In this document: positions 1 to 56,094 of the stretch, piece by piece | Layout of the letters: each line of letters starts with the position of its first letter | Position numbering within the stretch: position 1 is the first letter of the stretch | IMG/VR virus record: IMGVR_UViG_3300034069_002176 | DNA from: a virus | Length of the DNA: 56,094 nucleotides | Strand: one strand, 5' to 3' | Translations under genes and position numbers: made by a program | The notes under the pieces: generated by a model | Told to the model about the DNA's origin: nothing | Databases searched by the model: none | The model's input: only the letters and a program-made list of their open reading frames with translations

Positions 1-663
1 TTAGTACCATCCTGAGGAGTTGCTATGACCCCAAGCGGCACAAGGAGTACCGTAGACACCCGAGATGTAATTCAAGCCCCAGGTCAACTGAGTAGCTGGG
101 TTGGTCGCCCAATCGGAACCAGCGGAAGCCATCTTGCTGCCGGGGAGCGCCTGCGGGATCCCGTACGCCCCGGAGGGATTAGCAGCATTGGTGCGCCACC
201 CCGACTCGCGGTTCCACAACGAGACTAGACACGAATACTGATCCGTTCCCCATCCACGTGCAGCGACCATCTGTGCAGCGATAGCCTGAGCCGATCCGGG
301 ATTAGCCGCAGCGGCTACAGGAGCGGCTACAGGAGCGGCTGTAGAGCCCGTAGAGTTCTTAGTGGCACTCGTATTCGTCGGTGCTACCACAACCGGCTTA
401 GGCTTGGGAGGCGGTGGTGGCGGAGGTGCAATGATGGTGTATCCGTCACGTTCGACATCCTGGGGAACGACAATCGTAGAAACGGTAACGTTCTGCGTAT
501 GCTTCTGCGCCTGCATCCATACGGATGAAGTCTCCGGTGTGGATGCGGCATAAGCGCCGTTGGATGGGTCCGTATCGACAACAGGAAGGACTACCGAGAA
601 GGCGAGCGCGGCTGCTGCAAAAGAGACGAGAATGGGCTTAGGGCTTAGAGTAAAGTAGGTCAT
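1..663 (-). CDS. Secreted lytic transglycosylase (SLT/lysozyme-like, actinobacterial type)
   Basis: Signal-peptide-like N-terminus and Pro/Ala linker. The C-terminal CLVSLWNRESGW...GAYGIPQALPGSKM...NPATQLTWGLNYI...YGTPCAAW is typical of actinobacterial SLT proteins. Stop TAA at 1-3. Confidence 0.9.
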   Translation of the reverse strand: MTYFTLSPKPILVSFAAAALAFSVVLPVVDTDPSNGAYAASTPETSSVWMQAQKHTQNVTVSTIVVPQDVERDGYTIIAPPPPPPPKPKPVVVAPTNTSATKNSTGSTAAPVAAPVAAAANPGSAQAIAAQMVAARGWGTDQYSCLVSLWNRESGWRTNAANPSGAYGIPQALPGSKMASAGSDWATNPATQLTWGLNYISGVYGTPCAAWGHSNSSGWY

Positions 664-894
664 AAGTGAGTTGGTGTTGCTGTAGTTCTTCTCTCCACCG
701 TAACACGTATCATCCTGAATGACTACTAATCGAAAAATTTACTACATCTTTAGATGTACATAACCATAGTTCTGGCTCTCTGATTCGTTTTGCCTTCGTC
801 CGAATATACGGGTACAAACGTACCCCTACTTTTGGGTGTAAAGAATTACTCAGCTTCGCTAGGCATACAAGTTCGCCTAGCCTATAATCGCAAC

Positions 895-1461
895 ATGAAC
901 GAGACCTTACCCTTCGAACGTGAGTCAGCGACTCTGGCTGCGCCGGATTGGTATGACTTCAACTATTCACGTCGATTAAAGCCTGCCATCACCCCGATGT
1001 TCCTGACTGGTCTCGCCCTTTTAGCATTCGGTATCTTCGTTCTTCTTTCTTGCACATACGTCTACATTGCTGCGGCTGTTGTAGCGGAAGTTACGCAGGG
1101 TCTATTCATCACTGTAGCCATCATCGAGCTTGGTATCGTCGGTGTATCCGTTTGGGCATTCGCCCGCGATTATGAACGTCGTCGCAAAGAACGTCGGCTT
1201 ACCCCTTACGGTCGTCGATTCCACGCATGGATCAAGTCCGACTTCGTTCCGTGGCTCCGTGAAGAACTTTCCATCTTTATTGATGCCAATGACGCCGAAG
1301 AGCTTCTCATGCGCAAGTCCTATAGCCACATCAGTTTCCGAGGCGTTTCAATGGTGAAGGTCTCCTACGAGAACAACAACATCGTCGTCAAGCGTGAAGT
1401 TGCCGCTGTGTCCAGCCTCGACCCGTACTCCGAGACAGTGCAGGCAATCAAGGCAACCTGA
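895..1461 (+). CDS. Hypothetical membrane protein (2 TM)
   Basis: ATG at 895 shortly after TATAAT (leaderless-type); two hydrophobic segments. Confidence 0.7.
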   Translation: MNETLPFERESATLAAPDWYDFNYSRRLKPAITPMFLTGLALLAFGIFVLLSCTYVYIAAAVVAEVTQGLFITVAIIELGIVGVSVWAFARDYERRRKERRLTPYGRRFHAWIKSDFVPWLREELSIFIDANDAEELLMRKSYSHISFRGVSMVKVSYENNNIVVKREVAAVSSLDPYSETVQAIKAT

Positions 1462-1483
1462 TGTGCTAGGCTAGAACCTGATT

Positions 1484-1516
1484 CGAAACGTCCTTCCTTA
1501 TGGTGGGGCGTTTCGC
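1484..1516 (+). terminator. Probable intrinsic terminator
   Basis: CGAAACGTCC...GGGCGTTTCG stem after the 895-1461 stop. Confidence 0.45.
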
Positions 1517-1572
1517 AGTTAAAGGCAAAGTTGGTTTGGATAGCCTTTCCAAACCACGAATGGAGAAGATCG

Positions 1573-2058
1573 ATGAATGCTGCACGACTGAACTGGCTCA
1601 GGGCGGGAGTCCTTGGTGCCAATGACGGAATTATCAGCGTTGCTGTTCTTTTGGTGTCAATTGTTGGAGTGCTTCCTGACGACAAAATGCTGCTCGTGGG
1701 AATCTCCGGCATCTTTGCCGGGGCAGTATCAATGGCGTTGGGTGAGTACATCTCTATTTCTGCACAGCGAGATGCGGAGCGGTCATTCGGCAAGGAGCAG
1801 ACTAATCCTTTTCATGCGGCACTGTCGTCCTTCGTATCTTTCGTGAGTGGAGCAATCATCCCGTTGCTGTTCGCAGTTCTGTTTCATTCCGTCTGGGCAG
1901 TCGCCGCTGCCGTCTTGGTCGCGCTCGTTCTCACGACACTCATCTCGGTCCGGGTAGGTCATGCGAACCTTCGTATTCAACTCATCCGCAACGTAGTGGG
2001 TGGCGGTGTAGCATTGGGATTAGGTGTTCTTCTCAACACCCTTTTCGGGTCTTTCTGA
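1573..2058 (+). CDS. VIT1/CCC1 family Fe/Mn transporter, shortened form
   Basis: LNWLRAGVLGANDGIISV, AGAVSMALGEYISISAQRD and NPFHAALSSFVSFVSGAIIP signature motifs; RBS GGAG upstream. Confidence 0.9.
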   Translation: MNAARLNWLRAGVLGANDGIISVAVLLVSIVGVLPDDKMLLVGISGIFAGAVSMALGEYISISAQRDAERSFGKEQTNPFHAALSSFVSFVSGAIIPLLFAVLFHSVWAVAAAVLVALVLTTLISVRVGHANLRIQLIRNVVGGGVALGLGVLLNTLFGSF

Positions 2059-2120
2059 GAATATCCTGACTAATTGTTCGAAAATGATGCATTCGACCCA
2101 AAGTGTCTGTATTCTAAGAA

Positions 2121-2215
2121 TGTAACGACCCCCGTTTAGGGGTCAGGAACCACCCGCTGCACAGTCGGTAGCAGCAGGGTCAAAAACGTAGCGGGTGGTT
2201 CCGTTTCTCTCTGTT
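2121..2215 (+). ncRNA. Candidate small structured RNA or attenuator
   Basis: -10-like TATTCT at 2110-2115; hairpin GACCCC/GGGGTC at 2127-2144; 15-bp stem 2146-2160 with 2188-2202 followed by a pyrimidine tail; no credible ORF. Confidence 0.45.
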
Positions 2216-2434
2216 AGACGTGAAAAGGGATTAGCCGGACACCATCCTCGGGCTAGTCCCTTTTCGACGTATAGGCGTGTCGATTTGTGTTTTACGACAG
2301 AGCGGTCTACCCTCGAAATAGATGCGGCAAGAAGGGATGGATTGGTGCCTCACCACACATCGCTTGTCAAATGGAAAAGGTCTCTCAAACCAGGAGAATA
2401 CTCCCACTGTGCGCATTGCGTCAGCATTGATGGA

Positions 2435-2863
2435 ATGAGTGAAGTCGATGTAGAAGCACTCGATAGATGGGGTATCGGTCTACATTTTCTTGATCGCGTC
2501 GAAACCAGCGAAATCTTCGAAACTGAGTTGTTCTGGCGCGCGTCGGCGGAGTTCTTTGTCAAGTTCGTCGATGACAATGAAGTAGGGGCGTACGATGGTT
2601 CGATACCTGCCGCACTAGACAGGTATTTTGATAGCTGGAAATTTATCACCGGGTTGGATTCCGAAGATGCGTTTATCCTCATGGTGATGCCAGCAAAAGA
2701 AGATTTTACTGCACTAGAAGTAGCACCGTTGGTCAAGCTGATGGACTTCGACGAGTTAGTGACACAGATATTCGCTCGCCTTCCTTTGGAATTGATTAGC
2801 ACCGTTGTAGAAAGCCACGTGGACGGAGATTTGCTCCGTTCCTTACTCAAAGGAGCATCATGA
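2435..2863 (+). CDS. Hypothetical protein, shared C-terminal tail family
   Basis: Likely start MSEVDVE at 2435; ends LPLELISTVVESHVDGDLLRSLLKGAS; ATGA overlap with the next gene. Confidence 0.7.
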   Translation: MSEVDVEALDRWGIGLHFLDRVETSEIFETELFWRASAEFFVKFVDDNEVGAYDGSIPAALDRYFDSWKFITGLDSEDAFILMVMPAKEDFTALEVAPLVKLMDFDELVTQIFARLPLELISTVVESHVDGDLLRSLLKGAS

Positions 2864-3447
2864 ATTCCGTAATAGATTCGATTTTGAACGACTCCAATCT
2901 CGCCGCTGAACTCTCCGAGACGCAGATTCCCGGTTCCACCAGTACCGCCTATGCCTTCACCGTCAAGTTCATCTATCCGATGGAACGGTTGGCTGACATG
3001 TCGGAAGCTGACCAGGAAGAATACCGCGCTCTTCTTCCTCATGATGGTGTCATCTCCGAAGTGCAGGGCGCTGTCATTGACTGTGATGACGGAAACCCCT
3101 TCAACGCCGACTTCGACCCCGATGTCGAGGTATCGCTCGTCGCCCTTCTTCTCAGCGACACCGACAAGCTCGAAAACGTCGGGCGGCTGATGATCGTTTC
3201 CAAGGTGGGTGTGGACAAACGCTATGGCGGACGCAACCTTGGAGTGGGGATGATGGAGCGTGTTGCCGATGCTGTTCGCGCTGATGCCATTGCCTTGGAG
3301 TCATCACCTTTGGAACTCGATGAGGTGTGGAAGCGACCGACTTATGACGGTGCAGCCGCCCGGCTGCTGGATTACTACATGCGTAATGGGTTCCAGCGTA
3401 TTTCGAAGTTCCCGATTCACGTGCTCATCAAGTTCCTGAAACACTAG
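2860..3447 (+). CDS. GNAT-family acetyltransferase-like protein
   Basis: VGVDKRYGGRNLGVGMM resembles the acetyl-CoA-binding loop, plus LLDYYMRNGF; RBS AAGGAG. Confidence 0.65.
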   Translation: MNSVIDSILNDSNLAAELSETQIPGSTSTAYAFTVKFIYPMERLADMSEADQEEYRALLPHDGVISEVQGAVIDCDDGNPFNADFDPDVEVSLVALLLSDTDKLENVGRLMIVSKVGVDKRYGGRNLGVGMMERVADAVRADAIALESSPLELDEVWKRPTYDGAAARLLDYYMRNGFQRISKFPIHVLIKFLKH

Positions 3448-3461
3448 TCATTCTGATAGCA

Positions 3462-3494
3462 AACGCCCCTGACTGTTTTTCGGTCAGGGGCGTT
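3462..3494. terminator. Bidirectional intrinsic terminator
   Basis: AACGCCCCTGAC/GTCAGGGGCGTT inverted repeat between convergent genes. Confidence 0.8.
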
Positions 3495-3505
3495 GCTGTT
3501 GTGAC

Positions 3506-3895
3506 CTAGAAGACAGTGGAAGGGTCAGGATCTTTGGTGGTGAAGACGCTCCCGCTTATGTCAAGTATCTCGTTGGCGGTCAAAGTGGTGACGTGTTGAC
3601 TTCCCACTGAGTAATCACGACCCCCTTCGAGCCAACCGCTGTTGATTTCGTTATCGAGATGGTCATGAATAGGAGTTCGGTCGTCGATAGAGAATGCTTC
3701 GTAAGTTCCGCTTTGTCCGTCGAAATCTTCGGAGTCGATAAGCACGCGGGTGACGATAACTTCGGCACTATCCATCGGGTGCTCAACGGTGACAAGTCGA
3801 ATGCGTTTGTCATCGGAATAGCTACAGCGATAGCCGTACAGTACCGTGCCAACGGTAAGAGAACCGTTGTTGTCGATGAGGACCGTGTTGTCCAT
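3506..3895 (-). CDS. Hypothetical protein
   Basis: 129-aa ORF with AGGAGG RBS, ending at a terminator. Confidence 0.7.
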   Translation of the reverse strand: MDNTVLIDNNGSLTVGTVLYGYRCSYSDDKRIRLVTVEHPMDSAEVIVTRVLIDSEDFDGQSGTYEAFSIDDRTPIHDHLDNEINSGWLEGGRDYSVGSQHVTTLTANEILDISGSVFTTKDPDPSTVF

Positions 3896-4236
3896 TGCGC
3901 GCCTCCTATCTTCTGAGAATACCGCACTTTGTCAGGTTCGACTAGCAACGAAACTATTTCGATTCGGTAACCACTTCGCAAAAGGGCTTAGAGAAACAAA
4001 TCATGAGGTGTACACTCTCCGACAAGCTCGGCGGGTGGGAGACCCCTGCTTCCCCGCTCGTCGGCTGTAAACTTCGATCCTGATTCGGGGTAGGCTAGCT
4101 AAATACCCAACATCTCTCCTTGACTAAATCATCCGTTGGGGATACGATTCGCTGACGCACAACTAAATCCTGAGCGTTTCACATTAATCCTTCGAAACGA
4201 CCCATCCCTAACAGAACCCGAAACGTAAAATAGACT

Positions 4237-4566
4237 ATGAGCGCCCTCGCAGATAACCCCGTTGTAGTAAAGAGTTTCGATGACGACCAATACGTCAGCA
4301 TCGACCTCGAACACCCTATGGCTAGCCGTTACACGTCCAGTATCCTGCGCGTGCCGGTCGGACGTGTCGTCAAGTCCCGTGAGTTCACCTACGGTCTCTT
4401 TCACAGCACTCAGATCCATCAGTGCTTCGTCGCATGGGAAATTGATGGCGTAGAGTCACAGCCCACATGGATCGACTCTAATCACCTGATGCCGCTCGAA
4501 GAGGTTGTTAGTCAGCTTCGTAACGTGGTCGAAGAAATGGCACAGGTATTACCCGTTTCGGATTAA
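4237..4566 (+). CDS. Hypothetical protein
   Basis: 109-aa ORF with coding-like codon usage. Confidence 0.65.
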   Translation: MSALADNPVVVKSFDDDQYVSIDLEHPMASRYTSSILRVPVGRVVKSREFTYGLFHSTQIHQCFVAWEIDGVESQPTWIDSNHLMPLEEVVSQLRNVVEEMAQVLPVSD

Positions 4567-4767
4567 TTTTCCAGGTTGGGTTGCAGTGAGATGGAAGCTG
4601 TGCTATCGTTTCTATTGCGAGCATATGACTGTGGTGGTCTTTGTTCAGGTTGTTTCCTTTCTGATACAAGAAGCGGATCATCTTTCACTAGGTGGTCCGT
4701 TTCTTCGTTAAGCGACATTTGACTAAACGAATGATTGCATCTACCATCGATGTAGGAAGGAGCGTCC

Positions 4768-5697
4768 ATGCAGAAGATCATTACCCTGCCCGAGCATGGT
4801 TGGAGTAAATTCAACCAAGTCGTTGGCGGCTACGGTATCAATAGATCCTTCGTTGCAAGCTCCACATACGACAGCACTCGTGTTGGTCTCCCTTCGCTCA
4901 CAGAGATGTATCAATTCCTCAATAGCGATCTCAGCAATGACTTCACCGCTGACGAAAAGAAAGCATTCCTTGATGCTAAGATGTTCCGTAAATGGCGTCT
5001 CGATCCCGATTGGCGAGCATCGGAAACTCCTGCCTTCATCGTGCCTACCGAGGGTGACCGCAAAATAGAGTTCTTGACACCCGCCGATGTTTTCGACTCC
5101 TGGCTACGTAATCCTTCTGCATGGAAGTCCAGCAGATTCAAAGCGGTTTCTGATGGGCAAGAGAGCTTTTTGACTTGGACTGTCAAAAATCGCTTCGATG
5201 GACACAAATTCTTCACGGATTACCTCTTCCCACATGACGAAGAAGTGACGACGATTGCGGCATTCTCGATGTACCGCCGTACCACTCATGTGGAGTACGG
5301 GCTCAACCCCGTTCTCGATGTAGCGCGCATTCCCTTCTCGGCACTGTATGAAACTGCGAAACTGACCGATGGCGGAGACACTGCACTCTTTTTCCGTCAG
5401 CTTGAAGATTTTTGGCAAAATGACATGGACGCCATTATCGATGCACTAAGCATCATCGATGTCCACGCAGGGATCATTACCGACTATCGTCTCGGGGTAT
5501 GGGCTCTGCTCATCATGCGCGGTAAAATCTCGACTGAGAATGCTCGCCTTTGTATTGATAACGGTATTTCCTACACGCAATCCCTCAGCTACATCAACCG
5601 AGGGATTGACGCCGCGCTCATTCCTATGCTTGTCGCACATGACATCGACATTGATCTCGCTCAAAGTATTTCGAATCCGGTATTGACAACTGCATAA
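4768..5697 (+). CDS. Hypothetical protein, shared C-terminal tail family
   Basis: TTGACT-N17-TACCAT promoter and AAGGAG RBS; ends GIDAALIPMLVAHDIDIDLAQSI... Confidence 0.8.
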   Translation: MQKIITLPEHGWSKFNQVVGGYGINRSFVASSTYDSTRVGLPSLTEMYQFLNSDLSNDFTADEKKAFLDAKMFRKWRLDPDWRASETPAFIVPTEGDRKIEFLTPADVFDSWLRNPSAWKSSRFKAVSDGQESFLTWTVKNRFDGHKFFTDYLFPHDEEVTTIAAFSMYRRTTHVEYGLNPVLDVARIPFSALYETAKLTDGGDTALFFRQLEDFWQNDMDAIIDALSIIDVHAGIITDYRLGVWALLIMRGKISTENARLCIDNGISYTQSLSYINRGIDAALIPMLVAHDIDIDLAQSISNPVLTTA

Positions 5698-5752
5698 ACC
5701 AGATGGTATGGTTTTCTTGTAACACTAAATCACATCAATTCTAACTCAACCG

Positions 5753-5782
5753 ACTAGACCCCGCCATCGTGCGGGGTCTAGT
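5753..5782 (+). terminator. Intrinsic terminator
   Basis: ACTAGACCCCGC/GCGGGGTCTAGT perfect 12-bp stem. Confidence 0.75.
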
Positions 5783-5839
5783 TCGTTAACGGATTATTTA
5801 GTAATTGACTGCTGTTCTTAATCCTGGTACATTTAGAGT

Positions 5840-6415
5840 ATGTCAACTACCACGATGCGAGTCACACGGACTAACCGTGCAGGTACCGGTATCCTTTCTT
5901 CTGTCAACACCTTCGACGGTGTGAACCGGGGAGACATGTTGCCGGAGCGTAAGTGGACCGGCGATTTTCGTGAGGATTCAAAAGCCATCAGGTCGAACAT
6001 ACCTCACTCTGCTCTCTACAACCTGCTCGACGCAGAAGGCTTCGACATGGTTACGGCATCTGCTTACGATGCTGCTGGCGTGACGGCTGATCAGTATTTC
6101 GAGGCGTTTGATCTTCTCGGTTCAAAGTTCTTCGGACTTGTTGAATCCGCAAGACCTACCGACGCCAATTTCAAACTGCTGCGCGCTTCGCTCAAAGAAA
6201 AGGGCGCAACGATGGACCTTCGATTCGCGTTCTACCTCGCCCGAGGAATCATCGACGCTCCTGTTGTCGATTCTGTTCCTGTCGCTCGCAAGCTCGGCTA
6301 CACACAGTTCTTCGAATACGTCACATCGGGATTCTCGCTCGAAGGCATTAAGAGCATCATCGACAATGAAGTGGACCCGGAGCTTCTTAGTTCATTGTTC
6401 GCCGGGGCTGCTTGA
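5840..6415 (+). CDS. Hypothetical protein, shared C-terminal tail family
   Basis: Leaderless start after TTGACT...TACATT; ends GFSLEGIKSIIDNEVDPELLSSLFAGAA. Confidence 0.8.
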   Translation: MSTTTMRVTRTNRAGTGILSSVNTFDGVNRGDMLPERKWTGDFREDSKAIRSNIPHSALYNLLDAEGFDMVTASAYDAAGVTADQYFEAFDLLGSKFFGLVESARPTDANFKLLRASLKEKGATMDLRFAFYLARGIIDAPVVDSVPVARKLGYTQFFEYVTSGFSLEGIKSIIDNEVDPELLSSLFAGAA

Positions 6416-6463
6416 TTCCGATTTTGACTTGATGATTCTACCTCGTGGTGCTACCCTTGGTCT

Positions 6464-6604
6464 AGTCGGCTATTACAGCAGCCCGTCTCAAGACATCTGG
6501 TTCCTACGCAACACGGTGTCGCTGAGAGCAAGGTTCACGGAATCCTGTTACACCACATCATCTCACTCAATGACGATGATGCGTAGGGTCGTTGTCTTAT
6601 GGAG
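6464..6604 (+). promoter_or_regulatory. Structured 5' leader (candidate cis-regulatory RNA)
   Basis: Promoter TTGATG(6429)-N17-TACCCT(6452). Nested pairings AAGACA/TGTCTT, CCTACGCA/TGCGTAGG, GGTGT/ACACC and CATCATC/GATGATG close just before the GGAG RBS. Confidence 0.5.
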
Positions 6605-6607
6605 TAA

Positions 6608-7744
6608 ATGATGGTCAAGAACCGCGCAACCAAGCAAGCAATTCGTTCCCGCAAGGAGTCATTAGGTGAACCCTATTCCGTTGCTCGAAATGCAATCGTA
6701 GAGCCCTCTCCCGACCAATGGGGATGGGTTCGAAATCAGACACACTTTCATGCACCTGATGATTTTAGGCTTGGAAACTTTCCGCTCAATCACAAGATGG
6801 ACCGACACGAGTCTTACGCAGTAACCGGCAAAAGTACCTTCGATTACGGATGGCATCCGTCCATCGGATTCTTCGAAAGTGGCGATGAGGGTATTGTCGA
6901 AACAAAGGTTTTGGCGCTGCACGATGAAGATCAAACTGTGGTTGTGGGCGACCATCTTTACCGCCCTTGGACGGCATTTCTACTTGGCGCGAATATCGCC
7001 TTGGGAGTGAAGAAGCCTGCTCCTGCTGCGTTCGATACGCTGGCTGTTTACTTTGTCGCTGAGTTGGTGACAAGTTACTGGAATGGAGATTTGGAGCCGC
7101 TAGCAAATCTCGGTTACGCCTTCTGGAAAAGAGATGGTGCTCCAGGGCAGAATCTCTATTGGGGTCAGATGCAGTACCTCATCACGTGGATTGGTGAATG
7201 GTTCGAACAGAATGCACGGCTAACCCTTGAGATGGAACAAGAGATGCGCCTTGCCAAGCGGCAGCCTGATTTCACAGGTGAAGGTATCCAGTCGCTCATT
7301 CCCATCTGGGCGGAACTATCGGATGAACAGCGAAGTGGTTTCGCAAGAGACCTTTTCTACGATGTCGGTAACATCCCCTCGATTGACTATATCGACGGTG
7401 AGGGAGTGGTCTATAACTCCGGTTCCCAGAGACCACCTGTAACTCCTGTGGCGATGAACGTGGGCGACCGCGTGAAGCTGGCGGGCATCGGTAGGTACAT
7501 GCAGGTCCGAGCGGTCTCAGAACGTTTCGTCATCCTGACGTTCATCGATAGCAGAGATAACGTGCGCTACAGCATCATCGAATGGGAAGCTGGCGTTGCG
7601 GCTCCCCATGACAGTTGGGGTTACAACATGGGAACTGATGAAGAAATCCTCGACGCTATGGCAGCGTTGGAGTCGGGTAGATTGCAACTGTCATGGCGCA
7701 ACAGGTTACCGCTTGTCGTCCAGAAGGTAGCCAAGAAGCGTTAG
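6608..7744 (+). CDS. Hypothetical protein with a basic N-terminal helix (KNRATKQAIRSRKESLGEPYSVAR)
   Basis: 378-aa ORF with GGAG RBS. Confidence 0.8.
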   Translation: MMVKNRATKQAIRSRKESLGEPYSVARNAIVEPSPDQWGWVRNQTHFHAPDDFRLGNFPLNHKMDRHESYAVTGKSTFDYGWHPSIGFFESGDEGIVETKVLALHDEDQTVVVGDHLYRPWTAFLLGANIALGVKKPAPAAFDTLAVYFVAELVTSYWNGDLEPLANLGYAFWKRDGAPGQNLYWGQMQYLITWIGEWFEQNARLTLEMEQEMRLAKRQPDFTGEGIQSLIPIWAELSDEQRSGFARDLFYDVGNIPSIDYIDGEGVVYNSGSQRPPVTPVAMNVGDRVKLAGIGRYMQVRAVSERFVILTFIDSRDNVRYSIIEWEAGVAAPHDSWGYNMGTDEEILDAMAALESGRLQLSWRNRLPLVVQKVAKKR

Positions 7745-8085
7745 ACGTTCGTGAAGATGCGGATGATCTTTTCCTGGTCTGGGGTCAGGGGAAGGTCATA
7801 CCCTTCTTCATCCTGGTCGCCTAAGAACAGAACGTGTCCGTTGATACGACGCTGTGGATATTCGTTCATGGGGAATCCGAGGGTGTCGAAAACGAAGCTG
7901 GCGTTGTCGTTAGGGTCGAGTTCTTTCAAGAGCCCTTCGCCATCGACGTAAGCAGCGAAGCCCTGAGCGAGATGTACGTGCTCAACCGCATCGACATGAA
8001 GTACGTTCTGGATGTTCTCGGTAGTGAACTCGTGCTCGAATGGTTCTGCTGTGCCGTCTGTCTTGATGACGATTCCGTTAATCAT
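7741..8085 (-). CDS. DUF3846-like phage protein
   Basis: GIVIKTDG...YVDGEGLLKELDPN...INGHVLFLG pattern. Confidence 0.7.
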   Translation of the reverse strand: MINGIVIKTDGTAEPFEHEFTTENIQNVLHVDAVEHVHLAQGFAAYVDGEGLLKELDPNDNASFVFDTLGFPMNEYPQRRINGHVLFLGDQDEEGYDLPLTPDQEKIIRIFTNV

Positions 8086-8161
8086 AACGATTTACCCTTA
8101 CTCTTGCGGGAAGGCTACCGCAGGGATAGCACCAAGGCAAGAAAAGTGCCATGATTGACTC

Positions 8162-8749
8162 ATGAACGAATCAGAACAGGATGTGGCGCGTCGGCGCAAA
8201 GTGGAACGGTTGTTCGGCTCTATGTCGATGCCGTTCGACCTCATTGCAGTAGTCGAAGCCCTCAATGGCGGCTCGCTGAATCCGTATCACAATACCCAAC
8301 ACTTGTTCACCGTCGCCATTCGTTGCGCTGAGGCGGCTGACTTCTACCACCTTGATAGGCAATCTCGACGTGAGATTGTTCTTGCTGCGCTGTTTCATGA
8401 CTTTGATCACCCTTTGAATACCAGTGACGCCGAGAACATCGAGCGAGCTATTGACGGGTGGAGGAAGGTCGGTGCGGCTTATCTCATCGACGTGGACAAC
8501 AACGAGGTCGAGCGGATGATTCGTGCGACCGAGTTCCCGCACCGAGAGGCATGGGACTTGATGGAAGAAATCATCCAAGATGCAGATCTCATGCAAGGCA
8601 TCGAGCCGGATCGTGAAGTTTTCTATGCGGGGCTTTCTGCCGAAAGCGGAAATTCTGTCGATATCGAATCAACTCGGTCTTTCTTGCGGAGCCAGCATGT
8701 GAACACCACATGGGGTCGAGGAATCGTCGAAGATTTTCTCGCCTCCTGA
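8162..8749 (+). CDS. HD-domain metal-dependent phosphohydrolase
   Basis: PYHNTQH, LAALFHDFDH, IRATEFPH and IIQDADL motifs. Confidence 0.85.
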   Translation: MNESEQDVARRRKVERLFGSMSMPFDLIAVVEALNGGSLNPYHNTQHLFTVAIRCAEAADFYHLDRQSRREIVLAALFHDFDHPLNTSDAENIERAIDGWRKVGAAYLIDVDNNEVERMIRATEFPHREAWDLMEEIIQDADLMQGIEPDREVFYAGLSAESGNSVDIESTRSFLRSQHVNTTWGRGIVEDFLAS

Positions 8750-8764
8750 CGGGAGTATTAATAG

Positions 8765-8800
8765 CGAAACCGCCCTACAGCAATAGGGCGGTTTCGTTTT
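8765..8800. terminator. Bidirectional intrinsic terminator
   Basis: CGAAACCGCCCTA/TAGGGCGGTTTCG with a T tail. Confidence 0.85.
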
Positions 8801-8813
8801 GTTCTGGGCTAGC

Positions 8814-8978
8814 TCAGATGAGGTTGCGGGACTTGGCTTCCTCGCGGAGAAGCTCGTGAGTCTCGGTGCCGAGGTCGGCGTTCACGGAGTAGTTCGCCAG
8901 CCAGTCGTGAAGCTTGCTGTTGGAAAGATTGGCGATGATGGCACGGATGTCGAATGTGGTGAGAGTGGCTGTAGTCAT
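8814..8978 (-). CDS. Small hypothetical protein (54 aa, below the ORF-track cutoff)
   Basis: MTTATLTTFDIRAIIANLSNSKLHDWLANYSVNADLGTETHELLREEAKSRNLI. Leaderless ATG 6 nt after TATCAT, strong C-ending codon bias, ends at a terminator. Confidence 0.7.
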   Translation of the reverse strand: MTTATLTTFDIRAIIANLSNSKLHDWLANYSVNADLGTETHELLREEAKSRNLI

Positions 8979-9107
8979 ACTTCGATGATACGCCTGAGTT
9001 CTTTCACAGCCTGCATCAAAAACGGTATTGACTCGTTTTGGGGGTAGCGCCGAGGAATGTTCTCAGGAGGTCCTTGAAATCGCTCGAGAAGACGCTATGC
9101 TTGCGCC

Positions 9108-10016
9108 ATGCGGCTATTCCCGGAGTTTCAAAAAGGTGACATCCATCTCAGTCGTACGCAGATGTTCGACGTACCGCGTAAATCGCATGATGTCAGGATT
9201 CACCTGTCGGATGTCATCTTCGACCGTACCAAACTTCTAGGTCTTTTCAGTGCTGACGAACTAGATGTGTTTTTCGCATCGGCATTCTACGACAGGCTTG
9301 GCAGGAAGCTCGTCGATGAAGACTCCAAGGATGAATTCCCACGTTTCATTCCGGGAGACATGGCACCTCGGATTGTTCTCGGAGTGGTACGTCATCCCGA
9401 TAGATGGGAGGCGGAGACCTCTTTCGATTCCGAGGCTTCTGATGTGTACTTCACCACGCCGCCCACCAACTTGATTACGACAGTCGAGTATCTATTTGCC
9501 ACAGACGCTGATCCTCTTCCTCAGGAGATGATCCTTGTCTCGCGCAATATGGTTGATTACACACAGTTCCTTCCAATGGTAGACATGTTGGATAGCGTTA
9601 TAGTCACCCCAGAAAACTTGATTCTGTTCTTCCACGAGCTATCGCTGTTCCCGTTGGGAGAGCACAACAACTACGATCAGTGGCGCAGCTTCCCCGAACA
9701 ATGGGAGCCGGAAACGATGGACCTCATCATGGCAGGTAAGTTGCATTCGGATCTTGTGAGTGAAGGTCTTGCACAGGATGCCCTCGCATGGTCGGCAGCG
9801 CTATCTCTCACGAAAGACCGAAGTAGATTCTATGGCTACAAAGAGATGCTGAGTGCAGCGAAACGAGGTCAGCGTCCCCACGATTACGTAAAGATGACGA
9901 CTCGTGGTTTAACGAACTTCGAATCACTATTCAACGCCTGGTCCAACGATATCGACGAGTCCCTTTGGGAAGCGCTTATCGCGGGCGAGGAAGAAGCTCG
10001 TCGCAACGCTCGTTAG
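9108..10016 (+). CDS. Hypothetical protein, shared C-terminal tail family
   Basis: Leaderless start after TATGCT; ends GLTNFESLFNAWSNDIDESLWEALIAG... Confidence 0.8.
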   Translation: MRLFPEFQKGDIHLSRTQMFDVPRKSHDVRIHLSDVIFDRTKLLGLFSADELDVFFASAFYDRLGRKLVDEDSKDEFPRFIPGDMAPRIVLGVVRHPDRWEAETSFDSEASDVYFTTPPTNLITTVEYLFATDADPLPQEMILVSRNMVDYTQFLPMVDMLDSVIVTPENLILFFHELSLFPLGEHNNYDQWRSFPEQWEPETMDLIMAGKLHSDLVSEGLAQDALAWSAALSLTKDRSRFYGYKEMLSAAKRGQRPHDYVKMTTRGLTNFESLFNAWSNDIDESLWEALIAGEEEARRNAR

Positions 10017-10019
10017 GGG

Positions 10020-10322
10020 TCAGTTACCGTTGCTTCGTTGAGCGATGATTTCTTCGGTAGGAATGCCGGTAAGGATGCTGGCACAGTTCGAGCAGTAGAA
10101 GTATCCGCTGTGCTGGTTAGGGATACCAGCAATGATGTCTTCTTTGGTCGTGGTGATCCCGTCATTGGCGGGTGCGTAGCCACAGAGAGCTTTACCATCT
10201 TCACGTTCGGGTCTACGGACATGAATAGCCAAACCGTACCAACTTCGGCATGTCACGAACTCAGGGAGGGCAACCTCAGGTTCGAAAGGGGCGATCTTGG
10301 TGAAAAGATCCTTCAGCATCAA
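10020..10322 (-). CDS. Small hypothetical protein, possibly zinc-binding
   Basis: H...ALCG...YCSNC pattern. Confidence 0.65.
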   Translation of the reverse strand: MMLKDLFTKIAPFEPEVALPEFVTCRSWYGLAIHVRRPEREDGKALCGYAPANDGITTTKEDIIAGIPNQHSGYFYCSNCASILTGIPTEEIIAQRSNGN

Positions 10323-10442
10323 AAAGTCTCCGGTAGGTGGGTGTTACCCCAGAGTGTACTCCGCTCAGCTATGACTGTCCAACGAAAGTCATTGCCGGGA
10401 AGAATCGTTTGTGCAATACTGTGGGCGAACGAAAGGGCGAAA

Positions 10443-11009
10443 ATGAGCGGCGAGTACGAATACGACAACCATTTTACCAATGACGGCGACCGGGATTTCA
10501 AACCTATCGACATCTTCAAAGGTGCGGAAATTCCCTTTGACTTCGAAGCTCTTACTGCTGAGTCGGATGCTCGTATCGCCGCCACTGCGTCCGCAGGAAA
10601 GCCCGTTCTGCTGACTGTCGAAGAATTAGCCAAGATCGATGAGATTCGATACCTTCATGACACGGCGCTTGCTCGCGCCCTGAAGCGGGATGGTCACTCC
10701 AAGTCAAGCGAAGGCAATATCACCATCGATATCGGTAACTACTGGGAGCGTTCGGATGGCGATAAGCCCGAGGTTGGAGTGAATCTCTACTCATACGTGC
10801 TTGGTCCCAGCCGTAGCCATTGGTTCGCATCCATCGACCGAGCGCTGGAAACTGTTCGCGTCTGGTATGCCCGCGAGATGTCATCGCCCGCAGAGTACAA
10901 CTGGGGTGATGACGGCAAGGAAGAATTCGATTCTGCGATGTTTGATGCACTAGCGGGTAAGATAACGATTGTCGAAATATCCGAAGACCCCGAGGAAGAA
11001 CACAAGTGA
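10443..11009 (+). CDS. Hypothetical protein
   Basis: Likely start MSGEYEY at 10443 with RBS GAAAGG; GTGA overlap with the next gene. Confidence 0.7.
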   Translation: MSGEYEYDNHFTNDGDRDFKPIDIFKGAEIPFDFEALTAESDARIAATASAGKPVLLTVEELAKIDEIRYLHDTALARALKRDGHSKSSEGNITIDIGNYWERSDGDKPEVGVNLYSYVLGPSRSHWFASIDRALETVRVWYAREMSSPAEYNWGDDGKEEFDSAMFDALAGKITIVEISEDPEEEHK

Positions 11010-11830
11010 TAGACCCCGCTCATTTCATTACCAACTTCATCAAGTTGGTTCAAGGAAGCTCATCAACCGGTGCGTTCTTTGTCATCATCGGCATTGTTGC
11101 GTATCTGCTCGTTAGTTTCTTCCTGAGCCGAATCTTCTCCAAGGCTGGGCAGCCTGCCGTTGCAGCGTTCATTCCCATCTGGAATGTTGTCACGTTCTTC
11201 CGTCTTGGCGGATATAGCGCGCTGTGGGTAATCGGCTCTATCATCGGCGGCTTCTACGTCATCTCGGTGTCCTATCTACCTATCGGACGACTGACCGGTT
11301 CCCATTTTGCCGATTCCGGTTTCGCTAAGGGTATGGAACATGCAGCGCCCCTTCTGATGCCGATCTTCGGTTTCATCTTCATAGCATCGAGCTTGATTGG
11401 TCTTCTCGCGGCATACAACATCGGGCGCGCATTCGAGAAGGATGGGGGCTACCTTCTACTGTTCGTATTCCTTTACCCAGTATGGACATTGGCTCTTGCA
11501 TTCACGTCTTACGACTGGGATGAATACTCCGCGAACCCGAACAGCGTCGGCGTGATGAACAGAACACGTATTCGCAAAGAACAGGCGACCGAGCTTGCTG
11601 CGAACAAGGCAAAATCTTCAAAGTTCCTCGACCCGGTTGCGCCGGATAACATCAAACGTGAAGAGCCCGAGTCGGACTATGACCGCGCTTTACGTGAGCA
11701 GGCGGCGCGAGGCGGCGTTCCTGCACAGAAGAAGTCTCGCGGTAAGCGATCCAAGAAGGCTGATCCGGGAGATGCCAAGATTGTTGACTCTGGTTCTACC
11801 GGAGTCTCCGAAGACTCCGAGTGGATGTAA
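11006..11830 (+). CDS. DUF5684-like membrane protein
   Basis: RIFSKAGQPAVAAFIPIWN and IGRAFEKDGGY motifs; about 4 TM; charged C-terminal tail. Confidence 0.7.
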   Translation: MIDPAHFITNFIKLVQGSSSTGAFFVIIGIVAYLLVSFFLSRIFSKAGQPAVAAFIPIWNVVTFFRLGGYSALWVIGSIIGGFYVISVSYLPIGRLTGSHFADSGFAKGMEHAAPLLMPIFGFIFIASSLIGLLAAYNIGRAFEKDGGYLLLFVFLYPVWTLALAFTSYDWDEYSANPNSVGVMNRTRIRKEQATELAANKAKSSKFLDPVAPDNIKREEPESDYDRALREQAARGGVPAQKKSRGKRSKKADPGDAKIVDSGSTGVSEDSEWM

Positions 11831-12090
11831 TGACGAATAAGGTATGGGTCGAATCACCTTCATGGCGAGACCTTGACATCGGAGACCGTGTTCTCTATGT
11901 CGCTTCCAGCAAGGCTCCAAACAAAACCAACAGCGAATTTGTCGTAGCTCATGCCTTCTATGACGCCATTGAACAACAGCCGGTACTCGAAGACGAAGAC
12001 GGTAAAAGGTTGTTCTATGACGGGTATTACGGCAATCACGGAACTCTTTATGTTCAACGTGAGTTCGCAACCGAGAACACTACGGATTAG
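11830..12090 (+). CDS. Hypothetical protein
   Basis: TAATG coupling to the upstream gene. Confidence 0.6.
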   Translation: MTNKVWVESPSWRDLDIGDRVLYVASSKAPNKTNSEFVVAHAFYDAIEQQPVLEDEDGKRLFYDGYYGNHGTLYVQREFATENTTD

Positions 12091-12226
12091 CGCATTGTAG
12101 GGGTATGAGCAGCACTTCGTGTCGCTAGCTTGTCGTTGCCCCATGTAAACTACCAACGCCTTAGAATGGCGCACAGCGCTTCCCGTTTCTAAGCCCTGCG
12201 GTAGCTTTTGCGGCTAGACTTCGTTC

Positions 12227-12511
12227 ATGTCAGCCAAGCGGGAAGAAATCGTCCGAGTGTTCTACGGAGTGCTCGGTCTTATTGGTCTGCTCGTTGGTAT
12301 TGGTGCAACGGTTTACTTTGGTCATCTTATCTTCACGGTGAATCCCGCATCCAAATCTCATGATGGTTACGCTATCGCCCTTGTACCGAGCATCCTTGTT
12401 CTTCTTCTCAGCTTCTCTGCCGTGCGCGATGCCATCGAGCCGCCTAAGCATCCCGAGCACTACGACAAACGCGCCCTCCGTAAAAACGAAAGACGCGCTA
12501 GCCGTAAATAG
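12227..12511 (+). CDS. Small membrane protein (2 TM)
   Basis: Leaderless start after TAGACT; two hydrophobic helices and a basic tail. Confidence 0.7.
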   Translation: MSAKREEIVRVFYGVLGLIGLLVGIGATVYFGHLIFTVNPASKSHDGYAIALVPSILVLLLSFSAVRDAIEPPKHPEHYDKRALRKNERRASRK

Positions 12512-12517
12512 TGGAAC

Positions 12518-13261
12518 TCAGTCGAAGATTTCGGTGTATTCGATACGGGAGTTCATGTCTTCGATGAAATCACCAATGGTTCCCTCGGAACGAAGCTGAC
12601 CACGGAATCGACCGCAGCCGCATTGTGCATCACACTGAACACCCTGGTAGTCATTGTTACCCGCGAAGGTATCCGCGAACTCGGACCACTCATCTTCTTT
12701 GACGCTGGTGACTTCGGCAATGTAGCAACGATTCAAGTGCTTGGACATGTCGTTATCAACCCATCCGTAGATGCTGTCACCGGGAAGCTTCGGCTTGCCT
12801 TTTTCCGCGACCATATTCGCCAACTTGATTTTGTAACGGTCAGCCCACGGTAGTGATTCGTCTTCATCATCGAGTTCAAGGTAGTTCACGCCGTCAGTGG
12901 GAAGAAACTCGGTGTGTCCTTCCTTGGCGCGATTGACAACCCAGGTCCATGACTGCTTCGTGTAGCCGAGACCATTTGCCTGACGGAACGTAGCCTCGAC
13001 CGTTTCATCGACATCAAGAACTGCCGGAGTGCTCACAATGAGACGTACTGAGCTATCAAGTAGCTTGGCATTTTCAGGTTTTGCGAGGCTGGTATTGCCG
13101 TTGGTGAGCAATGCTCTGACTTTTGCGGACGATTCTGCATCGGCGGCGTTAAGGGGAGATGGAACGCTGCGGGCTCCAGCGGCAGAAGAATCCGCCTTCT
13201 TGAGAACTGTCGTCTGCTTACCGTTCTTGTCGGTAATGGGGGTGGGGATGAGGTTGGACAT
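12518..13261 (-). CDS. DKNGK-tag family protein (unknown cargo domain, C-terminal Cys cluster)
   Basis: Starts MSNLIPTPITDKNGKQTTVLKK; RBS AAGAAGG; CDAQCGCG near the C-terminus. Confidence 0.8.
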   Translation of the reverse strand: MSNLIPTPITDKNGKQTTVLKKADSSAAGARSVPSPLNAADAESSAKVRALLTNGNTSLAKPENAKLLDSSVRLIVSTPAVLDVDETVEATFRQANGLGYTKQSWTWVVNRAKEGHTEFLPTDGVNYLELDDEDESLPWADRYKIKLANMVAEKGKPKLPGDSIYGWVDNDMSKHLNRCYIAEVTSVKEDEWSEFADTFAGNNDYQGVQCDAQCGCGRFRGQLRSEGTIGDFIEDMNSRIEYTEIFD

Positions 13262-13286
13262 CGTGAGTACCTTCTTTGTCATACAC

Positions 13287-13310
13287 AGTGTATCCCTAAC
13301 CGCCGATACT
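13287..13310 (-). promoter_or_regulatory. Non-canonical promoter AGTATCG-N11-TACACT
   Basis: Same architecture as the sites upstream of other DKNGK-tag genes. Confidence 0.6.
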
Positions 13311-13369
13311 TGCCACGGCTTGACAACGGTGCTAGATTACCCAGCGAGTACAACAACGAAAGCGTGAAA

Positions 13370-13879
13370 ATGAGCGAGAAGAAGACCGAAACGGTAATCA
13401 AACCGGTCGATGAGCCGATGGTGACTTCAACGCTGTCGAAGCGTCTGTATGGAAGCGCCGCCATCATCGCATTTGTTGGCGCTTTCGAAGCAAGCAACTG
13501 GGGTGTTGCCACCTCGATATTCGTCTTCTTGGGTGCTGCTTTCTTCGTTGCGGCGGGTATCTACAATTCCCAGAAGCTCGCTAAGCGCAACAAGGTTATT
13601 ATCGATTCCAATACTGCCGCATTGAATGCGTGGACCTATGGAGTATTCGCAGAGAGCGTACGCGGTAAGGTTGGTAACAAGGTGAACCTTACTGATGAGG
13701 ATATTAAGAACGTTGCTGACGGAAACCCCGTCTCATACATGTCGGGCAAGGATCGCTACACGGTTCGCCTGAGTGAAGAAACGAATGAAATCACCGTCAG
13801 GAAGAAGGCGGTCTTTACACAGAGCACTACGAGCAAGCTTCCTGAAAAGACGAATTACACAAGACCGCCCACTTTTTAG
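13370..13879 (+). CDS. Membrane protein (2 TM)
   Basis: Likely start MSEKKTE; two hydrophobic segments. Confidence 0.7.
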   Translation: MSEKKTETVIKPVDEPMVTSTLSKRLYGSAAIIAFVGAFEASNWGVATSIFVFLGAAFFVAAGIYNSQKLAKRNKVIIDSNTAALNAWTYGVFAESVRGKVGNKVNLTDEDIKNVADGNPVSYMSGKDRYTVRLSEETNEITVRKKAVFTQSTTSKLPEKTNYTRPPTF

Positions 13880-14577
13880 CGCAGACCATTCTCCGACTGG
13901 TAAGCGGACAGCGCTTCCTCGAACTTGCGCGGATTCCGATACACCTTGTCTTTCTTCGCTGACTTCTCTAAGGCAGGAAGACCTATTTCTGCATCCATGA
14001 CGTAGCAGAACGCCCCTTGAACAAGGTAGCGGTGCGCAGGGTCGATAGCCGTTCTACTTACTCCTTCGTAGAGGTGGTAGGCGAATGCACTTGCCTTGTC
14101 ATCTTCGGCTTTCAGAGCCGCGATGAGAATACCTTCGAGGATTTCCGCAAGCCTGGCGTTGAAATCATTCTGGTCCGCCTGGGTGGCTACCTGATAGTGC
14201 AATGCGTAATCGATGCCATCGGTGTCTGTCCTCCAGTCATCGAAAACTGCCGATAGCTCCGGCGCTATCTCGCTGAGTAGATGAATCCACATATCACCCG
14301 CAATTTGGAGGTACTGACCTTCTTCGACAAGGACGTACTCGCTGCTGGTGAGACGGTTGAAGTAGCGTTCTCCACGTTCGAGCTTCTTGGCTCGATCCGC
14401 TACCCAGTTGCGGGGAGTCACTCGCCAGATGTCATCGTTTTCGAATGACTGCACCAAAGGGACCACGGCTGATTCGTAGAAATCATCGTTGCGTCCAGTA
14501 AGGTTGCCTTCGAAACCCACCAGAATGAACTTACTTCCTGTGAGTGGTGCTTCTTCTATCTTCTTAGCCATTCGCAT
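13876..14577 (-). CDS. Hypothetical protein
   Basis: 233-aa ORF, leaderless-type start. Confidence 0.7.
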   Translation of the reverse strand: MRMAKKIEEAPLTGSKFILVGFEGNLTGRNDDFYESAVVPLVQSFENDDIWRVTPRNWVADRAKKLERGERYFNRLTSSEYVLVEEGQYLQIAGDMWIHLLSEIAPELSAVFDDWRTDTDGIDYALHYQVATQADQNDFNARLAEILEGILIAALKAEDDKASAFAYHLYEGVSRTAIDPAHRYLVQGAFCYVMDAEIGLPALEKSAKKDKVYRNPRKFEEALSAYQSENGLR

Positions 14578-14620
14578 AGCCTACCCAGTCAAAAGTAATC
14601 AGGGTACAAAACCAGAATGG

Positions 14621-15139
14621 TCAGCGGTTGGAACCATCACCGAAATCATCGAGAACGGCGGATAGGCTAGCGAGAGCGCTCTCCGATTCATTGTCAATGA
14701 GTAGATTCTCGATGGTTTGTAGCTTGATGAGCAGGTCAGTCTCATTGAATTTAGCAAGACCATTCGTACTGACCAAGAAAGTCGCCTCTTTGATACGTGC
14801 CTCGACATAGGACAGGAACTTCAGGGCACGGGTACGGCGGGAATTCATCTCGTCGGAGATTTCCAACCAGGCGGGAGACTGACCATTTGTAGCGCGGGGG
14901 TTCAGGGGATGAGTACGCTTTTCTTCGGCAATGAAGTTCAAGCTCGCCTGTACAGAACGCCGAACGAAACCAAGCTCGCGCAACCAATCGATAAGAACGG
15001 CTGGCTTTCGTAGCCATGCTGATTCCGCAGCGGACGCTCTACCTCGAATATCACTCTCTACGGCTTTGGAAAACTGCTCGTAATCGGTGATGGCGAAGGT
15101 GGGTGATTCAGTGATGTTCTGGCTTTCAATGGTGCTCAT
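14621..15139 (-). CDS. Hypothetical helical protein
   Basis: Likely start MSTIESQ with AGGA RBS. Confidence 0.7.
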   Translation of the reverse strand: MSTIESQNITESPTFAITDYEQFSKAVESDIRGRASAAESAWLRKPAVLIDWLRELGFVRRSVQASLNFIAEEKRTHPLNPRATNGQSPAWLEISDEMNSRRTRALKFLSYVEARIKEATFLVSTNGLAKFNETDLLIKLQTIENLLIDNESESALASLSAVLDDFGDGSNR

Positions 15140-15310
15140 GTGGTGTGTCCTAGTTTCAAGTGGTGCCGCATCGTAGCAACTGGGTTTCGAATTGTCCAAT
15201 ACGGCGTGAGATATTTCCCGTTTTGGGGACATATGGCATTGGGAAACCGCTTGTTTCCGGGATGTATCCTGATAGCCTGTACCAGTTCTCGACCTTGAAA
15301 GGGTTCTCAC

Positions 15311-15820
15311 GTGCTTGGCTACAAAACCGACAGTCCACATATCTCTCCCGAGCAGAAGAAGCGGGATGGTAGGTTCAGTGTCGGTTTCGCAATTGCGATG
15401 ATGATCGCAGTCGTCCTTTACGTCCTCGACAGGAACTACCTCCATGTCGGCTACTTGCAGCCAGTTGCATTCACTTTGTTCGGTCTCGCTATCGTTGCGA
15501 ACCTCGTCAAGGGCAACATTGACTGGCGTAAGAAGAAGGCTCGTATTGCAAGCGGCGAGATCAAGGTTGACACTCCCTCGGAGGACATTCAGGCGCAGGC
15601 TGAGAAGGTTGCTTCAATGAAGACTCCCAAGCGTTCTCGTGCAACCACTACCGACTACTCCGCACTTGACAGTCCCATTGAAGATTCCAGCCCCTCTACC
15701 GTTTCAGTGATCAAGAGAGACATCAAGGAAGACGCCGACCTTTCCATCATCATCGGTACCTCCACTGCTGATGACATGGCAAGTATCTTCGCACGCGATG
15801 TTCACAAGGACGAGAACTAA
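15311..15820 (+). CDS. Membrane protein (2 TM)
   Basis: GAAAGG RBS; two TM segments and a disordered tail. Confidence 0.7.
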   Translation: MLGYKTDSPHISPEQKKRDGRFSVGFAIAMMIAVVLYVLDRNYLHVGYLQPVAFTLFGLAIVANLVKGNIDWRKKKARIASGEIKVDTPSEDIQAQAEKVASMKTPKRSRATTTDYSALDSPIEDSSPSTVSVIKRDIKEDADLSIIIGTSTADDMASIFARDVHKDEN

Positions 15821-15833
15821 GTTCGCAGTTACG

Positions 15834-15869
15834 ACAAAGGCACCTAGAAGAAAATCTAGGTGCCTTTGT
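15834..15869. terminator. Bidirectional intrinsic terminator
   Basis: ACAAAGGCACCTAGA/TCTAGGTGCCTTTGT. Confidence 0.85.
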
Positions 15870-15882
15870 TGTCTCCGGTGAG

Positions 15883-16149
15883 CTACACGACCGGGTTGGC
15901 TCGACGCTCTTGAATGAAGCTCAGAAGTCGAAGAAGGTCCGCATCATTCGAAGGCGTGAGATCTACTTGGTGACGCACATCGAGTTCGATGGCGTTCTGG
16001 TCATTGGGGTCCAACTGGTTCCAGAGACGCTGGATTTCTTCTGTCACCATACCGACGATGTACGTCTGGCGACCGAGGGCGTACCTGAGTGCGCAGAGAA
16101 TCATGAACTGCCGGGTTTCGATTCTGTCGTTCGTAGCCATTGTCTGCAT
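15883..16149 (-). CDS. Hypothetical phage-type protein
   Basis: ALRYALGRQTYIV motif, which I recognise as recurrent in small phage proteins; GAAGG RBS. Confidence 0.7.
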   Translation of the reverse strand: MQTMATNDRIETRQFMILCALRYALGRQTYIVGMVTEEIQRLWNQLDPNDQNAIELDVRHQVDLTPSNDADLLRLLSFIQERRANPVV

Positions 16150-16274
16150 ACCTTCCGGGTTTCGAGTTACGTTACACTATCAGAGTTTTGTTGCAATACC
16201 TGGGGACAAGGTGCGAGTTCAAGATGTTTCGTAGAGTCTGTTTCTCATGGTCGTTGTGGGTGTATGCTTTGGTC

Positions 16275-17144
16275 ATGACTTAGGTACAGAAATCACTATC
16301 CCGTCCATTCCCATTGCCACCTCAGGTGCCGGTTCGAGAACAGTACGTTGCTGATGTAACGAACATCCCGAGTGCCGAAGGGCGTTGGTCCACTACCCAT
16401 GTCGCGATTCGAGATACCACTTCTCTCGTTGATGAAGGGGGTGGAGAAAAAGGACGGGTGGTATTCGAGTACGACCGCAACTATGCGATGCGGGGTACTT
16501 TCGAACCTTTTAGACAGTTGCGTGATGGCGTCTGGCACGACTATGCGCTGATATCAAGCAAGTACACGCGTTTCGAGGTGGTTGACCTCGCTAGAGGCGA
16601 GATAGTGGCTGTCGAGCCGTATCCCACGGTGAGTCAAGAGAAGCATGACCAGATCATCGCCTACAACCCTGAATCATCGTTCTTGACCGAGCATCCGGTG
16701 GGAAGTGAGATGCCGGGTTGGGGTTTCTGTCCGATTGATTTCCGCGTGTTCGACTGGCGGGAGCGATTCACTGATGATGCGCCGACCAAGACTTACGGCA
16801 AAGAGGGAGATGAGAAGCCTCTCTACTCAGACGAGAAGCTGTACTCACTCACCGGTCAGTGGGCTATCTACTCGGGTTGTGTCTGGGGTGATGACTCATC
16901 GTGGAAGCTGCGATACATCGACCTTTCGAGAATCAGCGAAGGTGTTGTTACCAGCGAGGACCGCTTCGGATACTTCCCTCTCGGCGGCAAACTCAGCAGC
17001 GTGACCTATGACGGTGAGGAAGATGAGTTTTACATGTCCGTTGAAGTAATGACTTCACGCAAGACGGGTAAGTCCTTTGACCCTGGCGTCAAGTGGGCAA
17101 AAGATGACGACGATTACTACAATCAAGGAGAAGAAAATGACTGA
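16275..17144 (+). CDS. Hypothetical protein; leaderless ATG interrupted by an in-frame TAG at codon 3 (alternative start TTG 16314)
   Basis: TATGCT(16263-16268)-N6-ATG ACT TAG, in frame with the 276-aa ORF; YSGCVWGDDSSWKLRYIDLS in the body. Confidence 0.65.
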
Positions 17145-17445
17145 CAACAAGAAGACCGAACGAGCGCTATTTCTGTATGGGCTGCAAACGGAATCGGAGT
17201 ACATGCAGAAGATTCCTTTGGAATTCGATGTGGATGATTCGGAACGAGATCAGCTTGGCGATTACTTATTCGACATCTGTGACTATTTCGGCTTGCCAAT
17301 GACGAATAGCCCGGATGTGAACCACGACCTCGTTGACATGGGAGATTTCATCACGGCTATTCGTGGTGCGCTTGATGCTGCGGGGTGGGTCTCGAAGAGG
17401 CAGCACGAACAAGAGCTAGAGCAAACTCGCCATCTGATTGACTAA
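17137..17445 (+). CDS. Hypothetical protein
   Basis: AAGGAG RBS; overlaps the upstream stop. Confidence 0.7.
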   Translation: MTDNKKTERALFLYGLQTESEYMQKIPLEFDVDDSERDQLGDYLFDICDYFGLPMTNSPDVNHDLVDMGDFITAIRGALDAAGWVSKRQHEQELEQTRHLID

Positions 17446-17464
17446 TGGCTACTTTTAGCACCCG

Positions 17465-18316
17465 CTAGCGAATCCATGTATCGCGTTCGCCGGTAGCGAT
17501 AAATGCAATGCGCTGAGAATCCTGCATGGTGAGACCGCCATTAGATTCACCACGGAGGATCATTTCTCCGGTGAGTCCGTTGATGGGGAAGTCGATGTTG
17601 GATGCAATGAATTCGCCTTCGGGGGAGTTGAAGCGTGTGACGTTACCCATGCGGTTGACAGTGAACTCACGGAAGCCGCCATCATCGGTCTTGTCATAAC
17701 GGAAAGTAGTGGAACCGTTGGGGAGTTCCTGTTCGATGTCAGGCTCGCCATAGATTTCTTTGGCTGCGTCAACAGATGCTTCCCATGTGCGAGTGACGCG
17801 ATGTGAAAGGAAAGTCGGCTTATCGAAGACGCCTGCGGTGGTGAGGTGCTTGAAGATGTTGGACTTTTGGAAGCGTAGCTCAATTACCCCGGTCTCGTAA
17901 TATTCGGTGTCTTCTGCGTCACGATCATCTAACGGAGTGTTCTCAAACGCAGTCAGTTCGGCTTCAAGGTCTTCGATGTGACTTTGTGCTGATAGTGCGT
18001 GTTCGTAGACGACCTCGGTTTGCTTTGCTGCTGTGTTGTTCCAAAGGAGGGCATTGGCTGCTCCGCCTACGGATTCGGAGTTGCGAAGTTCACGGGTCTT
18101 CTTGATACTGTCAGCAGCCCTTCCGAGAGCACTTACATCGTCCCAGAGGTTGTCCATCGCATCGGACATGGCATCGCTTTGTGGAATGAAGCTGGCGGGT
18201 TCGGGAGCTGCGGCTGATGCGATACGTTCGACAGCATTGAAACCTTTGTCGTCGGAGCGCCAGACGTGGGTCTGCTTGCCGTTCTTGTCTACGATGGGTA
18301 CTCGATTGGTGGACAT
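17465..18316 (-). CDS. DKNGK-tag family protein (unknown cargo)
   Basis: Starts MSTNRVPIVDKNGKQTHVWRS; RBS AAGGAAAGG. Confidence 0.8.
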   Translation of the reverse strand: MSTNRVPIVDKNGKQTHVWRSDDKGFNAVERIASAAAPEPASFIPQSDAMSDAMDNLWDDVSALGRAADSIKKTRELRNSESVGGAANALLWNNTAAKQTEVVYEHALSAQSHIEDLEAELTAFENTPLDDRDAEDTEYYETGVIELRFQKSNIFKHLTTAGVFDKPTFLSHRVTRTWEASVDAAKEIYGEPDIEQELPNGSTTFRYDKTDDGGFREFTVNRMGNVTRFNSPEGEFIASNIDFPINGLTGEMILRGESNGGLTMQDSQRIAFIATGERDTWIR

Positions 18317-18339
18317 GGTGAATCCCTTTCCTTGTGTCA

Positions 18340-18362
18340 AGTGTAGCGCCGTGGGGAGACAT
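18340..18362 (-). promoter_or_regulatory. Non-canonical promoter ATGTCT-N11-TACACT
   Basis: Variant of the GTCG-N11-TACANT motif, upstream of a DKNGK gene. Confidence 0.5.
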
Positions 18363-18394
18363 CTATTCGCTCGCCAATCGTAATTACTATTTTC

Positions 18395-18423
18395 TTGACA
18401 TTTTTCTAACTTCTAGCTAAACT
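18395..18423 (+). promoter_or_regulatory. Sigma-A-type promoter
   Basis: TTGACA-N17-TAAACT upstream of the HNH gene. Confidence 0.75.
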
Positions 18424-18449
18424 AAAAGTATCAATCAAGGAGGACCGTC

Positions 18450-18926
18450 ATGAATCCCATCGCTCAGTTCGCGCACGACGCGCTCGTCGGTGCCTACGGC
18501 AGCATCAGCACCGACCACAACATCATCCCTCAGGTCATCACGCTGGTTGTCTTCGGATTCATTGCCAAGGTCATCCACGGCTTCACCGTCAACATGGCTC
18601 GCGACCGTCGTCGTCAGCGCCAGGTCAGCTACGGTCGTATCTACACCAACGAGCAGAAGGACGAAGGTCATGCTCGTGCCGGTCGTCAGTGCGAGTTCTC
18701 AGTCGGTCTTCGTCGATGCCCTCAGCAGTCCGCTCATGCCGACCACTTCTACCCGTTCTCTCGTGGTGGCGCTACCTCGATGAAGAACTTCGTCGCTGCT
18801 TGTGAGTTCCACAACCTCTCCAAGGGCGCGAAGATGCCCTCCGCTTCGGAGAAGGCGACCATCGAGAACCGTCGCCGTCGCTATTTCCCCTCTGGTGTCA
18901 GCACCGAGGTCGGTGAGTGGGCGTGA
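18450..18926 (+). CDS. HNH endonuclease with N-terminal TM helix
   Basis: CEF...C...HADHFYPFSRGGATSMKNFVAACEFHNLSKG; AAGGAGG RBS. Confidence 0.85.
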   Translation: MNPIAQFAHDALVGAYGSISTDHNIIPQVITLVVFGFIAKVIHGFTVNMARDRRRQRQVSYGRIYTNEQKDEGHARAGRQCEFSVGLRRCPQQSAHADHFYPFSRGGATSMKNFVAACEFHNLSKGAKMPSASEKATIENRRRRYFPSGVSTEVGEWA

Positions 18927-19195
18927 GCGTCGTAGGAATCGTTGCCGGGAAGGTCATCGCGACAGCGCATCAGTCCATCATCGAGGGAACGAATGGTTTG
19001 TTCATTACCGTCGCCATGAAGAACTACGCACCCGATGGCGCGGAACTCAACGATGACGCCTTGGAAGACAACTGGGTCGAGGTGGCAGTAGATCAGGATT
19101 TTGCTGACACTATCGACCTTGATGATTCGGTGCGACTTGCGGGCGAGATGAAGTTCGCTAACGGCGTCTTCTATCTCATCGGTATCGAAGGCTGA
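18923..19195 (+). CDS. Hypothetical protein
   Basis: GTGA overlap with the HNH stop. Confidence 0.6.
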   Translation: MSVVGIVAGKVIATAHQSIIEGTNGLFITVAMKNYAPDGAELNDDALEDNWVEVAVDQDFADTIDLDDSVRLAGEMKFANGVFYLIGIEG

Positions 19196-19291
19196 ATTCG
19201 ACACCGTGACGCTGCGGTGGTATCATCGGATTACGAGGCTTCTACTCGTGTGATCCGGCAGGAACCGTAACCCCAGAAATGAGTATCCACT

Positions 19292-20119
19292 ATGGTCTCC
19301 AAAGCCAAAAAGGGCAACTACCTCACCATCGATGACGTGCGCGCCAACTACGATTACCGTGATGACACCATCCGAATCACTTCGGGAGATGCTGACGTGG
19401 GTCGGGACTTCATGGTTAATCTCAAAAAGGGTACTCCGACCGAGATTCAGCTTCGTGATGCGCTCACCAATGCCGGGATGATTCGCTCCAACGATCTCGA
19501 TGCTTCACCGTCTCTTGACATCATCCACACTATCATCGGTGGTCAGTCCACCGTCTACGATGTTGTCGGCGCTCCCGGCACCGGAAAGACCATCTTCATG
19601 TTGTCCATCAAGCAGGCGGCAGAGGCGGTCGGTGTGAAGGTGATCGACTTGCTTGTCAACGATGATGTAGATGACGAACTCGCGAAAATCGTCCACCTCC
19701 AGTTCCTGAAACGAAGTATCGACGAGCGCGACATCCATGAACGCTTCATCCTTCTCGTGGACTACGATGCGATTGCCAAACGATCCAAACACAAAGCAAC
19801 AGTCGTGAACCTTGTCAACGATATCGTAGCTGCCAACAACCGGTTCGTAACGTTCGTCTCATCCTCTCGTCGGTTCCAAGAGGGAGTGAAGAATCCTGAT
19901 GTTCTCATCACTTTCAAGCCCGCAGCGACGGATACTGGTGAGTTCATGGCTATCGCTGATTTCTACAACCAGGACTGGGAAGAGATCAAGGCTCGGCTCG
20001 CTAAAATCCGTGACTACGATTACCTCGTCAATTCCTTCGGAAACGTCGCTGTGGGACGCACCACAAGCATCTGGACGCCTCCCGTTCCCGGACTACCCAA
20101 GCTCGATACATTCGCTTAG
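19292..20119 (+). CDS. P-loop NTPase with an N-terminal extra domain
   Basis: Walker A GAPGTGKT; Walker B-like FILLVD. Confidence 0.75.
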   Translation: MVSKAKKGNYLTIDDVRANYDYRDDTIRITSGDADVGRDFMVNLKKGTPTEIQLRDALTNAGMIRSNDLDASPSLDIIHTIIGGQSTVYDVVGAPGTGKTIFMLSIKQAAEAVGVKVIDLLVNDDVDDELAKIVHLQFLKRSIDERDIHERFILLVDYDAIAKRSKHKATVVNLVNDIVAANNRFVTFVSSSRRFQEGVKNPDVLITFKPAATDTGEFMAIADFYNQDWEEIKARLAKIRDYDYLVNSFGNVAVGRTTSIWTPPVPGLPKLDTFA

Positions 20120-20170
20120 AACGCCGCCTAGCGCCTCTTTCTTCGACTCAGCAGAACGGACACGATTACC

Positions 20171-21100
20171 GTGAACGAGAACCCACTTCAAGGGTATTTT
20201 CCTCGCACTGGCGACATGATTACATCACTGCGCAAAGAAGCAGCGATGCATGGTGTGTCCGCCAAGTCTGCCATCAGTGATTTTCGGGAAGCACTTGGTG
20301 AGTTCTTCACCAGCCCCACGTACCAGAACCATCTTCGTCGAGTCATCAATCCTCGTGCCGGTCGTCCCGCCATCAACATAGACAATCGGTTACCGCAGCG
20401 GATGATGCGTGCGCCGCTTGCTTACGCGCTCGTCAAGAACCCTGAACCCATTTATGATGTCGTTGCATCGTGGAACGATGACCACCGAATTTCCCGGTAC
20501 AACAACGATTACGATTACGCTGGGATGCATGCAACCTATTTCAATGATCGTATCGGGTACGGCAGTATGGAGTACGCAGCACATCTCGATGTCGCTATGG
20601 CTTACGGTGCCATCGAGGGAAAGAACCTCAGCGCAGTTGTCCCAACCGGTGATGCTTCTCATCTCACCATGCCGCTCACGGCGTATGTCGGGCATCTTGA
20701 ACTAGATGCATCCGAACTCATCGACCTGGCAAGCATCTACTACAGGTGGGGTCTACATCTCGTAGAAACACAGCAGCCAAGGAACACTCGTCACATCGGC
20801 GTCAGTCTGGCATTCGAGAAGGCGACTTCATACAGCGGCTACCCTGATGCGGTTGCATACTGGTCCGGTAAGGTGCCGGTTGGTTCTGAACTCGCCTGGG
20901 AACTTGTTACGTTGCAGTGGCGGCGGGACACTCAGGAAGCGGTATGGCTGGATGCTGTCGAGCGGTCGCTTCAAAGTGGGGCTTCCGTGCAACGATTCAA
21001 TGACGTAGTATCAAGAAACATCCCTTTGGAGCAAGCACTTGCTATCGTAGAGAACTCCATCGACGACGAGATTATGTCCGCACTGAAAGGCGCGCTATGA
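20171..21100 (+). CDS. Hypothetical protein, shared C-terminal tail family
   Basis: Ends RNIPLEQALAIVENSIDDEIMSALKGAL. Confidence 0.8.
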   Translation: MNENPLQGYFPRTGDMITSLRKEAAMHGVSAKSAISDFREALGEFFTSPTYQNHLRRVINPRAGRPAINIDNRLPQRMMRAPLAYALVKNPEPIYDVVASWNDDHRISRYNNDYDYAGMHATYFNDRIGYGSMEYAAHLDVAMAYGAIEGKNLSAVVPTGDASHLTMPLTAYVGHLELDASELIDLASIYYRWGLHLVETQQPRNTRHIGVSLAFEKATSYSGYPDAVAYWSGKVPVGSELAWELVTLQWRRDTQEAVWLDAVERSLQSGASVQRFNDVVSRNIPLEQALAIVENSIDDEIMSALKGAL

Positions 21101-21381
21101 CCGACAGCAAAGATTCACTTCCCAGACCTATGCTGGGTCAGTTCCGTTCGCTCGGGCATGCTCGGCAGCTTCTTCATGCCGCCACAGTAATGCGAGATGT
21201 GAACACCTCGGTCATGCGGGCTACTGGATCTATTCTTGGTGCTGATGTATCGAACACCGGAGACATTAGTGCGTACGCTCTCAGCGTCATGGCGGACCAG
21301 GAAGCGAACGACATTCTCATTGAAGACCTCACCGCTATCGTGGCGGAGATGGAAGAAATCGAAGCCCTCGCTGGCGAGTAG
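21097..21381 (+). CDS. Hypothetical protein
   Basis: ATGA overlap with the upstream gene. Confidence 0.65.
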   Translation: MTDSKDSLPRPMLGQFRSLGHARQLLHAATVMRDVNTSVMRATGSILGADVSNTGDISAYALSVMADQEANDILIEDLTAIVAEMEEIEALAGE

Positions 21382-21387
21382 TTCTAC

Positions 21388-21417
21388 TTGACATCTGACC
21401 AAACAGAAGACTACTAT
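21388..21417 (+). promoter_or_regulatory. Sigma-A-type promoter
   Basis: TTGACA-N18-TACTAT. Confidence 0.7.
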
Positions 21418-21452
21418 TGATGATGTATACCGATTAGTGAAACGGAGATGTC

Positions 21453-22481
21453 ATGGCTACTACGTCCGATGACGATAACCCGTTCATTCTCCGTCGTCAC
21501 ACTGACAAACATCGCTTCTACAGCCGTAGGGTCAATCCCTACGAGAAGGATGGCGTCGAACTCTACACGGTAGAAGACCTCACCGTTTTCGACGATCTGG
21601 TGATGACTCGCACCTTCACGAAACAGAAGAAAAAGTTTCCCTCGGGCAAGGTCAAAGTCTACTTCAGGAAGGAATCTTCCACCGCCTACACCTTCCGCCG
21701 TAAAGACAAGTACGGCAAGCCGATGTTCCGCATCCTTACCGATCATGGCGACTTCACGGCACATGACACTTACCGGGTAGGTAACAGCTTCGACCGTGAA
21801 GTAGGAAAACACGTCTCTGAGATCGCGGAACGTATACTCGGTATCAAAATTGACGAGGATTGGAAAGAATCCGAACGCTTCTACCAACTCATCGCCTACC
21901 CGATGTTCAGGAGTTGGGCGCTACCGCTCATTGCTGACGGTTCGTCTTTTGCTGACGAGATGATGGGAAATCTTTCCTACAAAACCGCTCCTGCATTCAA
22001 GAAACTATCGCTGGGGTTTCGGCGGTATGACGCGGCGGCAATGGTCGCTGATTCATTCGGCAAGCGTTTCGTTACCGATGCTTTCATCGAAAAAGTGAAG
22101 CATTCCGAGAACATTGTTCGACTTGCGGCGCTATCAACATTCCGCAGTCAGTTCACGGCTGAACTAGGAATGGTCTTCCTGAGCAGCCCAACCGCGATGG
22201 CATTGGATGAGTTTGTTGGTGACGGTATGAGGGAGAATGAACTGAGCGCGTTTGTCGCCCATCTCGAACCATCTGCCAAGGCAAGCCTTCTTCTGAGCGT
22301 GAAAACAGTGAAGTCCAAGCATCAGATTACCGAGTCTCTGCGAATCGTCAGCTATCTACAAAGATGGGACGCCTACGATGTCGAGGGCATTGACTTTCGC
22401 AACTGGAAGACGGTCATCTCGTCTTTGAACGATATGCAGCGAGTGTTTATCGACAGAATCAACGAAAAGGTAGCTGCCTAG
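21453..22481 (+). CDS. Hypothetical protein
   Basis: 342-aa ORF, GGAG RBS; ends EKVAA. Confidence 0.8.
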   Translation: MATTSDDDNPFILRRHTDKHRFYSRRVNPYEKDGVELYTVEDLTVFDDLVMTRTFTKQKKKFPSGKVKVYFRKESSTAYTFRRKDKYGKPMFRILTDHGDFTAHDTYRVGNSFDREVGKHVSEIAERILGIKIDEDWKESERFYQLIAYPMFRSWALPLIADGSSFADEMMGNLSYKTAPAFKKLSLGFRRYDAAAMVADSFGKRFVTDAFIEKVKHSENIVRLAALSTFRSQFTAELGMVFLSSPTAMALDEFVGDGMRENELSAFVAHLEPSAKASLLLSVKTVKSKHQITESLRIVSYLQRWDAYDVEGIDFRNWKTVISSLNDMQRVFIDRINEKVAA

Positions 22482-22484
22482 GAT

Positions 22485-22823
22485 TTAGTACGAAGGTACA
22501 TGTCCGCCAATAGCACGGAACATTTCCCTTCCTTCGTCGGTCATCATAGTGGGTGTCCACGGCGGCGCATAGGTCCAGTTCAGAAGGACCGGGGTTTCAC
22601 CGATTGAGGCTGTCAGCACGTCACGAATATCTTCTTCGATGTAGTCCTGTAGCGGGCACGCCATCGATGTGAGTGTCAGCGTGATGAAAACGCCCTTGTC
22701 GGAAAGATCGAGCCCGTAGATGAGTCCGAGATCTACGATGTTGATTCCGATTTCAGGGTCTTCGACATCCATTAATGCTTCACGTATTTGGTCGTAAAGT
22801 GCAGATTCGGCTTCTTGGTTCAT
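22485..22823 (-). CDS. DUF59 / SufT-like Fe-S cluster assembly protein
   Basis: VEDPEIGINIVDLGLIY...LTLTSMACP...PPWTPTMMTDEGR. Confidence 0.9.
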   Translation of the reverse strand: MNQEAESALYDQIREALMDVEDPEIGINIVDLGLIYGLDLSDKGVFITLTLTSMACPLQDYIEEDIRDVLTASIGETPVLLNWTYAPPWTPTMMTDEGREMFRAIGGHVPSY

Positions 22824-22880
22824 GATGCTCCTTCTTGATACAACCGTGGATAGTCATAGTTCATTCCTAGGCGTAGCAAA

Positions 22881-23636
22881 CTACTCCGTGAGATTTTCCT
22901 TGCCGTCCTTGTACTCAGCCAGGCGTGCTTCTACTTCTGCGTACCATTTCGGTTTGACGCCTTCTTTGCCGTAATCGATTCCGTCCTCTGCGAAGTTTTC
23001 GTGTACTCGCTTGGCAAGAGCTACGTAGGCGTCTTCGATAGTCGAGGCGCTCACTTCGATTCGGTAGTCGTGGTATGCCTGCCCGGTCTTGTCAGCATCG
23101 CCCCAGGCTCCGTGTTCGAGCAGAACAACTATCTCACCATCATCGCGCTTATAGATGCTCTGGCTGAGCCCTGCGAGTCCATCGTCTGAGATCCACCGGT
23201 TTAGGTCACCTTTGATGCGGTGGTAGAAGGCGGGGTGGTTCACGAGCCAGTGGTATGCGTTGAACCAGTCGTCTTGATTGGCTAGGTATTCCTCGTTGCG
23301 TTGCAGGAACGACCAGTAGTTGTAGCGGTCGAGTCGGCGGTGGTCCTCTGACGTAAACGAGAGCAGCAACCGGCGCTTTTCGGTGAAAAGAAGACGTGGC
23401 TTGATTGCCGAAAGATCGGGGTCGCCATCCAAGTCTTTACTGATGTAGTCGTAAGCGGATTCTACGTCATCGAATCTCTCACCTGTTTCTGTGATGAGGA
23501 AGGTATCGCCATCCTGTACGAGGGTGTAGATGGTCTTTTCTTCTTCGGGATAGTCCATCCATTCGGGTAGAACGATTCCCTTTGTCACCGCTTCGTATTC
23601 TTCTTCGGACTGAGGTTCATTGATGTAATCAGGCAT
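22881..23636 (-). CDS. Hypothetical acidic protein
   Basis: 251-aa ORF. Confidence 0.75.
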   Translation of the reverse strand: MPDYINEPQSEEEYEAVTKGIVLPEWMDYPEEEKTIYTLVQDGDTFLITETGERFDDVESAYDYISKDLDGDPDLSAIKPRLLFTEKRRLLLSFTSEDHRRLDRYNYWSFLQRNEEYLANQDDWFNAYHWLVNHPAFYHRIKGDLNRWISDDGLAGLSQSIYKRDDGEIVVLLEHGAWGDADKTGQAYHDYRIEVSASTIEDAYVALAKRVHENFAEDGIDYGKEGVKPKWYAEVEARLAEYKDGKENLTE

Positions 23637-23754
23637 AAGGACTTCTTTCGTTCAAGATGTAACGCGTATTAGAGGTATTCGAAGCGGATGGTGATTTGGA
23701 TAGTAGATCTAGTGCTGACCTGATGCTGAAAGGTCGTTATTCTGGAGTGGCATT

Positions 23755-24105
23755 TCAGCCTCCTAAGACCGTGACAAATAGCAACACACCGAATCCTCCT
23801 AGAAGGAAATGTCCAGCACCGCCAATTCCAAAGAGTGCTAATCCGATGCGCCAGAATAGCTGACTTTCCGATCTACGTCCAGCTTGGGTGTTGAAGGCAA
23901 GACCGAAGATGAAAAGAAGCATTTCGATAAGACCTAGACCGAATGTGAGTAACAATGTGGAGCCTGGAACGATGCCTGAGAATTCGAATATGGCACCCAC
24001 TACCACTATGACGAGACCCAGGGCTGCATAGAGAATTCCACCCGCAGTTGTGCGCTTAGCTGTATGCGCTAGGTTGGCTGTAATGATTTCTGTGTTATCT
24101 GTCAT
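23755..24105 (-). CDS. Small membrane protein (3 TM), tandem array member
   Basis: Three hydrophobic helices; FWRIGLAL. Confidence 0.7.
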   Translation of the reverse strand: MTDNTEIITANLAHTAKRTTAGGILYAALGLVIVVVGAIFEFSGIVPGSTLLLTFGLGLIEMLLFIFGLAFNTQAGRRSESQLFWRIGLALFGIGGAGHFLLGGFGVLLFVTVLGG

Positions 24106-24114
24106 GAGTTCCTG

Positions 24115-24618
24115 TCAGAATCCGAATCCACTACTGAGGTAGGACAATACCACCAAACCAATTCCGAAGATGGCTTGAATAGCCATAAGTCCCGAGAATA
24201 TGAGACCAGTAATCCAGAATCCCAGCGGGGTACGCTCCTTAATGACTTTGCGCATCTGGATAATTCCATAGACGGTCGTGATGATGCCTGCGATGTAGGC
24301 TCCGAAGGAGATTATCGCAGAGATGACTTGTGGAACAACTGACGAAGAAACCGGTGCGGTTGGCGAGTAAGTCAATAATGGAATCAGCACCAAGATCATC
24401 GAAAGAACGGGCGCGAAAAACACAACTAGCGAAATGACGAAGTACCTGACCGCCCTTCTGTCGCTTCTGAGCAAGAAGCTCTGGGGCATTACCGGTTTAG
24501 GCGCAATGGGGTTTGCGTACCCCGGAGGGAGACTTTGAGGTACAGGTGCACTCGGTTCTGGCTCATTCTGGAATCCGTCATAGCCGAACTGGGGCGGGGT
24601 TTCTTCGTTGTTGATCAT
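24115..24618 (-). CDS. Small membrane protein (3 TM), tandem array member
   Basis: Pro-rich N-terminus; YFVISL...AYIAG...GIIQMRK...FWITGLIFS. Confidence 0.75.
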   Translation of the reverse strand: MINNEETPPQFGYDGFQNEPEPSAPVPQSLPPGYANPIAPKPVMPQSFLLRSDRRAVRYFVISLVVFFAPVLSMILVLIPLLTYSPTAPVSSSVVPQVISAIISFGAYIAGIITTVYGIIQMRKVIKERTPLGFWITGLIFSGLMAIQAIFGIGLVVLSYLSSGFGF

Positions 24619-25055
24619 TAGCCGCCGTTGTATCCCCGAAGACCAACGAATACCAAGATGAGTGCAACAACTCCGAATACAAGCTGCACGGTCAAGATTG
24701 ATGAGCAGATGATACCGGCAACCCAGAACGGTGTACCGAGCTTGTTCTTCGCTGCTCGGCGCAATTGCACGATACCTGTAATAAGAAGAGGTGCACCCGC
24801 GATGTAGGCGATAGCCGTGACGGCGAATATCGCAGGTGTTGTGTGATTCGGACTAATCGCAAACGCGGCGAAAATGGAGACCGGGGCAAAAAACAATGCG
24901 CCAATGCTGACTACGAAATACCAAACCGACCCTTTGGTAATGGTACGCACTTGCTGTTGGTCCGTCTGCGGATACGCAGGCACGGTGGGTGCTGCCGGAG
25001 CGGCGTAACCCTCGGGAAGGGGTGCTGGCTGAGGTACATCTTCAATGTTGGACAT
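24618..25055 (-). CDS. Small membrane protein (3 TM), tandem array member
   Basis: Likely start MSNIED; YFVVSI...AYIAG...GIVQLRR...FWVAGIICS. Confidence 0.75.
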   Translation of the reverse strand: MSNIEDVPQPAPLPEGYAAPAAPTVPAYPQTDQQQVRTITKGSVWYFVVSIGALFFAPVSIFAAFAISPNHTTPAIFAVTAIAYIAGAPLLITGIVQLRRAAKNKLGTPFWVAGIICSSILTVQLVFGVVALILVFVGLRGYNGG

Positions 25056-25071
25056 GGCTACTTTCGTTTGA

Positions 25072-25434
25072 CTACGAGTTTTCAATGACGCGAACGAGAA
25101 TGAACACAAAGAGAGTGATAAGAACACTGAAGAGCAGGTATACCCCGGAGATGACTATTCCGGGCACAATGAATCCAATTCGTTCGTTGCGGTTGTTCGC
25201 CCTACCAAGCAGAACGATTCCGATGGCAACCATCGCGGCTGCGACGGCGATGGTACCTCCGAGTCGAATGGTGTCTAAGATCGCAGATGACGGAAGGAAC
25301 CGCAGAGTGGCAACGAGTAGAGGTACGGCGATTGATGCGATGAAGTAGATAATCCCGCTTCTCGAAATAGACTTCTGTTCTTCTGGCTGGTTACTCGTGG
25401 GATACGGTACCGGCTGCTGAGGTGCGTCACTCAT
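25072..25434 (-). CDS. Small membrane protein (3 TM), tandem array member
   Basis: AAGGAG RBS; YFIASI...GIVLLGR...FIVPGIVIS. Confidence 0.7.
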   Translation of the reverse strand: MSDAPQQPVPYPTSNQPEEQKSISRSGIIYFIASIAVPLLVATLRFLPSSAILDTIRLGGTIAVAAAMVAIGIVLLGRANNRNERIGFIVPGIVISGVYLLFSVLITLFVFILVRVIENS

Positions 25435-25658
25435 GTGTTCTCCTTTACAGTCAATCCTACAGCCTTCAGTTTGACTTGGCTGGTTTTCTTCCTGAGGTAT
25501 TACTAGCTAACTCTCAGCAAAACCAATCAGATCACCGCGCATTAGCAAAACGGACGTGATACCGTAGCGATTGAGGCGGACAGATAACTGACTTCGGGTT
25601 AGTTTCGTCAATTCGTAGTCCTGATCAAGGTCGCTTCCATGAATAAAAGGAACATACC

Positions 25659-26735
25659 TTGAGTATTGTCACCGAAAAGCCCCAAACCCAACCCCGTGCG
25701 CTGAGTACCTATGCCAGCCTCTCGAAGCTCATCAAGGAAGCCAATCTCCTTGATCGTAACGTCGCCTTCTACATCCGCCGATTCATTCAAGTATCTCTTC
25801 TAGCGCTTATGGCGTGGGGTGCGGTGCTTCTGATGCGTGAAACGGCGCTTGTTCTTCTTATCGCTCCCGTGCTCGGTATTCTCGGTGCACAGTACGGCTT
25901 CTTGGCTCACGAACTCAGCCACAAGCAGGTCTTCAACTCACCGAAGTTGAACAAGTGGTTTGCGCTATTCACCGCCAACTTACTAGTCGGTCTATCTATT
26001 GGTTGGTGGGATAAGAAGAAGCACAATCTTCACCATGCGAACCCGAATACCGAAGACAAAGACCCTGACATCAAGATCCCCATATTTGCATTCACCAAAG
26101 AAGACTACGACAGCAAAACCGGTGTCGAGAAGATGCTGACGAAATACCAGGGGTACTTGTTCCCCTTCCTTCTTCTGTTCACCGGGTTCGACCTCTTGAA
26201 GAATTCGGTCCAGACACTTCTCACGCCGTCCTTTAAGGCTGACCACCGGTTCCTCGAACTGTTCCTTATCATCTTCCGTACGGTCGCTCCTGCGGTCTTC
26301 TTGTTCATGTTGCTGAGCCCTTGGGTTGCGGGCGGGTTCATTTTGATTCAAATGGGCGTATTCGGTTTGTTCATGGGCGGTGCGTTTGCTCCCAATCACA
26401 AGGGTATGCCAATCATTCCTCGTGGGCAGAAGGTGGATTACTTCAACCGTCAGGTTCTTACGTCACGAGACATCAAGCCGAACTGGCTAATCGATAACCT
26501 CATGGGTGGTTTGAACTATCAAGTTGAGCACCACTTGTTCCCGAGTATGGCTCGCCCTAACCTCCGCAAGGCTCAGAAAATCGTCAAGGAATTCTGCGCA
26601 ACTCACAACGTGCCTTACGCCGAGACGGGTTTGTTCCGTTCCTATGGAATCGTGATGCAGTATCTGAACAAGGTGGGTTTGAAGCACAGCGACCCATTCT
26701 TGTGCCCGTTGGTTAGCCAACTCCGACAGGTATAG
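25659..26735 (+). CDS. Acyl-CoA / fatty-acid desaturase (membrane di-iron)
   Basis: His boxes HELSH, HNLHH and QVEHHLFP; several TM segments. Confidence 0.92.
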   Translation: MSIVTEKPQTQPRALSTYASLSKLIKEANLLDRNVAFYIRRFIQVSLLALMAWGAVLLMRETALVLLIAPVLGILGAQYGFLAHELSHKQVFNSPKLNKWFALFTANLLVGLSIGWWDKKKHNLHHANPNTEDKDPDIKIPIFAFTKEDYDSKTGVEKMLTKYQGYLFPFLLLFTGFDLLKNSVQTLLTPSFKADHRFLELFLIIFRTVAPAVFLFMLLSPWVAGGFILIQMGVFGLFMGGAFAPNHKGMPIIPRGQKVDYFNRQVLTSRDIKPNWLIDNLMGGLNYQVEHHLFPSMARPNLRKAQKIVKEFCATHNVPYAETGLFRSYGIVMQYLNKVGLKHSDPFLCPLVSQLRQV

Positions 26736-26739
26736 AAAC

Positions 26740-26781
26740 AAGAAACCACCCGGTACTCATTATGAGAGCGGGTGGTTTCTT
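26740..26781. terminator. Bidirectional intrinsic terminator
   Basis: AAGAAACCACCCG/CGGGTGGTTTCTT. Confidence 0.8.
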
Positions 26782-26786
26782 TGCGC

Positions 26787-27575
26787 CTAAACGAGGATGC
26801 TGAAATCGAGGCTTGGAAGCTCCAATATTCCGATGTTGTTGGAGCAGTCGTCCTTGTCAAGACCGATGGTGTGAAGGTCGTAACCCACACCCTCCACATC
26901 GTGTAGGTGCGTCACCTTGTTGATGTAGTGGTGGTAGTGCCCGTGGAAGTACAGGGTGGGCTTCACCTCATCGACAGCCTGGCGAGTAGCGACACGGGAG
27001 TGCCGCGCGTACTCTAGGGCGTTCTCGCTCCACGTCCCATCGTCGTCGCGGTGAGTTCCGAAAAGCTCGACTCCTTCAGGGCAATCGTGAGCCAGGAAGA
27101 CATCAGCATGTCCACCCTCGATGGTGCGATAGATGTCACCGTAGCCAATCTGCTCACCAGACCACCAGTTGACGCCTTCAATGCGCCCGTAACGGTCGAT
27201 GGAGTTCGCACCTCCCAGAGACACGAAAGAAACCCCCTCGCGCTCCCAGCGCTGTCCTCGCGTCGCGTAGAGGATGTTTTTGAAGTTGGGGTTGTACTCC
27301 CAGCCTGCATACTCACCCTCGGTGATAAGAACGAATGCTCCTACCATCACGTAGTTGTCGTGGTTTCCGAGAGTGACAAGCACCTTCTGTCCATTGGAAG
27401 CAGCGGTGGAGTTGACGACCGTGAGGTAATCGATACCGTCAGGGTCTCCGAACAGACCGAAGTCACCTAGGTGAAGCACCTCGGTGATACCTGCATCCCG
27501 CAGGTCGTCAAGGCGCGCAGCAGCCCAGGCTGTGTTGCCGTGCCAGTCTCCGGCGATGCCGTATCGGTAAGTCAT
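26787..27575 (-). CDS. Calcineurin-like metallophosphoesterase
   Basis: GDWHG, HLGDFG, GNHD, HDCP and FHGHYH motifs. Confidence 0.92.
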   Translation of the reverse strand: MTYRYGIAGDWHGNTAWAAARLDDLRDAGITEVLHLGDFGLFGDPDGIDYLTVVNSTAASNGQKVLVTLGNHDNYVMVGAFVLITEGEYAGWEYNPNFKNILYATRGQRWEREGVSFVSLGGANSIDRYGRIEGVNWWSGEQIGYGDIYRTIEGGHADVFLAHDCPEGVELFGTHRDDDGTWSENALEYARHSRVATRQAVDEVKPTLYFHGHYHHYINKVTHLHDVEGVGYDLHTIGLDKDDCSNNIGILELPSLDFSILV

Positions 27576-27727
27576 AGTTTCACTCTAATTCATAAAAGCA
27601 ATTAGGTCAACTACCAATCTTTTCCTATGAGGTTTCTATGAACAACCACACAATGAACTGATTTGTTCTCAAAAGCATTGACAAACATCTGTTTTGTCAT
27701 ATTGTTTGGTCAACGAAAGGCACCCTT

Positions 27728-28315
27728 ATGGCTCAGGACAACGTAAACGCGACTCCCGGCGAAACACCCGAGGTAGTCACCCCGGTTTCCAGTACAGTAC
27801 CGAATACGGCACCGCCTACGGTCGTCAGCGCCGATGCTTTACCAGAGACGCACCCTGCCCCTCCTGTTGCTGATCAGGTATACGTTCCCGCAGCAGCGCC
27901 TCAGCCAGTTGCACCCGCGAACACGGTCTATCAGTCCAGCACTCGCCAGAAGGTCACGCTCGGTATTGCCGCAGTGGCTATCGCGGTTGTCTTCTTTATT
28001 GCCGGTGTCGCTGTTGGTCAGCATTCTTACAGCCATCACAACCAGGGCAACTTCCAGAACTCGGGCTCCTATAATGGCGGCAACGGTTTTGGTGGACATC
28101 ACGGCGGCTATGGCTATGGCTACGGACAGGGCGGCGGAAACGGCACCCAGAACAATGATGGTTCCGGTCAGTCTGGCTACCAGGGTTCTGATGAACAACA
28201 TGGTGGGCAGATGGGCGTTCGTGGAGAAGGCGGCTGGCAAAACGGTGCCGGTGGTACTTCTTCTAACGGATCGAATGATTCGTCCGATAGTGATTCTGGT
28301 AACACCAACCAGTAA
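27728..28315 (+). CDS. Single-TM low-complexity protein (Pro/Ala-rich N-terminus, Gly/Asn/Gln-rich C-terminus)
   Basis: GAAAGG RBS; TM segment VTLGIAAVAIAVVFFIAGVAVG. Confidence 0.75.
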   Translation: MAQDNVNATPGETPEVVTPVSSTVPNTAPPTVVSADALPETHPAPPVADQVYVPAAAPQPVAPANTVYQSSTRQKVTLGIAAVAIAVVFFIAGVAVGQHSYSHHNQGNFQNSGSYNGGNGFGGHHGGYGYGYGQGGGNGTQNNDGSGQSGYQGSDEQHGGQMGVRGEGGWQNGAGGTSSNGSNDSSDSDSGNTNQ

Positions 28316-28318
28316 GGT

Positions 28319-28364
28319 TTCATCGCTGCCAGCGTGTTATGGGTGACGCGCTGGCAGCGATGAA
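28319..28364 (+). terminator. Long inverted repeat / terminator
   Basis: TTCATCGCTGCCAGCG/CGCTGGCAGCGATGAA 16-bp stem. Confidence 0.65.
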
Positions 28365-28400
28365 TAAATATACCTCACCAAACGGAGGTATGATCCGTAC

Positions 28401-29321
28401 ATGAGTTCATTTAGCGACGTTCGCAAGCGTCGAATCATGTTCGGTGACAGAGCCATCGCCGTCGTAGCGATGGCTTTTGTCATGCTCTTTTTGGTTGTGG
28501 GGTGCTCGTCGTACAAGCCGCAGCAGAACAACGGAACCGGTCAGACTTCCGCGAAGATGCTGAGTCAGGTAGAAAGTCTCGAAGGTGTCGCATCGGCTTC
28601 ATTCGAGTATAAGTATTGGTACCACCCCGGAGAAGGCGCATTGTTCTCATCCGAGGGCATGGATTTCAACCTCATAGTCAAAGTAAAAGATGGCTTTTAC
28701 GTCGATAAGAAGACAGCACTACTGCGCTATCTTTTTGCCGAGGCATGGACTGCGAACGAGAAGTCTCCGAAGGGATACGTTCGCGTGACGTTCGATGGCG
28801 GTGTTTCTAAGAACTACCTTTGGAAGAAGGAGCTAGCCGACATCTTCGGTGCGCAGTCCGATACCCTTGTCACAGGAAATACCATCCAGATTGATGACTC
28901 TGACATGTCTGACGTATTTGGGGATTGGGCGGGGAGTACACCGAAGACGCAGCCCACGGGTGCTTTCGCAGTCGGTTCTGTTCCGGTGGTACTACCGCTA
29001 GCTGTCAATCAAGTGCGTCTCACCGAGGGTGACATCAACGGTATCTACCAGATCTACATCACGGGTAACCGCAACAAGTCAGACAGCGGTGCTATCTACC
29101 AAGGTGATGTCGATGTCACCGTTTACCAGAACGGCAAGGTGTACCAACACGATCTCGCATTGTTCAAGGATGCTTACGAATACGGTGATGATGTACCAAA
29201 GTTCAATGTGGACTATCCCAAGAGTAAACACAGACCGAACATGAGTGATTACACGTATACGCTGAAACTAGATCCGCAAGCTGGGTTCGATACCACCACC
29301 GTCAAGGGGTACGCCAGCTAA
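28401..29321 (+). CDS. Putative lipoprotein
   Basis: Basic-hydrophobic signal ending in LVVGC (lipobox-like). Confidence 0.7.
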   Translation: MSSFSDVRKRRIMFGDRAIAVVAMAFVMLFLVVGCSSYKPQQNNGTGQTSAKMLSQVESLEGVASASFEYKYWYHPGEGALFSSEGMDFNLIVKVKDGFYVDKKTALLRYLFAEAWTANEKSPKGYVRVTFDGGVSKNYLWKKELADIFGAQSDTLVTGNTIQIDDSDMSDVFGDWAGSTPKTQPTGAFAVGSVPVVLPLAVNQVRLTEGDINGIYQIYITGNRNKSDSGAIYQGDVDVTVYQNGKVYQHDLALFKDAYEYGDDVPKFNVDYPKSKHRPNMSDYTYTLKLDPQAGFDTTTVKGYAS

Positions 29322-29324
29322 AGT

Positions 29325-29356
29325 AACAGCCCCTCCAATTTCTCGGAGGGGCTGTT
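29325..29356. terminator. Bidirectional intrinsic terminator
   Basis: AACAGCCCCTCC/GGAGGGGCTGTT. Confidence 0.8.
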
Positions 29357-29367
29357 CTTGTACACGC

Positions 29368-29637
29368 TTAGGCGTCTTGTTTGACGCGACCGTAGGGCTG
29401 CTCGATACCTCGACGAATCTTCTCCAAGAAGACCGAATCGGGCTCCTGGAAATCGACGATATAGACGAGAGAATCGGTGGTGTCCACAATGAAGTAGAAC
29501 TCGCGGAATAGAACAGGCGAATCGCCCTTGCTCCAAATCTCGATTGCGGAGAACTGGTCATTGAGAGTTTTGGTCTCGTACGTGAAATTACCTTCTGCGA
29601 CGAGGTTGTTGTCGCGAAGAATATCGAGCGCGGTCAT
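29368..29637 (-). CDS. Hypothetical protein
   Basis: GAAAGG RBS; TTGACA upstream on the minus strand. Confidence 0.65.
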   Translation of the reverse strand: MTALDILRDNNLVAEGNFTYETKTLNDQFSAIEIWSKGDSPVLFREFYFIVDTTDSLVYIVDFQEPDSVFLEKIRRGIEQPYGRVKQDA

Positions 29638-29755
29638 TTAAGGAACACCTTTCGAGTGTGATTGTTGGTTGATTTTGTCAATGACAAGGGTACACCTCGT
29701 AAGTTTGTTTCGAGAGTGTTACGATGGATTTACCCCCTTAGAGAGGCAACTCGTC

Positions 29756-29968
29756 ATGGCTTTGCAACCACCTCCGTTCTCTACCGTCGATGAGGCTATC
29801 TCATTGCCACATTCCGAGAAGAGTTCCATGACAATCGGGCAGCTACGGGCATTCATTAATGGCTGTGATGATGACATCGTGGTGTGGTTGAGCACCGCAG
29901 GTAAGGACTCATCAGTACGTCCTGTCCAGCACATGACGGCAGCACCGGGTTACTTGCTCATCAGCTAA
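29756..29968 (+). CDS. Small hypothetical protein
   Basis: Likely start MALQPP with GAGG RBS; MTIGQLRAFI...DDIVV. Confidence 0.55.
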   Translation: MALQPPPFSTVDEAISLPHSEKSSMTIGQLRAFINGCDDDIVVWLSTAGKDSSVRPVQHMTAAPGYLLIS

Positions 29969-30061
29969 CTAGTTCTCAGTTACTCATGGTATTCTTAGCC
30001 TAGATGCAACCGCCGCATCGGTTTACTTTTGAGCACGCTCTAAGACCCGGAGAACAACCCC

Positions 30062-30523
30062 ATGAGCAACACAGTTCGCACACCCATCGTGGACAAGAAC
30101 GGCAAGCCTACTCACGTCAACAAGAAGGCTGATGCTCATGCCACCAGTTCTCGTGTGGCTGCTGTTTCTCCGACCGTTTCGGCATATGAAGAGCCGGTCA
30201 CTTTGCGTCCCAGCGGTCTCACGTATGAAGAAATCGTGGCTCAGTTCTCCGACTTCGTTCCTACGCATAAATGGAAGCGCGACATCGAGCATAAGACCAA
30301 CGATGGCGTTATCTCGTTGCTGAACTACACTCGCAAGGAAGGTATCTCTACGGATACTCCGATTGCGCCCTCAGGGAAGACTTTCACAGAACTCCGTAGT
30401 CACTTCGATGGTCTTCACTTTGCCAAGGAAATGCTTTCCAACGACGAGCGAACCATGCTGACGTGGGCGGAGTCGCTCATTCACAAGATTGATTCCGAGG
30501 CTCCTGGCGGATACGCTCACTAG
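30062..30523 (+). CDS. DKNGK-tag family protein (unknown cargo)
   Basis: Starts MSNTVRTPIVDKNGKPTHVNKK; GGAG RBS. Confidence 0.8.
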   Translation: MSNTVRTPIVDKNGKPTHVNKKADAHATSSRVAAVSPTVSAYEEPVTLRPSGLTYEEIVAQFSDFVPTHKWKRDIEHKTNDGVISLLNYTRKEGISTDTPIAPSGKTFTELRSHFDGLHFAKEMLSNDERTMLTWAESLIHKIDSEAPGGYAH

Positions 30524-31425
30524 CTCAGCTTGGCAACAGCTACTGATAGTTCGTGCTCATAGCGAGGCTCGAACTCGATAACCTCTCCGGGGAAGTAGTT
30601 TCGCCAATCCGTGCGAAGTCCTGCACCGACGAACGAACCTGCAATACAAGCGATGGAGTCCGAGTCACCGCCTGTACGAACGGCACGGTGAAGTGCCTGG
30701 TTCGGGTTCTCGTAGACATCGAAGATCTTGGCAGGGAGAGCTAGTGCTTCGTCAGCAACCCAACCTTCTCCGATGTAGCTGCATGGGTCGTCGAAGTGGT
30801 TCGTAACAATAGAGTCAGGGGTGTTTTTCGCTTTGGCGAGGGCTTCGACAACCTCGTTGTTATCCGCGAAGTCGAGTAGATATTCAACAAGCTGTCCTCG
30901 GAAGACCTCGTGGTTGGCGATAGCCCAAACTGCGCGGGCAGTGAGCGCGCTTGCTTCTAAGGCGGCGGGGTGTCCGTGCGTGATCTTGGCTTGGTCCGAG
31001 GCAAGCTGGGTGATGTCTTCGATAGGACGGTCGAGCAGACCGAGCCATCCGGCGCGCATGTTGGCTCCGCAACCTTTTGATATGGTGATGGTACCGGTGA
31101 ACGGGTTACCGATTTCGCGGGATGCCGCGAAGTGACTGAGGGCGTTCATACAGGTGTTTCCTGGCGCACGATTGTTGTCTGGGTCGTCCATCCACCGGAG
31201 GAAGATATCTCCAATGGAGAGTAGCTCGGCAGTGGAGCCGGGGTCGTTGGGCATGAGCCCTTGTACGACGGCGAGCGCCATTTGTGTGTCGTCTGATACG
31301 ACAACGGGAGACGGAATGGATACGTCTCGGGGAATCTGGTCGAAGCGCTTGAATTCTGTCTTGTATCCCCAGCCGTCTCCGAGTGCCGAGAGGTAAAGTG
31401 TGTTGCTGACTGTTTGCGTATCCAT
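30520..31425 (-). CDS. ADP-ribosylglycohydrolase (ARH/DraG family)
   Basis: ALGDGWG, VSDDTQMAL, GCGANMR, ITHGHP and GGDSDSIACIAG motifs. Confidence 0.92.
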   Translation of the reverse strand: MDTQTVSNTLYLSALGDGWGYKTEFKRFDQIPRDVSIPSPVVVSDDTQMALAVVQGLMPNDPGSTAELLSIGDIFLRWMDDPDNNRAPGNTCMNALSHFAASREIGNPFTGTITISKGCGANMRAGWLGLLDRPIEDITQLASDQAKITHGHPAALEASALTARAVWAIANHEVFRGQLVEYLLDFADNNEVVEALAKAKNTPDSIVTNHFDDPCSYIGEGWVADEALALPAKIFDVYENPNQALHRAVRTGGDSDSIACIAGSFVGAGLRTDWRNYFPGEVIEFEPRYEHELSVAVAKLS

Positions 31426-31515
31426 ATGCGCTCCTTTGTTTGGCTCACCTTACACCCGACTAAGCGAGTAGCGCTACGTAAGCATTCGCGCTATAGTTAC
31501 TCTCAGGAGGAACTC

Positions 31516-32070
31516 ATGTTTGGACGTTTCCACAGGATAGAAAAGACGGTTGATGCACCGTCATATCCTGGCACCGTCACGTTCTCTCATGGCACCAGCG
31601 CCGGTAGCAAAGAAGCCGTGGTTAATTTCGTTGGATCGACGCCAGGTGACGCACTTGATGAGATGGTTATTGCCACCAAAAGGTATGTTGATTCGATTCG
31701 TGGAACAGTAAATGAAGCAGTCCTGCACGATGCAGATGCTTTCGTCTCATGCGGTTACTGGAGCTACCAATATGGCAGAACTCCGCAAGAGTACGGTTCT
31801 GGTTCGCGTGGAACCTTCAATGATGTCGTGCAAACGGTGGGGCATTATCGGACGATGTCGTTGCAGAACACCTTTGTTCGTGCCGAATCCGATGCCGTGG
31901 TTCGTCGGAATATTCGCTTCTCAGAACGCATGAACGATAGCGATGATGCCGCTATCAGCACAAGGTTGTTGTGGGATGCTACGGAAGAAGAACTCGCCTA
32001 TAGCCCCGCCTTTTCTGCTGTGCGGTATCTCTCCGAGGCAATACCTCGGTTTGAAGCGGCTATTGCTTAG
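31516..32070 (+). CDS. Hypothetical protein
   Basis: AGGAGG RBS before MFGRF. Confidence 0.7.
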   Translation: MFGRFHRIEKTVDAPSYPGTVTFSHGTSAGSKEAVVNFVGSTPGDALDEMVIATKRYVDSIRGTVNEAVLHDADAFVSCGYWSYQYGRTPQEYGSGSRGTFNDVVQTVGHYRTMSLQNTFVRAESDAVVRRNIRFSERMNDSDDAAISTRLLWDATEEELAYSPAFSAVRYLSEAIPRFEAAIA

Positions 32071-32267
32071 CGCTCACCGAAAGAGACAGCATTGCGCTTG
32101 ACGGAAGCTCGCGTGCTCTCGCGACGACCCATCACCTTCGCCTGAGCGGGAAGGATACCGCCGTGAACTCCGGCAGCGCCCGAAAGGGAACGACCGATGT
32201 GTGCAGCAATGGCAGCCTTGTTCTCGACAGGGCGGTAAGCAATCGGGATTTCTTTACGCTTCGACAT
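32067..32267 (-). CDS. Small basic protein
   Basis: GAAAGG RBS before MSKRKE; SGAAGVH...R-rich tail. Confidence 0.65.
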   Translation of the reverse strand: MSKRKEIPIAYRPVENKAAIAAHIGRSLSGAAGVHGGILPAQAKVMGRRESTRASVKRNAVSFGER

Positions 32268-32371
32268 GATGTTTCCTTTCTTGGTTTCGGATGATGTAGT
32301 TTTAGTATACACACTTTTCTACGTTACACACAAGTTTTGTTAGGGGTACAAATTCTTCTAGTGTAGAAGTT

Positions 32372-32656
32372 TTGCGAAAAGCCTCGAAGGAGCGAAACCT
32401 TCTAGTAAAATCCATTTATGCCAAATCGGATATCGAAGTGTCAACGGAGCTAGCTGTTCCGTCAGTGACAGAGCGCGTCCGCTTTGCTTACATGCGCCGA
32501 GAACAACAGCCGCCCGCTATTTCAGCGGATAGATTTATCACAACTTACGAAGCTCTGTGTGTCAACCACTACGTCCAACAGATGATTCCTAAGCCGCGAC
32601 CTGTGTGGATTACCGGCGAGGAAGACACACGGCACCAGTTGGAAGTATTCCTCTAA
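32372..32656 (+). CDS. Hypothetical protein
   Basis: 94-aa ORF; start uncertain. Confidence 0.45.
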   Translation: MRKASKERNLLVKSIYAKSDIEVSTELAVPSVTERVRFAYMRREQQPPAISADRFITTYEALCVNHYVQQMIPKPRPVWITGEEDTRHQLEVFL

Positions 32657-32706
32657 TCGTTCGATTTTACTCGCACTGTTCAATCTAGAGGGGTACACTC
32701 GTCCGC

Positions 32707-33252
32707 GTGTCCAAGCCACTAATCATCTCCGACTTCGATGGAGTCTTCAACATCGTCAACGTCATTGACGCTGCTCGTGAAGTATGGGCTGATGTCGAAG
32801 ACTATTCGTTCGATGCAGAATCCGGTCATCTCGGGAAAATCTATCGTCTTGGTTCGATGTCGTCACCCACCCTCATCAAGAATTTCTCCCGTATCGTATC
32901 TTCGGATGCCGTTGAAGCTAAATGGTTGACTACATGGAAGCAGGACACAGAAGCGTTCCCTGCCGCCCTTGGGTTCCCCGTTATGGAATGGCTGGATGAG
33001 CCGAAAGACCTGCCATACGATCCGTGGTGGAAACTCGTTGTCATGCAGAACCTTGTCGCGGAGGTCGGCTCAGATACACCGATTCTCTGGATTGACGATG
33101 ATATCAACATGAATGGTGACACTCAGGAATGGCTACCAACCGTTCCGCAGGTCGAGGCAATGTCGCCTGACACTTTCAAAGGACTTACACCTACCGAGGT
33201 GGCACAAATTAGCTCGTTCGTAGAAAAACACACAGGAGCAAAAATTGACTAA
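32707..33252 (+). CDS. HAD-superfamily phosphatase (Swiss-Army-knife RNA-repair-like type)
   Basis: IISDFDGVFN, WLTTW, WWK and ILWIDDD motifs; leaderless start after TACACT. Confidence 0.8.
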   Translation: MSKPLIISDFDGVFNIVNVIDAAREVWADVEDYSFDAESGHLGKIYRLGSMSSPTLIKNFSRIVSSDAVEAKWLTTWKQDTEAFPAALGFPVMEWLDEPKDLPYDPWWKLVVMQNLVAEVGSDTPILWIDDDINMNGDTQEWLPTVPQVEAMSPDTFKGLTPTEVAQISSFVEKHTGAKID

Positions 33253-33511
33253 CGAATACCCCTACATCACAATGCTAAAGAGCAATGGCTACAAGTTTCC
33301 CAAGCTGGGCAGTAATGAACACAAGCGTTTCGTCTATACAGAACTGACAGCCAAGTTGTTGATCGTTGATGCCGAGGGCAAACCGTTCCTAAAGAATGAG
33401 AGCAGTGTCATTGATGCGGCTCTTTCAGAAATCGAAGAAGCGTGGTTGGAGTTCAAAGAAATCGGTCTTTACGAACCATATGACGGTAGGAAAGAGAAAG
33501 TAGCCGCCTGA
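33245..33511 (+). CDS. Hypothetical protein
   Basis: AGGAG RBS, TTG start; ends EKVAA. Confidence 0.65.
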   Translation: MTNEYPYITMLKSNGYKFPKLGSNEHKRFVYTELTAKLLIVDAEGKPFLKNESSVIDAALSEIEEAWLEFKEIGLYEPYDGRKEKVAA

Positions 33512-33579
33512 TTGGCGTTACCACCTCTTAGCCGATATACTTACCGTGATGCATACGGCATCACTTCGAAAGGTCTATT

Positions 33580-33819
33580 TTGTCTTACCTCGCCATCTCG
33601 CTCGAAGAGCGTGACTTCGCCATCGATATCGCACGAAGGGTAATCAAGTCTCATACCGTCGCCCCGTCGAGCGACCTGATGACGCAGTATCTCTCGCAGG
33701 GTGCGGGTATCTCCGAGGAAGACGCCAATGCAATCCTTCGCGAACTCGTTGATGCCGGAGAGCTTGAATACAAGTACGGCACCGGTTTCACTCGCGGCGA
33801 ATCGTTCGTCAAAGAATGA
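33580..33819 (+). CDS. Small protein, possible winged helix
   Basis: GAAAGG RBS; SEEDANAILRELVDAGELEY. Confidence 0.6.
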   Translation: MSYLAISLEERDFAIDIARRVIKSHTVAPSSDLMTQYLSQGAGISEEDANAILRELVDAGELEYKYGTGFTRGESFVKE

Positions 33820-34001
33820 CTGGACCGGTCGTTCACTTTCCCGTTGAAGCCGTCATTGATTTTGATGGAAACTCGCAGTTATTCGAGGTGTGCGGCTGCG
33901 ATCCACGGTATGAATACCCGATGGGGCATGAAGACTTCGAAGACGATTCTTTCTCCCGTCTGCTCGAAAACCACCGGCTGGAAGACCTTCCTCCCTTCTG
34001 A
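33816..34001 (+). CDS. Small hypothetical protein
   Basis: ATGA overlap; CGC motif. Confidence 0.5.
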   Translation: MTGPVVHFPVEAVIDFDGNSQLFEVCGCDPRYEYPMGHEDFEDDSFSRLLENHRLEDLPPF

Positions 34002-34030
34002 TCCATATCGTTCCACTTGACTCCACATTG

Positions 34031-34065
34031 GAGTGTCGGGATGTTCGGCTACAATGGAGATAACC
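34031..34065 (+). promoter_or_regulatory. Non-canonical promoter GAGTGTCG-N11-TACAAT-GGAGATAACC
   Basis: Flanking boxes identical to 38613-38647; heads the three-gene DKNGK cluster. Confidence 0.7.
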
Positions 34066-34088
34066 CCATCCTGTGAGGAAGAACCATC

Positions 34089-34790
34089 ATGGCTGCAAGC
34101 AATAACACTGCCCCGAAGTACATCACCGACAAGAACGGTAAAATCACTACCGTTCACGCCCTTACCGAACCCAAGAACTCGAAATCGAACTCTCGTGTTC
34201 AGGCGCTGGGAAGACGGAGTACAACTACTCGCGATGATGGAACCGAGCGTAAGAGCCTTTTCCTCTCATCTACCGAAACCGCCAAACTCATCCGCGAGAC
34301 TCTCAAGGAGCAGTTCTCTGCTGAGTACCCCGACACCAAGTTCTCCGTACGTTCGTCTAGCTACTCCGGTGGTGCGTCTATCAACGTCTCCTACACCGAT
34401 GGTCCTTCTGATAAAGAGGTCAAGGAAGTAGTTGGCGGGTATGCAGGCTCGACATTCAATGGCATGATCGACCTCAAAGAGTACAAGTCTTCCAAGGCTG
34501 AGGATGGCACCGAGGTACACTACGGCTCCGACTACGTTTTCGTGCGTCGTGAAATCTCCGACAACAAGCGCGAGGACTACATGAAAGAACTCGCTGGCAT
34601 GCTCGGTGTTTCCGAAGTAGACCCAAACCGTCTGTACGAAACCCCTTCCGAAATCTACATGATGCGTGACAAGTACCGCGACCAGATTGGTAACCGTAGC
34701 ATTCGCTACGAAACCTACGCCAGCGAACTCGTCGAGGTAATCGCCATCGCTCGTGGCAAGGAAGAGCGTCAGGCGGCTCGCCATGAGTGA
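34089..34790 (+). CDS. DKNGK-tag protein carrying an LPD29-like (large polyvalent protein-associated) domain
   Basis: YITDKNGKITTVH tag; ETAKLIRETLKEQF...KFSVRSSSYSGGASINVSYTDGP...FNGMIDLKEY matches the LPD29 pattern as I recall it. Confidence 0.8.
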   Translation: MAASNNTAPKYITDKNGKITTVHALTEPKNSKSNSRVQALGRRSTTTRDDGTERKSLFLSSTETAKLIRETLKEQFSAEYPDTKFSVRSSSYSGGASINVSYTDGPSDKEVKEVVGGYAGSTFNGMIDLKEYKSSKAEDGTEVHYGSDYVFVRREISDNKREDYMKELAGMLGVSEVDPNRLYETPSEIYMMRDKYRDQIGNRSIRYETYASELVEVIAIARGKEERQAARHE

Positions 34791-35544
34791 CTCCAACCTC
34801 GTCAAAGTTCCCATCGTGGACAAGAACGGTAAGTCCACTACCGTACACAAGCGTGATGCCGACGCCGATAAGGGTAAGTCTCGTATCGGATCTGTCGGTG
34901 CGCCGAAAAGCAATCAGTCTGACAATAGTGAACTCGCCGCCGAGATCGATACCGAGATTTCCAAGGTGCAATCACAGTTGGACGTTATTAGTGCGAAGAT
35001 AAAGGCGTTGCAGGATGAAGCCAATCCTCTCGTAGAGCAGCGTAGTGAACTTATTGACATGAAGATGGAAGCCGAAGCGGGTAAGATTACTACCGACTCT
35101 CCCATCGAAGACATTCAAGCGTTGAACGATTTGGCATTCAGTCATTCAAGTGCCGCCAAGAACGAAAAAGAATGGGTGCGAGCTATCAACCCTCGTTTCA
35201 GGACCAGTTCGTACGACCAGGATAACCGTGTTCCGATTTTGCAGATGGACTTCGCTTACGAAGAGGCTATTACCGATGATTTGGTAGAAGATATTTCTAC
35301 CTTCTTGAACACGGTTGCAAACGGTCGTGACGAAGTGAGCTTTGAGCTTCTCAATATCGATGAGGACTCGCATTCTGTTGCGGTGAATCTTACCGATGGT
35401 ACGGCGACAGTGACACGTTACGGTCGTACTTACTGGAAGTTCGGAGACAATCCGAAGCCGCTTAAGAAGACTTTGGAGTGGGTCACAAAGAATCTACCGT
35501 TCACCGTTCCTGAGGGATCTTCATACCACCCTGACGATTACTGA
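34783..35544 (+). CDS. DKNGK-tag family protein (coiled coil plus unknown domain)
   Basis: Starts MSDSNLVKVPIVDKNGKSTTVHKR; overlaps the upstream stop. Confidence 0.8.
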   Translation: MSDSNLVKVPIVDKNGKSTTVHKRDADADKGKSRIGSVGAPKSNQSDNSELAAEIDTEISKVQSQLDVISAKIKALQDEANPLVEQRSELIDMKMEAEAGKITTDSPIEDIQALNDLAFSHSSAAKNEKEWVRAINPRFRTSSYDQDNRVPILQMDFAYEEAITDDLVEDISTFLNTVANGRDEVSFELLNIDEDSHSVAVNLTDGTATVTRYGRTYWKFGDNPKPLKKTLEWVTKNLPFTVPEGSSYHPDDY

Positions 35545-35581
35545 GCGCTAAGCATTACTTCCTAGAACAAAAAGGTTCGTA

Positions 35582-36370
35582 ATGGGCAACAACACTGTTC
35601 TTACGCCCGTTGTGGACAAGAACGGCAAGCAGACTCATGTCTGGAAAAATGCCGTCACGTTGGCAAAGGACAGAGTTCCTGGCGGACCACCTCCTGTTAA
35701 GCACAGTCCCACCGATGAAGCTTTCTTCGAGAAGATGCGTATGAAGCATGACATGGTTGTGTTCAATGGCAAGGAGTGGGCGCTTGGACCCGAAGGTATG
35801 TCTGGGGCATATTGCTTTCAATGCGATGGGTACTTCAGTAAGGAACTCATTCATACGTCGGGCATCGCAGCATTTGAATGCTCTCATTGTGGCGCTGGTG
35901 CTCTCGAAGGACTGACGGGTGTGGCTATCGCTTATGACTCGCAGAAATTCCTTGATGAAGAGACGACTTTGACAAGCACATGGTTCCACTCGACCGTCAA
36001 TCCAAATTGGGATACGGAACTTCAGGCGTATCAAGGTGAAGACACTCCGATGGTGCATCTCGGCACAATGGAAGCGGCAACTGTCCGTATGAACGACCTT
36101 CAACTGGAGAATTCTCATAGTAGCGAGACGCCACTTAAGTTCTACATTTACGAGGTGAAGTTGCTACCCACCATGAGCCTTTCGAGCGCGCTTGCGGATG
36201 ACAATAACGAACTCGCTCCCGAGACTGTTGCTGATTGGCGTAGAGACCAATTCGAAGAATACGACCTGTTTGGTGCCACTCGTTACGTGAACATGTATGA
36301 AGCAGCCGGTTCGATCAGCTTACTAGCCAACCCGCATCATTTCGAAGTTGTGAATCGGGTAGAAGTCTAG
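35582..36370 (+). CDS. DKNGK-tag protein with a Zn-ribbon and a possible ADP-ribosyltransferase-like domain
   Basis: TPVVDKNGKQTHVWKN tag; CFQC/CSHC; WFHST...VHLGT...A...FYIYEV...YVNMYE pattern (tentative ART fold). Confidence 0.75.
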   Translation: MGNNTVLTPVVDKNGKQTHVWKNAVTLAKDRVPGGPPPVKHSPTDEAFFEKMRMKHDMVVFNGKEWALGPEGMSGAYCFQCDGYFSKELIHTSGIAAFECSHCGAGALEGLTGVAIAYDSQKFLDEETTLTSTWFHSTVNPNWDTELQAYQGEDTPMVHLGTMEAATVRMNDLQLENSHSSETPLKFYIYEVKLLPTMSLSSALADDNNELAPETVADWRRDQFEEYDLFGATRYVNMYEAAGSISLLANPHHFEVVNRVEV

Positions 36371-36430
36371 ATTTTCCAACATCATGACTAATTCGTGTGC
36401 GACGATACCGGTATACGAAAGAGAGTGATT

Positions 36431-36883
36431 ATGACGAAATTCATCAAAGGCTTCAAGAACGATTACCGCTTCCTGTCCAACTTCACGTACACAACGGTGG
36501 AGTACGAAGGCACGAAGTACCCGACTATTGAGCATGCTTTTCAAGCAGCTAAATTCGACGACCTGGACTACCGTGAAGTTATCGCTGATGCAGAGACTCC
36601 TGGTGATGCCAAAGTGCTCGGTAAGACGCGTGAGCACCCGCTACGTGAAGGATGGAATGAAGGTCTCGCCGTACAGGTAATGGCAGGATTGGTTGCTCAG
36701 AAGTTTAGCAAGGGCGGGTACCGTGACAGATTGCTTGCTACTGGCGATGCCATTCTTGTGGAGACAAATCATTGGGGTGATGACATCTGGGGAGATTCAA
36801 CAACAACCGATGAGCCGGGTCGAAATCAACTCGGAATCATCTTGATGTCCGTTCGAGCCGGTTTGCAAGCCGCGACGCGCTAA
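36431..36883 (+). CDS. NADAR (YbiA-like) family protein
   Basis: FLSNF, YPTIEHAFQAAK, KF, LLATGDAILVE, DDIWG and GRNQLGIILM motifs. Confidence 0.92.
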   Translation: MTKFIKGFKNDYRFLSNFTYTTVEYEGTKYPTIEHAFQAAKFDDLDYREVIADAETPGDAKVLGKTREHPLREGWNEGLAVQVMAGLVAQKFSKGGYRDRLLATGDAILVETNHWGDDIWGDSTTTDEPGRNQLGIILMSVRAGLQAATR

Positions 36884-36914
36884 ACTGGTCTCGACACGCA
36901 AGGAGCTTATTCCT

Positions 36915-37184
36915 ATGCCTTTCTTCCAAGGTATCGCCCATTGGTTTGAACCACTCGCGGCAAAGTACCATATGCTGCACCCTCTCACAGAGCCAGGGAC
37001 GATCATCCTTATTTTCATCATTGGTGCTATTGCCGTCCTGTACTACATCTCGGGTAGTTGGTTTGGTGGCGGTGGAAGTGAGGGTGGTCGTGGCTGGGGT
37101 TGGAGTCGCAACCGTTACGATGACGATTATCAAGACGGCTATGAAGATGGTCGGGAGGATCAGAGATACGACGACCGTTACTGA
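36915..37184 (+). CDS. Small single-TM protein with a Gly-rich and Asp/Tyr/Arg-repeat tail
   Basis: AAGGAG RBS; RYDDDYQDGYEDGREDQRYDDRY. Confidence 0.7.
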   Translation: MPFFQGIAHWFEPLAAKYHMLHPLTEPGTIILIFIIGAIAVLYYISGSWFGGGGSEGGRGWGWSRNRYDDDYQDGYEDGREDQRYDDRY

Positions 37185-37188
37185 ACGC

Positions 37189-37229
37189 AGAAACACCCCG
37201 GAGCTAAATGTTCCGGGGTGTTTCTCTTT
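37189..37229. terminator. Bidirectional intrinsic terminator
   Basis: AGAAACACCCCGGA/TCCGGGGTGTTTCT plus a T tail. Confidence 0.85.
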
Positions 37230-37252
37230 GGTCTTTCTTGTGGCGAACTCGC

Positions 37253-37459
37253 TTAGACGAGAGCGCCCTTCTCGAACGCCTCAGCGACCTCGGCACCCGA
37301 CGCGCCCTCAGCGACATCGATGAAGGTCTGGGTCGGAACGGAGTTCTTGACGACCTCGTAGTAGTCACGCCCGTTGGCGGTGGTGTAGAAGTCGGCTTCG
37401 ATGGTGGTATCGACGGACTTCAGGATGGTGAGCTTCTGAGCGGTAACGGTCTTCGACAT
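37253..37459 (-). CDS. Small, probably highly expressed protein
   Basis: GAAAGG RBS; promoter TTGCAC-N17-TAGAGT (37535-37563); very strong C/G-ending codon bias. Confidence 0.75.
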   Translation of the reverse strand: MSKTVTAQKLTILKSVDTTIEADFYTTANGRDYYEVVKNSVPTQTFIDVAEGASGAEVAEAFEKGALV

Positions 37460-37589
37460 GATTGATGCCTTTCGTGTGGTGCGGGAAGGGATAAATTTTG
37501 TGTTAGCTAAGCAGTTTGCTTGGCTACAAGAACTACTCTACGCCGCGTTTTGAAGTTGTGCAAGTCAAGTTGAATTTCGGGCGTGTCGC

Positions 37590-37880
37590 TTAAGCTTTAT
37601 GCACAACCGCGTATGAGTCTTTGGCACAAACATAGGAATTGGCGGCTGGAACGCCGTTATGTGCCACGACAATAGTCGTCAGTCCGTCCTTGCGGTGGTT
37701 GACCTTGTGAATGGTTTTTACGCCATGCTCAGGTCGTCGTTCTCCTGTCACCAAGTCGCTGTTATGGGTAGGAGTGATGACACGGTAATTGCCCCATGCG
37801 AGAAGCTTAGCGGCGCTGAGTTCAACAATAACCCAGCCGCGATGGACGAAACTGTCGAGGTTTTTGACATCAATGCGCAT
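37590..37880 (-). CDS. Hypothetical protein
   Basis: 96-aa ORF in a minus-strand run. Confidence 0.55.
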   Translation of the reverse strand: MRIDVKNLDSFVHRGWVIVELSAAKLLAWGNYRVITPTHNSDLVTGERRPEHGVKTIHKVNHRKDGLTTIVVAHNGVPAANSYVCAKDSYAVVHKA

Positions 37881-37883
37881 CGG

Positions 37884-38183
37884 TTAGATCTTCACTTCCA
37901 TGACGATTGAATGTGCATTGCGGTCACGGTCGGTCCAAAGGATGCGAATGCTCGGAAACTTCGCGCCGCCTGCTCGAACTGCCTTGAAACGCTCGCTAGT
38001 TCCTGATGCAGCGACCTGATGCTGGTAAAAAGAACGCGGCTCAATACGAGTGCTGTTGTCTGGCTCGATACGAACATTGTAGGCGGTTGATGGTCCGGCA
38101 TTGAACAATGAAACATTGCCGAAGCGGTCGGGCGCAGTCAGTTGCCACGAAAAGAAATGTCGCACGGTGTTGTTCTCCTTCAC
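37884..38183 (-). CDS. Hypothetical protein
   Basis: 99-aa ORF; leaderless GTG after TAGTAT. Confidence 0.6.
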   Translation of the reverse strand: MKENNTVRHFFSWQLTAPDRFGNVSLFNAGPSTAYNVRIEPDNSTRIEPRSFYQHQVAASGTSERFKAVRAGGAKFPSIRILWTDRDRNAHSIVMEVKI

Positions 38184-38207
38184 AGGGATACTAGCACCGT
38201 TCGGAAG

Positions 38208-38549
38208 CTATTTTATGGCGTATGCGATGATAGAAAAATCGCTCTTGCTGCTCGTCGTACTGACGTTCCAATGCTTCTTCGGATTCAAGTCAAGATAGAG
38301 CTTCGTGCTGTGCCCCGAGTGACGCGTGTCGAGGTACATGCTGTGGTCATAAGCAGAAAGTTCGATGTAGTAGTGATCACTCCATACAATGGAAGGAGTA
38401 ATTTCGACGTTTCTGGATTTCAGCGACACTTCCCAGACTTTGAAGTTGGGCTCGTTGAACACCAACTCGATTCTTTTAACAGCAACAATTCCCTTTTGGA
38501 AATCGAGCAGACCGGGTGTATCAATGCGACGCTTGGACATGACAGTCAT
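38208..38549 (-). CDS. Hypothetical protein
   Basis: GAAAGG RBS; TTGACA...TACTCT promoter upstream. Confidence 0.65.
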   Translation of the reverse strand: MTVMSKRRIDTPGLLDFQKGIVAVKRIELVFNEPNFKVWEVSLKSRNVEITPSIVWSDHYYIELSAYDHSMYLDTRHSGHSTKLYLDLNPKKHWNVSTTSSKSDFSIIAYAIK

Positions 38550-38612
38550 ACACCTTTCTACTAGTGTGCATTTACCAGAGTAGGGGTATGACTACTTCTT
38601 TGTCAAGGCAGA

Positions 38613-38647
38613 GAGTGTCGCCCCTAAGCTCTACAATGGAGATAACC
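38613..38647 (+). promoter_or_regulatory. Non-canonical promoter GAGTGTCG-N11-TACAAT-GGAGATAACC
   Basis: Matches 34031-34065. Confidence 0.7.
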
Positions 38648-38660
38648 AAGAAGGAGCATT

Positions 38661-39644
38661 ATGGCTGGCAAGGTCAAGACGCCTATCATCGATAAAAATG
38701 GTAAGCAGACGCAGGTATGGAAGAACACTGATACCAATGAGGGTCCGGTCCGTTCTGGGGTCGTACCTATCGCGAAGGCTGCAACCAAATACAGCCAGCA
38801 TGAAGTTCTTGCTCGTCCTCCCATCGTGCTTGGTGAAGATGAGCAGTACGATTTCACCAGCGATGAAGACGGCATCTCTTGGGATGGTGACATCACGCGC
38901 GCCAACATCTACCGTACGGAAGACGAGGATGGCGAGTCTGTATACGTCGCAACGGGTTATGGCGTTGACATCGATGCCAAACGTTGGCTTGCGGGCAACC
39001 ACTTCGATATCACCGACGAGCAAGAAGCGTACGATTTCGTTCAAAAATATTCTGGTCTCATCGACACCTTCTTCCAACGCGAATACGATATTGACGAAAT
39101 GGAGTGGTCGGATGACTTAATTGCTTCGCCGGTATGGACCTTAGAGTCTCCCGAACCGATGTCACCTGACACAGCAATCGATCATTGGGACACCTCGGAC
39201 GCAACTCGCATTTATAACGAGAGCGACCCCGGAACTTTCGGTTCTAGAGATCTTTGGCGAGCGCTTGCTGACGAGATTCGAGCCACAGAGGAAGTCAAGG
39301 ACTATTCCGAGCAGGACATCGCGGAAGCGCTCGAAAGCTCTTATGGTCTAGGCAAAGAAAACGAACTACGAGCTATCGTTGCTAGTGGTCGTCTCAGCGG
39401 TAGCACCGGTCGGCGAATTGTCGAACAGCGTCAGTTGGTCAGTAACCCCAGCGCACCTTGGGACGCAATCAGCGAGGTTGCTAGTTCCACCAATGATGAG
39501 TCGGTTCAACTTATGGCTATCGAGACCGGTAAGCTTCCAGAGGGAGCTTTGGCATCACTGCGTGAGCGGACCATTCACCCCTCCGTCCGTGACGGCATCG
39601 ACGAGATTATCGGTCATAACATCCTCGAAGGATTCGGAGCCTAA
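38661..39644 (+). CDS. DKNGK-tag family protein (very acidic cargo, helical C-terminus)
   Basis: Starts MAGKVKTPIIDKNGKQTQVWKN; AAGGAG RBS. Confidence 0.8.
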   Translation: MAGKVKTPIIDKNGKQTQVWKNTDTNEGPVRSGVVPIAKAATKYSQHEVLARPPIVLGEDEQYDFTSDEDGISWDGDITRANIYRTEDEDGESVYVATGYGVDIDAKRWLAGNHFDITDEQEAYDFVQKYSGLIDTFFQREYDIDEMEWSDDLIASPVWTLESPEPMSPDTAIDHWDTSDATRIYNESDPGTFGSRDLWRALADEIRATEEVKDYSEQDIAEALESSYGLGKENELRAIVASGRLSGSTGRRIVEQRQLVSNPSAPWDAISEVASSTNDESVQLMAIETGKLPEGALASLRERTIHPSVRDGIDEIIGHNILEGFGA

Positions 39645-39659
39645 CTAAACGGTAAAGAG

Positions 39660-39691
39660 CAGCGCCCCGCCATCATTTTGGCGGGGCGTTG
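39660..39691. terminator. Bidirectional intrinsic terminator
   Basis: CAGCGCCCCGCCA/TGGCGGGGCGTTG. Confidence 0.75.
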
Positions 39692-39696
39692 TCGGT

Positions 39697-40173
39697 TTAG
39701 AAGCCGAAACCTTTCATTATTTCCGCAATGCCTTCGAGAGCACGCTTGCTGGACTCGACGGCGTACATCTTGCGTAGTTCAGTCATCTTGATATTCTGAC
39801 CAGAAACATCCTCACCGGTCATGGACTGATAGCGCTTCTCAAGGTCAGCGCGGTTTTTCGCTGCCGCCGCGCGGTTGATACGGTTCTGCTCGCGGCGTTC
39901 AGCGGCTTTCACCTCTTGGTCTTCTTTGTGGAGCCACTCACGCTCAGCGTACTCATCTACCATGTCGTAGTCGTCAGGGTACTTCCATCCTTCGAGGTCG
40001 CTTATGTACATGCGATCCGTACGATCAGCCCACCCCTCTACTCCATACGGCGACATGTCATCGGCACGTTCGCTCCAGAAAACCTGCATCCACTCGCCGT
40101 CGAACAGGGCGTCGATGACGGTGCCATCATGCGGGGCGTCTTCCATCGGTAGGATGGTAACGATTTCGCTCAT
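39697..40173 (-). CDS. Hypothetical phage-type protein
   Basis: PMEDAPHDGTVI N-terminus (PIETAPKDGT-like); TTGACA promoter upstream. Confidence 0.7.
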   Translation of the reverse strand: MSEIVTILPMEDAPHDGTVIDALFDGEWMQVFWSERADDMSPYGVEGWADRTDRMYISDLEGWKYPDDYDMVDEYAEREWLHKEDQEVKAAERREQNRINRAAAAKNRADLEKRYQSMTGEDVSGQNIKMTELRKMYAVESSKRALEGIAEIMKGFGF

Positions 40174-40283
40174 GGTTTATTCCCTTCGTGGTGGATAAGT
40201 AATAGCTAACTTAGTCTATCTCTGTTTCAATGTCAATCCAACGCAGATTGAGTTTATGAGGCGGCAGTGCTACCATCCGACGC

Positions 40284-40682
40284 ATGAATGGGTCACTGGA
40301 TACAGCAGAGCGTGAATGGGTTGTTGGTCAGACAATCCCATTGCAGGATGCTACTGGTACCTACGAATTCGATTACCGGGTACTTTTCCAAGACACCTAT
40401 TGGCTGGACAGAAATCGGACGGTGCTGCTCATCTCTGAGATGTCACCGGATTACGTCTTCAATGTTCGAGAATTCATCGTAGAGATACAGCCGGAATTTT
40501 ATCGACCGGCGTTACTGTCTGAGTATGCGAACAAACTAATGGCATCCCTCTCCAGTCCTGGTTCAGTAGAGTGTTCTATGCAGAGGATGCGAGAGATTGC
40601 GCAGCAAGACACTAATACGCTTCTTAGAAATACCCCATTGGTCAGGAAATTAGAATCCATCGTTGAGCCGCCACCTGTCTGA
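40284..40682 (+). CDS. Hypothetical protein
   Basis: TTGAGT-N17-TACCAT leaderless start; QDTYWLDR...ISEMSPDY...TPLVRKL. Confidence 0.65.
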   Translation: MNGSLDTAEREWVVGQTIPLQDATGTYEFDYRVLFQDTYWLDRNRTVLLISEMSPDYVFNVREFIVEIQPEFYRPALLSEYANKLMASLSSPGSVECSMQRMREIAQQDTNTLLRNTPLVRKLESIVEPPPV

Positions 40683-40759
40683 AACCGAGTAGTTTGCCAA
40701 CTGGACAGATATGTGACACAATTGCACTAACCAATAACGAAAGGTGGGTGGAAACCCTC

Positions 40760-41056
40760 ATGGATAAGTTTGATCTCGACACCAAGGCGCTACAGCGCGC
40801 TGAGAACGTCATTCGCACGGTTCTTGCTAACGGAGCCGGTACGGATGTTTCCTCCATCCTACCGCTGCTCGGCTATTCCAACGCCGAGGATGCGCTGACT
40901 GCTGCCGACCTGTTCGCGGCGGAGGCTGCACGCATTTCATCCAAGGCTCGCACCGATGCAGTTGTCAAGGCAAAGGCTGCCGTGAAGGATCTTCCTCCCA
41001 CGGCTCTTGTCGCTTTCGACCGCAAGGTCAAGCGTTCCGCCAGCGCTGGTGAGTAA
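40760..41056 (+). CDS. Hypothetical Ala-rich protein
   Basis: GAAAGG upstream; start at 40748 or 40760. Confidence 0.65.
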   Translation: MDKFDLDTKALQRAENVIRTVLANGAGTDVSSILPLLGYSNAEDALTAADLFAAEAARISSKARTDAVVKAKAAVKDLPPTALVAFDRKVKRSASAGE

Positions 41057-41058
41057 CG

Positions 41059-41949
41059 ATGTACAACCCTCGACAGTGGGACTTTCTCACTGAGCAGAAG
41101 TCAATGCTGAGGCGGAATCCGATCTATATCAAAAACCGCACCAAGGTCGGGTTCCCCTCGCATTCTTTTGTGCGCCACGAGCTAGAAACACTTGGGCGTC
41201 CCGATGCGTTTGAATCTTACGCACAGTCAACAATCGGTCGTGGCACTCGACTTACGGGCGGTCATCATTATGGAGTCAACCGCGCACTTGATGGTTCGGT
41301 TGCTCTCACTGCCGTCTCCGTGGCTCAGGGTTGGCTTTTCAATGCAGACTTCTGGGTTGCTGGATTTGGTTCCACGTACTACCCTAATATTCATAGGAAG
41401 CAATTCCTGACATTCGGACACTATCCATTCGATAGCACCGATTCTTACTTCAATAACGCGGCACATCTGTGGGGTTCTCACGCAGATGGAACGGTACCCG
41501 ATTCGGTCAAAGATTCCATCCGCGTAACTTTCATGTCCCGACTCGGAAAGACAAAGTTCGAGCAGTGGAACAAATGCGTTATGCGCGCCAACTTATCTCC
41601 GGCTGATGTTGTCGATGGCACTCTTCTTGTTCCGATGCACGCTGGTGCATACGAGCAGGACTTCATGCCGTTGACCGAAATCGTACTGGGAGCCGAGAAG
41701 ATTTCCGCTATCGAATTCGATAAGGCTGACTTCGCGGCATGGATGTTCTTCTGCACGCAGGCTACAGCGGGTAAGGCTCTTGACGCGGTCACCCTTACCC
41801 GATTGATTGCTGAGTCCGCAGCGCATGGTCACAAGCCGACAACACTCTGGGAGCAGTTCTCGCTCGGTGTTCCTGTCCAGACTTTGTTGACTGCGGTCAG
41901 CAACGACATCGACTTTCAACTGGCTGACTTTCTTTCACAAGCGGTCTAG
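41059..41949 (+). CDS. Hypothetical protein, shared C-terminal tail family
   Basis: Ends LGVPVQTLLTAVSNDIDFQLADFLSQAV. Confidence 0.8.
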   Translation: MYNPRQWDFLTEQKSMLRRNPIYIKNRTKVGFPSHSFVRHELETLGRPDAFESYAQSTIGRGTRLTGGHHYGVNRALDGSVALTAVSVAQGWLFNADFWVAGFGSTYYPNIHRKQFLTFGHYPFDSTDSYFNNAAHLWGSHADGTVPDSVKDSIRVTFMSRLGKTKFEQWNKCVMRANLSPADVVDGTLLVPMHAGAYEQDFMPLTEIVLGAEKISAIEFDKADFAAWMFFCTQATAGKALDAVTLTRLIAESAAHGHKPTTLWEQFSLGVPVQTLLTAVSNDIDFQLADFLSQAV

Positions 41950-41996
41950 CTCTCGGAATTACTATCACAACCCAACTCATTTGATAGTCTTCGGCA

Positions 41997-42563
41997 ATGA
42001 GAGTACAAACCATCGACCTTGCAGCACGATTTTCCGCAGCGAATGTCATGGACCCCGATGGGACTGTGCTGCACGAGTTCGACTCATGGAACAAGACTGC
42101 CTTCGCCTTTGTTGACGAAATCATCGACGCTGCCGTCAAGTACGATGTTGACATCTTGGTCTTCGAGGATGTCCCTTACGGTCTTTCCAAGCAGTTTATG
42201 ATCAAGCCTGTTCTTCGTTTACAGGGCATCATCATTCATGCACTAGGCATGGCTAACCTCATTGAAAAGACAGTATTCTTGAACCCTTCGACATGGCAAC
42301 GTTCCTTCGAAGGCGTCTTCGGTGGCAAGGCTGCTGGTGCCGCCGCTGCTGCAACTGGATTCGGCTACACTGCTCCTAACATGCTCGAAATTCACGCTGA
42401 CGAAATTCCCGCCAAGGGCAAAGAGCGTAGCAAGATGAGAGAGCAGCTAAAGAAGGCTTCTACCGACTATGTTGACGCTTACTTGATGTCAAAGTGGAGT
42501 ATCGATTTCACGTCTCGCGATGAGATGTTGGAGAAGTCTGGCGTTCAAGCGATTTCGATCTAA
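41997..42563 (+). CDS. RuvC-like (RNase H fold) Holliday-junction resolvase
   Basis: TIDL N-terminal Asp, LVFED, RLQG, NPSTWQ and DYVDA acidic motifs in RuvC order. Confidence 0.7.
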   Translation: MRVQTIDLAARFSAANVMDPDGTVLHEFDSWNKTAFAFVDEIIDAAVKYDVDILVFEDVPYGLSKQFMIKPVLRLQGIIIHALGMANLIEKTVFLNPSTWQRSFEGVFGGKAAGAAAAATGFGYTAPNMLEIHADEIPAKGKERSKMREQLKKASTDYVDAYLMSKWSIDFTSRDEMLEKSGVQAISI

Positions 42564-42606
42564 AATAGCTGTATTCTAAGACTCCCCTGAGAGAAGGTAC
42601 CCAGCC

Positions 42607-42876
42607 GTGGCAGATAACATCCCTACGCTGCCTTGTATTCGCTGCGATAGACCGTTAGAACCGGCGTTACCCGGTGCTGAAAATCAGCCGTCCGGTGGAA
42701 CAGAATTTATTAGCTATGGACACTATGGTTCGTCTTACGATCCGATGGACGGCACGGCTATTGTCATCAACCTCTGTGACGAATGCTTAGCGCTCCGCTC
42801 CCGCGAAAGTGCCATTTTGGAACGTCGTCAGCAGCATGTCGAAATCAAGCACAGCTACAACTATTTCACTGGTTGA
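42607..42876 (+). CDS. Small Zn-binding hypothetical protein
   Basis: CIRC...GHYGSSYD...LCDEC. Confidence 0.7.
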   Translation: MADNIPTLPCIRCDRPLEPALPGAENQPSGGTEFISYGHYGSSYDPMDGTAIVINLCDECLALRSRESAILERRQQHVEIKHSYNYFTG

Positions 42877-43303
42877 GTTCGTTCTTTCTGATTTCCTGAA
42901 CGATGCGCTCGAATGCTGACTTCTCCTTGGAACTAAGTGGTTGCAGGGATTCGTTATCTGCCTCCGAGAAGTCAAGAAACGTGCTTCGAGGCTTATTGGA
43001 TAGTTTCGATCCATCATGAGATGCCGGAATAGCTGCCTTCTTGAGACCGCGCTGCTGCTTGATGTACTCCACCAACGGCATGTCCGATTCAAGGTACGCA
43101 CCAATTATCTTGCGCTTGCGGTAGAACCATGATGCCACGAACCAGATGATTGCGGATGCTATGACAGACTGAAAGATGTTGGGCGCAACGGAAATAGTAA
43201 TGATGGTGAGGTAAGCAAATAGACCGACGACGAACCAGAAAAGTAGCTTCATTGCTGACTCTTTAGGCGTTCTTCCGTTGGACTCCTGATTGGATGCCGA
43301 CAT
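42866..43303 (-). CDS. Membrane protein (2 TM)
   Basis: AGGAGG RBS before MSASNQE. Confidence 0.7.
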   Translation of the reverse strand: MSASNQESNGRTPKESAMKLLFWFVVGLFAYLTIITISVAPNIFQSVIASAIIWFVASWFYRKRKIIGAYLESDMPLVEYIKQQRGLKKAAIPASHDGSKLSNKPRSTFLDFSEADNESLQPLSSKEKSAFERIVQEIRKNELNQ

Positions 43304-43477
43304 CTCTGATCCTCCTGCTACCTGGCTAGACACGAATTTGGTCATCCTACACCTGATTTCGCTGAGAGCAAAACTTTCTTCGGAGTAGATTCCGTGCAAC
43401 CGAACTTGCACTATCTTCCTCTATGCCATAGAGTTGTCTTGTACCTGCTCATCGACAGAAAGTTCGAGCACCCGAAC

Positions 43478-45046
43478 GTGTTGATTTTCTACATCATCAT
43501 CGCTCTCGCCGCTACCGCTGCAACCGTATTCGCCATCAAGTCGCCAGTCAACCTTTCGGTGTGGGCTGTTGCGCTTATTGTCGCGCTTATCTCGCCGTTT
43601 CCGGTTCACGCTATCGTCATGAGCGTCGCTAAGTCGGACAAGCAGACCTACCACGAATACTGGAACGGCTACGAGACGGATGCCCGTGCTGTCAGCACCA
43701 CATGTGTGCGAGATGGTAGCTGCGTCCACGAGTACAACTGCGACCCGTATACACAGGTGTATTACGACACCGTGCAGGATGCTGATGGCAAGGGGACGCA
43801 TCAGGAGCGAAAGACCCGTACGGTCTATCACGACTGCCCGTACTCGACTCAGGAGACCACGTACCTTGTGGATACCACGCTCAACACGTACACCGTTGGT
43901 GACAGTCTGATGACGGGTGCCCAGTATCGTTTCGGTACCGGTATTCCCGGAGGTCGTGTGACTCATGCACCGGCTCAGTGGTCAGCAGTCAAGCACCGCA
44001 TTGACATCAAGAAGCCGGGTGGCGTCAGCAAGGTCAACAGCTACAAGAACTACATCCTCGCGTCCGAAGGAACGGTGTTCAAACGCTACTCCGATGAGAT
44101 CGATGAACTGAAATCAAAGAATCTTCTCCCTAGCCCCAGTGCAGGAATTGGTCAGTACGATGATGCCATCAAGGTGTCATTCGTAGGAAATGTCCACGGC
44201 ATCGACAAGAAGACCATTCGTGACAATCTGAATTCATTGAACGGCGCGGTGGGTTCCGACCTCAATGGTGATGTTCGCATGGTGTTCGTCAACAGCAGTG
44301 CTGTGGGAAACACCGAGGACTATGGAAACGCACTCATGGCATACTGGCAGTCGTCTAAAACCTTCGGTCGGGACGCGCTGGCTAAGAATGCCATCGTCAT
44401 TATCGTAGGGGTCGAAAAGTACAAAACGCCGTCTAAGGCTTCGGAGTCAACAGAGAGTGTCGTTGTTCCCACCACTACTCCCACCGCTCCCACCGTCACA
44501 GAGCAGCCCGCACAGCCGGTAATCAAGGATGGCTCGCCTGTTGTGGCATGGACCAAGGCTTACACCGGTATGCCTATCGGCAACGAGGCTCTTCTGACGC
44601 AGTTGCAGTCAGATCTCAAGGGCGATGTTATCGACAAGAACTTCATCGGAAATCCCACCATTGACCTTGGCACCAAGCAGACAATTCATACCGATGGAAA
44701 GATCGAGTCGATTCTTTTCGGCACTAATAAGTTCGACCGCGTAAGTATGTCGGCTAAGGACTCCAACGATTCCGGGTCTGGGTTCAACTACCTCGCTGAT
44801 GAATGGCAGCCCGACACGGGAGCGTGGACTTGGTTCTTCGTCATTTCTACGATAGTATTCCTATTGGTACTTGGCGGCGGGTTCTTCGGAGCCAACTCGG
44901 CAAGCCAGAGCAACCTTCCTGACCCCGCGCGACGCTTCGCTCGCGTGGTCTCAGGAAACAACAACAAATCGGATGATTCCGAGAGTAGAGACAGCCGTAG
45001 CGACCGCTACAACTCCCTCCGCAAGAAAAACAGAAAGAACTACTAA
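43478..45046 (+). CDS. Large membrane protein with an extracytoplasmic Cys-containing domain
   Basis: TTGCAC-N17-TAGAGT promoter (43406-43434); 2 N-terminal TM, EYWNG, C..C.HEYNC, C-terminal TM. Confidence 0.8.
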   Translation: MLIFYIIIALAATAATVFAIKSPVNLSVWAVALIVALISPFPVHAIVMSVAKSDKQTYHEYWNGYETDARAVSTTCVRDGSCVHEYNCDPYTQVYYDTVQDADGKGTHQERKTRTVYHDCPYSTQETTYLVDTTLNTYTVGDSLMTGAQYRFGTGIPGGRVTHAPAQWSAVKHRIDIKKPGGVSKVNSYKNYILASEGTVFKRYSDEIDELKSKNLLPSPSAGIGQYDDAIKVSFVGNVHGIDKKTIRDNLNSLNGAVGSDLNGDVRMVFVNSSAVGNTEDYGNALMAYWQSSKTFGRDALAKNAIVIIVGVEKYKTPSKASESTESVVVPTTTPTAPTVTEQPAQPVIKDGSPVVAWTKAYTGMPIGNEALLTQLQSDLKGDVIDKNFIGNPTIDLGTKQTIHTDGKIESILFGTNKFDRVSMSAKDSNDSGSGFNYLADEWQPDTGAWTWFFVISTIVFLLVLGGGFFGANSASQSNLPDPARRFARVVSGNNNKSDDSESRDSRSDRYNSLRKKNRKNY

Positions 45047-45048
45047 CC

Positions 45049-45735
45049 ATGAGCGACACCGCAGCGAACACTCAGCGTTCCAAGTACATTCGATGGGGAA
45101 TCATCGGCGGGGCAATCCTTCTCGTCGTCATCCTCGTGATTTCCACCTTCTCGTCCTTCAACAACACCCGAAACGATGGCATCACCTATGAGCAGGGTCT
45201 GATGTCTCAGTACAAGGTGAACAAGGACGAACTCTCGACGTACATCGTTTCGTTCAATGAGTCTCTGGGTGTGGCGGACCGTTCCACCTCGAAGCTCGAC
45301 AAGATCCTCAGCGATGCTGTGCAGGGTCGTTACGACAATGCCGATGGAACTCTGACGCCGGGTACCGGTGGCGCTATGTTCTCTGCGATTGCCGAGAGCT
45401 ATCCCGACCTGACGGCTAACGCTGAGACGTACGCAAAGGTGCAGGACTTGGTTATCAGCGGTCGAACCGCCTACAAGAACCAGCAGAACAAGCTCATCGA
45501 CATGGTTCGTGAGTACAAGGTCTGGTCCAAGAAGGGTCTTGTCCACAGCCAGATGGTGAAGGCTATCGGCTTCCCGAGCAACGACCTCGAAATCACCGAT
45601 GGCACGAACACCTACCACGGCATCGACGCCCTCGACCGTATCGACCGCGTGATTATCGTCAAGGAAGCCGCTGATGCTTATGACAGCGGTACCATCGCTC
45701 CGCTCATCAAGCCTGAGTCGGACGACACCAAGTAG
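45049..45735 (+). CDS. Single-TM helical protein (LemA-like, tentative)
   Basis: N-terminal TM; AVQGRY, AIAESYPDL, YAKVQDLVISGR; coupled to the upstream membrane gene. Confidence 0.7.
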   Translation: MSDTAANTQRSKYIRWGIIGGAILLVVILVISTFSSFNNTRNDGITYEQGLMSQYKVNKDELSTYIVSFNESLGVADRSTSKLDKILSDAVQGRYDNADGTLTPGTGGAMFSAIAESYPDLTANAETYAKVQDLVISGRTAYKNQQNKLIDMVREYKVWSKKGLVHSQMVKAIGFPSNDLEITDGTNTYHGIDALDRIDRVIIVKEAADAYDSGTIAPLIKPESDDTK

Positions 45736-45744
45736 CCCGTATCT

Positions 45745-45789
45745 TTACGAAACCCCACCTAGCCAGTGTGTCGGGTGGGGTTTCGTAAG
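45745..45789 (+). terminator. Intrinsic terminator-like hairpin
   Basis: TTACGAAACCCCACC/GGTGGGGTTTCGTAA. Confidence 0.7.
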
Positions 45790-45800
45790 AAAGTGAATTC

Positions 45801-46304
45801 ATGCCAGCCTCAAAGAACAAGCGTGCTAAGCAGCGCGAGACGCACGCCGCTCGTGCTGCCTATGTACACCGTAATGCCCCACCGACCGACCCGCGATGGA
45901 ATGCTGTAGCCGAGGTTCTGGATGCCAAAGGTTTCGCCTATGGCTCACATTTCGATGAGTGGCGGGACATGATGATCAAGCGCGGGGTTCGACCCGAGCA
46001 GGCTATCGATTACTCGGCACATTACGGTACTACACCCTGGTGGGGAGAGCTTGCTCATGCACGAGTGAAAGGACTGACTGACTGGCTCATCGCCTGCGGT
46101 CTGGAAGGGGATGAGCAGTTCTACGGGAACAACAGTCCTCGTGAGTACATGAAGAACATTGTTCAATGGGCTCGCGCTGGCTACACGTCTTCGCAGGTGC
46201 GGGCATGGAACCTTATCGGACTCACCCCGGAACAGGTGGAAGACAAGTCGAAGCCGGTCATCATCGTGCTGGAACCGGATGGTACGACTATCGACCGATC
46301 ATAG
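45801..46304 (+). CDS. Hypothetical protein with W-x-x-x-G repeats
   Basis: Basic N-terminus; WLIACG, WARAGY, WNLIGLTPE. Confidence 0.7.
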   Translation: MPASKNKRAKQRETHAARAAYVHRNAPPTDPRWNAVAEVLDAKGFAYGSHFDEWRDMMIKRGVRPEQAIDYSAHYGTTPWWGELAHARVKGLTDWLIACGLEGDEQFYGNNSPREYMKNIVQWARAGYTSSQVRAWNLIGLTPEQVEDKSKPVIIVLEPDGTTIDRS

Positions 46305-46785
46305 CGCTGATGCTCATGAGACCCATTGTGCTATTAGATGACTTCTCGACCGGAACGAACTTTTCGATGAGACCGCGTGCGCGACTCAGCTTGCGCTTGT
46401 CGGACTGAGATGTCATTTCTGCGATAATGGTCACCATAGCTGATGCTTGGCTCTCTGAGATACCGAGGGATGAAGAAAGAAAGTCGCTGGCGACGCCGAT
46501 GCTGTGTTCGTAGACTTCACGGTCACTGAGGGCTACGTCCTGGGTGGCACTAACCCAGTTGGAATCTAGGGCGTCAACTGAGATGGTTCGTACTTTATCA
46601 CCGACGCGCTTGGGTCGCTTGTCGTCGCGCAGGGCTATGGTCTGGTATCGGATGATTTCGCCGTCTTTGGCGCGCTCGTCAATACCGACGATTTTAATAG
46701 CTGCAATCTGCGGTTCGTTCTCGAAGTCCGTAGGTACGGAGTAGTAACGCAAGAACACCTGATCGATAAGTTCGGGCTGACCCAT
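46288..46785 (-). CDS. Hypothetical protein
   Basis: AAGGA RBS; 165 aa. Confidence 0.7.
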   Translation of the reverse strand: MGQPELIDQVFLRYYSVPTDFENEPQIAAIKIVGIDERAKDGEIIRYQTIALRDDKRPKRVGDKVRTISVDALDSNWVSATQDVALSDREVYEHSIGVASDFLSSSLGISESQASAMVTIIAEMTSQSDKRKLSRARGLIEKFVPVEKSSNSTMGLMSISAMIGR

Positions 46786-46904
46786 AGCTGTGCTGATTCC
46801 TTAATGACGTAGAGCCGTAATCTACACCACTTCTGGGGGTATTTTCGCAAGTTGGTATTGCTAGAAGTGTTTGTACAGGATTTTCCATGCTTGCGTATCT
46901 AACG

Positions 46905-46947
46905 CCGAAACACCCCGCGCACATAATCGGCTACGGGGCGTTTCGGA
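46905..46947 (-). terminator. Probable terminator after the thioredoxin gene
   Basis: CCGAAACACCCCG/CGGGGCGTTTCGG. Confidence 0.55.
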
Positions 46948-46956
46948 GTTGTGGCG

Positions 46957-47283
46957 TTAGGAAGCGTCGATTGCGGCGACAATCGCATCAACCAACTGCG
47001 CCTTAGGACGTGCCCCGAGGATGTCCTTAGGGCTCTTCTTACCATCGCTGTAAACGTGCATCAGTGGGATGCTCGTCACTTGGAACCTAGCAGCAAGTTC
47101 CGGCTGGTCATCAACATTTACCTTCGCAACGGTGATGCCTTCGTACTTTTCGAGGTCTTCGAGAATAGGACCGACTGCGCGGCACGGACCGCACCATTCT
47201 GCCCAGAAGTCTACGACAAGGGTTCCCTTCGTTGCTGCGGTGAACTCGTCGAACTGTTTGGTGGATGTAATTGTGGTACTCAT
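46957..47283 (-). CDS. trxA: Thioredoxin
   Basis: VVDFWAEWCGPC, KVNVD and VTSIP motifs. Confidence 0.95.
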   Translation of the reverse strand: MSTTITSTKQFDEFTAATKGTLVVDFWAEWCGPCRAVGPILEDLEKYEGITVAKVNVDDQPELAARFQVTSIPLMHVYSDGKKSPKDILGARPKAQLVDAIVAAIDAS

Positions 47284-47381
47284 GGCTACTATTGTCCTCT
47301 TGATTTCTGAACGTTTCTTGTGCGTTCACTAAATGTAACAAACACTAGCTTCAGAACATTCCTTCAGGTAGGCTAACCTTC

Positions 47382-49652
47382 ATGTCTACACAGTCGGATG
47401 CCAACAAACAAGCGGTTGAAGCCGTAGCTCGGCTGTACCGTTATGGCATCTCCGAGACCGACCTGACCCATGTTGAAGTCAGTCGAATGACGACGTATTT
47501 ATTGTCGTTGTTCTTTGTTGAGAAGTCTCATCGTCAAGTTGATCTGAGCGCCATCTCGACCGCTCTGGACATTCATAATGTGTCCATGTTGAAGACATTG
47601 GGAAACCCACTCCTTACTTCCCTCACTGTCTCTCATGAACTGGAATCGCTCACTAACGAATGGTGGCTGATTATCGATGAATGCCGACTAGTGGAATGGA
47701 ACGAAGTCAGCCCGCTTGTCTTTGGCTCCGCATTCCAAGGTGTTCTTGAAATGGATAGCCAGGAAATCACCAAAGAACTGAGCCACGGAGGTGGTAAGCG
47801 TCGTGAGTTTGGAGCGCACTACACCAGCGAAGAAAACGTCTTGAAGCTCATTGGTCCTTTGTTCCTTGACGAACTCATCCAAGAGGCGGCATTGGCAGAA
47901 GTCGAGCCGTTCTTGAGGAAGCTGTCAAGTCTTACTTTTCTCGACCCGGCGCTTGGTTGTGCCTCTTTCCCCATTGTCATCTACAAGTCGCTTCGACGCA
48001 TTGAAATGGACGTTCTGCAAAAACGCGGGAATGCCGTTGGTTCCGACGATTACCGGGTCAGTCTTTCACAGTTGTATGGCATCGAAATCAATCCAGAGGC
48101 GGCGTTGGTTGCAGAGCTTGCGCTAGCTGTTACCGCGTTGCAGATGGATGCAGAATCCCACGAGCGTTTTGGTTCGGTCAGTCATGACCATTCCTCGGCG
48201 CACATCACTGTAGCCAATGCGTTACGTATCGATTGGGAGTCTGTCCTTCCAGCAGAGCACTGTCACTACGTTGTAGGAAACCCGCCGTTCCGGGGCGCAT
48301 TGAAGATGACGAAGGATCAGAAAGCCGACATGAAGGCGGTCGGCATCGAAGCGCCTATCAAGTCATGGGGCGCTCTCGATTTGGTTGCTGCCTGGTTCAT
48401 CAAAACCGCCGTATACATCAACGGTGCGCAGGTAATTCAGCCTCATATCGAGCTAGATGGTCTATTCGATTTGTGGGAAAGTTCCGTACCTGTAATAGAC
48501 ACAAATGCAACTATTACGGCTGATTTCGCTCCAATAGCCACAAAAGCAGCTTTTGTAGCCACGAACTCTGTTGCCCAAGGTTCGCATGTTCCTAACTTGT
48601 GGACGTGGATGTTCGAGCATGACATGGAAATCGGATTCGCGTACCCCTCCTTCAAATGGACCAATGACGCGGCAGGTCATGCATCGGTCACAGTGGTCAT
48701 CATTGGTTTTGGTGCCGAAGGAACTTTCGAATCGAAAACCATCTATAGCAATGACGAAGCGAAATCCGTCGATTTCATCAATGGTGGTCTGACGCCGTTG
48801 AACGTCAAGGCGGTAGAGCCGGTGCGAGGTCGTGTTCTAAGCCCCGGAATACCCAATGCGGAACTGGGCAACCTTCCTCGCGGAAAAGCGTTCGTGGTGC
48901 TGCCTGAGGACCGTGCTGATGCTATTCGGCGCAACCCTGAACTCGAACGATGGATACCCTCGTTTATCGGCGCTGATGAGTTGACGAAAAATGGCGAACA
49001 GTATTGCTTGTGGCTGGTTGACGCACCGCAGCGGATTCTTGACGATCCGTTTGTCGCAGGTAGAGTTCGAAGCGTCAAAGAACAACGTCTTGCTTCGACG
49101 AAGAAAGAAACACGGGATGCTGCTGAGACACCAGCCATCTTCGATGAAGTTCGGCAACCGATACAGGGTTACCTTGCTATTCCTACGTCCTCGTCGGCAA
49201 ATCGTAAATACATACCGATGAAGTTCCTCCCTAAAACAACCATCGCTAGCAATGCGTTGAAGACCATTTCGGGTGCAACACCGTATCACTTCGCGGTGCT
49301 GAGTTCATCGATGCACATGGCTTGGATGCGAAGTACATCAGCGCGGCTTGGTGGAGGGAATGATTACAGCTATTCGGTAGCGAGTAGTTACAACACGTTC
49401 CCGTGGGTTGAAGCAGAACTATCAATGCTGGAAGAAATCACCGTTCACGGTCGTGATGTTCTTGGCGTGAGAAACGAGTACGTCGATATCCCACTAGGCA
49501 AGCTATACACGAACATGCCAGAGCCACTAGCGCTCTCACACGATCTTCTCAACGCTGCTGTGGACCGAGCATATGGATATGAAGGGGCGGATACTGACGA
49601 AGCTCGTTTCGAGTTCCTTTACCGTCTTTACGAGCGTCTTCTGGATCGCTGA
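47382..49652 (+). CDS. MmeI-like (type IIL) N6-adenine DNA methyltransferase lacking the N-terminal endonuclease
   Basis: RREFGAHYTSEENVLKLIGPLF, FLDPALGCASF, YGIEIN, GNPPF, AFVATNS..QG and P.SSSANRKYIP motifs. The N-terminus is too short for a PD-(D/E)xK domain. Confidence 0.85.
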   Translation: MSTQSDANKQAVEAVARLYRYGISETDLTHVEVSRMTTYLLSLFFVEKSHRQVDLSAISTALDIHNVSMLKTLGNPLLTSLTVSHELESLTNEWWLIIDECRLVEWNEVSPLVFGSAFQGVLEMDSQEITKELSHGGGKRREFGAHYTSEENVLKLIGPLFLDELIQEAALAEVEPFLRKLSSLTFLDPALGCASFPIVIYKSLRRIEMDVLQKRGNAVGSDDYRVSLSQLYGIEINPEAALVAELALAVTALQMDAESHERFGSVSHDHSSAHITVANALRIDWESVLPAEHCHYVVGNPPFRGALKMTKDQKADMKAVGIEAPIKSWGALDLVAAWFIKTAVYINGAQVIQPHIELDGLFDLWESSVPVIDTNATITADFAPIATKAAFVATNSVAQGSHVPNLWTWMFEHDMEIGFAYPSFKWTNDAAGHASVTVVIIGFGAEGTFESKTIYSNDEAKSVDFINGGLTPLNVKAVEPVRGRVLSPGIPNAELGNLPRGKAFVVLPEDRADAIRRNPELERWIPSFIGADELTKNGEQYCLWLVDAPQRILDDPFVAGRVRSVKEQRLASTKKETRDAAETPAIFDEVRQPIQGYLAIPTSSSANRKYIPMKFLPKTTIASNALKTISGATPYHFAVLSSSMHMAWMRSTSARLGGGNDYSYSVASSYNTFPWVEAELSMLEEITVHGRDVLGVRNEYVDIPLGKLYTNMPEPLALSHDLLNAAVDRAYGYEGADTDEARFEFLYRLYERLLDR

Positions 49653-49703
49653 AACCCCCAGTTAGGGGCTGAGCATTGACTTTTGCACCATATTGTGTAA
49701 TCA

Positions 49704-49780
49704 AAGGGGATCGAAAAGCTTATGATTCTTTTGTTAGCTACCCTGCTCACAGTGGTTCGATACCTACCCTGCTCCCCTCG
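49704..49780 (+). ncRNA. Candidate small RNA
   Basis: TTGACT at 49676; AGGGGA/TCCCCT ends; T-loop-like GGTTCGATACC; 11-nt repeat CTACCCTGCTC twice; followed by a terminator; no ORF. Confidence 0.35.
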
Positions 49781-49793
49781 AACTACTTAACGA

Positions 49794-49825
49794 CAAAGAC
49801 CCCGAGTTGCTGCTCGGGGTCTTTG
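49794..49825. terminator. Bidirectional intrinsic terminator
   Basis: CAAAGACCCCGAG/CTCGGGGTCTTTG. Confidence 0.85.
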
Positions 49826-49836
49826 CTGTAGGGGGC

Positions 49837-50220
49837 TTACTGCCGAAGCGCAAGGATGCTTCCAATGGCATCCCTGGCTCGTTGCATATCTGCTTCATTC
49901 AATTCTTGTGTTGCAATGAGTGTCTGTAACACTCGGGTTGAAGGGCTGACTCGAATGAGTAGCTCCGCAAGATCTTGTGGGAGATCCTCATTGGAAGCCA
50001 GCGCCATTTGAACAAGTTCATCAGCGCCATTCGGGTGATAAGCAATTGCTCTGAGAACTTCTGCCTTGTGGTTGTACCATGCCGGGTTCTGAGCTTCTTC
50101 CGCTAATGCGTCTACTCCCCAATGCTGGATGATTTGAGCCGGGGTGATTCGGTCAAATCTGTCGGTGTCAAGATATTCGTACTCCGTCTTGACTGGTGTT
50201 AGTTCTGGTGCAATTGTCAT
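49837..50220 (-). CDS. Hypothetical helical-repeat protein
   Basis: AAGGAGG RBS; TATAAT upstream; IAYHPN...LASNEDLP (LRV-like). Confidence 0.7.
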   Translation of the reverse strand: MTIAPELTPVKTEYEYLDTDRFDRITPAQIIQHWGVDALAEEAQNPAWYNHKAEVLRAIAYHPNGADELVQMALASNEDLPQDLAELLIRVSPSTRVLQTLIATQELNEADMQRARDAIGSILALRQ

Positions 50221-50361
50221 TTTTGCCCCTCCTTTGTAACCATTATAGGGGGCAAAGGGGTAATTTAGGTCGTATTTTTATTCTTTCAGGTGATTATCAG
50301 AAACTGGGTTACAGCATAATGACACTTGACTCCGTTACGAAGGGCGTGTACATTTGGATGT

Positions 50362-50724
50362 ATGAAGACACTTCTGATTGATGATGAGCGAAACTTCCTC
50401 GATGGTCGTGAGTCGGTCGTGCTCAGAAGTTCTCAGGACGCCATCGATCATTTCACTGCCGAAGATGGCTCGATTAGCGACGTTCACTACGATGAGGTGT
50501 GGCTCGACTTCAGCCTGCTTCGCAGTGACAGCATCATGGATTTCCTGTTCTTCGCCAAGAAGGCGGCAAACGCAGGAACTCCCCTCAGTGTCGATGAGTT
50601 CGTCATCCATACGAGTTCGTGGAGTGGGGCGAGCCTTATCGCCACGGTACTGGATGAGTCGGGATACAAACACCGTCGTTTCGATCCCTCATACCAAGTA
50701 CCCACCAAAATCATCGGAAAGTGA
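50362..50724 (+). CDS. Cyclic-phosphate-processing receiver-like domain protein
   Basis: LLIDDER, RS..DAI, VWLDFSL (cf. SLDHDL) and IHTS..SG motifs; TTGACT-N17-TACATT leaderless start. Confidence 0.7.
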   Translation: MKTLLIDDERNFLDGRESVVLRSSQDAIDHFTAEDGSISDVHYDEVWLDFSLLRSDSIMDFLFFAKKAANAGTPLSVDEFVIHTSSWSGASLIATVLDESGYKHRRFDPSYQVPTKIIGK

Positions 50725-50840
50725 CTAGCTCGACCACAATCGCTGTGGTACGATGCCAAAGTCAGTCAGTTTAATATCGTTCGTCGCTCAGTGTGAGTGA
50801 CTGGAAGTGTCATGCGCTTCCGCAATCGAAAGAGGTCAGC

Positions 50841-53126
50841 ATGAGTATCAACAAGGATATCTTGTTCCGTCGTCGCGGCGCTATCGTCGCACCCGTCCGC
50901 GAGGTTTTGTCTGCGAAGGCAGCCAAGGTCATCACCGAAGCCGACGCGCCTTATCTGGTCGTTACGGCTTCTCAGAACCTCAGTGCGCTCGGATACCGTT
51001 TCTCGGAGGACTTGTTCAAGTCTGCTCTGAACTCCAAGCTCAGCAATGATGAACTCGCTGCGTACCTGAGCGAGACGATTCAGTTCATCCGTAAGGCTAT
51101 TGGCGCTCAGCGCAAGTACAAGCCTGCCTACCCGAACTTCCCGACCCAGGTCATCGAGGCTAGCGAGTTCGAGTTGTACTTCAATGCCGTCCTGCACTAC
51201 TGGGGTATGGATTACCCGGACTACAAGATAAAGAATCGCAAGCCTTTGGACGAGGCAGCATTCAACGATCTTACCGAGCTTCGTGTCATCGGTGTTACCA
51301 AGCGCGGTCTGTCCTACAAGGCGGCTGTCTCTGAGTTCAACACCATCTTCACGAGCCTTCTGTCGATGCAGTCATCGTGGGGTGAGTCGGAGATCGCTGA
51401 TGCAGGATGGTTCGTCAACGCCCTCTCTGCTTCCGACTTTGACAAGCTGGTTCCTGATTCCATTCCGAACAAGGAAAACCTTGCCGCGCTCATCACTTCG
51501 GTGAAGTCTGCTGGAAAGACCGAACTGTTCGAGATCCTGCTGTCGCGTCTTGCGACTGCCACGGATGTTCTCCGTGTCGCCGTTGGTCTTTCCGATGGCG
51601 ATGCTGCACTGTCCGGTGTGGGTGTCGAGAAGACCCGTTTTGTCAGCCAGCCTAAGTCGGTTCGTCGTCTGCTGGTACACCGTCTGGAGACCATCTCTGG
51701 TGGTGACTCGGATCGGCTAATCGAGGACATGCTTCGTAACCGTGCGTTGTGGAAGCTGCTTGCTCACTCGTTGCACGTTGGTGACTTCGCTAAGTCGGCA
51801 CCGACCGTCCTGAGCGCTGTTTCGGTTGTTCGCGCCAATGGCAAGAACAAGGATGGTTCGCACTACGAGACTTTCGGTACTAAGGTAGAGGCGCTTATTT
51901 CTGCCGCCGAGAAGACCGTATCGGCTAACAAGCGCACCAAGGCGGCTGCGGCGAATGTCGCTACCGTTAATGAGTTGGTAGCGCTGTTGAAGACTCGTCC
52001 TGGTGTATTCGCGCGCCGTTTGGACAAGGTTCTTCGTTCGTCCATCGACAAGAACATTGTTCTGGACGCATTCGATATCGTCGCACCTTCGGTAGCTACT
52101 CCTGTTCTGTGGCAGCTTATGAACTTCTACTCCAACCGTGCATTCGTTGCCGGTAAGTCTCCGAAGATGAGCCGTACCTTCATCCCGAAGGGTCGCGCTT
52201 CGAAGATGATGGAGGCGAAGAATGTTCTTCCCGAGTTGGACTCTGTTCTGGTCGAGGGAATCGTTGAGCGTATCGGTTCGGCGCTGTCTGCCGTCTATCG
52301 CAAGCGTGACGCCATCGGTAAGGTCTTTGTTGCCGATGAATTGAAGACCTACACCGTGCCTTTCGGTGCTCGTTCGGCTTCCAAGGCGTTGAACCCTGTT
52401 GGTCGTGGTACTCGTGCTTACATCGACGATTCCGCCGATATCATTCGGTTCTTCGTCTGGTGGACCGATGGCGCTTCCCGTACCGATCTCGACTTGTCGG
52501 CTGTTTTCCTCGATGAGGACTTCAAGGTGTCTGGTCAGATCGCGTACTACAACCTTAAGGGCGATGGTGCTGTTCACTCCGGTGACATCACTTCCGCTCC
52601 GAACGGTGCATCTGAGTTCATCGACGTGAACCGCAAGAAGTTGCTGGCTCAGGGTCGTCGTTACATCGGTATGGTCGTCACGTCCTACACCGGTCAGAGC
52701 TTCGATACGCTACCCGAGGTCTTCGCTGGTGTCATGGAGCGTCAGGGTAAGGGTAAGAAGGGTGAGGTTTACGAGCCTCGCACCGTTCACAACGCCTTCG
52801 ACATCACCGCTCCGGGCAAGATCGCCATGCCCCTGATCATCGATTTAGAGAACAACTCATTCATTTGGGCTGACCTCGCTATCAACTCGCAGGACATGTA
52901 CGCGGTCAACGTCGCCAACAACGAAGGCGCGCTCAGCCGTTCCATCCGTGGTCTGGTCGAGTCGAACTTCGTTTCACTGCACGATGTATTCACTGCCAAT
53001 GCCGCTCGCGGTGAGTTGGTAGCAAACCGTGACGATGCTGATGTTGTTATCGACATCAGCCGTGGTCGTGTCATGGTCAACGGAGAGGTTATCGGAACCG
53101 ACCGTATCCTTTCCGAGTGGATCTAA
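50841..53126 (+). CDS. ROT/TROVE-like helical-repeat protein with a C-terminal TerD domain (Prok-RING_4-type architecture without the RING)
   Basis: P.YPNFP.QV, IPNKEN, TATDVLR.A..LSDGD, RPGVFARRLD, P.GRG, RTDLDLSA and HSGDITSAPNGASEFID (TerD) motifs; GAGG RBS. Confidence 0.8.
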   Translation: MSINKDILFRRRGAIVAPVREVLSAKAAKVITEADAPYLVVTASQNLSALGYRFSEDLFKSALNSKLSNDELAAYLSETIQFIRKAIGAQRKYKPAYPNFPTQVIEASEFELYFNAVLHYWGMDYPDYKIKNRKPLDEAAFNDLTELRVIGVTKRGLSYKAAVSEFNTIFTSLLSMQSSWGESEIADAGWFVNALSASDFDKLVPDSIPNKENLAALITSVKSAGKTELFEILLSRLATATDVLRVAVGLSDGDAALSGVGVEKTRFVSQPKSVRRLLVHRLETISGGDSDRLIEDMLRNRALWKLLAHSLHVGDFAKSAPTVLSAVSVVRANGKNKDGSHYETFGTKVEALISAAEKTVSANKRTKAAAANVATVNELVALLKTRPGVFARRLDKVLRSSIDKNIVLDAFDIVAPSVATPVLWQLMNFYSNRAFVAGKSPKMSRTFIPKGRASKMMEAKNVLPELDSVLVEGIVERIGSALSAVYRKRDAIGKVFVADELKTYTVPFGARSASKALNPVGRGTRAYIDDSADIIRFFVWWTDGASRTDLDLSAVFLDEDFKVSGQIAYYNLKGDGAVHSGDITSAPNGASEFIDVNRKKLLAQGRRYIGMVVTSYTGQSFDTLPEVFAGVMERQGKGKKGEVYEPRTVHNAFDITAPGKIAMPLIIDLENNSFIWADLAINSQDMYAVNVANNEGALSRSIRGLVESNFVSLHDVFTANAARGELVANRDDADVVIDISRGRVMVNGEVIGTDRILSEWI

Positions 53127-53137
53127 CCGGTCCATCT

Positions 53138-53173
53138 AAATAGGGTGTATAGCTCCGGCTATACACCCTATTT
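53138..53173. terminator. Perfect 16-bp inverted repeat, bidirectional terminator
   Basis: AAATAGGGTGTATAGC-TCCG-GCTATACACCCTATTT. Confidence 0.85.
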
Positions 53174-53177
53174 GCGT

Positions 53178-53660
53178 TTAGTCGTCAGCCAGTCTCAGCA
53201 TGGTCTCGGATACGGCATAGTCTTTATTTCGACCCGAGTTGGCAACGAATCCAAATCTTTGGTAGAACTTCACGAGTCGAGCCTTACTACTGCCGAAATC
53301 TGCCGAGGGACTGAGGGCGATATTCCAACCGTTCGAATCCGCTTCGTCAATTATTTCCTGCATTACTTTCGTGGCAATACCCTGACCACGCATACTCTCG
53401 GGTATCGATATCAACGATAAGGTGGCGAAGTCACTGAAGCTGCTACCACTGAGATGCAATGTGATTCCCGGATAGCGCTCTTTGACTTCCGCTGCGAAAT
53501 TAGAGGCTTCTTCGATGGAGCGCTCTGTGCGGACCGCTGAGGCTGCGGAGACTATTGGCGGGGCAGCGCGACCATATGAAGAAGCTGGCGCGTCTGAGCG
53601 CTTATGACGGTGTGAGGCGATGCCGTTTTTGTCCACTATCGCTGTGCGTACAGTAGTCAT
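53178..53660 (-). CDS. DKNG-tag protein carrying a GNAT acetyltransferase domain
   Basis: Starts MTTVRTAIVDKNGIASHRHKR; IPESMRGQGIAT, RLVKFYQRFGFV. Confidence 0.85.
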   Translation of the reverse strand: MTTVRTAIVDKNGIASHRHKRSDAPASSYGRAAPPIVSAASAVRTERSIEEASNFAAEVKERYPGITLHLSGSSFSDFATLSLISIPESMRGQGIATKVMQEIIDEADSNGWNIALSPSADFGSSKARLVKFYQRFGFVANSGRNKDYAVSETMLRLADD

Positions 53661-53684
53661 AACCCCTCCTTGCTAGTTAGTCTC

Positions 53685-53707
53685 ATAGTAACCGTACCCG
53701 GCGACGA
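53685..53707 (-). promoter_or_regulatory. Non-canonical promoter TCGTCG-N11-TACTAT
   Basis: Same spacing as the other DKNGK-gene promoters. Confidence 0.6.
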
Positions 53708-53759
53708 AAATTATTTTCGAATTGGGTGGACTTTTGAACAGCTTCATGCTACGCTCTAC

Positions 53760-53833
53760 TTGTAGGGCTTTTAGGGAGCTTCCTTCTTAACTTTTATTGG
53801 AAAAATCACTTGCTTCCTTGCTTTCCCTCACAA
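53760..53833 (+). ncRNA. Candidate Y-RNA-like small RNA
   Basis: Own promoter TGGACT(53727)-N17-TACGCT(53750). Bulged terminal stem TTGTAGGG/CCCTCACAA, inner stem AGGGAGC/GCTTCCT, pyrimidine-rich loop. Own terminator; no ORF. Confidence 0.6.
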
Positions 53834-53839
53834 ACTTCT

Positions 53840-53873
53840 AACCGCCATTCATCTCGACTGGCGGTTTTGTTTT
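53840..53873 (+). terminator. Intrinsic terminator
   Basis: AACCGCCA/TGGCGGTT followed by TTGTTTT. Confidence 0.75.
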
Positions 53874-53926
53874 GCCTTGATACTCGGTCTGTTGACGACG
53901 GCGACTAATCGATGTACGGTTGGTGC

Positions 53927-54379
53927 ATGGGAAAACTAATCGAACGTTCGGGCGATCTATTCGACACAGAATCTAACATCCTTGGTCACGGTGTTAACAT
54001 CGAAGGATTGATGGGTGCCGGAATCGCCAAAGAATTCTCATCGCGATTCCCAGTGATGTATGACGAGTACAAGGACATCTGCAAACATGGTGAGCTTGTT
54101 GCCGGTGAAACCTGGCTGTGGGAGGATGAGGCAAGTGATTTCATCGTCTTGAACATCGCTTCTCAGGACAAGCCGGGTAAACACGCCCGCTTGGACTGGC
54201 TGGAATCGGGACTCGAAGATGCATTGGAGCAACTTGCTCGTGCGTTTGATGATGTCGAAGTCATTGCACTTCCTCGTATCGGTTGTGGTATTGGTGGTCT
54301 TGATTGGGAAGACGTTCGACCCGTCCTCGTTGCGGCTGCCGAGAAGTTCAATGTCGATATCGAATTGTGGACCTACTGA
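53927..54379 (+). CDS. Macro domain protein (ADP-ribose processing, TARG1/DarG-like)
   Basis: GDLF, HGVNIEGLMGAGIA, and ALPRIGCGIGGLDWEDV; TTGACG-N17-TACGGT leaderless start. Confidence 0.92.
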   Translation: MGKLIERSGDLFDTESNILGHGVNIEGLMGAGIAKEFSSRFPVMYDEYKDICKHGELVAGETWLWEDEASDFIVLNIASQDKPGKHARLDWLESGLEDALEQLARAFDDVEVIALPRIGCGIGGLDWEDVRPVLVAAAEKFNVDIELWTY

Positions 54380-54382
54380 GTT

Positions 54383-54955
54383 CTACAGGTTGCCTAGTTG
54401 ACGATTCATCAAAGAAAGCTCGATCTTAGGAAGCCAGCTAGCCAAGCGGTCGCTTGCTTCCTTGTACGTTGGTTCTAATGGCAAGTCACCCACAAGGTCA
54501 GTGAGTCCTACGTACTCTCGGAATGATTCAACGGCGGCTTCATTGATGGATGCAAGTAAGACGTAGAAAGAGCGTCTGTCGATACCCTCTTGGTCGATGT
54601 TCACTGCCGGTGGGTTGTAATCCCCTTCAAGAAGTGGAACGATACTGCCCATGACGATTGTCGTTGTTGCCGTCACAATGTCTTGTGGGTCAGCGCCGCT
54701 GAATGCTGATGCCTTGACAGAGTTCTCGGAGAGCTTCTGAGCAAAAGAGTCGAACGCTTCATCACGAATATCGAAAGCTCTATTAGAGATGCGACCACCG
54801 GGGAAGGTGTGGAGCAGCATGTACACCAATTGGAAACTTGAAGGCACAATGATGCCGACATCCACCGTGTCATAAATAAGGTCGAATAGCTCGACATCAC
54901 CATCGTGATAAGCGGACGAGAGCATGACTGCGGCACCATAAGTAGAAGACGACAT
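54383..54955 (-). CDS. Hypothetical protein
   Basis: Leaderless start after AAATCG-N11-TAGACT. Confidence 0.7.
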   Translation of the reverse strand: MSSSTYGAAVMLSSAYHDGDVELFDLIYDTVDVGIIVPSSFQLVYMLLHTFPGGRISNRAFDIRDEAFDSFAQKLSENSVKASAFSGADPQDIVTATTTIVMGSIVPLLEGDYNPPAVNIDQEGIDRRSFYVLLASINEAAVESFREYVGLTDLVGDLPLEPTYKEASDRLASWLPKIELSLMNRQLGNL

Positions 54956-54989
54956 GGGTGGAGTCTAACCTACCGATGCGATTTGGTTG

Positions 54990-55952
54990 CTAGTTGTACT
55001 GAACGAATGCGATAACCCGGAGACCCTTGTGGTTCACACCGGACTGATGTCCAAGACGGTCGATGTACACCCGCCCAGTTCTCAGACCCTGCTCAACCAC
55101 ACCTGAGTAGAACGCGGGGAACTGCATAGCGAAGAATGGCGAAAGTTCGCCAATGAGCCCGCCGTCGATGAATACTTGAACCGTCATCATGCCTGCGTAG
55201 TCGCCGCTATTGACACGCTTCAAAGTGAATTCTGCATTGGTGTGAAGTGCAGTCTGATTCATGAGCTTACTCAGAATGTACGGGGTATTCTCGCCAATGC
55301 TGTTGAGGTAGGCACCTGATTCTTCGAGCTTGGGCGGATGTGAACGACGAAGGTGTGAAGGTGTGTTCAACCAAATGGCGAATTCTTCAGGCTTGGGTAA
55401 AAAGACCATGACGTTTCTTCCACCGAGGGTGTTGTACTCACGTCCATCAACGAGAATGTCACGACCCTCGTCTTCTAGCTGTTTCAAGAATGGAAGATAT
55501 ACCGGTACCCAGAAATCCGTAAGGTAACCCACTGTTTTCTTCTTGTACTGAATAGCAACGTCATAGTCGCCATTTGAGTACGGCTCTAAGACGAGGTGGA
55601 ACTTATGAATACGCTGACGGTATTTACGGAAACCAGGAAGACGGAACATGCCACGTGTGCGACCGACAACTTCTTGTGCACCAGGAAGTTCCACTGAGTC
55701 CTTGTCTGGAACATCGAGGCTGATACCAGGCATGACAAGACCCGTGCTGAAGTTGCGAACGTTGAAAGGCTGGGTCGGACGCGCAGGCTTCTTCGAAGTG
55801 AGATACGGCTCCATCCTTTTGATGTTACCGATGTACGGTTCCGGTTCTTCTTTCTTCAGTGGCTCACTATGGTGAGTCCATGCATCGCCGTCCCACCATC
55901 GAACCATTGTCTGATTCGCGGGGTCGGGGTACCAACCTTCCGGTGCGCTCAC
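54990..55952 (-). CDS. DUF2510-domain protein with a possible HIRAN-like region
   Basis: APEGWYPDP...RWWDGDAWT (DUF2510); LVLEP.SN..D VAI....VGYL; GAGG RBS before GTG. Confidence 0.75.
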   Translation of the reverse strand: MSAPEGWYPDPANQTMVRWWDGDAWTHHSEPLKKEEPEPYIGNIKRMEPYLTSKKPARPTQPFNVRNFSTGLVMPGISLDVPDKDSVELPGAQEVVGRTRGMFRLPGFRKYRQRIHKFHLVLEPYSNGDYDVAIQYKKKTVGYLTDFWVPVYLPFLKQLEDEGRDILVDGREYNTLGGRNVMVFLPKPEEFAIWLNTPSHLRRSHPPKLEESGAYLNSIGENTPYILSKLMNQTALHTNAEFTLKRVNSGDYAGMMTVQVFIDGGLIGELSPFFAMQFPAFYSGVVEQGLRTGRVYIDRLGHQSGVNHKGLRVIAFVQYN

Positions 55953-56094
55953 AACTCGCCTCTCGTTTATGGGATGCTGAATAGCCGATGCAATAGTATC
56001 TAATTGTGCAGCCCGCATCGCTGTTTTGGAGTTTGCGGCATCTGTTGCTGATAGCAGTTCTCTGCTACGATGAATCTAACGAATAGGAGTTCTC

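What the first reader, a model, noticed from the sequence alone, without database searches (positions are those of the whole stretch)
12518..53660. Eight unrelated proteins share an N-terminal DKNGK tag: a candidate addressing or packaging signal for a cargo set
Seen in sequence: the first ~20 aa of eight dispersed genes, on both strands, align. 13261 TPITDKNGKQTTVLKK; 18316 VPIVDKNGKQTHVWRS; 30062 TPIVDKNGKPTHVNKK; 34089 KYITDKNGKITTVHAL; 34783 VPIVDKNGKSTTVHKR; 35582 TPVVDKNGKQTHVWKN; 38661 TPIIDKNGKQTQVWKN; 53660 TAIVDKNGIASHRHKR. Each tag is followed by a flexible Ser/Ala/Pro linker, often with R-[VIA] near its middle, and then by a different domain (LPD29-like, GNAT, Zn-ribbon plus possible ART, coiled coil, unknowns). 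The pattern suggests a beta-hairpin with an NG turn. Established: phage T4 loads internal proteins through a short N-terminal capsid-targeting sequence, and LPD and GNAT domains occur in polyvalent proteins proposed to be delivered with incoming phage or conjugative DNA. Inference: this is a modular tag that routes diverse effectors into the virion, or to another compartment or export machine, like a polyvalent protein split into separately tagged modules. I know of no described family for this tag.
Basis: partly seen in the sequence, partly recalled or inferred. Interest (0 to 1): 0.93.

Follow-up and report, generated by a model that had tools for sequence, protein, structure and literature searches.

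The report
Shared hairpin tag on effector proteins
Eight unrelated proteins in this stretch of an uncultured 654-kb mobile element start with the same undescribed ~40-residue hairpin peptide; it heads hundreds of soluble, acidic, effector-type proteins and is most likely an address label, and the only transport genes seen in this genome are of the conjugation/pilus type, not phage-head genes.

Summary
All eight genes start with the DKNGK peptide, no other ORF in the window has it, and their bodies are unrelated. This scan already found the same tag on adjacent DNA of this genome (e1-5351191).

New here:
- The tag is bipartite: a confident beta-hairpin, then R-h-x-x-h-x(1-3)-P about 20 residues after the Asp.
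- 480 protein clusters carry it. It is N-terminal in all 150 top matches and in 209 of 209 matches on other metagenome contigs.
- Tagged proteins lack membrane segments and are unusually acidic and Cys-poor.
- A special promoter (GTC[GA]-N11-12-TAnnnT) often precedes them.
- The few recognisable bodies use polyvalent-protein vocabulary: LPD29, an ArdC-like protein, SprT-like, GmrSD_N, an ART-fold toxin, GNAT.
- A 203-kb IMG/VR record is very probably another part of this genome. It carries a type IV filament set, a VirB4-like ATPase module and an FtsK-like translocase. Five phage hallmark families were not found in it.

Verdict: a real, undescribed, modular address tag. Delivery of effectors with the DNA is the best reading, more likely through a conjugation-type machine than a phage head. 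The receptor and destination are not shown, and about half the genome was not visible.

The parts
12518..13261 (-). Tagged gene 1 (247 aa, body of unknown family). The tag is about 13133-13261.
   Evidence: Tag profile 54 bits. No Pfam family.
17465..18316 (-). Tagged gene 2 (283 aa, body of unknown family). The tag is about 18188-18316.
   Evidence: Tag profile 53 bits. No Pfam family.
30062..30523 (+). Tagged gene 3 (153 aa, unknown). The tag is 30062-30190. It converges on an untagged ADP-ribosylglycohydrolase gene (30520-31425, -).
   Evidence: Tag profile 57 bits. ADP_ribosyl_GH neighbour.
34089..34790 (+). Tagged gene 4, with an LPD29 body. It is first in a three-gene run of tagged genes.
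   Evidence: LPD29 E 1.1e-21 over residues 60-156. Tag 44.5 bits. The orthologue in L002 is also tagged.
34783..35544 (+). Tagged gene 5 (253 aa, unknown).
   Evidence: Tag 50.5 bits. The orthologue in L002 is tagged; hairpin identity 76% against 43% for the body.
35582..36370 (+). Tagged gene 6: a four-Cys ribbon plus an ART-fold body. An untagged NADAR gene follows (about 36431-36883).
   Evidence: Tag 55.5 bits. Invariant C, H, Y and E positions. AF2 pLDDT 70 and ART-fold Foldseek rows. NADAR neighbour.
38661..39644 (+). Tagged gene 7 (327 aa, unknown, pI 4.3).
   Evidence: Tag 53.7 bits. pI. The orthologue in L002 is tagged, with hairpin identity 88%.
53178..53660 (-). Tagged gene 8, with a GNAT body and the variant tag subtype (DKNGI..HRHKR). 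It diverges from an untagged Macro-domain gene (53912-54379).
   Evidence: GNAT families, E 2.6e-7. Tag 51 bits. Macro E 8.4e-12.
34035..34055 (+). Promoter-like element GTCG-N11-TACAAT ahead of the 34089-36370 run of tagged genes.
   Evidence: Enrichment of this class ahead of tagged genes.
38617..38637 (+). Promoter-like element GTCG-N11-TACAAT ahead of 38661.
53685..53705 (-). Promoter-like element GTCG-N11-TACTAT ahead of 53660.
18340..18360 (-). Promoter-like element GTCT-N11-TACACT ahead of 18316.
13287..13307 (-). Promoter-like element ATCG-N11-TACACT ahead of 13261.

Best explanation
The DKNGK peptide is a portable N-terminal docking module of about 40 residues. It consists of a basic beta-hairpin (residues ~4-22), a fixed-distance R-h-x-x-h-x-x-P motif and an Ala/Ser/Pro linker.

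A clade of giant (0.5-0.8 Mb) uncultured mobile elements puts it on a large, fast-changing set of soluble, acidic, single-domain effector proteins. These include anti-restriction-type, DNA- or protein-modifying and toxin-type domains, which other elements string together in polyvalent proteins.

Most likely the tag hands these proteins to one common receptor on the element's own DNA-transfer apparatus. Candidates are the conserved VirB4-like ATPase / type IV filament / FtsK-like gene set. The proteins would then leave the donor with the DNA and act first in the newly entered cell, while untagged antidotes (NADAR, ARH, Macro) stay behind.

Shown: the tag, its modularity, its N-terminal position, the properties of the bodies, the shared promoter class, and the presence of the transfer-type genes on DNA very probably from the same genome.

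Inferred: binding to that apparatus, and any transfer of the proteins.
For: - The family is large and the position strict. There are 480 clusters at E<=1e-3. All 150 top matches start within residues 1-17 of the protein. In 694 kb of other metagenome contigs, 209 of 209 matches are N-terminal; 189 of the 191 with an ATG start have the Asp 9-15 residues from the Met.
- In four orthologue pairs the hairpin (65-88% identity) is the best-conserved part of the protein. Bodies are 43-61% identical and linkers 29-59%.
- The hairpin is predicted with pLDDT 87-96. The second motif is position-locked.
- Tagged proteins look like passengers. None of 150 has a membrane-like segment, against 67 of 236 background ORFs (p 8e-17). 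Median body pI is 4.67 against 5.58, with 95% acidic against 56%. Cys content is 0.32% against 1.0%. The tag itself carries about +4 net charge.
- The bodies use the vocabulary of proteins known or proposed to travel with invading DNA: LPD29; an ArdC-like protein with ArdcN plus MPTase-PolyVal; SprT-like, GmrSD_N, Tox-PLDMTX and DUF5710; and an ART-fold body. PMC5512222 states that ArdC and TraC1 are transferred during conjugation.
- Three of the eight tagged genes here sit beside untagged ADP-ribose erasers. This is a toxin-leaves, antidote-stays layout.
- The tagged genes look co-regulated. GTC[GA]-N11-12-TAnnnT lies upstream of 10 of 25 tagged against 10 of 322 untagged genes (p 6.5e-8). 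In independent contigs the figures are 59 of 188 against 29 of 556 (p 8e-19).
- G001 carries two T2SSE ATPases, T2SSF, a weak Peptidase_A24 match, pilin-like small ORFs, a VirB4-like AAA_10 ATPase with a large 11-helix membrane protein, and a 1030-aa FtsK/SpoIIIE-like protein. Its T2SSE is 100% identical to a protein on a 654,127-bp contig, the length of the window's own contig. Tetranucleotide correlation with the window is r = 0.93.
- The VirB4-like and filament modules are syntenic or contiguous in a distant relative. They also share the 805-kb and 637-kb contigs with tagged genes.
Against: - No binding or transfer has been shown.
- Known T4SS substrate signals are C-terminal or internal, not N-terminal (own knowledge).
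- No VirD4-family coupling protein was found. No relaxase was looked for, and none appeared in the families listed.
- AAA_10 and FtsK-like ATPases are not proof of conjugation.
- More than half of the 654-kb genome was not visible, so a capsid module may exist.
- IMG/VR classes G001 as viral. Earlier notes report phage-like traits such as a suppressor tRNA.
- That G001 belongs to the window's contig rests on one identical protein, the matching contig length and composition, not on overlapping DNA.
- The background sets for the membrane, pI and Cys comparisons include some spurious ORFs.
Confidence: 0.35

Rival explanations
1. Virion packaging signal. The element is a huge phage. The tag binds the scaffold or capsid interior, so the effectors are encapsidated and ejected with the DNA, as with the T4 capsid-targeting sequence.
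For: - A short conserved N-terminal peptide sits on unrelated, soluble, effector-type proteins.
- T4 offers a precedent: a ~10-aa N-terminal CTS that also carries GFP into the core, and Alt and IPI that are injected (PMC9958956).
- IMG/VR lists G001 as viral.
- A promoter class distinct from the TTGACA-N17-TAnnnT type could be a late class.
- More than half of the genome is unseen.
Against: - Terminase_6N, TerL_ATPase, Phage_capsid, Phage_portal and Phage_sheath_1 have no match in 203 kb.
- The PHROGs and Pfam scans of the G001 and window proteins that were tested listed no structural family. The only head-and-packaging row was a marginal terminase-large-subunit match (phrog_2666, E 1.2e-5) on the FtsK-like protein.
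- The linker shows no enrichment of [LI]xE or [SAG]xE cleavage motifs.
- Transfer-type secretion genes are present instead.
Confidence: 0.15
2. Intracellular docking handle without transfer. The hairpin adds a strand to one hub inside the cell that holds the element, such as a replication or segregation factory, a compartment shell, a chaperone or the membrane apparatus. This concentrates accessory enzymes where they act.
For: - The tag is a structured hairpin with one hydrophobic face rather than a disordered leader.
- One protein (P0011) carries two further internal, degenerate copies, so a free N-terminus may not be strictly needed.
- Two tag subtypes coexist in one genome, which would fit two hubs.
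Against: - The near-absolute N-terminal position is not needed for a simple binding handle.
- The lack of membrane segments and the low Cys and low pI of the bodies are not required by this reading.
- The effector and anti-restriction vocabulary points to action in a newly entered cell.
Confidence: 0.2
3. Small nucleic-acid-binding module. The basic hairpin plus the Arg motif binds the element's DNA or an RNA, so the proteins ride on or act at nucleic acid.
For: - The tag carries about +4 net charge on otherwise acidic proteins.
- Several bodies act on DNA or RNA: ArdC-N, GmrSD_N and possibly the ART-fold body.
Against: - There is no similarity to any DNA- or RNA-binding family in Pfam or the PDB.
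- One hairpin with three or four basic residues is a weak binder (inference).
- The linker is nearly neutral.
- This reading does not explain the strict N-terminal position.
Confidence: 0.08
4. Expression or stability leader. The shared first ~20 codons serve translation initiation, solubility or timed degradation rather than addressing.
For: - The position is always at the start of the gene and the promoter class is shared.
- In PVC payloads the N-terminal signal also affects stability (PMC11495950).
Against: - Synonymous variation in the tag codons argues for selection on the peptide, not the mRNA.
- A confident fold and a second position-locked motif 20 residues on are more than a leader needs.
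- P0011 has internal copies.
Confidence: 0.07

Closest known systems
Capsid-targeting sequence (CTS) of phage T4 internal proteins (PMC9958956)
   Same: A short conserved N-terminal peptide that is portable to foreign proteins. It routes non-essential, host-directed proteins such as IPs and Alt so that they enter the next cell with the DNA.
   Different: - The T4 CTS is ~10 residues and the internal proteins are processed by the prohead protease gp21 (PMC9958956; details of processing from my own knowledge).
- This tag is ~40 residues and bipartite with a predicted hairpin. It shows no cleavage motif.
- It heads dozens or more proteins per genome.
- It sits in a genome where no capsid genes were found.
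N-terminal signal peptides of PVC/eCIS payloads, read by the Pvc15 AAA ATPase (PMC11495950, PMC10097599)
   Same: N-terminal leaders of 50-70 residues on unrelated effectors. They are necessary for loading, portable to heterologous cargo, groupable by sequence and recognised by an ATPase of the machine.
   Different: - PVC leaders are disordered and low-confidence in AlphaFold, whereas this hairpin is confidently folded.
- No sheath family was found.
- The number of cargo proteins per genome is far larger here.
Polyvalent proteins, and ArdC, TraC1 and Sog proteins transferred in conjugation (Iyer et al. 2017, PMC5512222)
   Same: The same domain vocabulary (LPD29, ArdC-N, MPTase, SprT-like, ParB/GmrSD-type, ART) and the same proposed role of acting at entry. 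The hosts are likewise giant mobile elements.
   Different: - Polyvalent proteins join 2-15 domains in one chain. Here each body is a separate protein of about 230 aa with its own copy of the tag.
- The tag itself is not among the Pfam LPD families.
His-Cys-Cys-His 'header' on proteins of giant conjugation-type elements
   Same: The same logic: a small N-terminal module on many swappable enzymes of giant plasmid-like elements, destination unknown.
   Different: That module is a different, zinc-type fold of ~45 residues in a different lineage. I did not check those notes.

Membership tests
T4-type capsid-targeting signal | A short conserved N-terminal peptide shared by otherwise unrelated proteins | tested here: met
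T4-type capsid-targeting signal | The element is a tailed phage with capsid, portal, terminase and prohead protease | tested here: inconclusive
   Five hallmark Pfam families have no match in the 203-kb G001. No structural family was listed for the window. More than half of the 654 kb could not be read.
T4-type capsid-targeting signal | The tag is removed at a conserved protease site ([LI]xE in T4, [SAG]xE in phiKZ-like phages) | tested here: not met
   These motifs are no more frequent in the linker than in the bodies (0.41 against 0.66, and 0.77 against 0.82, per 50 aa). This is a sequence-level test only.
T4-type capsid-targeting signal | Tagged proteins are present in virions | not testable with these tools
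   The element is uncultured and no proteome is available.
Type IV secretion substrate signal | The signal lies at the C-terminus (a charged tail, or BID- or XVIPCD-type domains) | tested here: not met
   The tag is N-terminal in every case. The list of signal types is from my own knowledge.
Type IV secretion substrate signal | The machine has a VirB4 ATPase, a VirD4-type coupling protein and a relaxase | tested here: inconclusive
   A VirB4-like AAA_10 ATPase (E 1.6e-12) and an FtsK/SpoIIIE-like protein (E 2.2e-16) are present. T4SS-DNA_transf has no match. Relaxase families were not searched.
PVC/eCIS payload signal peptide | An N-terminal 50-70 residue disordered leader on diverse payloads | tested here: inconclusive
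   Position and modularity are met. However, residues 4-22 are a confident hairpin (pLDDT 87-96), and only the part after it is loosely modelled.
PVC/eCIS payload signal peptide | A contractile sheath-tube-baseplate locus | tested here: inconclusive
   Phage_sheath_1 has no match in G001. The rest of the genome is unseen.
Polyvalent proteins (Iyer 2017) | 2 to 15 disparate domains in one polypeptide | tested here: not met
   Median length is 233 aa with one body per tag. Only the ArdC-like protein has two domains.
Polyvalent proteins (Iyer 2017) | Domain vocabulary of LPD, MPTase, ArdC-N, ART, ParB-like and similar domains, on phages or conjugative elements | tested here: met
   though only a small minority of bodies match any family (5 of 150).
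Any catalogued domain for the tag itself | A significant match of the tag region to a Pfam family or a solved structure | tested here: not met
   No Pfam family covers residues 1-45. The best PDB match has E 0.12. The Atlas gave no usable hit.

The most novel reading that the evidence does not exclude
The hairpin tag is the export signal of a so far undescribed protein-delivery route. In this reading, the composite VirB4-like / type IV filament / FtsK-like apparatus of these giant elements injects on the order of a hundred different tagged effectors into a recipient cell, ahead of or together with 0.65 Mb of DNA. This would be conjugation working as a mass effector injector with an N-terminal, structured signal.
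Probability: 0.2. Interest if true: 0.9.

Novelty: new variant of a known kind. Interest (0 to 1): 0.72.

Why it matters
If the tag is a delivery label, it defines a ready-made catalogue of what a giant mobile element sends ahead of itself. That catalogue holds at least 480 protein clusters, and 145 of the 150 examined match no Pfam family. It would be a rich source of new anti-defence and host-takeover proteins.

The tag is also a compact, portable, sequence-defined handle that could be fused to reporters to find the machine that reads it. Together with other tags seen in this scan, it suggests that giant elements replace long polyvalent proteins with many small, separately tagged modules.

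Even if the destination proves to be intracellular, about one protein in ten to five of a 654-kb element sharing one structured header is an organising principle that has not been described.

Tried and rejected
- Near-identical DNA in the phage collection: none.
- IMG/VR scan with the MmeI-like protein: nothing.
- IMG/VR scan with a degenerate tag pattern: 64 stretches. Only the six from one record (G001) were real tags; the rest were unrelated internal hairpins.
- Scan of GTDB genomes with a tag pattern. All 120 were unrelated internal motifs of 22 bits or less, so it gave no host clue and says nothing about absence.
- PDB sequence search and ESM Atlas search with the tag: nothing usable.
- Fold search with the 55-residue hairpin model: not run, because a single hairpin gives meaningless matches.
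- Sequencing runs: the source is a plant metagenome. No RNA holder is listed, so there is no expression data.
- Look-up of P0193 to reach the 654-kb contig: not on record.
- VirB4-like homologues P0168 and P0169 come from other samples, so they did not link to the window.
- tblastn of the 1297-aa membrane protein against phages: no match. The 977-aa protein is Cas3.
- Literature searches found no description of this tag or lineage.
- Complex prediction was not run. There is no single well-founded receptor candidate. With a prior near 5% and the stated false-pass rate for neighbours (7 of 44), a pass would not have been decisive.
- A cellular (reduced-genome) origin of the contig was considered and rejected. 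The 25 strongest Pfam families listed for the 82 proteins scanned (of 45 found) include no ribosomal protein, aminoacyl-tRNA synthetase or RNA polymerase.

Full report
**Observation**

The window has about 87 ORFs, GC 51% and no long strand blocks. DKNG occurs nine times in the six-frame translation. Eight of these lie 10-14 residues from the start of long ORFs at the coordinates given, and the ninth is in a short non-coding frame.

A profile of 16 tags finds the same eight in the window and nothing else. With the tag and linker removed, the eight proteins are unrelated (all E > 0.9). The tag codons vary synonymously, for example GAT AAA AAT GGT at 38661 against GAC AAG AAC GGC elsewhere. The upstream DNA does not align. 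The conservation is therefore in the peptide.

Pfam confirms LPD29 (34089) and GNAT (53660) and finds nothing for the other six.

**Anatomy of the tag**

- An alignment of 148 N-termini gives the consensus M-S-N-x-x-P-T-P-I-V-D-K-N-G-K-x-T-T-V-H-K-K. D, N and G are invariant.
- AlphaFold2 on that alignment predicts strands at residues 4-10 and 16-22 with pLDDT 87-96, followed by coil at pLDDT 52-77.
- A second element, R-h-x-x-h-x(1-3)-P, sits 19-22 residues after the Asp. It is present in 67 of 150 proteins, against 12 in shuffles and 0 of 148 control windows. The tag is thus bipartite and about 40 residues long.
- An Ala/Ser/Pro-rich linker follows.
- The tag carries about +4 net charge.
- Two subtypes coexist in one genome: DKNGK.TTVHKK, and DKNGV/I..T/S.R.H/N.K.K/R. 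The GNAT gene in this window has the second.
- Nothing in Pfam, the PDB or the ESM Atlas resembles the tag.

**Spread of the family**

Searching the profile against 1.84 billion representative proteins finds 480 clusters at E<=1e-3. In all 150 top matches the tag starts within residues 1-17. All ten clusters whose members were looked up are metagenomic, on contigs up to 805 kb and 637 kb.

A degenerate DNA pattern found 108 stretches (694 kb) in JGI metagenomes, holding 209 profile matches. In 189 of the 191 with an ATG start, the Asp lies 9-15 residues from the Met. The other 18 have GTG or TTG starts, a variant turn residue, or are cut by a locus end.

One 770-aa protein (P0011) has two further degenerate internal copies.

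Orthologues in a related contig (L002) keep the tag. In four pairs the hairpin is the best-conserved segment, at 65-88% identity, against 43-61% for the bodies and 29-59% for the linkers. Relatives of the bodies exist without the tag: P0003 and plasmid LPD29 proteins that match only from residue 58. The tag is therefore modular.

**What the tagged proteins are**

Only 5 of 150 match any Pfam family: GmrSD_N, SprT-like, Tox-PLDMTX, LRV_2 and DUF5710.

In the same genome (G001, see below) one tagged protein is ArdC-like, with ArdcN (E 2.6e-10) plus MPTase-PolyVal (E 6e-5).

The 35582 protein has four invariant Cys and invariant H, Y and E positions. Its model (pLDDT 70) draws weak but one-sided Foldseek rows: RES, MbcT, ParT, pertussis S1, PARPs, DarT1 and Tpt1, with best E 7.5e-3. 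This gives fold-level support for an ART-superfamily body.

This is the vocabulary of polyvalent proteins. PMC5512222 proposes that those proteins enter the target cell with phage or plasmid DNA, and states that ArdC and TraC1 are transferred in conjugation.

As a class the tagged proteins differ from the background:

| Property | Tagged | Background ORFs |
|---|---|---|
| Membrane-like segment | 0 of 150 | 67 of 236 (p 8e-17) |
| Median pI (body) | 4.67 | 5.58 |
| Acidic | 95% | 56% |
| Cys content | 0.32% | 1.0% |

The background includes some spurious ORFs.

In this window three tagged genes sit beside untagged ADP-ribose erasers:
- 30062 beside ARH
- 35582 beside NADAR
- 53660 beside Macro

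**Regulation**

Five promoter-like sites of the form [GA]TC[GT]-N11-TAC[AT][AC]T precede tagged genes here and cover seven of the eight. Many untagged genes have TTGACA-N17-TAnnnT instead.

Across the window, G001, L093 and L002, GTC[GA]-N11-12-TAnnnT lies upstream of 10 of 25 tagged genes against 10 of 322 untagged (p 6.5e-8). Several of the 'untagged' hits are in fact tag variants. In the independent metagenome loci the figures are 59 of 188 against 29 of 556 (p 8e-19). The tagged genes therefore look like a co-regulated set.

**What the element is**

No whole genome is held for this window.

The IMG/VR record G001 (202.7 kb, labelled 'provirus') has 13 tagged genes. Three lines link it to the window's genome:
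- Its T2SSE ATPase is 100% identical to P0193, a protein on a contig of 654,127 bp. That is the length of the contig that carries the window's own protein.
- Window and G001 share no DNA, so they would be different parts of the genome.
- Their tetranucleotide usage correlates at r = 0.93.

G001 is thus very probably another part of the same contig. The 'provirus' label would then mean that only this part was called viral.

G001 encodes:
- Pol III alpha, clamp loader, helicases, SbcC, topoisomerase II, RNR, ThyX, RtcB, NAD-dependent ligase and a type I-E CRISPR-Cas system.
- A type IV filament set: T2SSE twice (E 1e-60 and 5e-30), T2SSF (E 1e-21), a weak Peptidase_A24 match, and small ORFs with one N-terminal helix.
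- A VirB4-like AAA_10 ATPase (E 1.6e-12) in a module with a 755-aa NTPase, a two-helix protein and a 1297-aa protein with 11 helices.
- A 1030-aa FtsK/SpoIIIE-like protein with five N-terminal helices.

The VirB4-like module is syntenic in a distant relative (L098), where it is also contiguous with the filament genes. Homologues of both modules lie on the 805-kb and 637-kb contigs that also carry tagged genes.

Terminase_6N, TerL_ATPase, Phage_capsid, Phage_portal, Phage_sheath_1 and the VirD4 family have no match in G001.

A cellular origin is unlikely. The strongest Pfam families listed include no ribosomal protein, aminoacyl-tRNA synthetase or RNA polymerase.

**Reading**

The data establish a structured, portable, strictly N-terminal header on a co-regulated, fast-evolving set of soluble effector-type proteins of giant elements. 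The most economical function is an address label read by one receptor.

The character of the bodies points to proteins that act on entry into a new cell: an ArdC-like protein, LPD29, toxin folds with untagged antidotes next door, no membrane segments and few Cys. Within the DNA I could read, the only transport machinery is of the conjugation/pilus type.

I therefore rank the readings as follows:

| Reading | Confidence |
|---|---|
| Co-transfer through the conjugation-type apparatus | 0.35 |
| Intracellular docking without transfer | 0.20 |
| Virion packaging | 0.15 |
| Nucleic-acid binding | 0.08 |
| Expression or stability leader | 0.07 |

No step of binding or transfer is shown. Known T4SS signals are C-terminal. 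Roughly half the genome was not visible.

**Relation to earlier work in this scan**

The same tag was found on the neighbouring window of this genome (e1-5351191), which reached a similar 'address label, destination unknown' verdict. My independent checks agree with it. They add the second motif, the class properties of the bodies, the ArdC-like member, the promoter statistics, and the link to the transfer-type genes together with the lack of phage hallmarks.

Analogous headers on giant conjugation-type elements were noted elsewhere (e1-5375944, e1-5525496). I did not check those.

**Comparison with known systems**

- The T4 CTS (PMC9958956) shares the logic but not the length, the processing or, as far as can be seen, the vehicle.
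- PVC payload signal peptides (PMC11495950) share the N-terminal, portable, ATPase-read design. They are disordered, however, and belong to a sheath-tube machine that was not found here.
- Polyvalent proteins (PMC5512222) share the vocabulary but not the one-chain architecture.

The tag is best filed as a new variant of the known kind 'N-terminal delivery or addressing tag on effector sets'.

Noticed in passing
window 4768-5697, 5840-6415, 9108-10016, 20171-21100, 41059-41949 (all +); possibly 38661-39644: Five untagged proteins end in a similar acidic, amphipathic tail of the form ..[ND]-[DS]-I-D-x-x-L-x-x-x-L-x-x-A... The tagged 38661 protein ends in a look-alike (..DGIDEIIGHNILEGFGA). This may be a second, C-terminal address or partner-binding motif in the same element.
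   Followed up: partly
window 34035-34055, 38617-38637 (+); 13287-13307, 18340-18360, 53685-53705 (-); also G001, L002 and JGI loci: A promoter-like class GTC[GA]-N11-12-TAnnnT, often GTGTCG, with its upstream box 5-6 nt closer to the -10 than a normal -35. It is 8- to 20-fold enriched ahead of tagged genes. Many untagged genes use TTGACA-N17-TAnnnT. This suggests an element-encoded sigma factor or activator.
   Followed up: partly
window 30520-31425 (-), about 36431-36883 (+), 53912-54379 (+): Three different ADP-ribose erasers (ADP-ribosylglycohydrolase, NADAR, Macro), all untagged, each lie next to a tagged gene. The NADAR gene follows the ART-fold gene 35582-36370, like a toxin-antidote pair.
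   Followed up: partly
G001 (L082-L092): about 24.5-41 kb, 142-162 kb and 177.6-180.7 kb of the record: The IMG/VR 'provirus' of 202.7 kb is very probably part of the window's own 654-kb contig. It holds a type IV filament gene set, a VirB4-like ATPase module next to the clamp loader, an FtsK-like translocase and a type I-E CRISPR-Cas system. No phage hallmark family was found.
   Followed up: partly
L098 and L222 (ENA contig k141_97333, 75 kb): In a distant relative (GC 47%, VirB4-like 53% identical) the VirB4-like module, the clamp loader and the T2SSE-T2SSE-T2SSF-pilin-like genes form one continuous same-strand block. This suggests a single composite apparatus conserved across the clade.
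   Followed up: no
P0011 (770 aa, JGI contig of 4.2 kb): A tagged protein carries two further, degenerate internal copies of the hairpin (..IVDANGRVTHVNRK.. and ..IVDVNGKLTTVHKK..) between repeat and coiled-coil segments. It looks like a fusion of three tagged modules into a polyvalent-like chain.
   Followed up: no
window 23755-25434 (-): Four consecutive small ORFs (116-169 aa) end in similar hydrophobic tails. They lie next to a fatty-acid desaturase gene (25659-26735) and may be a paralogous membrane-protein array.
   Followed up: no
window 18450-18926 (+) and G001 59383-59922: A basic HNH-type protein of 158 aa is the only well-conserved protein (57% identity) shared between the window and G001. 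It is probably a repeated homing-type endonuclease.
   Followed up: no

Follow-up and report, generated by a model that had tools for sequence, protein, structure and literature searches.

Five promoters in a stretch of viral DNA, and their counterparts in related elements, are likely to be PafBC-dependent (RecA-NDp) promoters that drive the genes of N-terminally tagged proteins and are probably read by the PafBC of the host. The stretch analysed (56,094 nucleotides, IMG/VR record IMGVR_UViG_3300034069_002176; hereafter the window) covers 56 kb of an element reported as 654-kb. The refined motif is TGTC[G/A]N-N10-TAnnnT, with an almost invariant GTC, strict spacing and no -35 box. It matches the PafBC consensus in sequence, in spacing, in the absence of a -35 box and, as judged by predicted transcription starts, in position. 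A first-pass annotation had taken these sites for a distinct promoter class; judged by the published consensus (PMC8635444), the class is of a known kind. The new part would be a mobile-element cargo regulon wired to PafBC. The tag, DKNGK, was not found in this sense in the literature.

Promoters of tagged genes in the window

The window holds eight tagged genes in six transcription units. The first-pass annotation had reported a shared motif at five of these units (seven genes), with no match for the gene at 30062, and this distribution was confirmed. Its degenerate pattern matches the window six times against 1.37 expected, five of the six matches are the cited sites, and none of 100 shuffles reached six. 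As that pattern had been fitted after the fact, the real test lies in independent data. A matrix trained solely on the 13 sites of a relative contig (G001) was applied to all window positions; the sites at 38637, 34055 and 18340 were its top three, 53685 was fifth and 13287 fifteenth. A second matrix, built from 48 sites of relatives that were picked partly with a matrix containing the window's own sites, placed the five cited sites at ranks 1, 2, 3, 4 and 6, out of some 112,000 positions scored in the window. The features are listed below, with ranks under the G001 matrix and then under the 48-site matrix.

12518..13261, minus strand: tagged gene
13287..13308, minus strand: weaker PafBC-type promoter with variant box TATCG (TATCGG-N10-TACACT), serving tagged gene 12518-13261; ranks 15 and 6
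17465..18316, minus strand: tagged gene
18340..18361, minus strand: PafBC-type promoter TGTCTC-N10-TACACT, serving tagged gene 17465-18316; ranks 3 and 2; predicted transcription start, A at 18333
30062..30523, plus strand: tagged gene with neither a PafBC-type nor a canonical TTGACN-N17-TAnnnT promoter recognisable
34034..34055, plus strand: PafBC-type promoter TGTCGG-N10-TACAAT, serving the three-gene tagged operon 34089-36370; ranks 2 and 4; predicted transcription start, A at 34062
34089..36370, plus strand: tagged operon of three genes, 34089-34790 (LPD29 domain), 34783-35544 and 35582-36370
38616..38637, plus strand: PafBC-type promoter TGTCGC-N10-TACAAT, serving tagged gene 38661-39644; ranks 1 and 1; predicted transcription start, A at 38644
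38661..39644, plus strand: tagged gene with N-terminal PIIDKNGKQTQV
53178..53660, minus strand: tagged gene with a GNAT acetyltransferase domain
53685..53706, minus strand: PafBC-type promoter with variant box CGTCG (CGTCGC-N10-TACTAT), serving the tagged GNAT gene 53178-53660; ranks 5 and 3; transcription start predicted near 53678
54962..54983, minus strand: AATCG-N11-TAGACT ahead of untagged gene 54383-54955; rank 72, score 3.8 (48-site matrix)

The two plus-strand sites (34034-34055 and 38616-38637) have TACAATGGAGATAACC in common, with 16 identical bases beyond the motif, which agrees with the downstream similarity noted earlier. The variant box CGTCG at 53685..53706 was also found among metagenome sites, and the boxes TATCG and CATCG are present in relatives. 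The untagged gene at 54955 had been credited with the same motif (AAATCG). Given the rank and score of its site, membership in the class is not supported. The -10 box of this site lies 6 nt ahead of the ATG, which is a leaderless layout.

Recurrence in relatives and association with the tag

Beyond the window, the motif recurs ahead of tagged genes in a 203-kb IMG/VR relative, G001, as well as in dozens of contigs from metagenomes. With a completeness rating of 96%, G001 was found by a loose tag pattern in IMG/VR, whose other matches were mostly chance; its 13 sites stand ahead of tagged genes or of operons holding one. Among the called genes of the window and G001, the motif precedes 14 of 27 tagged and 3 of 242 untagged genes (Fisher p = 1.4e-13). 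Of the three untagged genes, one is the first of an operon in which the second gene carries the tag. Most other promoters had been read as TTGACN-N17-TAnnnT, and in the same two sequences this canonical class was found ahead of 37 of the 242 untagged genes, 12 of them within the window, and ahead of none of the 27 tagged genes.

The metagenome contigs gave a similar picture. A score of at least 10 was reached by 47% of 78 non-redundant tagged genes and by 2.9% of 278 control ORFs (p = 7e-21), a contrast inflated by some non-genes among the controls; the test on the window and G001 is free of this weakness. About half of the tagged genes have no recognisable site, some being internal genes of operons and others having no visible promoter. 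The data support a promoter class of its own, which is closely bound to the tagged genes and does not overlap there with the canonical -35/-10 class. Because such promoters depend on an activator instead of a -35 contact, the tagged genes are very probably co-regulated. The earlier proposal of a separate, activator-dependent regulon whose tagged products form one co-expressed set gains support from the tag association and from the missing -35 box.

Anatomy of the motif

When 18 sites from the window and G001 were aligned, TGTC was found at 17-18 of 18 and the final G of TGTCG at 16 of 18, followed by C or G and then by N10-TAnnAT. A G occurs at -14 in 13 of the 18 and an A at the predicted +1 in 14, and the information content at -35 is zero. 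In 35 metagenome sites, the GTC triplet is conserved at 34/35 (G), 34/35 (T) and 35/35 (C), and A stands at the predicted +1 in 25 of 35, a column left out of the matrix that selected these sites. Neither alignment holds information at -40 to -29. After TGTC, the elements have G or A and then C, T or G, which differs from the mycobacterial 'gg'.

The spacing is equally strict. In 78 tagged upstream regions, the spacing from TGTC to TAnnnT was 12 in 31 instances, while every other value from 5 to 21 had 0-3 instances; TTGAC before TAnnnT was absent at every spacing over the same range. Counting 5-mers and spacings in intergenic DNA of both the window and G001 returned two classes only, TTGAC at 18 (18 times) and TGTCG at 11 (12 times). 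The box is not palindromic, as neither a CGACA or GACA partner nor a conserved upstream half-site was found in the metagenome sites.

Among metagenome tagged genes, ten have an ATG exactly 6 nt past the -10 box and one has it at 7 nt; for the others the distance is 17-39 nt. Two further 6-nt gaps were found in G001. Together with an enrichment of A 7 nt downstream of the -10 box, these leaderless gaps suggest that transcription starts about 7 nt past the -10, in line with the 6-7 nt expected by the first-pass annotation. Assuming this start, the box would fall at -28 to -24.

Identity and probable reader

The in vivo consensus of PafBC, known as the RecA-NDp motif, is tGTCgg(N10)tA(N3)T, a 22-nt bipartite element with a SigA -10 and no -35 (PMC8635444). 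Its upstream element lies at -23 to -28, where the GTC triplet, itself conserved across actinobacteria, is read by two PafB arginines; the positions after GTC ('gg') are marked as at most 50% conserved (PMC8635444). The site is non-palindromic (PMC8635444; PMC6789036). The mechanism has been termed 'sigma adaptation' (Muller et al., 2021, PMC8635444), and single-stranded DNA (ssDNA) was identified as the activating ligand of PafBC (PMC11804915).

Which genome encodes the reader? The first-pass annotation had favoured an element-encoded sigma factor or activator and recommended a search for a sigma-like or WhiB-like activator. G001 encodes a 193-aa WhiB-like protein. It gave no match to Sigma70_r2, nor did a WYL-domain search find anything there at a threshold of E<=1. 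A Pfam census of the 82 called window proteins includes no sigma, WYL, HTH_11 or WhiB family among the families listed. Without a sigma or WYL gene in G001, and without sigma, WYL or WhiB families in the window census, the reader is probably the host's PafBC.

The setting appears to be actinobacterial, to judge from the WhiB-like gene in G001, a DUF2510 protein encoded in the window and the common leaderless starts. No near match of the window was found in phage and plasmid collections, and no cultured-phage relative of a tagged protein was found. A tag scan of genome contigs returned, among the matches listed, unrelated CBS-domain proteins. When 20 large proteins of G001 were scanned against PHROG, functions in replication and repair were recognised, but no structural genes.

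Proposed mechanism

The promoters would be hybrids. They would combine an ordinary SigA -10 (TAnnnT, in many cases with G at -14) with a TGTCG box, the '-26 element', placed 11 nt upstream of it, and would lack a -35 box. As in the published mechanism, the WYL-domain heterodimer PafBC, once switched on by single-stranded DNA, would insert itself between the DNA and region 4 of SigA, with the helix-turn-helix of PafB reading GTC at -23 to -28. Transcription would then begin about 7 nt past the -10, giving mRNAs that are either leaderless (with the -10 ending 6 nt ahead of the ATG) or equipped with short leaders and a Shine-Dalgarno box. The giant element and its relatives place about half of their tagged genes directly behind such promoters. 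The products of these genes would be made when single-stranded DNA accumulates, whether through replication of the element, through attack by nucleases on incoming DNA or through damage to the DNA of the host. The late timing proposed by the first-pass annotation is not supported; as to the inducing signal, replication-coupled, attack-coupled and damage-induced timing would fit the ssDNA response of PafBC equally well. Some of the tagged proteins carry anti-restriction or polyvalent-protein domains.

Other readings of the sites

The same -26/-10 promoters might be read by an adaptor that the element itself encodes outside the window, be it a paralogue of PafBC or a winged-helix protein of other descent. 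The element would then time the regulon independently, perhaps as a middle or late class like that of T4 MotA/AsiA. The geometry does resemble that of T4 middle promoters, in which a sigma-70 -10 is preceded by a box at 11-13 nt. G001 has its WhiB-like protein, and proteins of this type bind region 4 of SigA; the stretch inspected is 56 kb of about 654 kb. This reading is nevertheless unlikely: G001, nearly complete and with 13 sites of its own, has no WYL-domain match, the window census lists no WYL, HTH_11, sigma or WhiB family, and the box carries the PafB-specific GTC, which is more than a box at an equal position. Another actinobacterial WYL activator that acts at -26, SiwR, uses a palindrome with GGA (PMC10693628).

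TGTCG could alternatively be a repressor operator or an inherited remnant within a promoter-plus-tag cassette that was copied around, with the -10 alone driving constitutive SigA transcription. Tag and promoter could have spread jointly by duplication, the two plus-strand window sites are alike beyond the motif, and many actinobacterial promoters function without a -35 (PMC8635444). Against such copying, the sites show no relatedness in their spacers, flanks or leaders, some transcripts would be leaderless while others would have leaders of 17-39 nt, and conservation across distant contigs is limited to the positions contacted by PafB and SigA. An independent repressor would allow shifts of 1-2 nt in spacing, of which none was seen, and the box is non-palindromic. 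These observations make the operator or remnant highly improbable.

Many large phages carry their own sigma factors, but the alternative sigma of the first-pass annotation, reading TGTCG as a short-spaced -35 equivalent, can scarcely be entertained, as an 11-nt spacer is too short for the arrangement of sigma regions 4 and 2, the sites show housekeeping SigA features (G at -14, TAnnnT and A at +1), and neither a Sigma70_r2 match in G001 nor a sigma family in the window census was found.

Several known motifs were also compared and rejected. The GACAC motif of WhiA is wrongly positioned and the heptad repeats of SARP regulators have no equivalent here. The SiwR site is a palindrome with GGA, unlike the sites here. 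A new MotA-like box was also set aside; the box here is TGTCG, not TGCTT.

Implications

With PafBC as the probable reader, an apparently new promoter class becomes a concrete and testable regulatory link. About half of the sampled tagged genes appear to stand under the host's ssDNA-activated PafBC and never under ordinary SigA promoters. This supports the tagged proteins as one co-expressed set, points to an actinobacterial host that carries PafBC, and suggests that the cargo is produced upon replication, nuclease attack or DNA damage. A simple rule also follows, TGTCG-N11-TAnnnT with an ATG that comes either 6 nt or about 17-39 nt after the -10, by which start codons and transcription units could be settled in poorly annotated giant elements.

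It is quite possible, if still tentative, that giant actinobacterial mobile elements have wired a large tagged and probably anti-defence regulon to the host's ssDNA sensor PafBC, so that the cargo is made as element DNA replicates or is cut and resected by host defences. No description of PafBC-type promoters of phages or plasmids was found in the literature, and this may be the first example of a mobile element exploiting sigma adaptation. If true, its regulon would be the first of a mobile element to be run in this way, and a protein-sensor analogue both of plasmid leading-region ssDNA promoters and of the replication-coupled late transcription of T4. More speculatively, the lysine-rich tag might tie the proteins to the Pup-proteasome system, which is genomically and functionally associated with pafBC.

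Comparison with known systems

The closest parallel is found in PafBC promoters of mycobacteria and other Actinobacteria, which share with the sites described here the 22-nt TGTC-N12-TAnnnT layout, a nearly invariant GTC (predicted here to lie at about -26), a SigA -10, the lack of a -35, a non-palindromic site and fixed spacing. The published ones are chromosomal and serve DNA-repair genes, whereas those described here belong to a giant mobile element or phage-like genome and to relatives of it, where they drive N-terminally tagged proteins that are for the most part uncharacterised (LPD29, GNAT, ArdC-like). G/A and then C/T are preferred after TGTC, in place of 'gg', and dependence on PafBC is here read from sequence.

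T4 middle promoters combine a MotA box with a sigma-70 -10 and are used through sigma appropriation by AsiA/MotA (PMC6755090, PMC2988021). They likewise form a phage regulon in which a box, some 11-13 nt upstream of a standard -10, takes the place of the -35 contact. The T4 box is TGCTT at -30, unlike the TGTCG found here. In T4 the factors come from the phage itself, which also remodels region 4 of sigma; here, searches for sigma and WYL found no element-encoded factor, and the box is probably the PafB site of the host.

SiwR of Mycobacterium smegmatis is, like PafBC, an actinobacterial WYL activator that acts in the -26 region and is induced by genotoxic stress; it binds a 19-bp imperfect palindrome with a conserved GGA (PMC10693628). 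The sites of the elements, in contrast, are non-palindromic with GTC.

In the leading regions of conjugative plasmids, single-strand promoters drive anti-restriction genes, with folded ssDNA hairpins being read directly by RNA polymerase. The shared idea is that an ssDNA signal at entry switches on anti-defence genes. There the hairpin itself is read, whereas here a protein sensor, PafBC, would act on double-stranded promoters.

Tagged genes and their upstream motif

The tag P-[IV]-[IVT]-D-K-N-G-K-x-T-x-V opens eight genes in the window, which has a G+C content of 52% and carries genes on both strands. The tagged genes are organised in six transcription units. Domain matches among their products are an LPD29 polyvalent-protein domain in one and a GNAT domain in another. 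Lysine is abundant in the tag, typically 3-5 K per 15 residues (e.g., window 38661-38730). No paper describing the tag was found in a literature search.

Window genes that match the tag pattern
12518-13261, minus strand, tagged gene
17465-18316, minus strand, tagged gene
30062-30523, plus strand, tagged gene
34089-34790, plus strand, tagged gene
34783-35544, plus strand, tagged gene
35582-36370, plus strand, tagged gene
38661-39644, plus strand, tagged gene
53178-53660, minus strand, tagged gene

The first-pass annotation proposed that these genes share a distinct, probably late, promoter class. The five sites it cited (34034-34055 and 38616-38637, plus strand; 18340-18361, 13287-13308 and 53685-53706, minus strand) are all present in the window, where its pattern has 6 matches vs. 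1.37 expected. Because that pattern had been fitted to the window itself, independent evidence was sought. IMG/VR was scanned with a degenerate DNA version of the tag, which picked out one true relative, contig G001 (202,737 bp, rated 96% complete), which was analysed whole. TGTC[G/A]-N11-TAnnAT lies 7-32 nt upstream of the ATG in 5/5 of the tagged genes first seen there. A matrix built from G001 only ranked the five window sites 1, 2, 3, 5 and 15 among ~112,000 positions. They ranked 1, 2, 3, 4 and 6 with a 48-site matrix from relatives, whose sites were chosen partly by a matrix to which the window's own sites had contributed. The upstream site of the untagged gene at 54955, listed beside the class in the first-pass annotation, ranked 72nd with the 48-site matrix and is not supported as a member.

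Genes were called in this analysis, and across the intergenic sequence of the window and G001 all 5-mers were counted at all spacings upstream of TAnnnT. Exactly two promoter classes emerged from this unbiased count: TTGAC at 18 (18 times; canonical class, TTGACN-N17-TAnnnT) and TGTCG at 11 (12 times; class II, TGTC[G/A]N-N10-TAnnnT). In the window and G001 together, class II was found within 100 nt upstream of 14/27 tagged vs. 3/242 untagged genes (p = 1.4e-13), which bears out the proposed enrichment before tagged genes. One of the three untagged genes leads an operon in which a tagged gene comes second. The canonical class preceded 37 untagged and 0 tagged genes. PHROG scans of 20 large G001 proteins identified replication and repair genes and no structural genes for promoter comparison.

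Twelve untagged window genes have canonical TTG[AC][CT]-N17-19-TAnnnT promoters, several of which are divergent to tagged-gene promoters (e.g., 13364/13261, 18450/18316, 38549/38661). Upstream of the gene starting at 53927, the promoter is likewise canonical and not class II.

Window gene starts with an upstream canonical promoter
4768, 8085(-), 13364, 18450, 21453, 27575(-)
27728, 38549(-), 40173(-), 43303(-), 50362, 53927

The tag pattern also matched at least 120 metagenome stretches. After internal matches and duplicates were dropped, 78 tagged gene starts remained among the matches listed. The window and G001 matrix scored at least 10 bits at 47% of these 78 vs. 2.9% of the control ORFs, 278 in all and taken from the same loci (p = 7e-21), a contrast somewhat inflated since some control ORFs are non-genes. 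Among the tagged starts listed, spacing 12 accounted for 31 cases of TGTC preceding TAnnnT, against 0-3 for each of the other spacings between 5 and 21; TTGAC preceded TAnnnT at none of these spacings.

Motif anatomy and predicted start

Conserved in the motif are T-G-T-C-(G/A), next C/T/G, G at -14, TA-n-n-A/C-T, and A at the seventh base past the -10, the +1 column having been left out of the selecting matrix. The aligned sites showed no conservation in the -35 region, spacer or leaders, and no palindromic partner of the TGTC box was found. The distance from -10 to ATG is bimodal: exactly 6 nt in 10 metagenome and two G001 cases (7 nt in one more metagenome case), and the remaining class II sites have a Shine-Dalgarno box and a distance of 17-39 nt. 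The 6-nt class appears to be the signature of leaderless mRNAs. From this class, transcription is predicted to start ~7 nt past the -10, which would therefore place the box at -28 to -24.

The leaderless layout, with the -10 ending exactly 6 nt upstream of the ATG, was also seen at window 54383-54955 (minus strand) and at many metagenome loci (e.g., L152, L219, L229, L240). This layout occurs commonly in these elements and may help to correct start codons.

The two plus-strand class II promoters have 16 identical bases in common, TACAATGGAGATAACC (window 34050-34065 and 38632-38647), spanning the -10 into the leader and absent from other class II sites. This could reflect a recent duplication or an extra common leader element.

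Candidate readers and host

Most simply, the class II promoters would be driven by the host's PafBC. An adaptor encoded elsewhere on the element is possible; G001 had no WYL-domain match, and sigma, WYL, HTH_11 and WhiB were absent among the best 25 of 31 Pfam families in 82 called window proteins. The element-encoded sigma factor suggested earlier finds no counterpart in those families, nor as a Sigma70_r2 match in G001. G001 has one WhiB-like gene (184361-184942, plus strand; 193 codons). Its 193-residue product has a long N-terminal extension and a basic tail, and its gene is surrounded by genes for replication and repair (SbcCD-like, DinG-like helicase, SSB-like). Proteins of the WhiB family bind to region 4 of SigA, and the G001 protein could therefore modulate promoter choice.

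The WhiB-like gene, a DUF2510 protein in the window and the frequent leaderless starts point to an actinobacterial host. G001 probably carries a tRNA cluster, tRNA-like T-arm sequences having appeared among weak matrix matches at 72-74 kb. It also encodes a protein of 1030 residues that has an FtsK/SpoIIIE-like domain (L128:17617-20000, plus strand; G001 177617-180709). Such translocases serve actinobacterial conjugation, and a plasmid-like lifestyle is possible for these "phage" contigs.

Possible role of the regulon

By their predicted domains, the tagged proteins that could be classified look like counter-defence or polyvalent-protein modules. One in G001 (123480-124523, plus strand) has ArdC-N and polyvalent-protein zincin peptidase domains, with a class II promoter directly upstream of its gene. 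ArdC is an anti-restriction family. Three ADP-ribose-removing domains lie within the window: an ADP-ribosylglycohydrolase (30520-31425, minus strand) and Macro and NADAR Pfam matches. A Streptomyces DNA-ADP-ribose macrodomain hydrolase is reportedly under a RecA-NDp promoter.

Single-stranded DNA activates PafBC (PMC11804915). PafBC control would couple tagged-protein synthesis to single-stranded DNA, which could arise from replication of the element, from damage to host DNA or from resection that follows attack by nucleases. The pafBC genes are part of the Pup-proteasome locus, and pupylation removes many PafBC-regulon proteins (PMC6789036). Linking the lysine-rich tag to pupylation is pure speculation.

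Comparison with known promoters

A MotA-like box was considered and given up once the sequence matched the PafBC consensus (PMC8635444). SiwR, another actinobacterial WYL activator acting at -26, recognizes a palindrome with GGA (PMC10693628) and does not fit the non-palindromic class II box. Muller et al. (2021; PMC8635444) give tGTCgg(N10)tA(N3)T as the in vivo PafBC consensus. In it the SigA -10 forms the 3' part and the "-26 element", at -23 to -28, the 5' part, and a -35 is missing (PMC8635444). This is the DNA-damage promoter known earlier as RecA-NDp. Two arginines of the PafB helix-turn-helix read the GTC triplet, conserved across actinobacteria, and in "sigma adaptation" PafBC lodges between the DNA and SigA region 4 (PMC8635444). 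Class II matches this promoter in sequence, spacing, missing -35 and non-palindromy, and would match it in position if transcription starts as predicted; the sole difference is two weakly conserved bases after TGTC. Class II is not a new promoter type; its motif matches the published consensus (PMC8635444). A literature search found no paper on PafBC-type promoters of phages or plasmids. The promoter type is already known, and what may be new is its presence before the tagged genes of a phage-like element.
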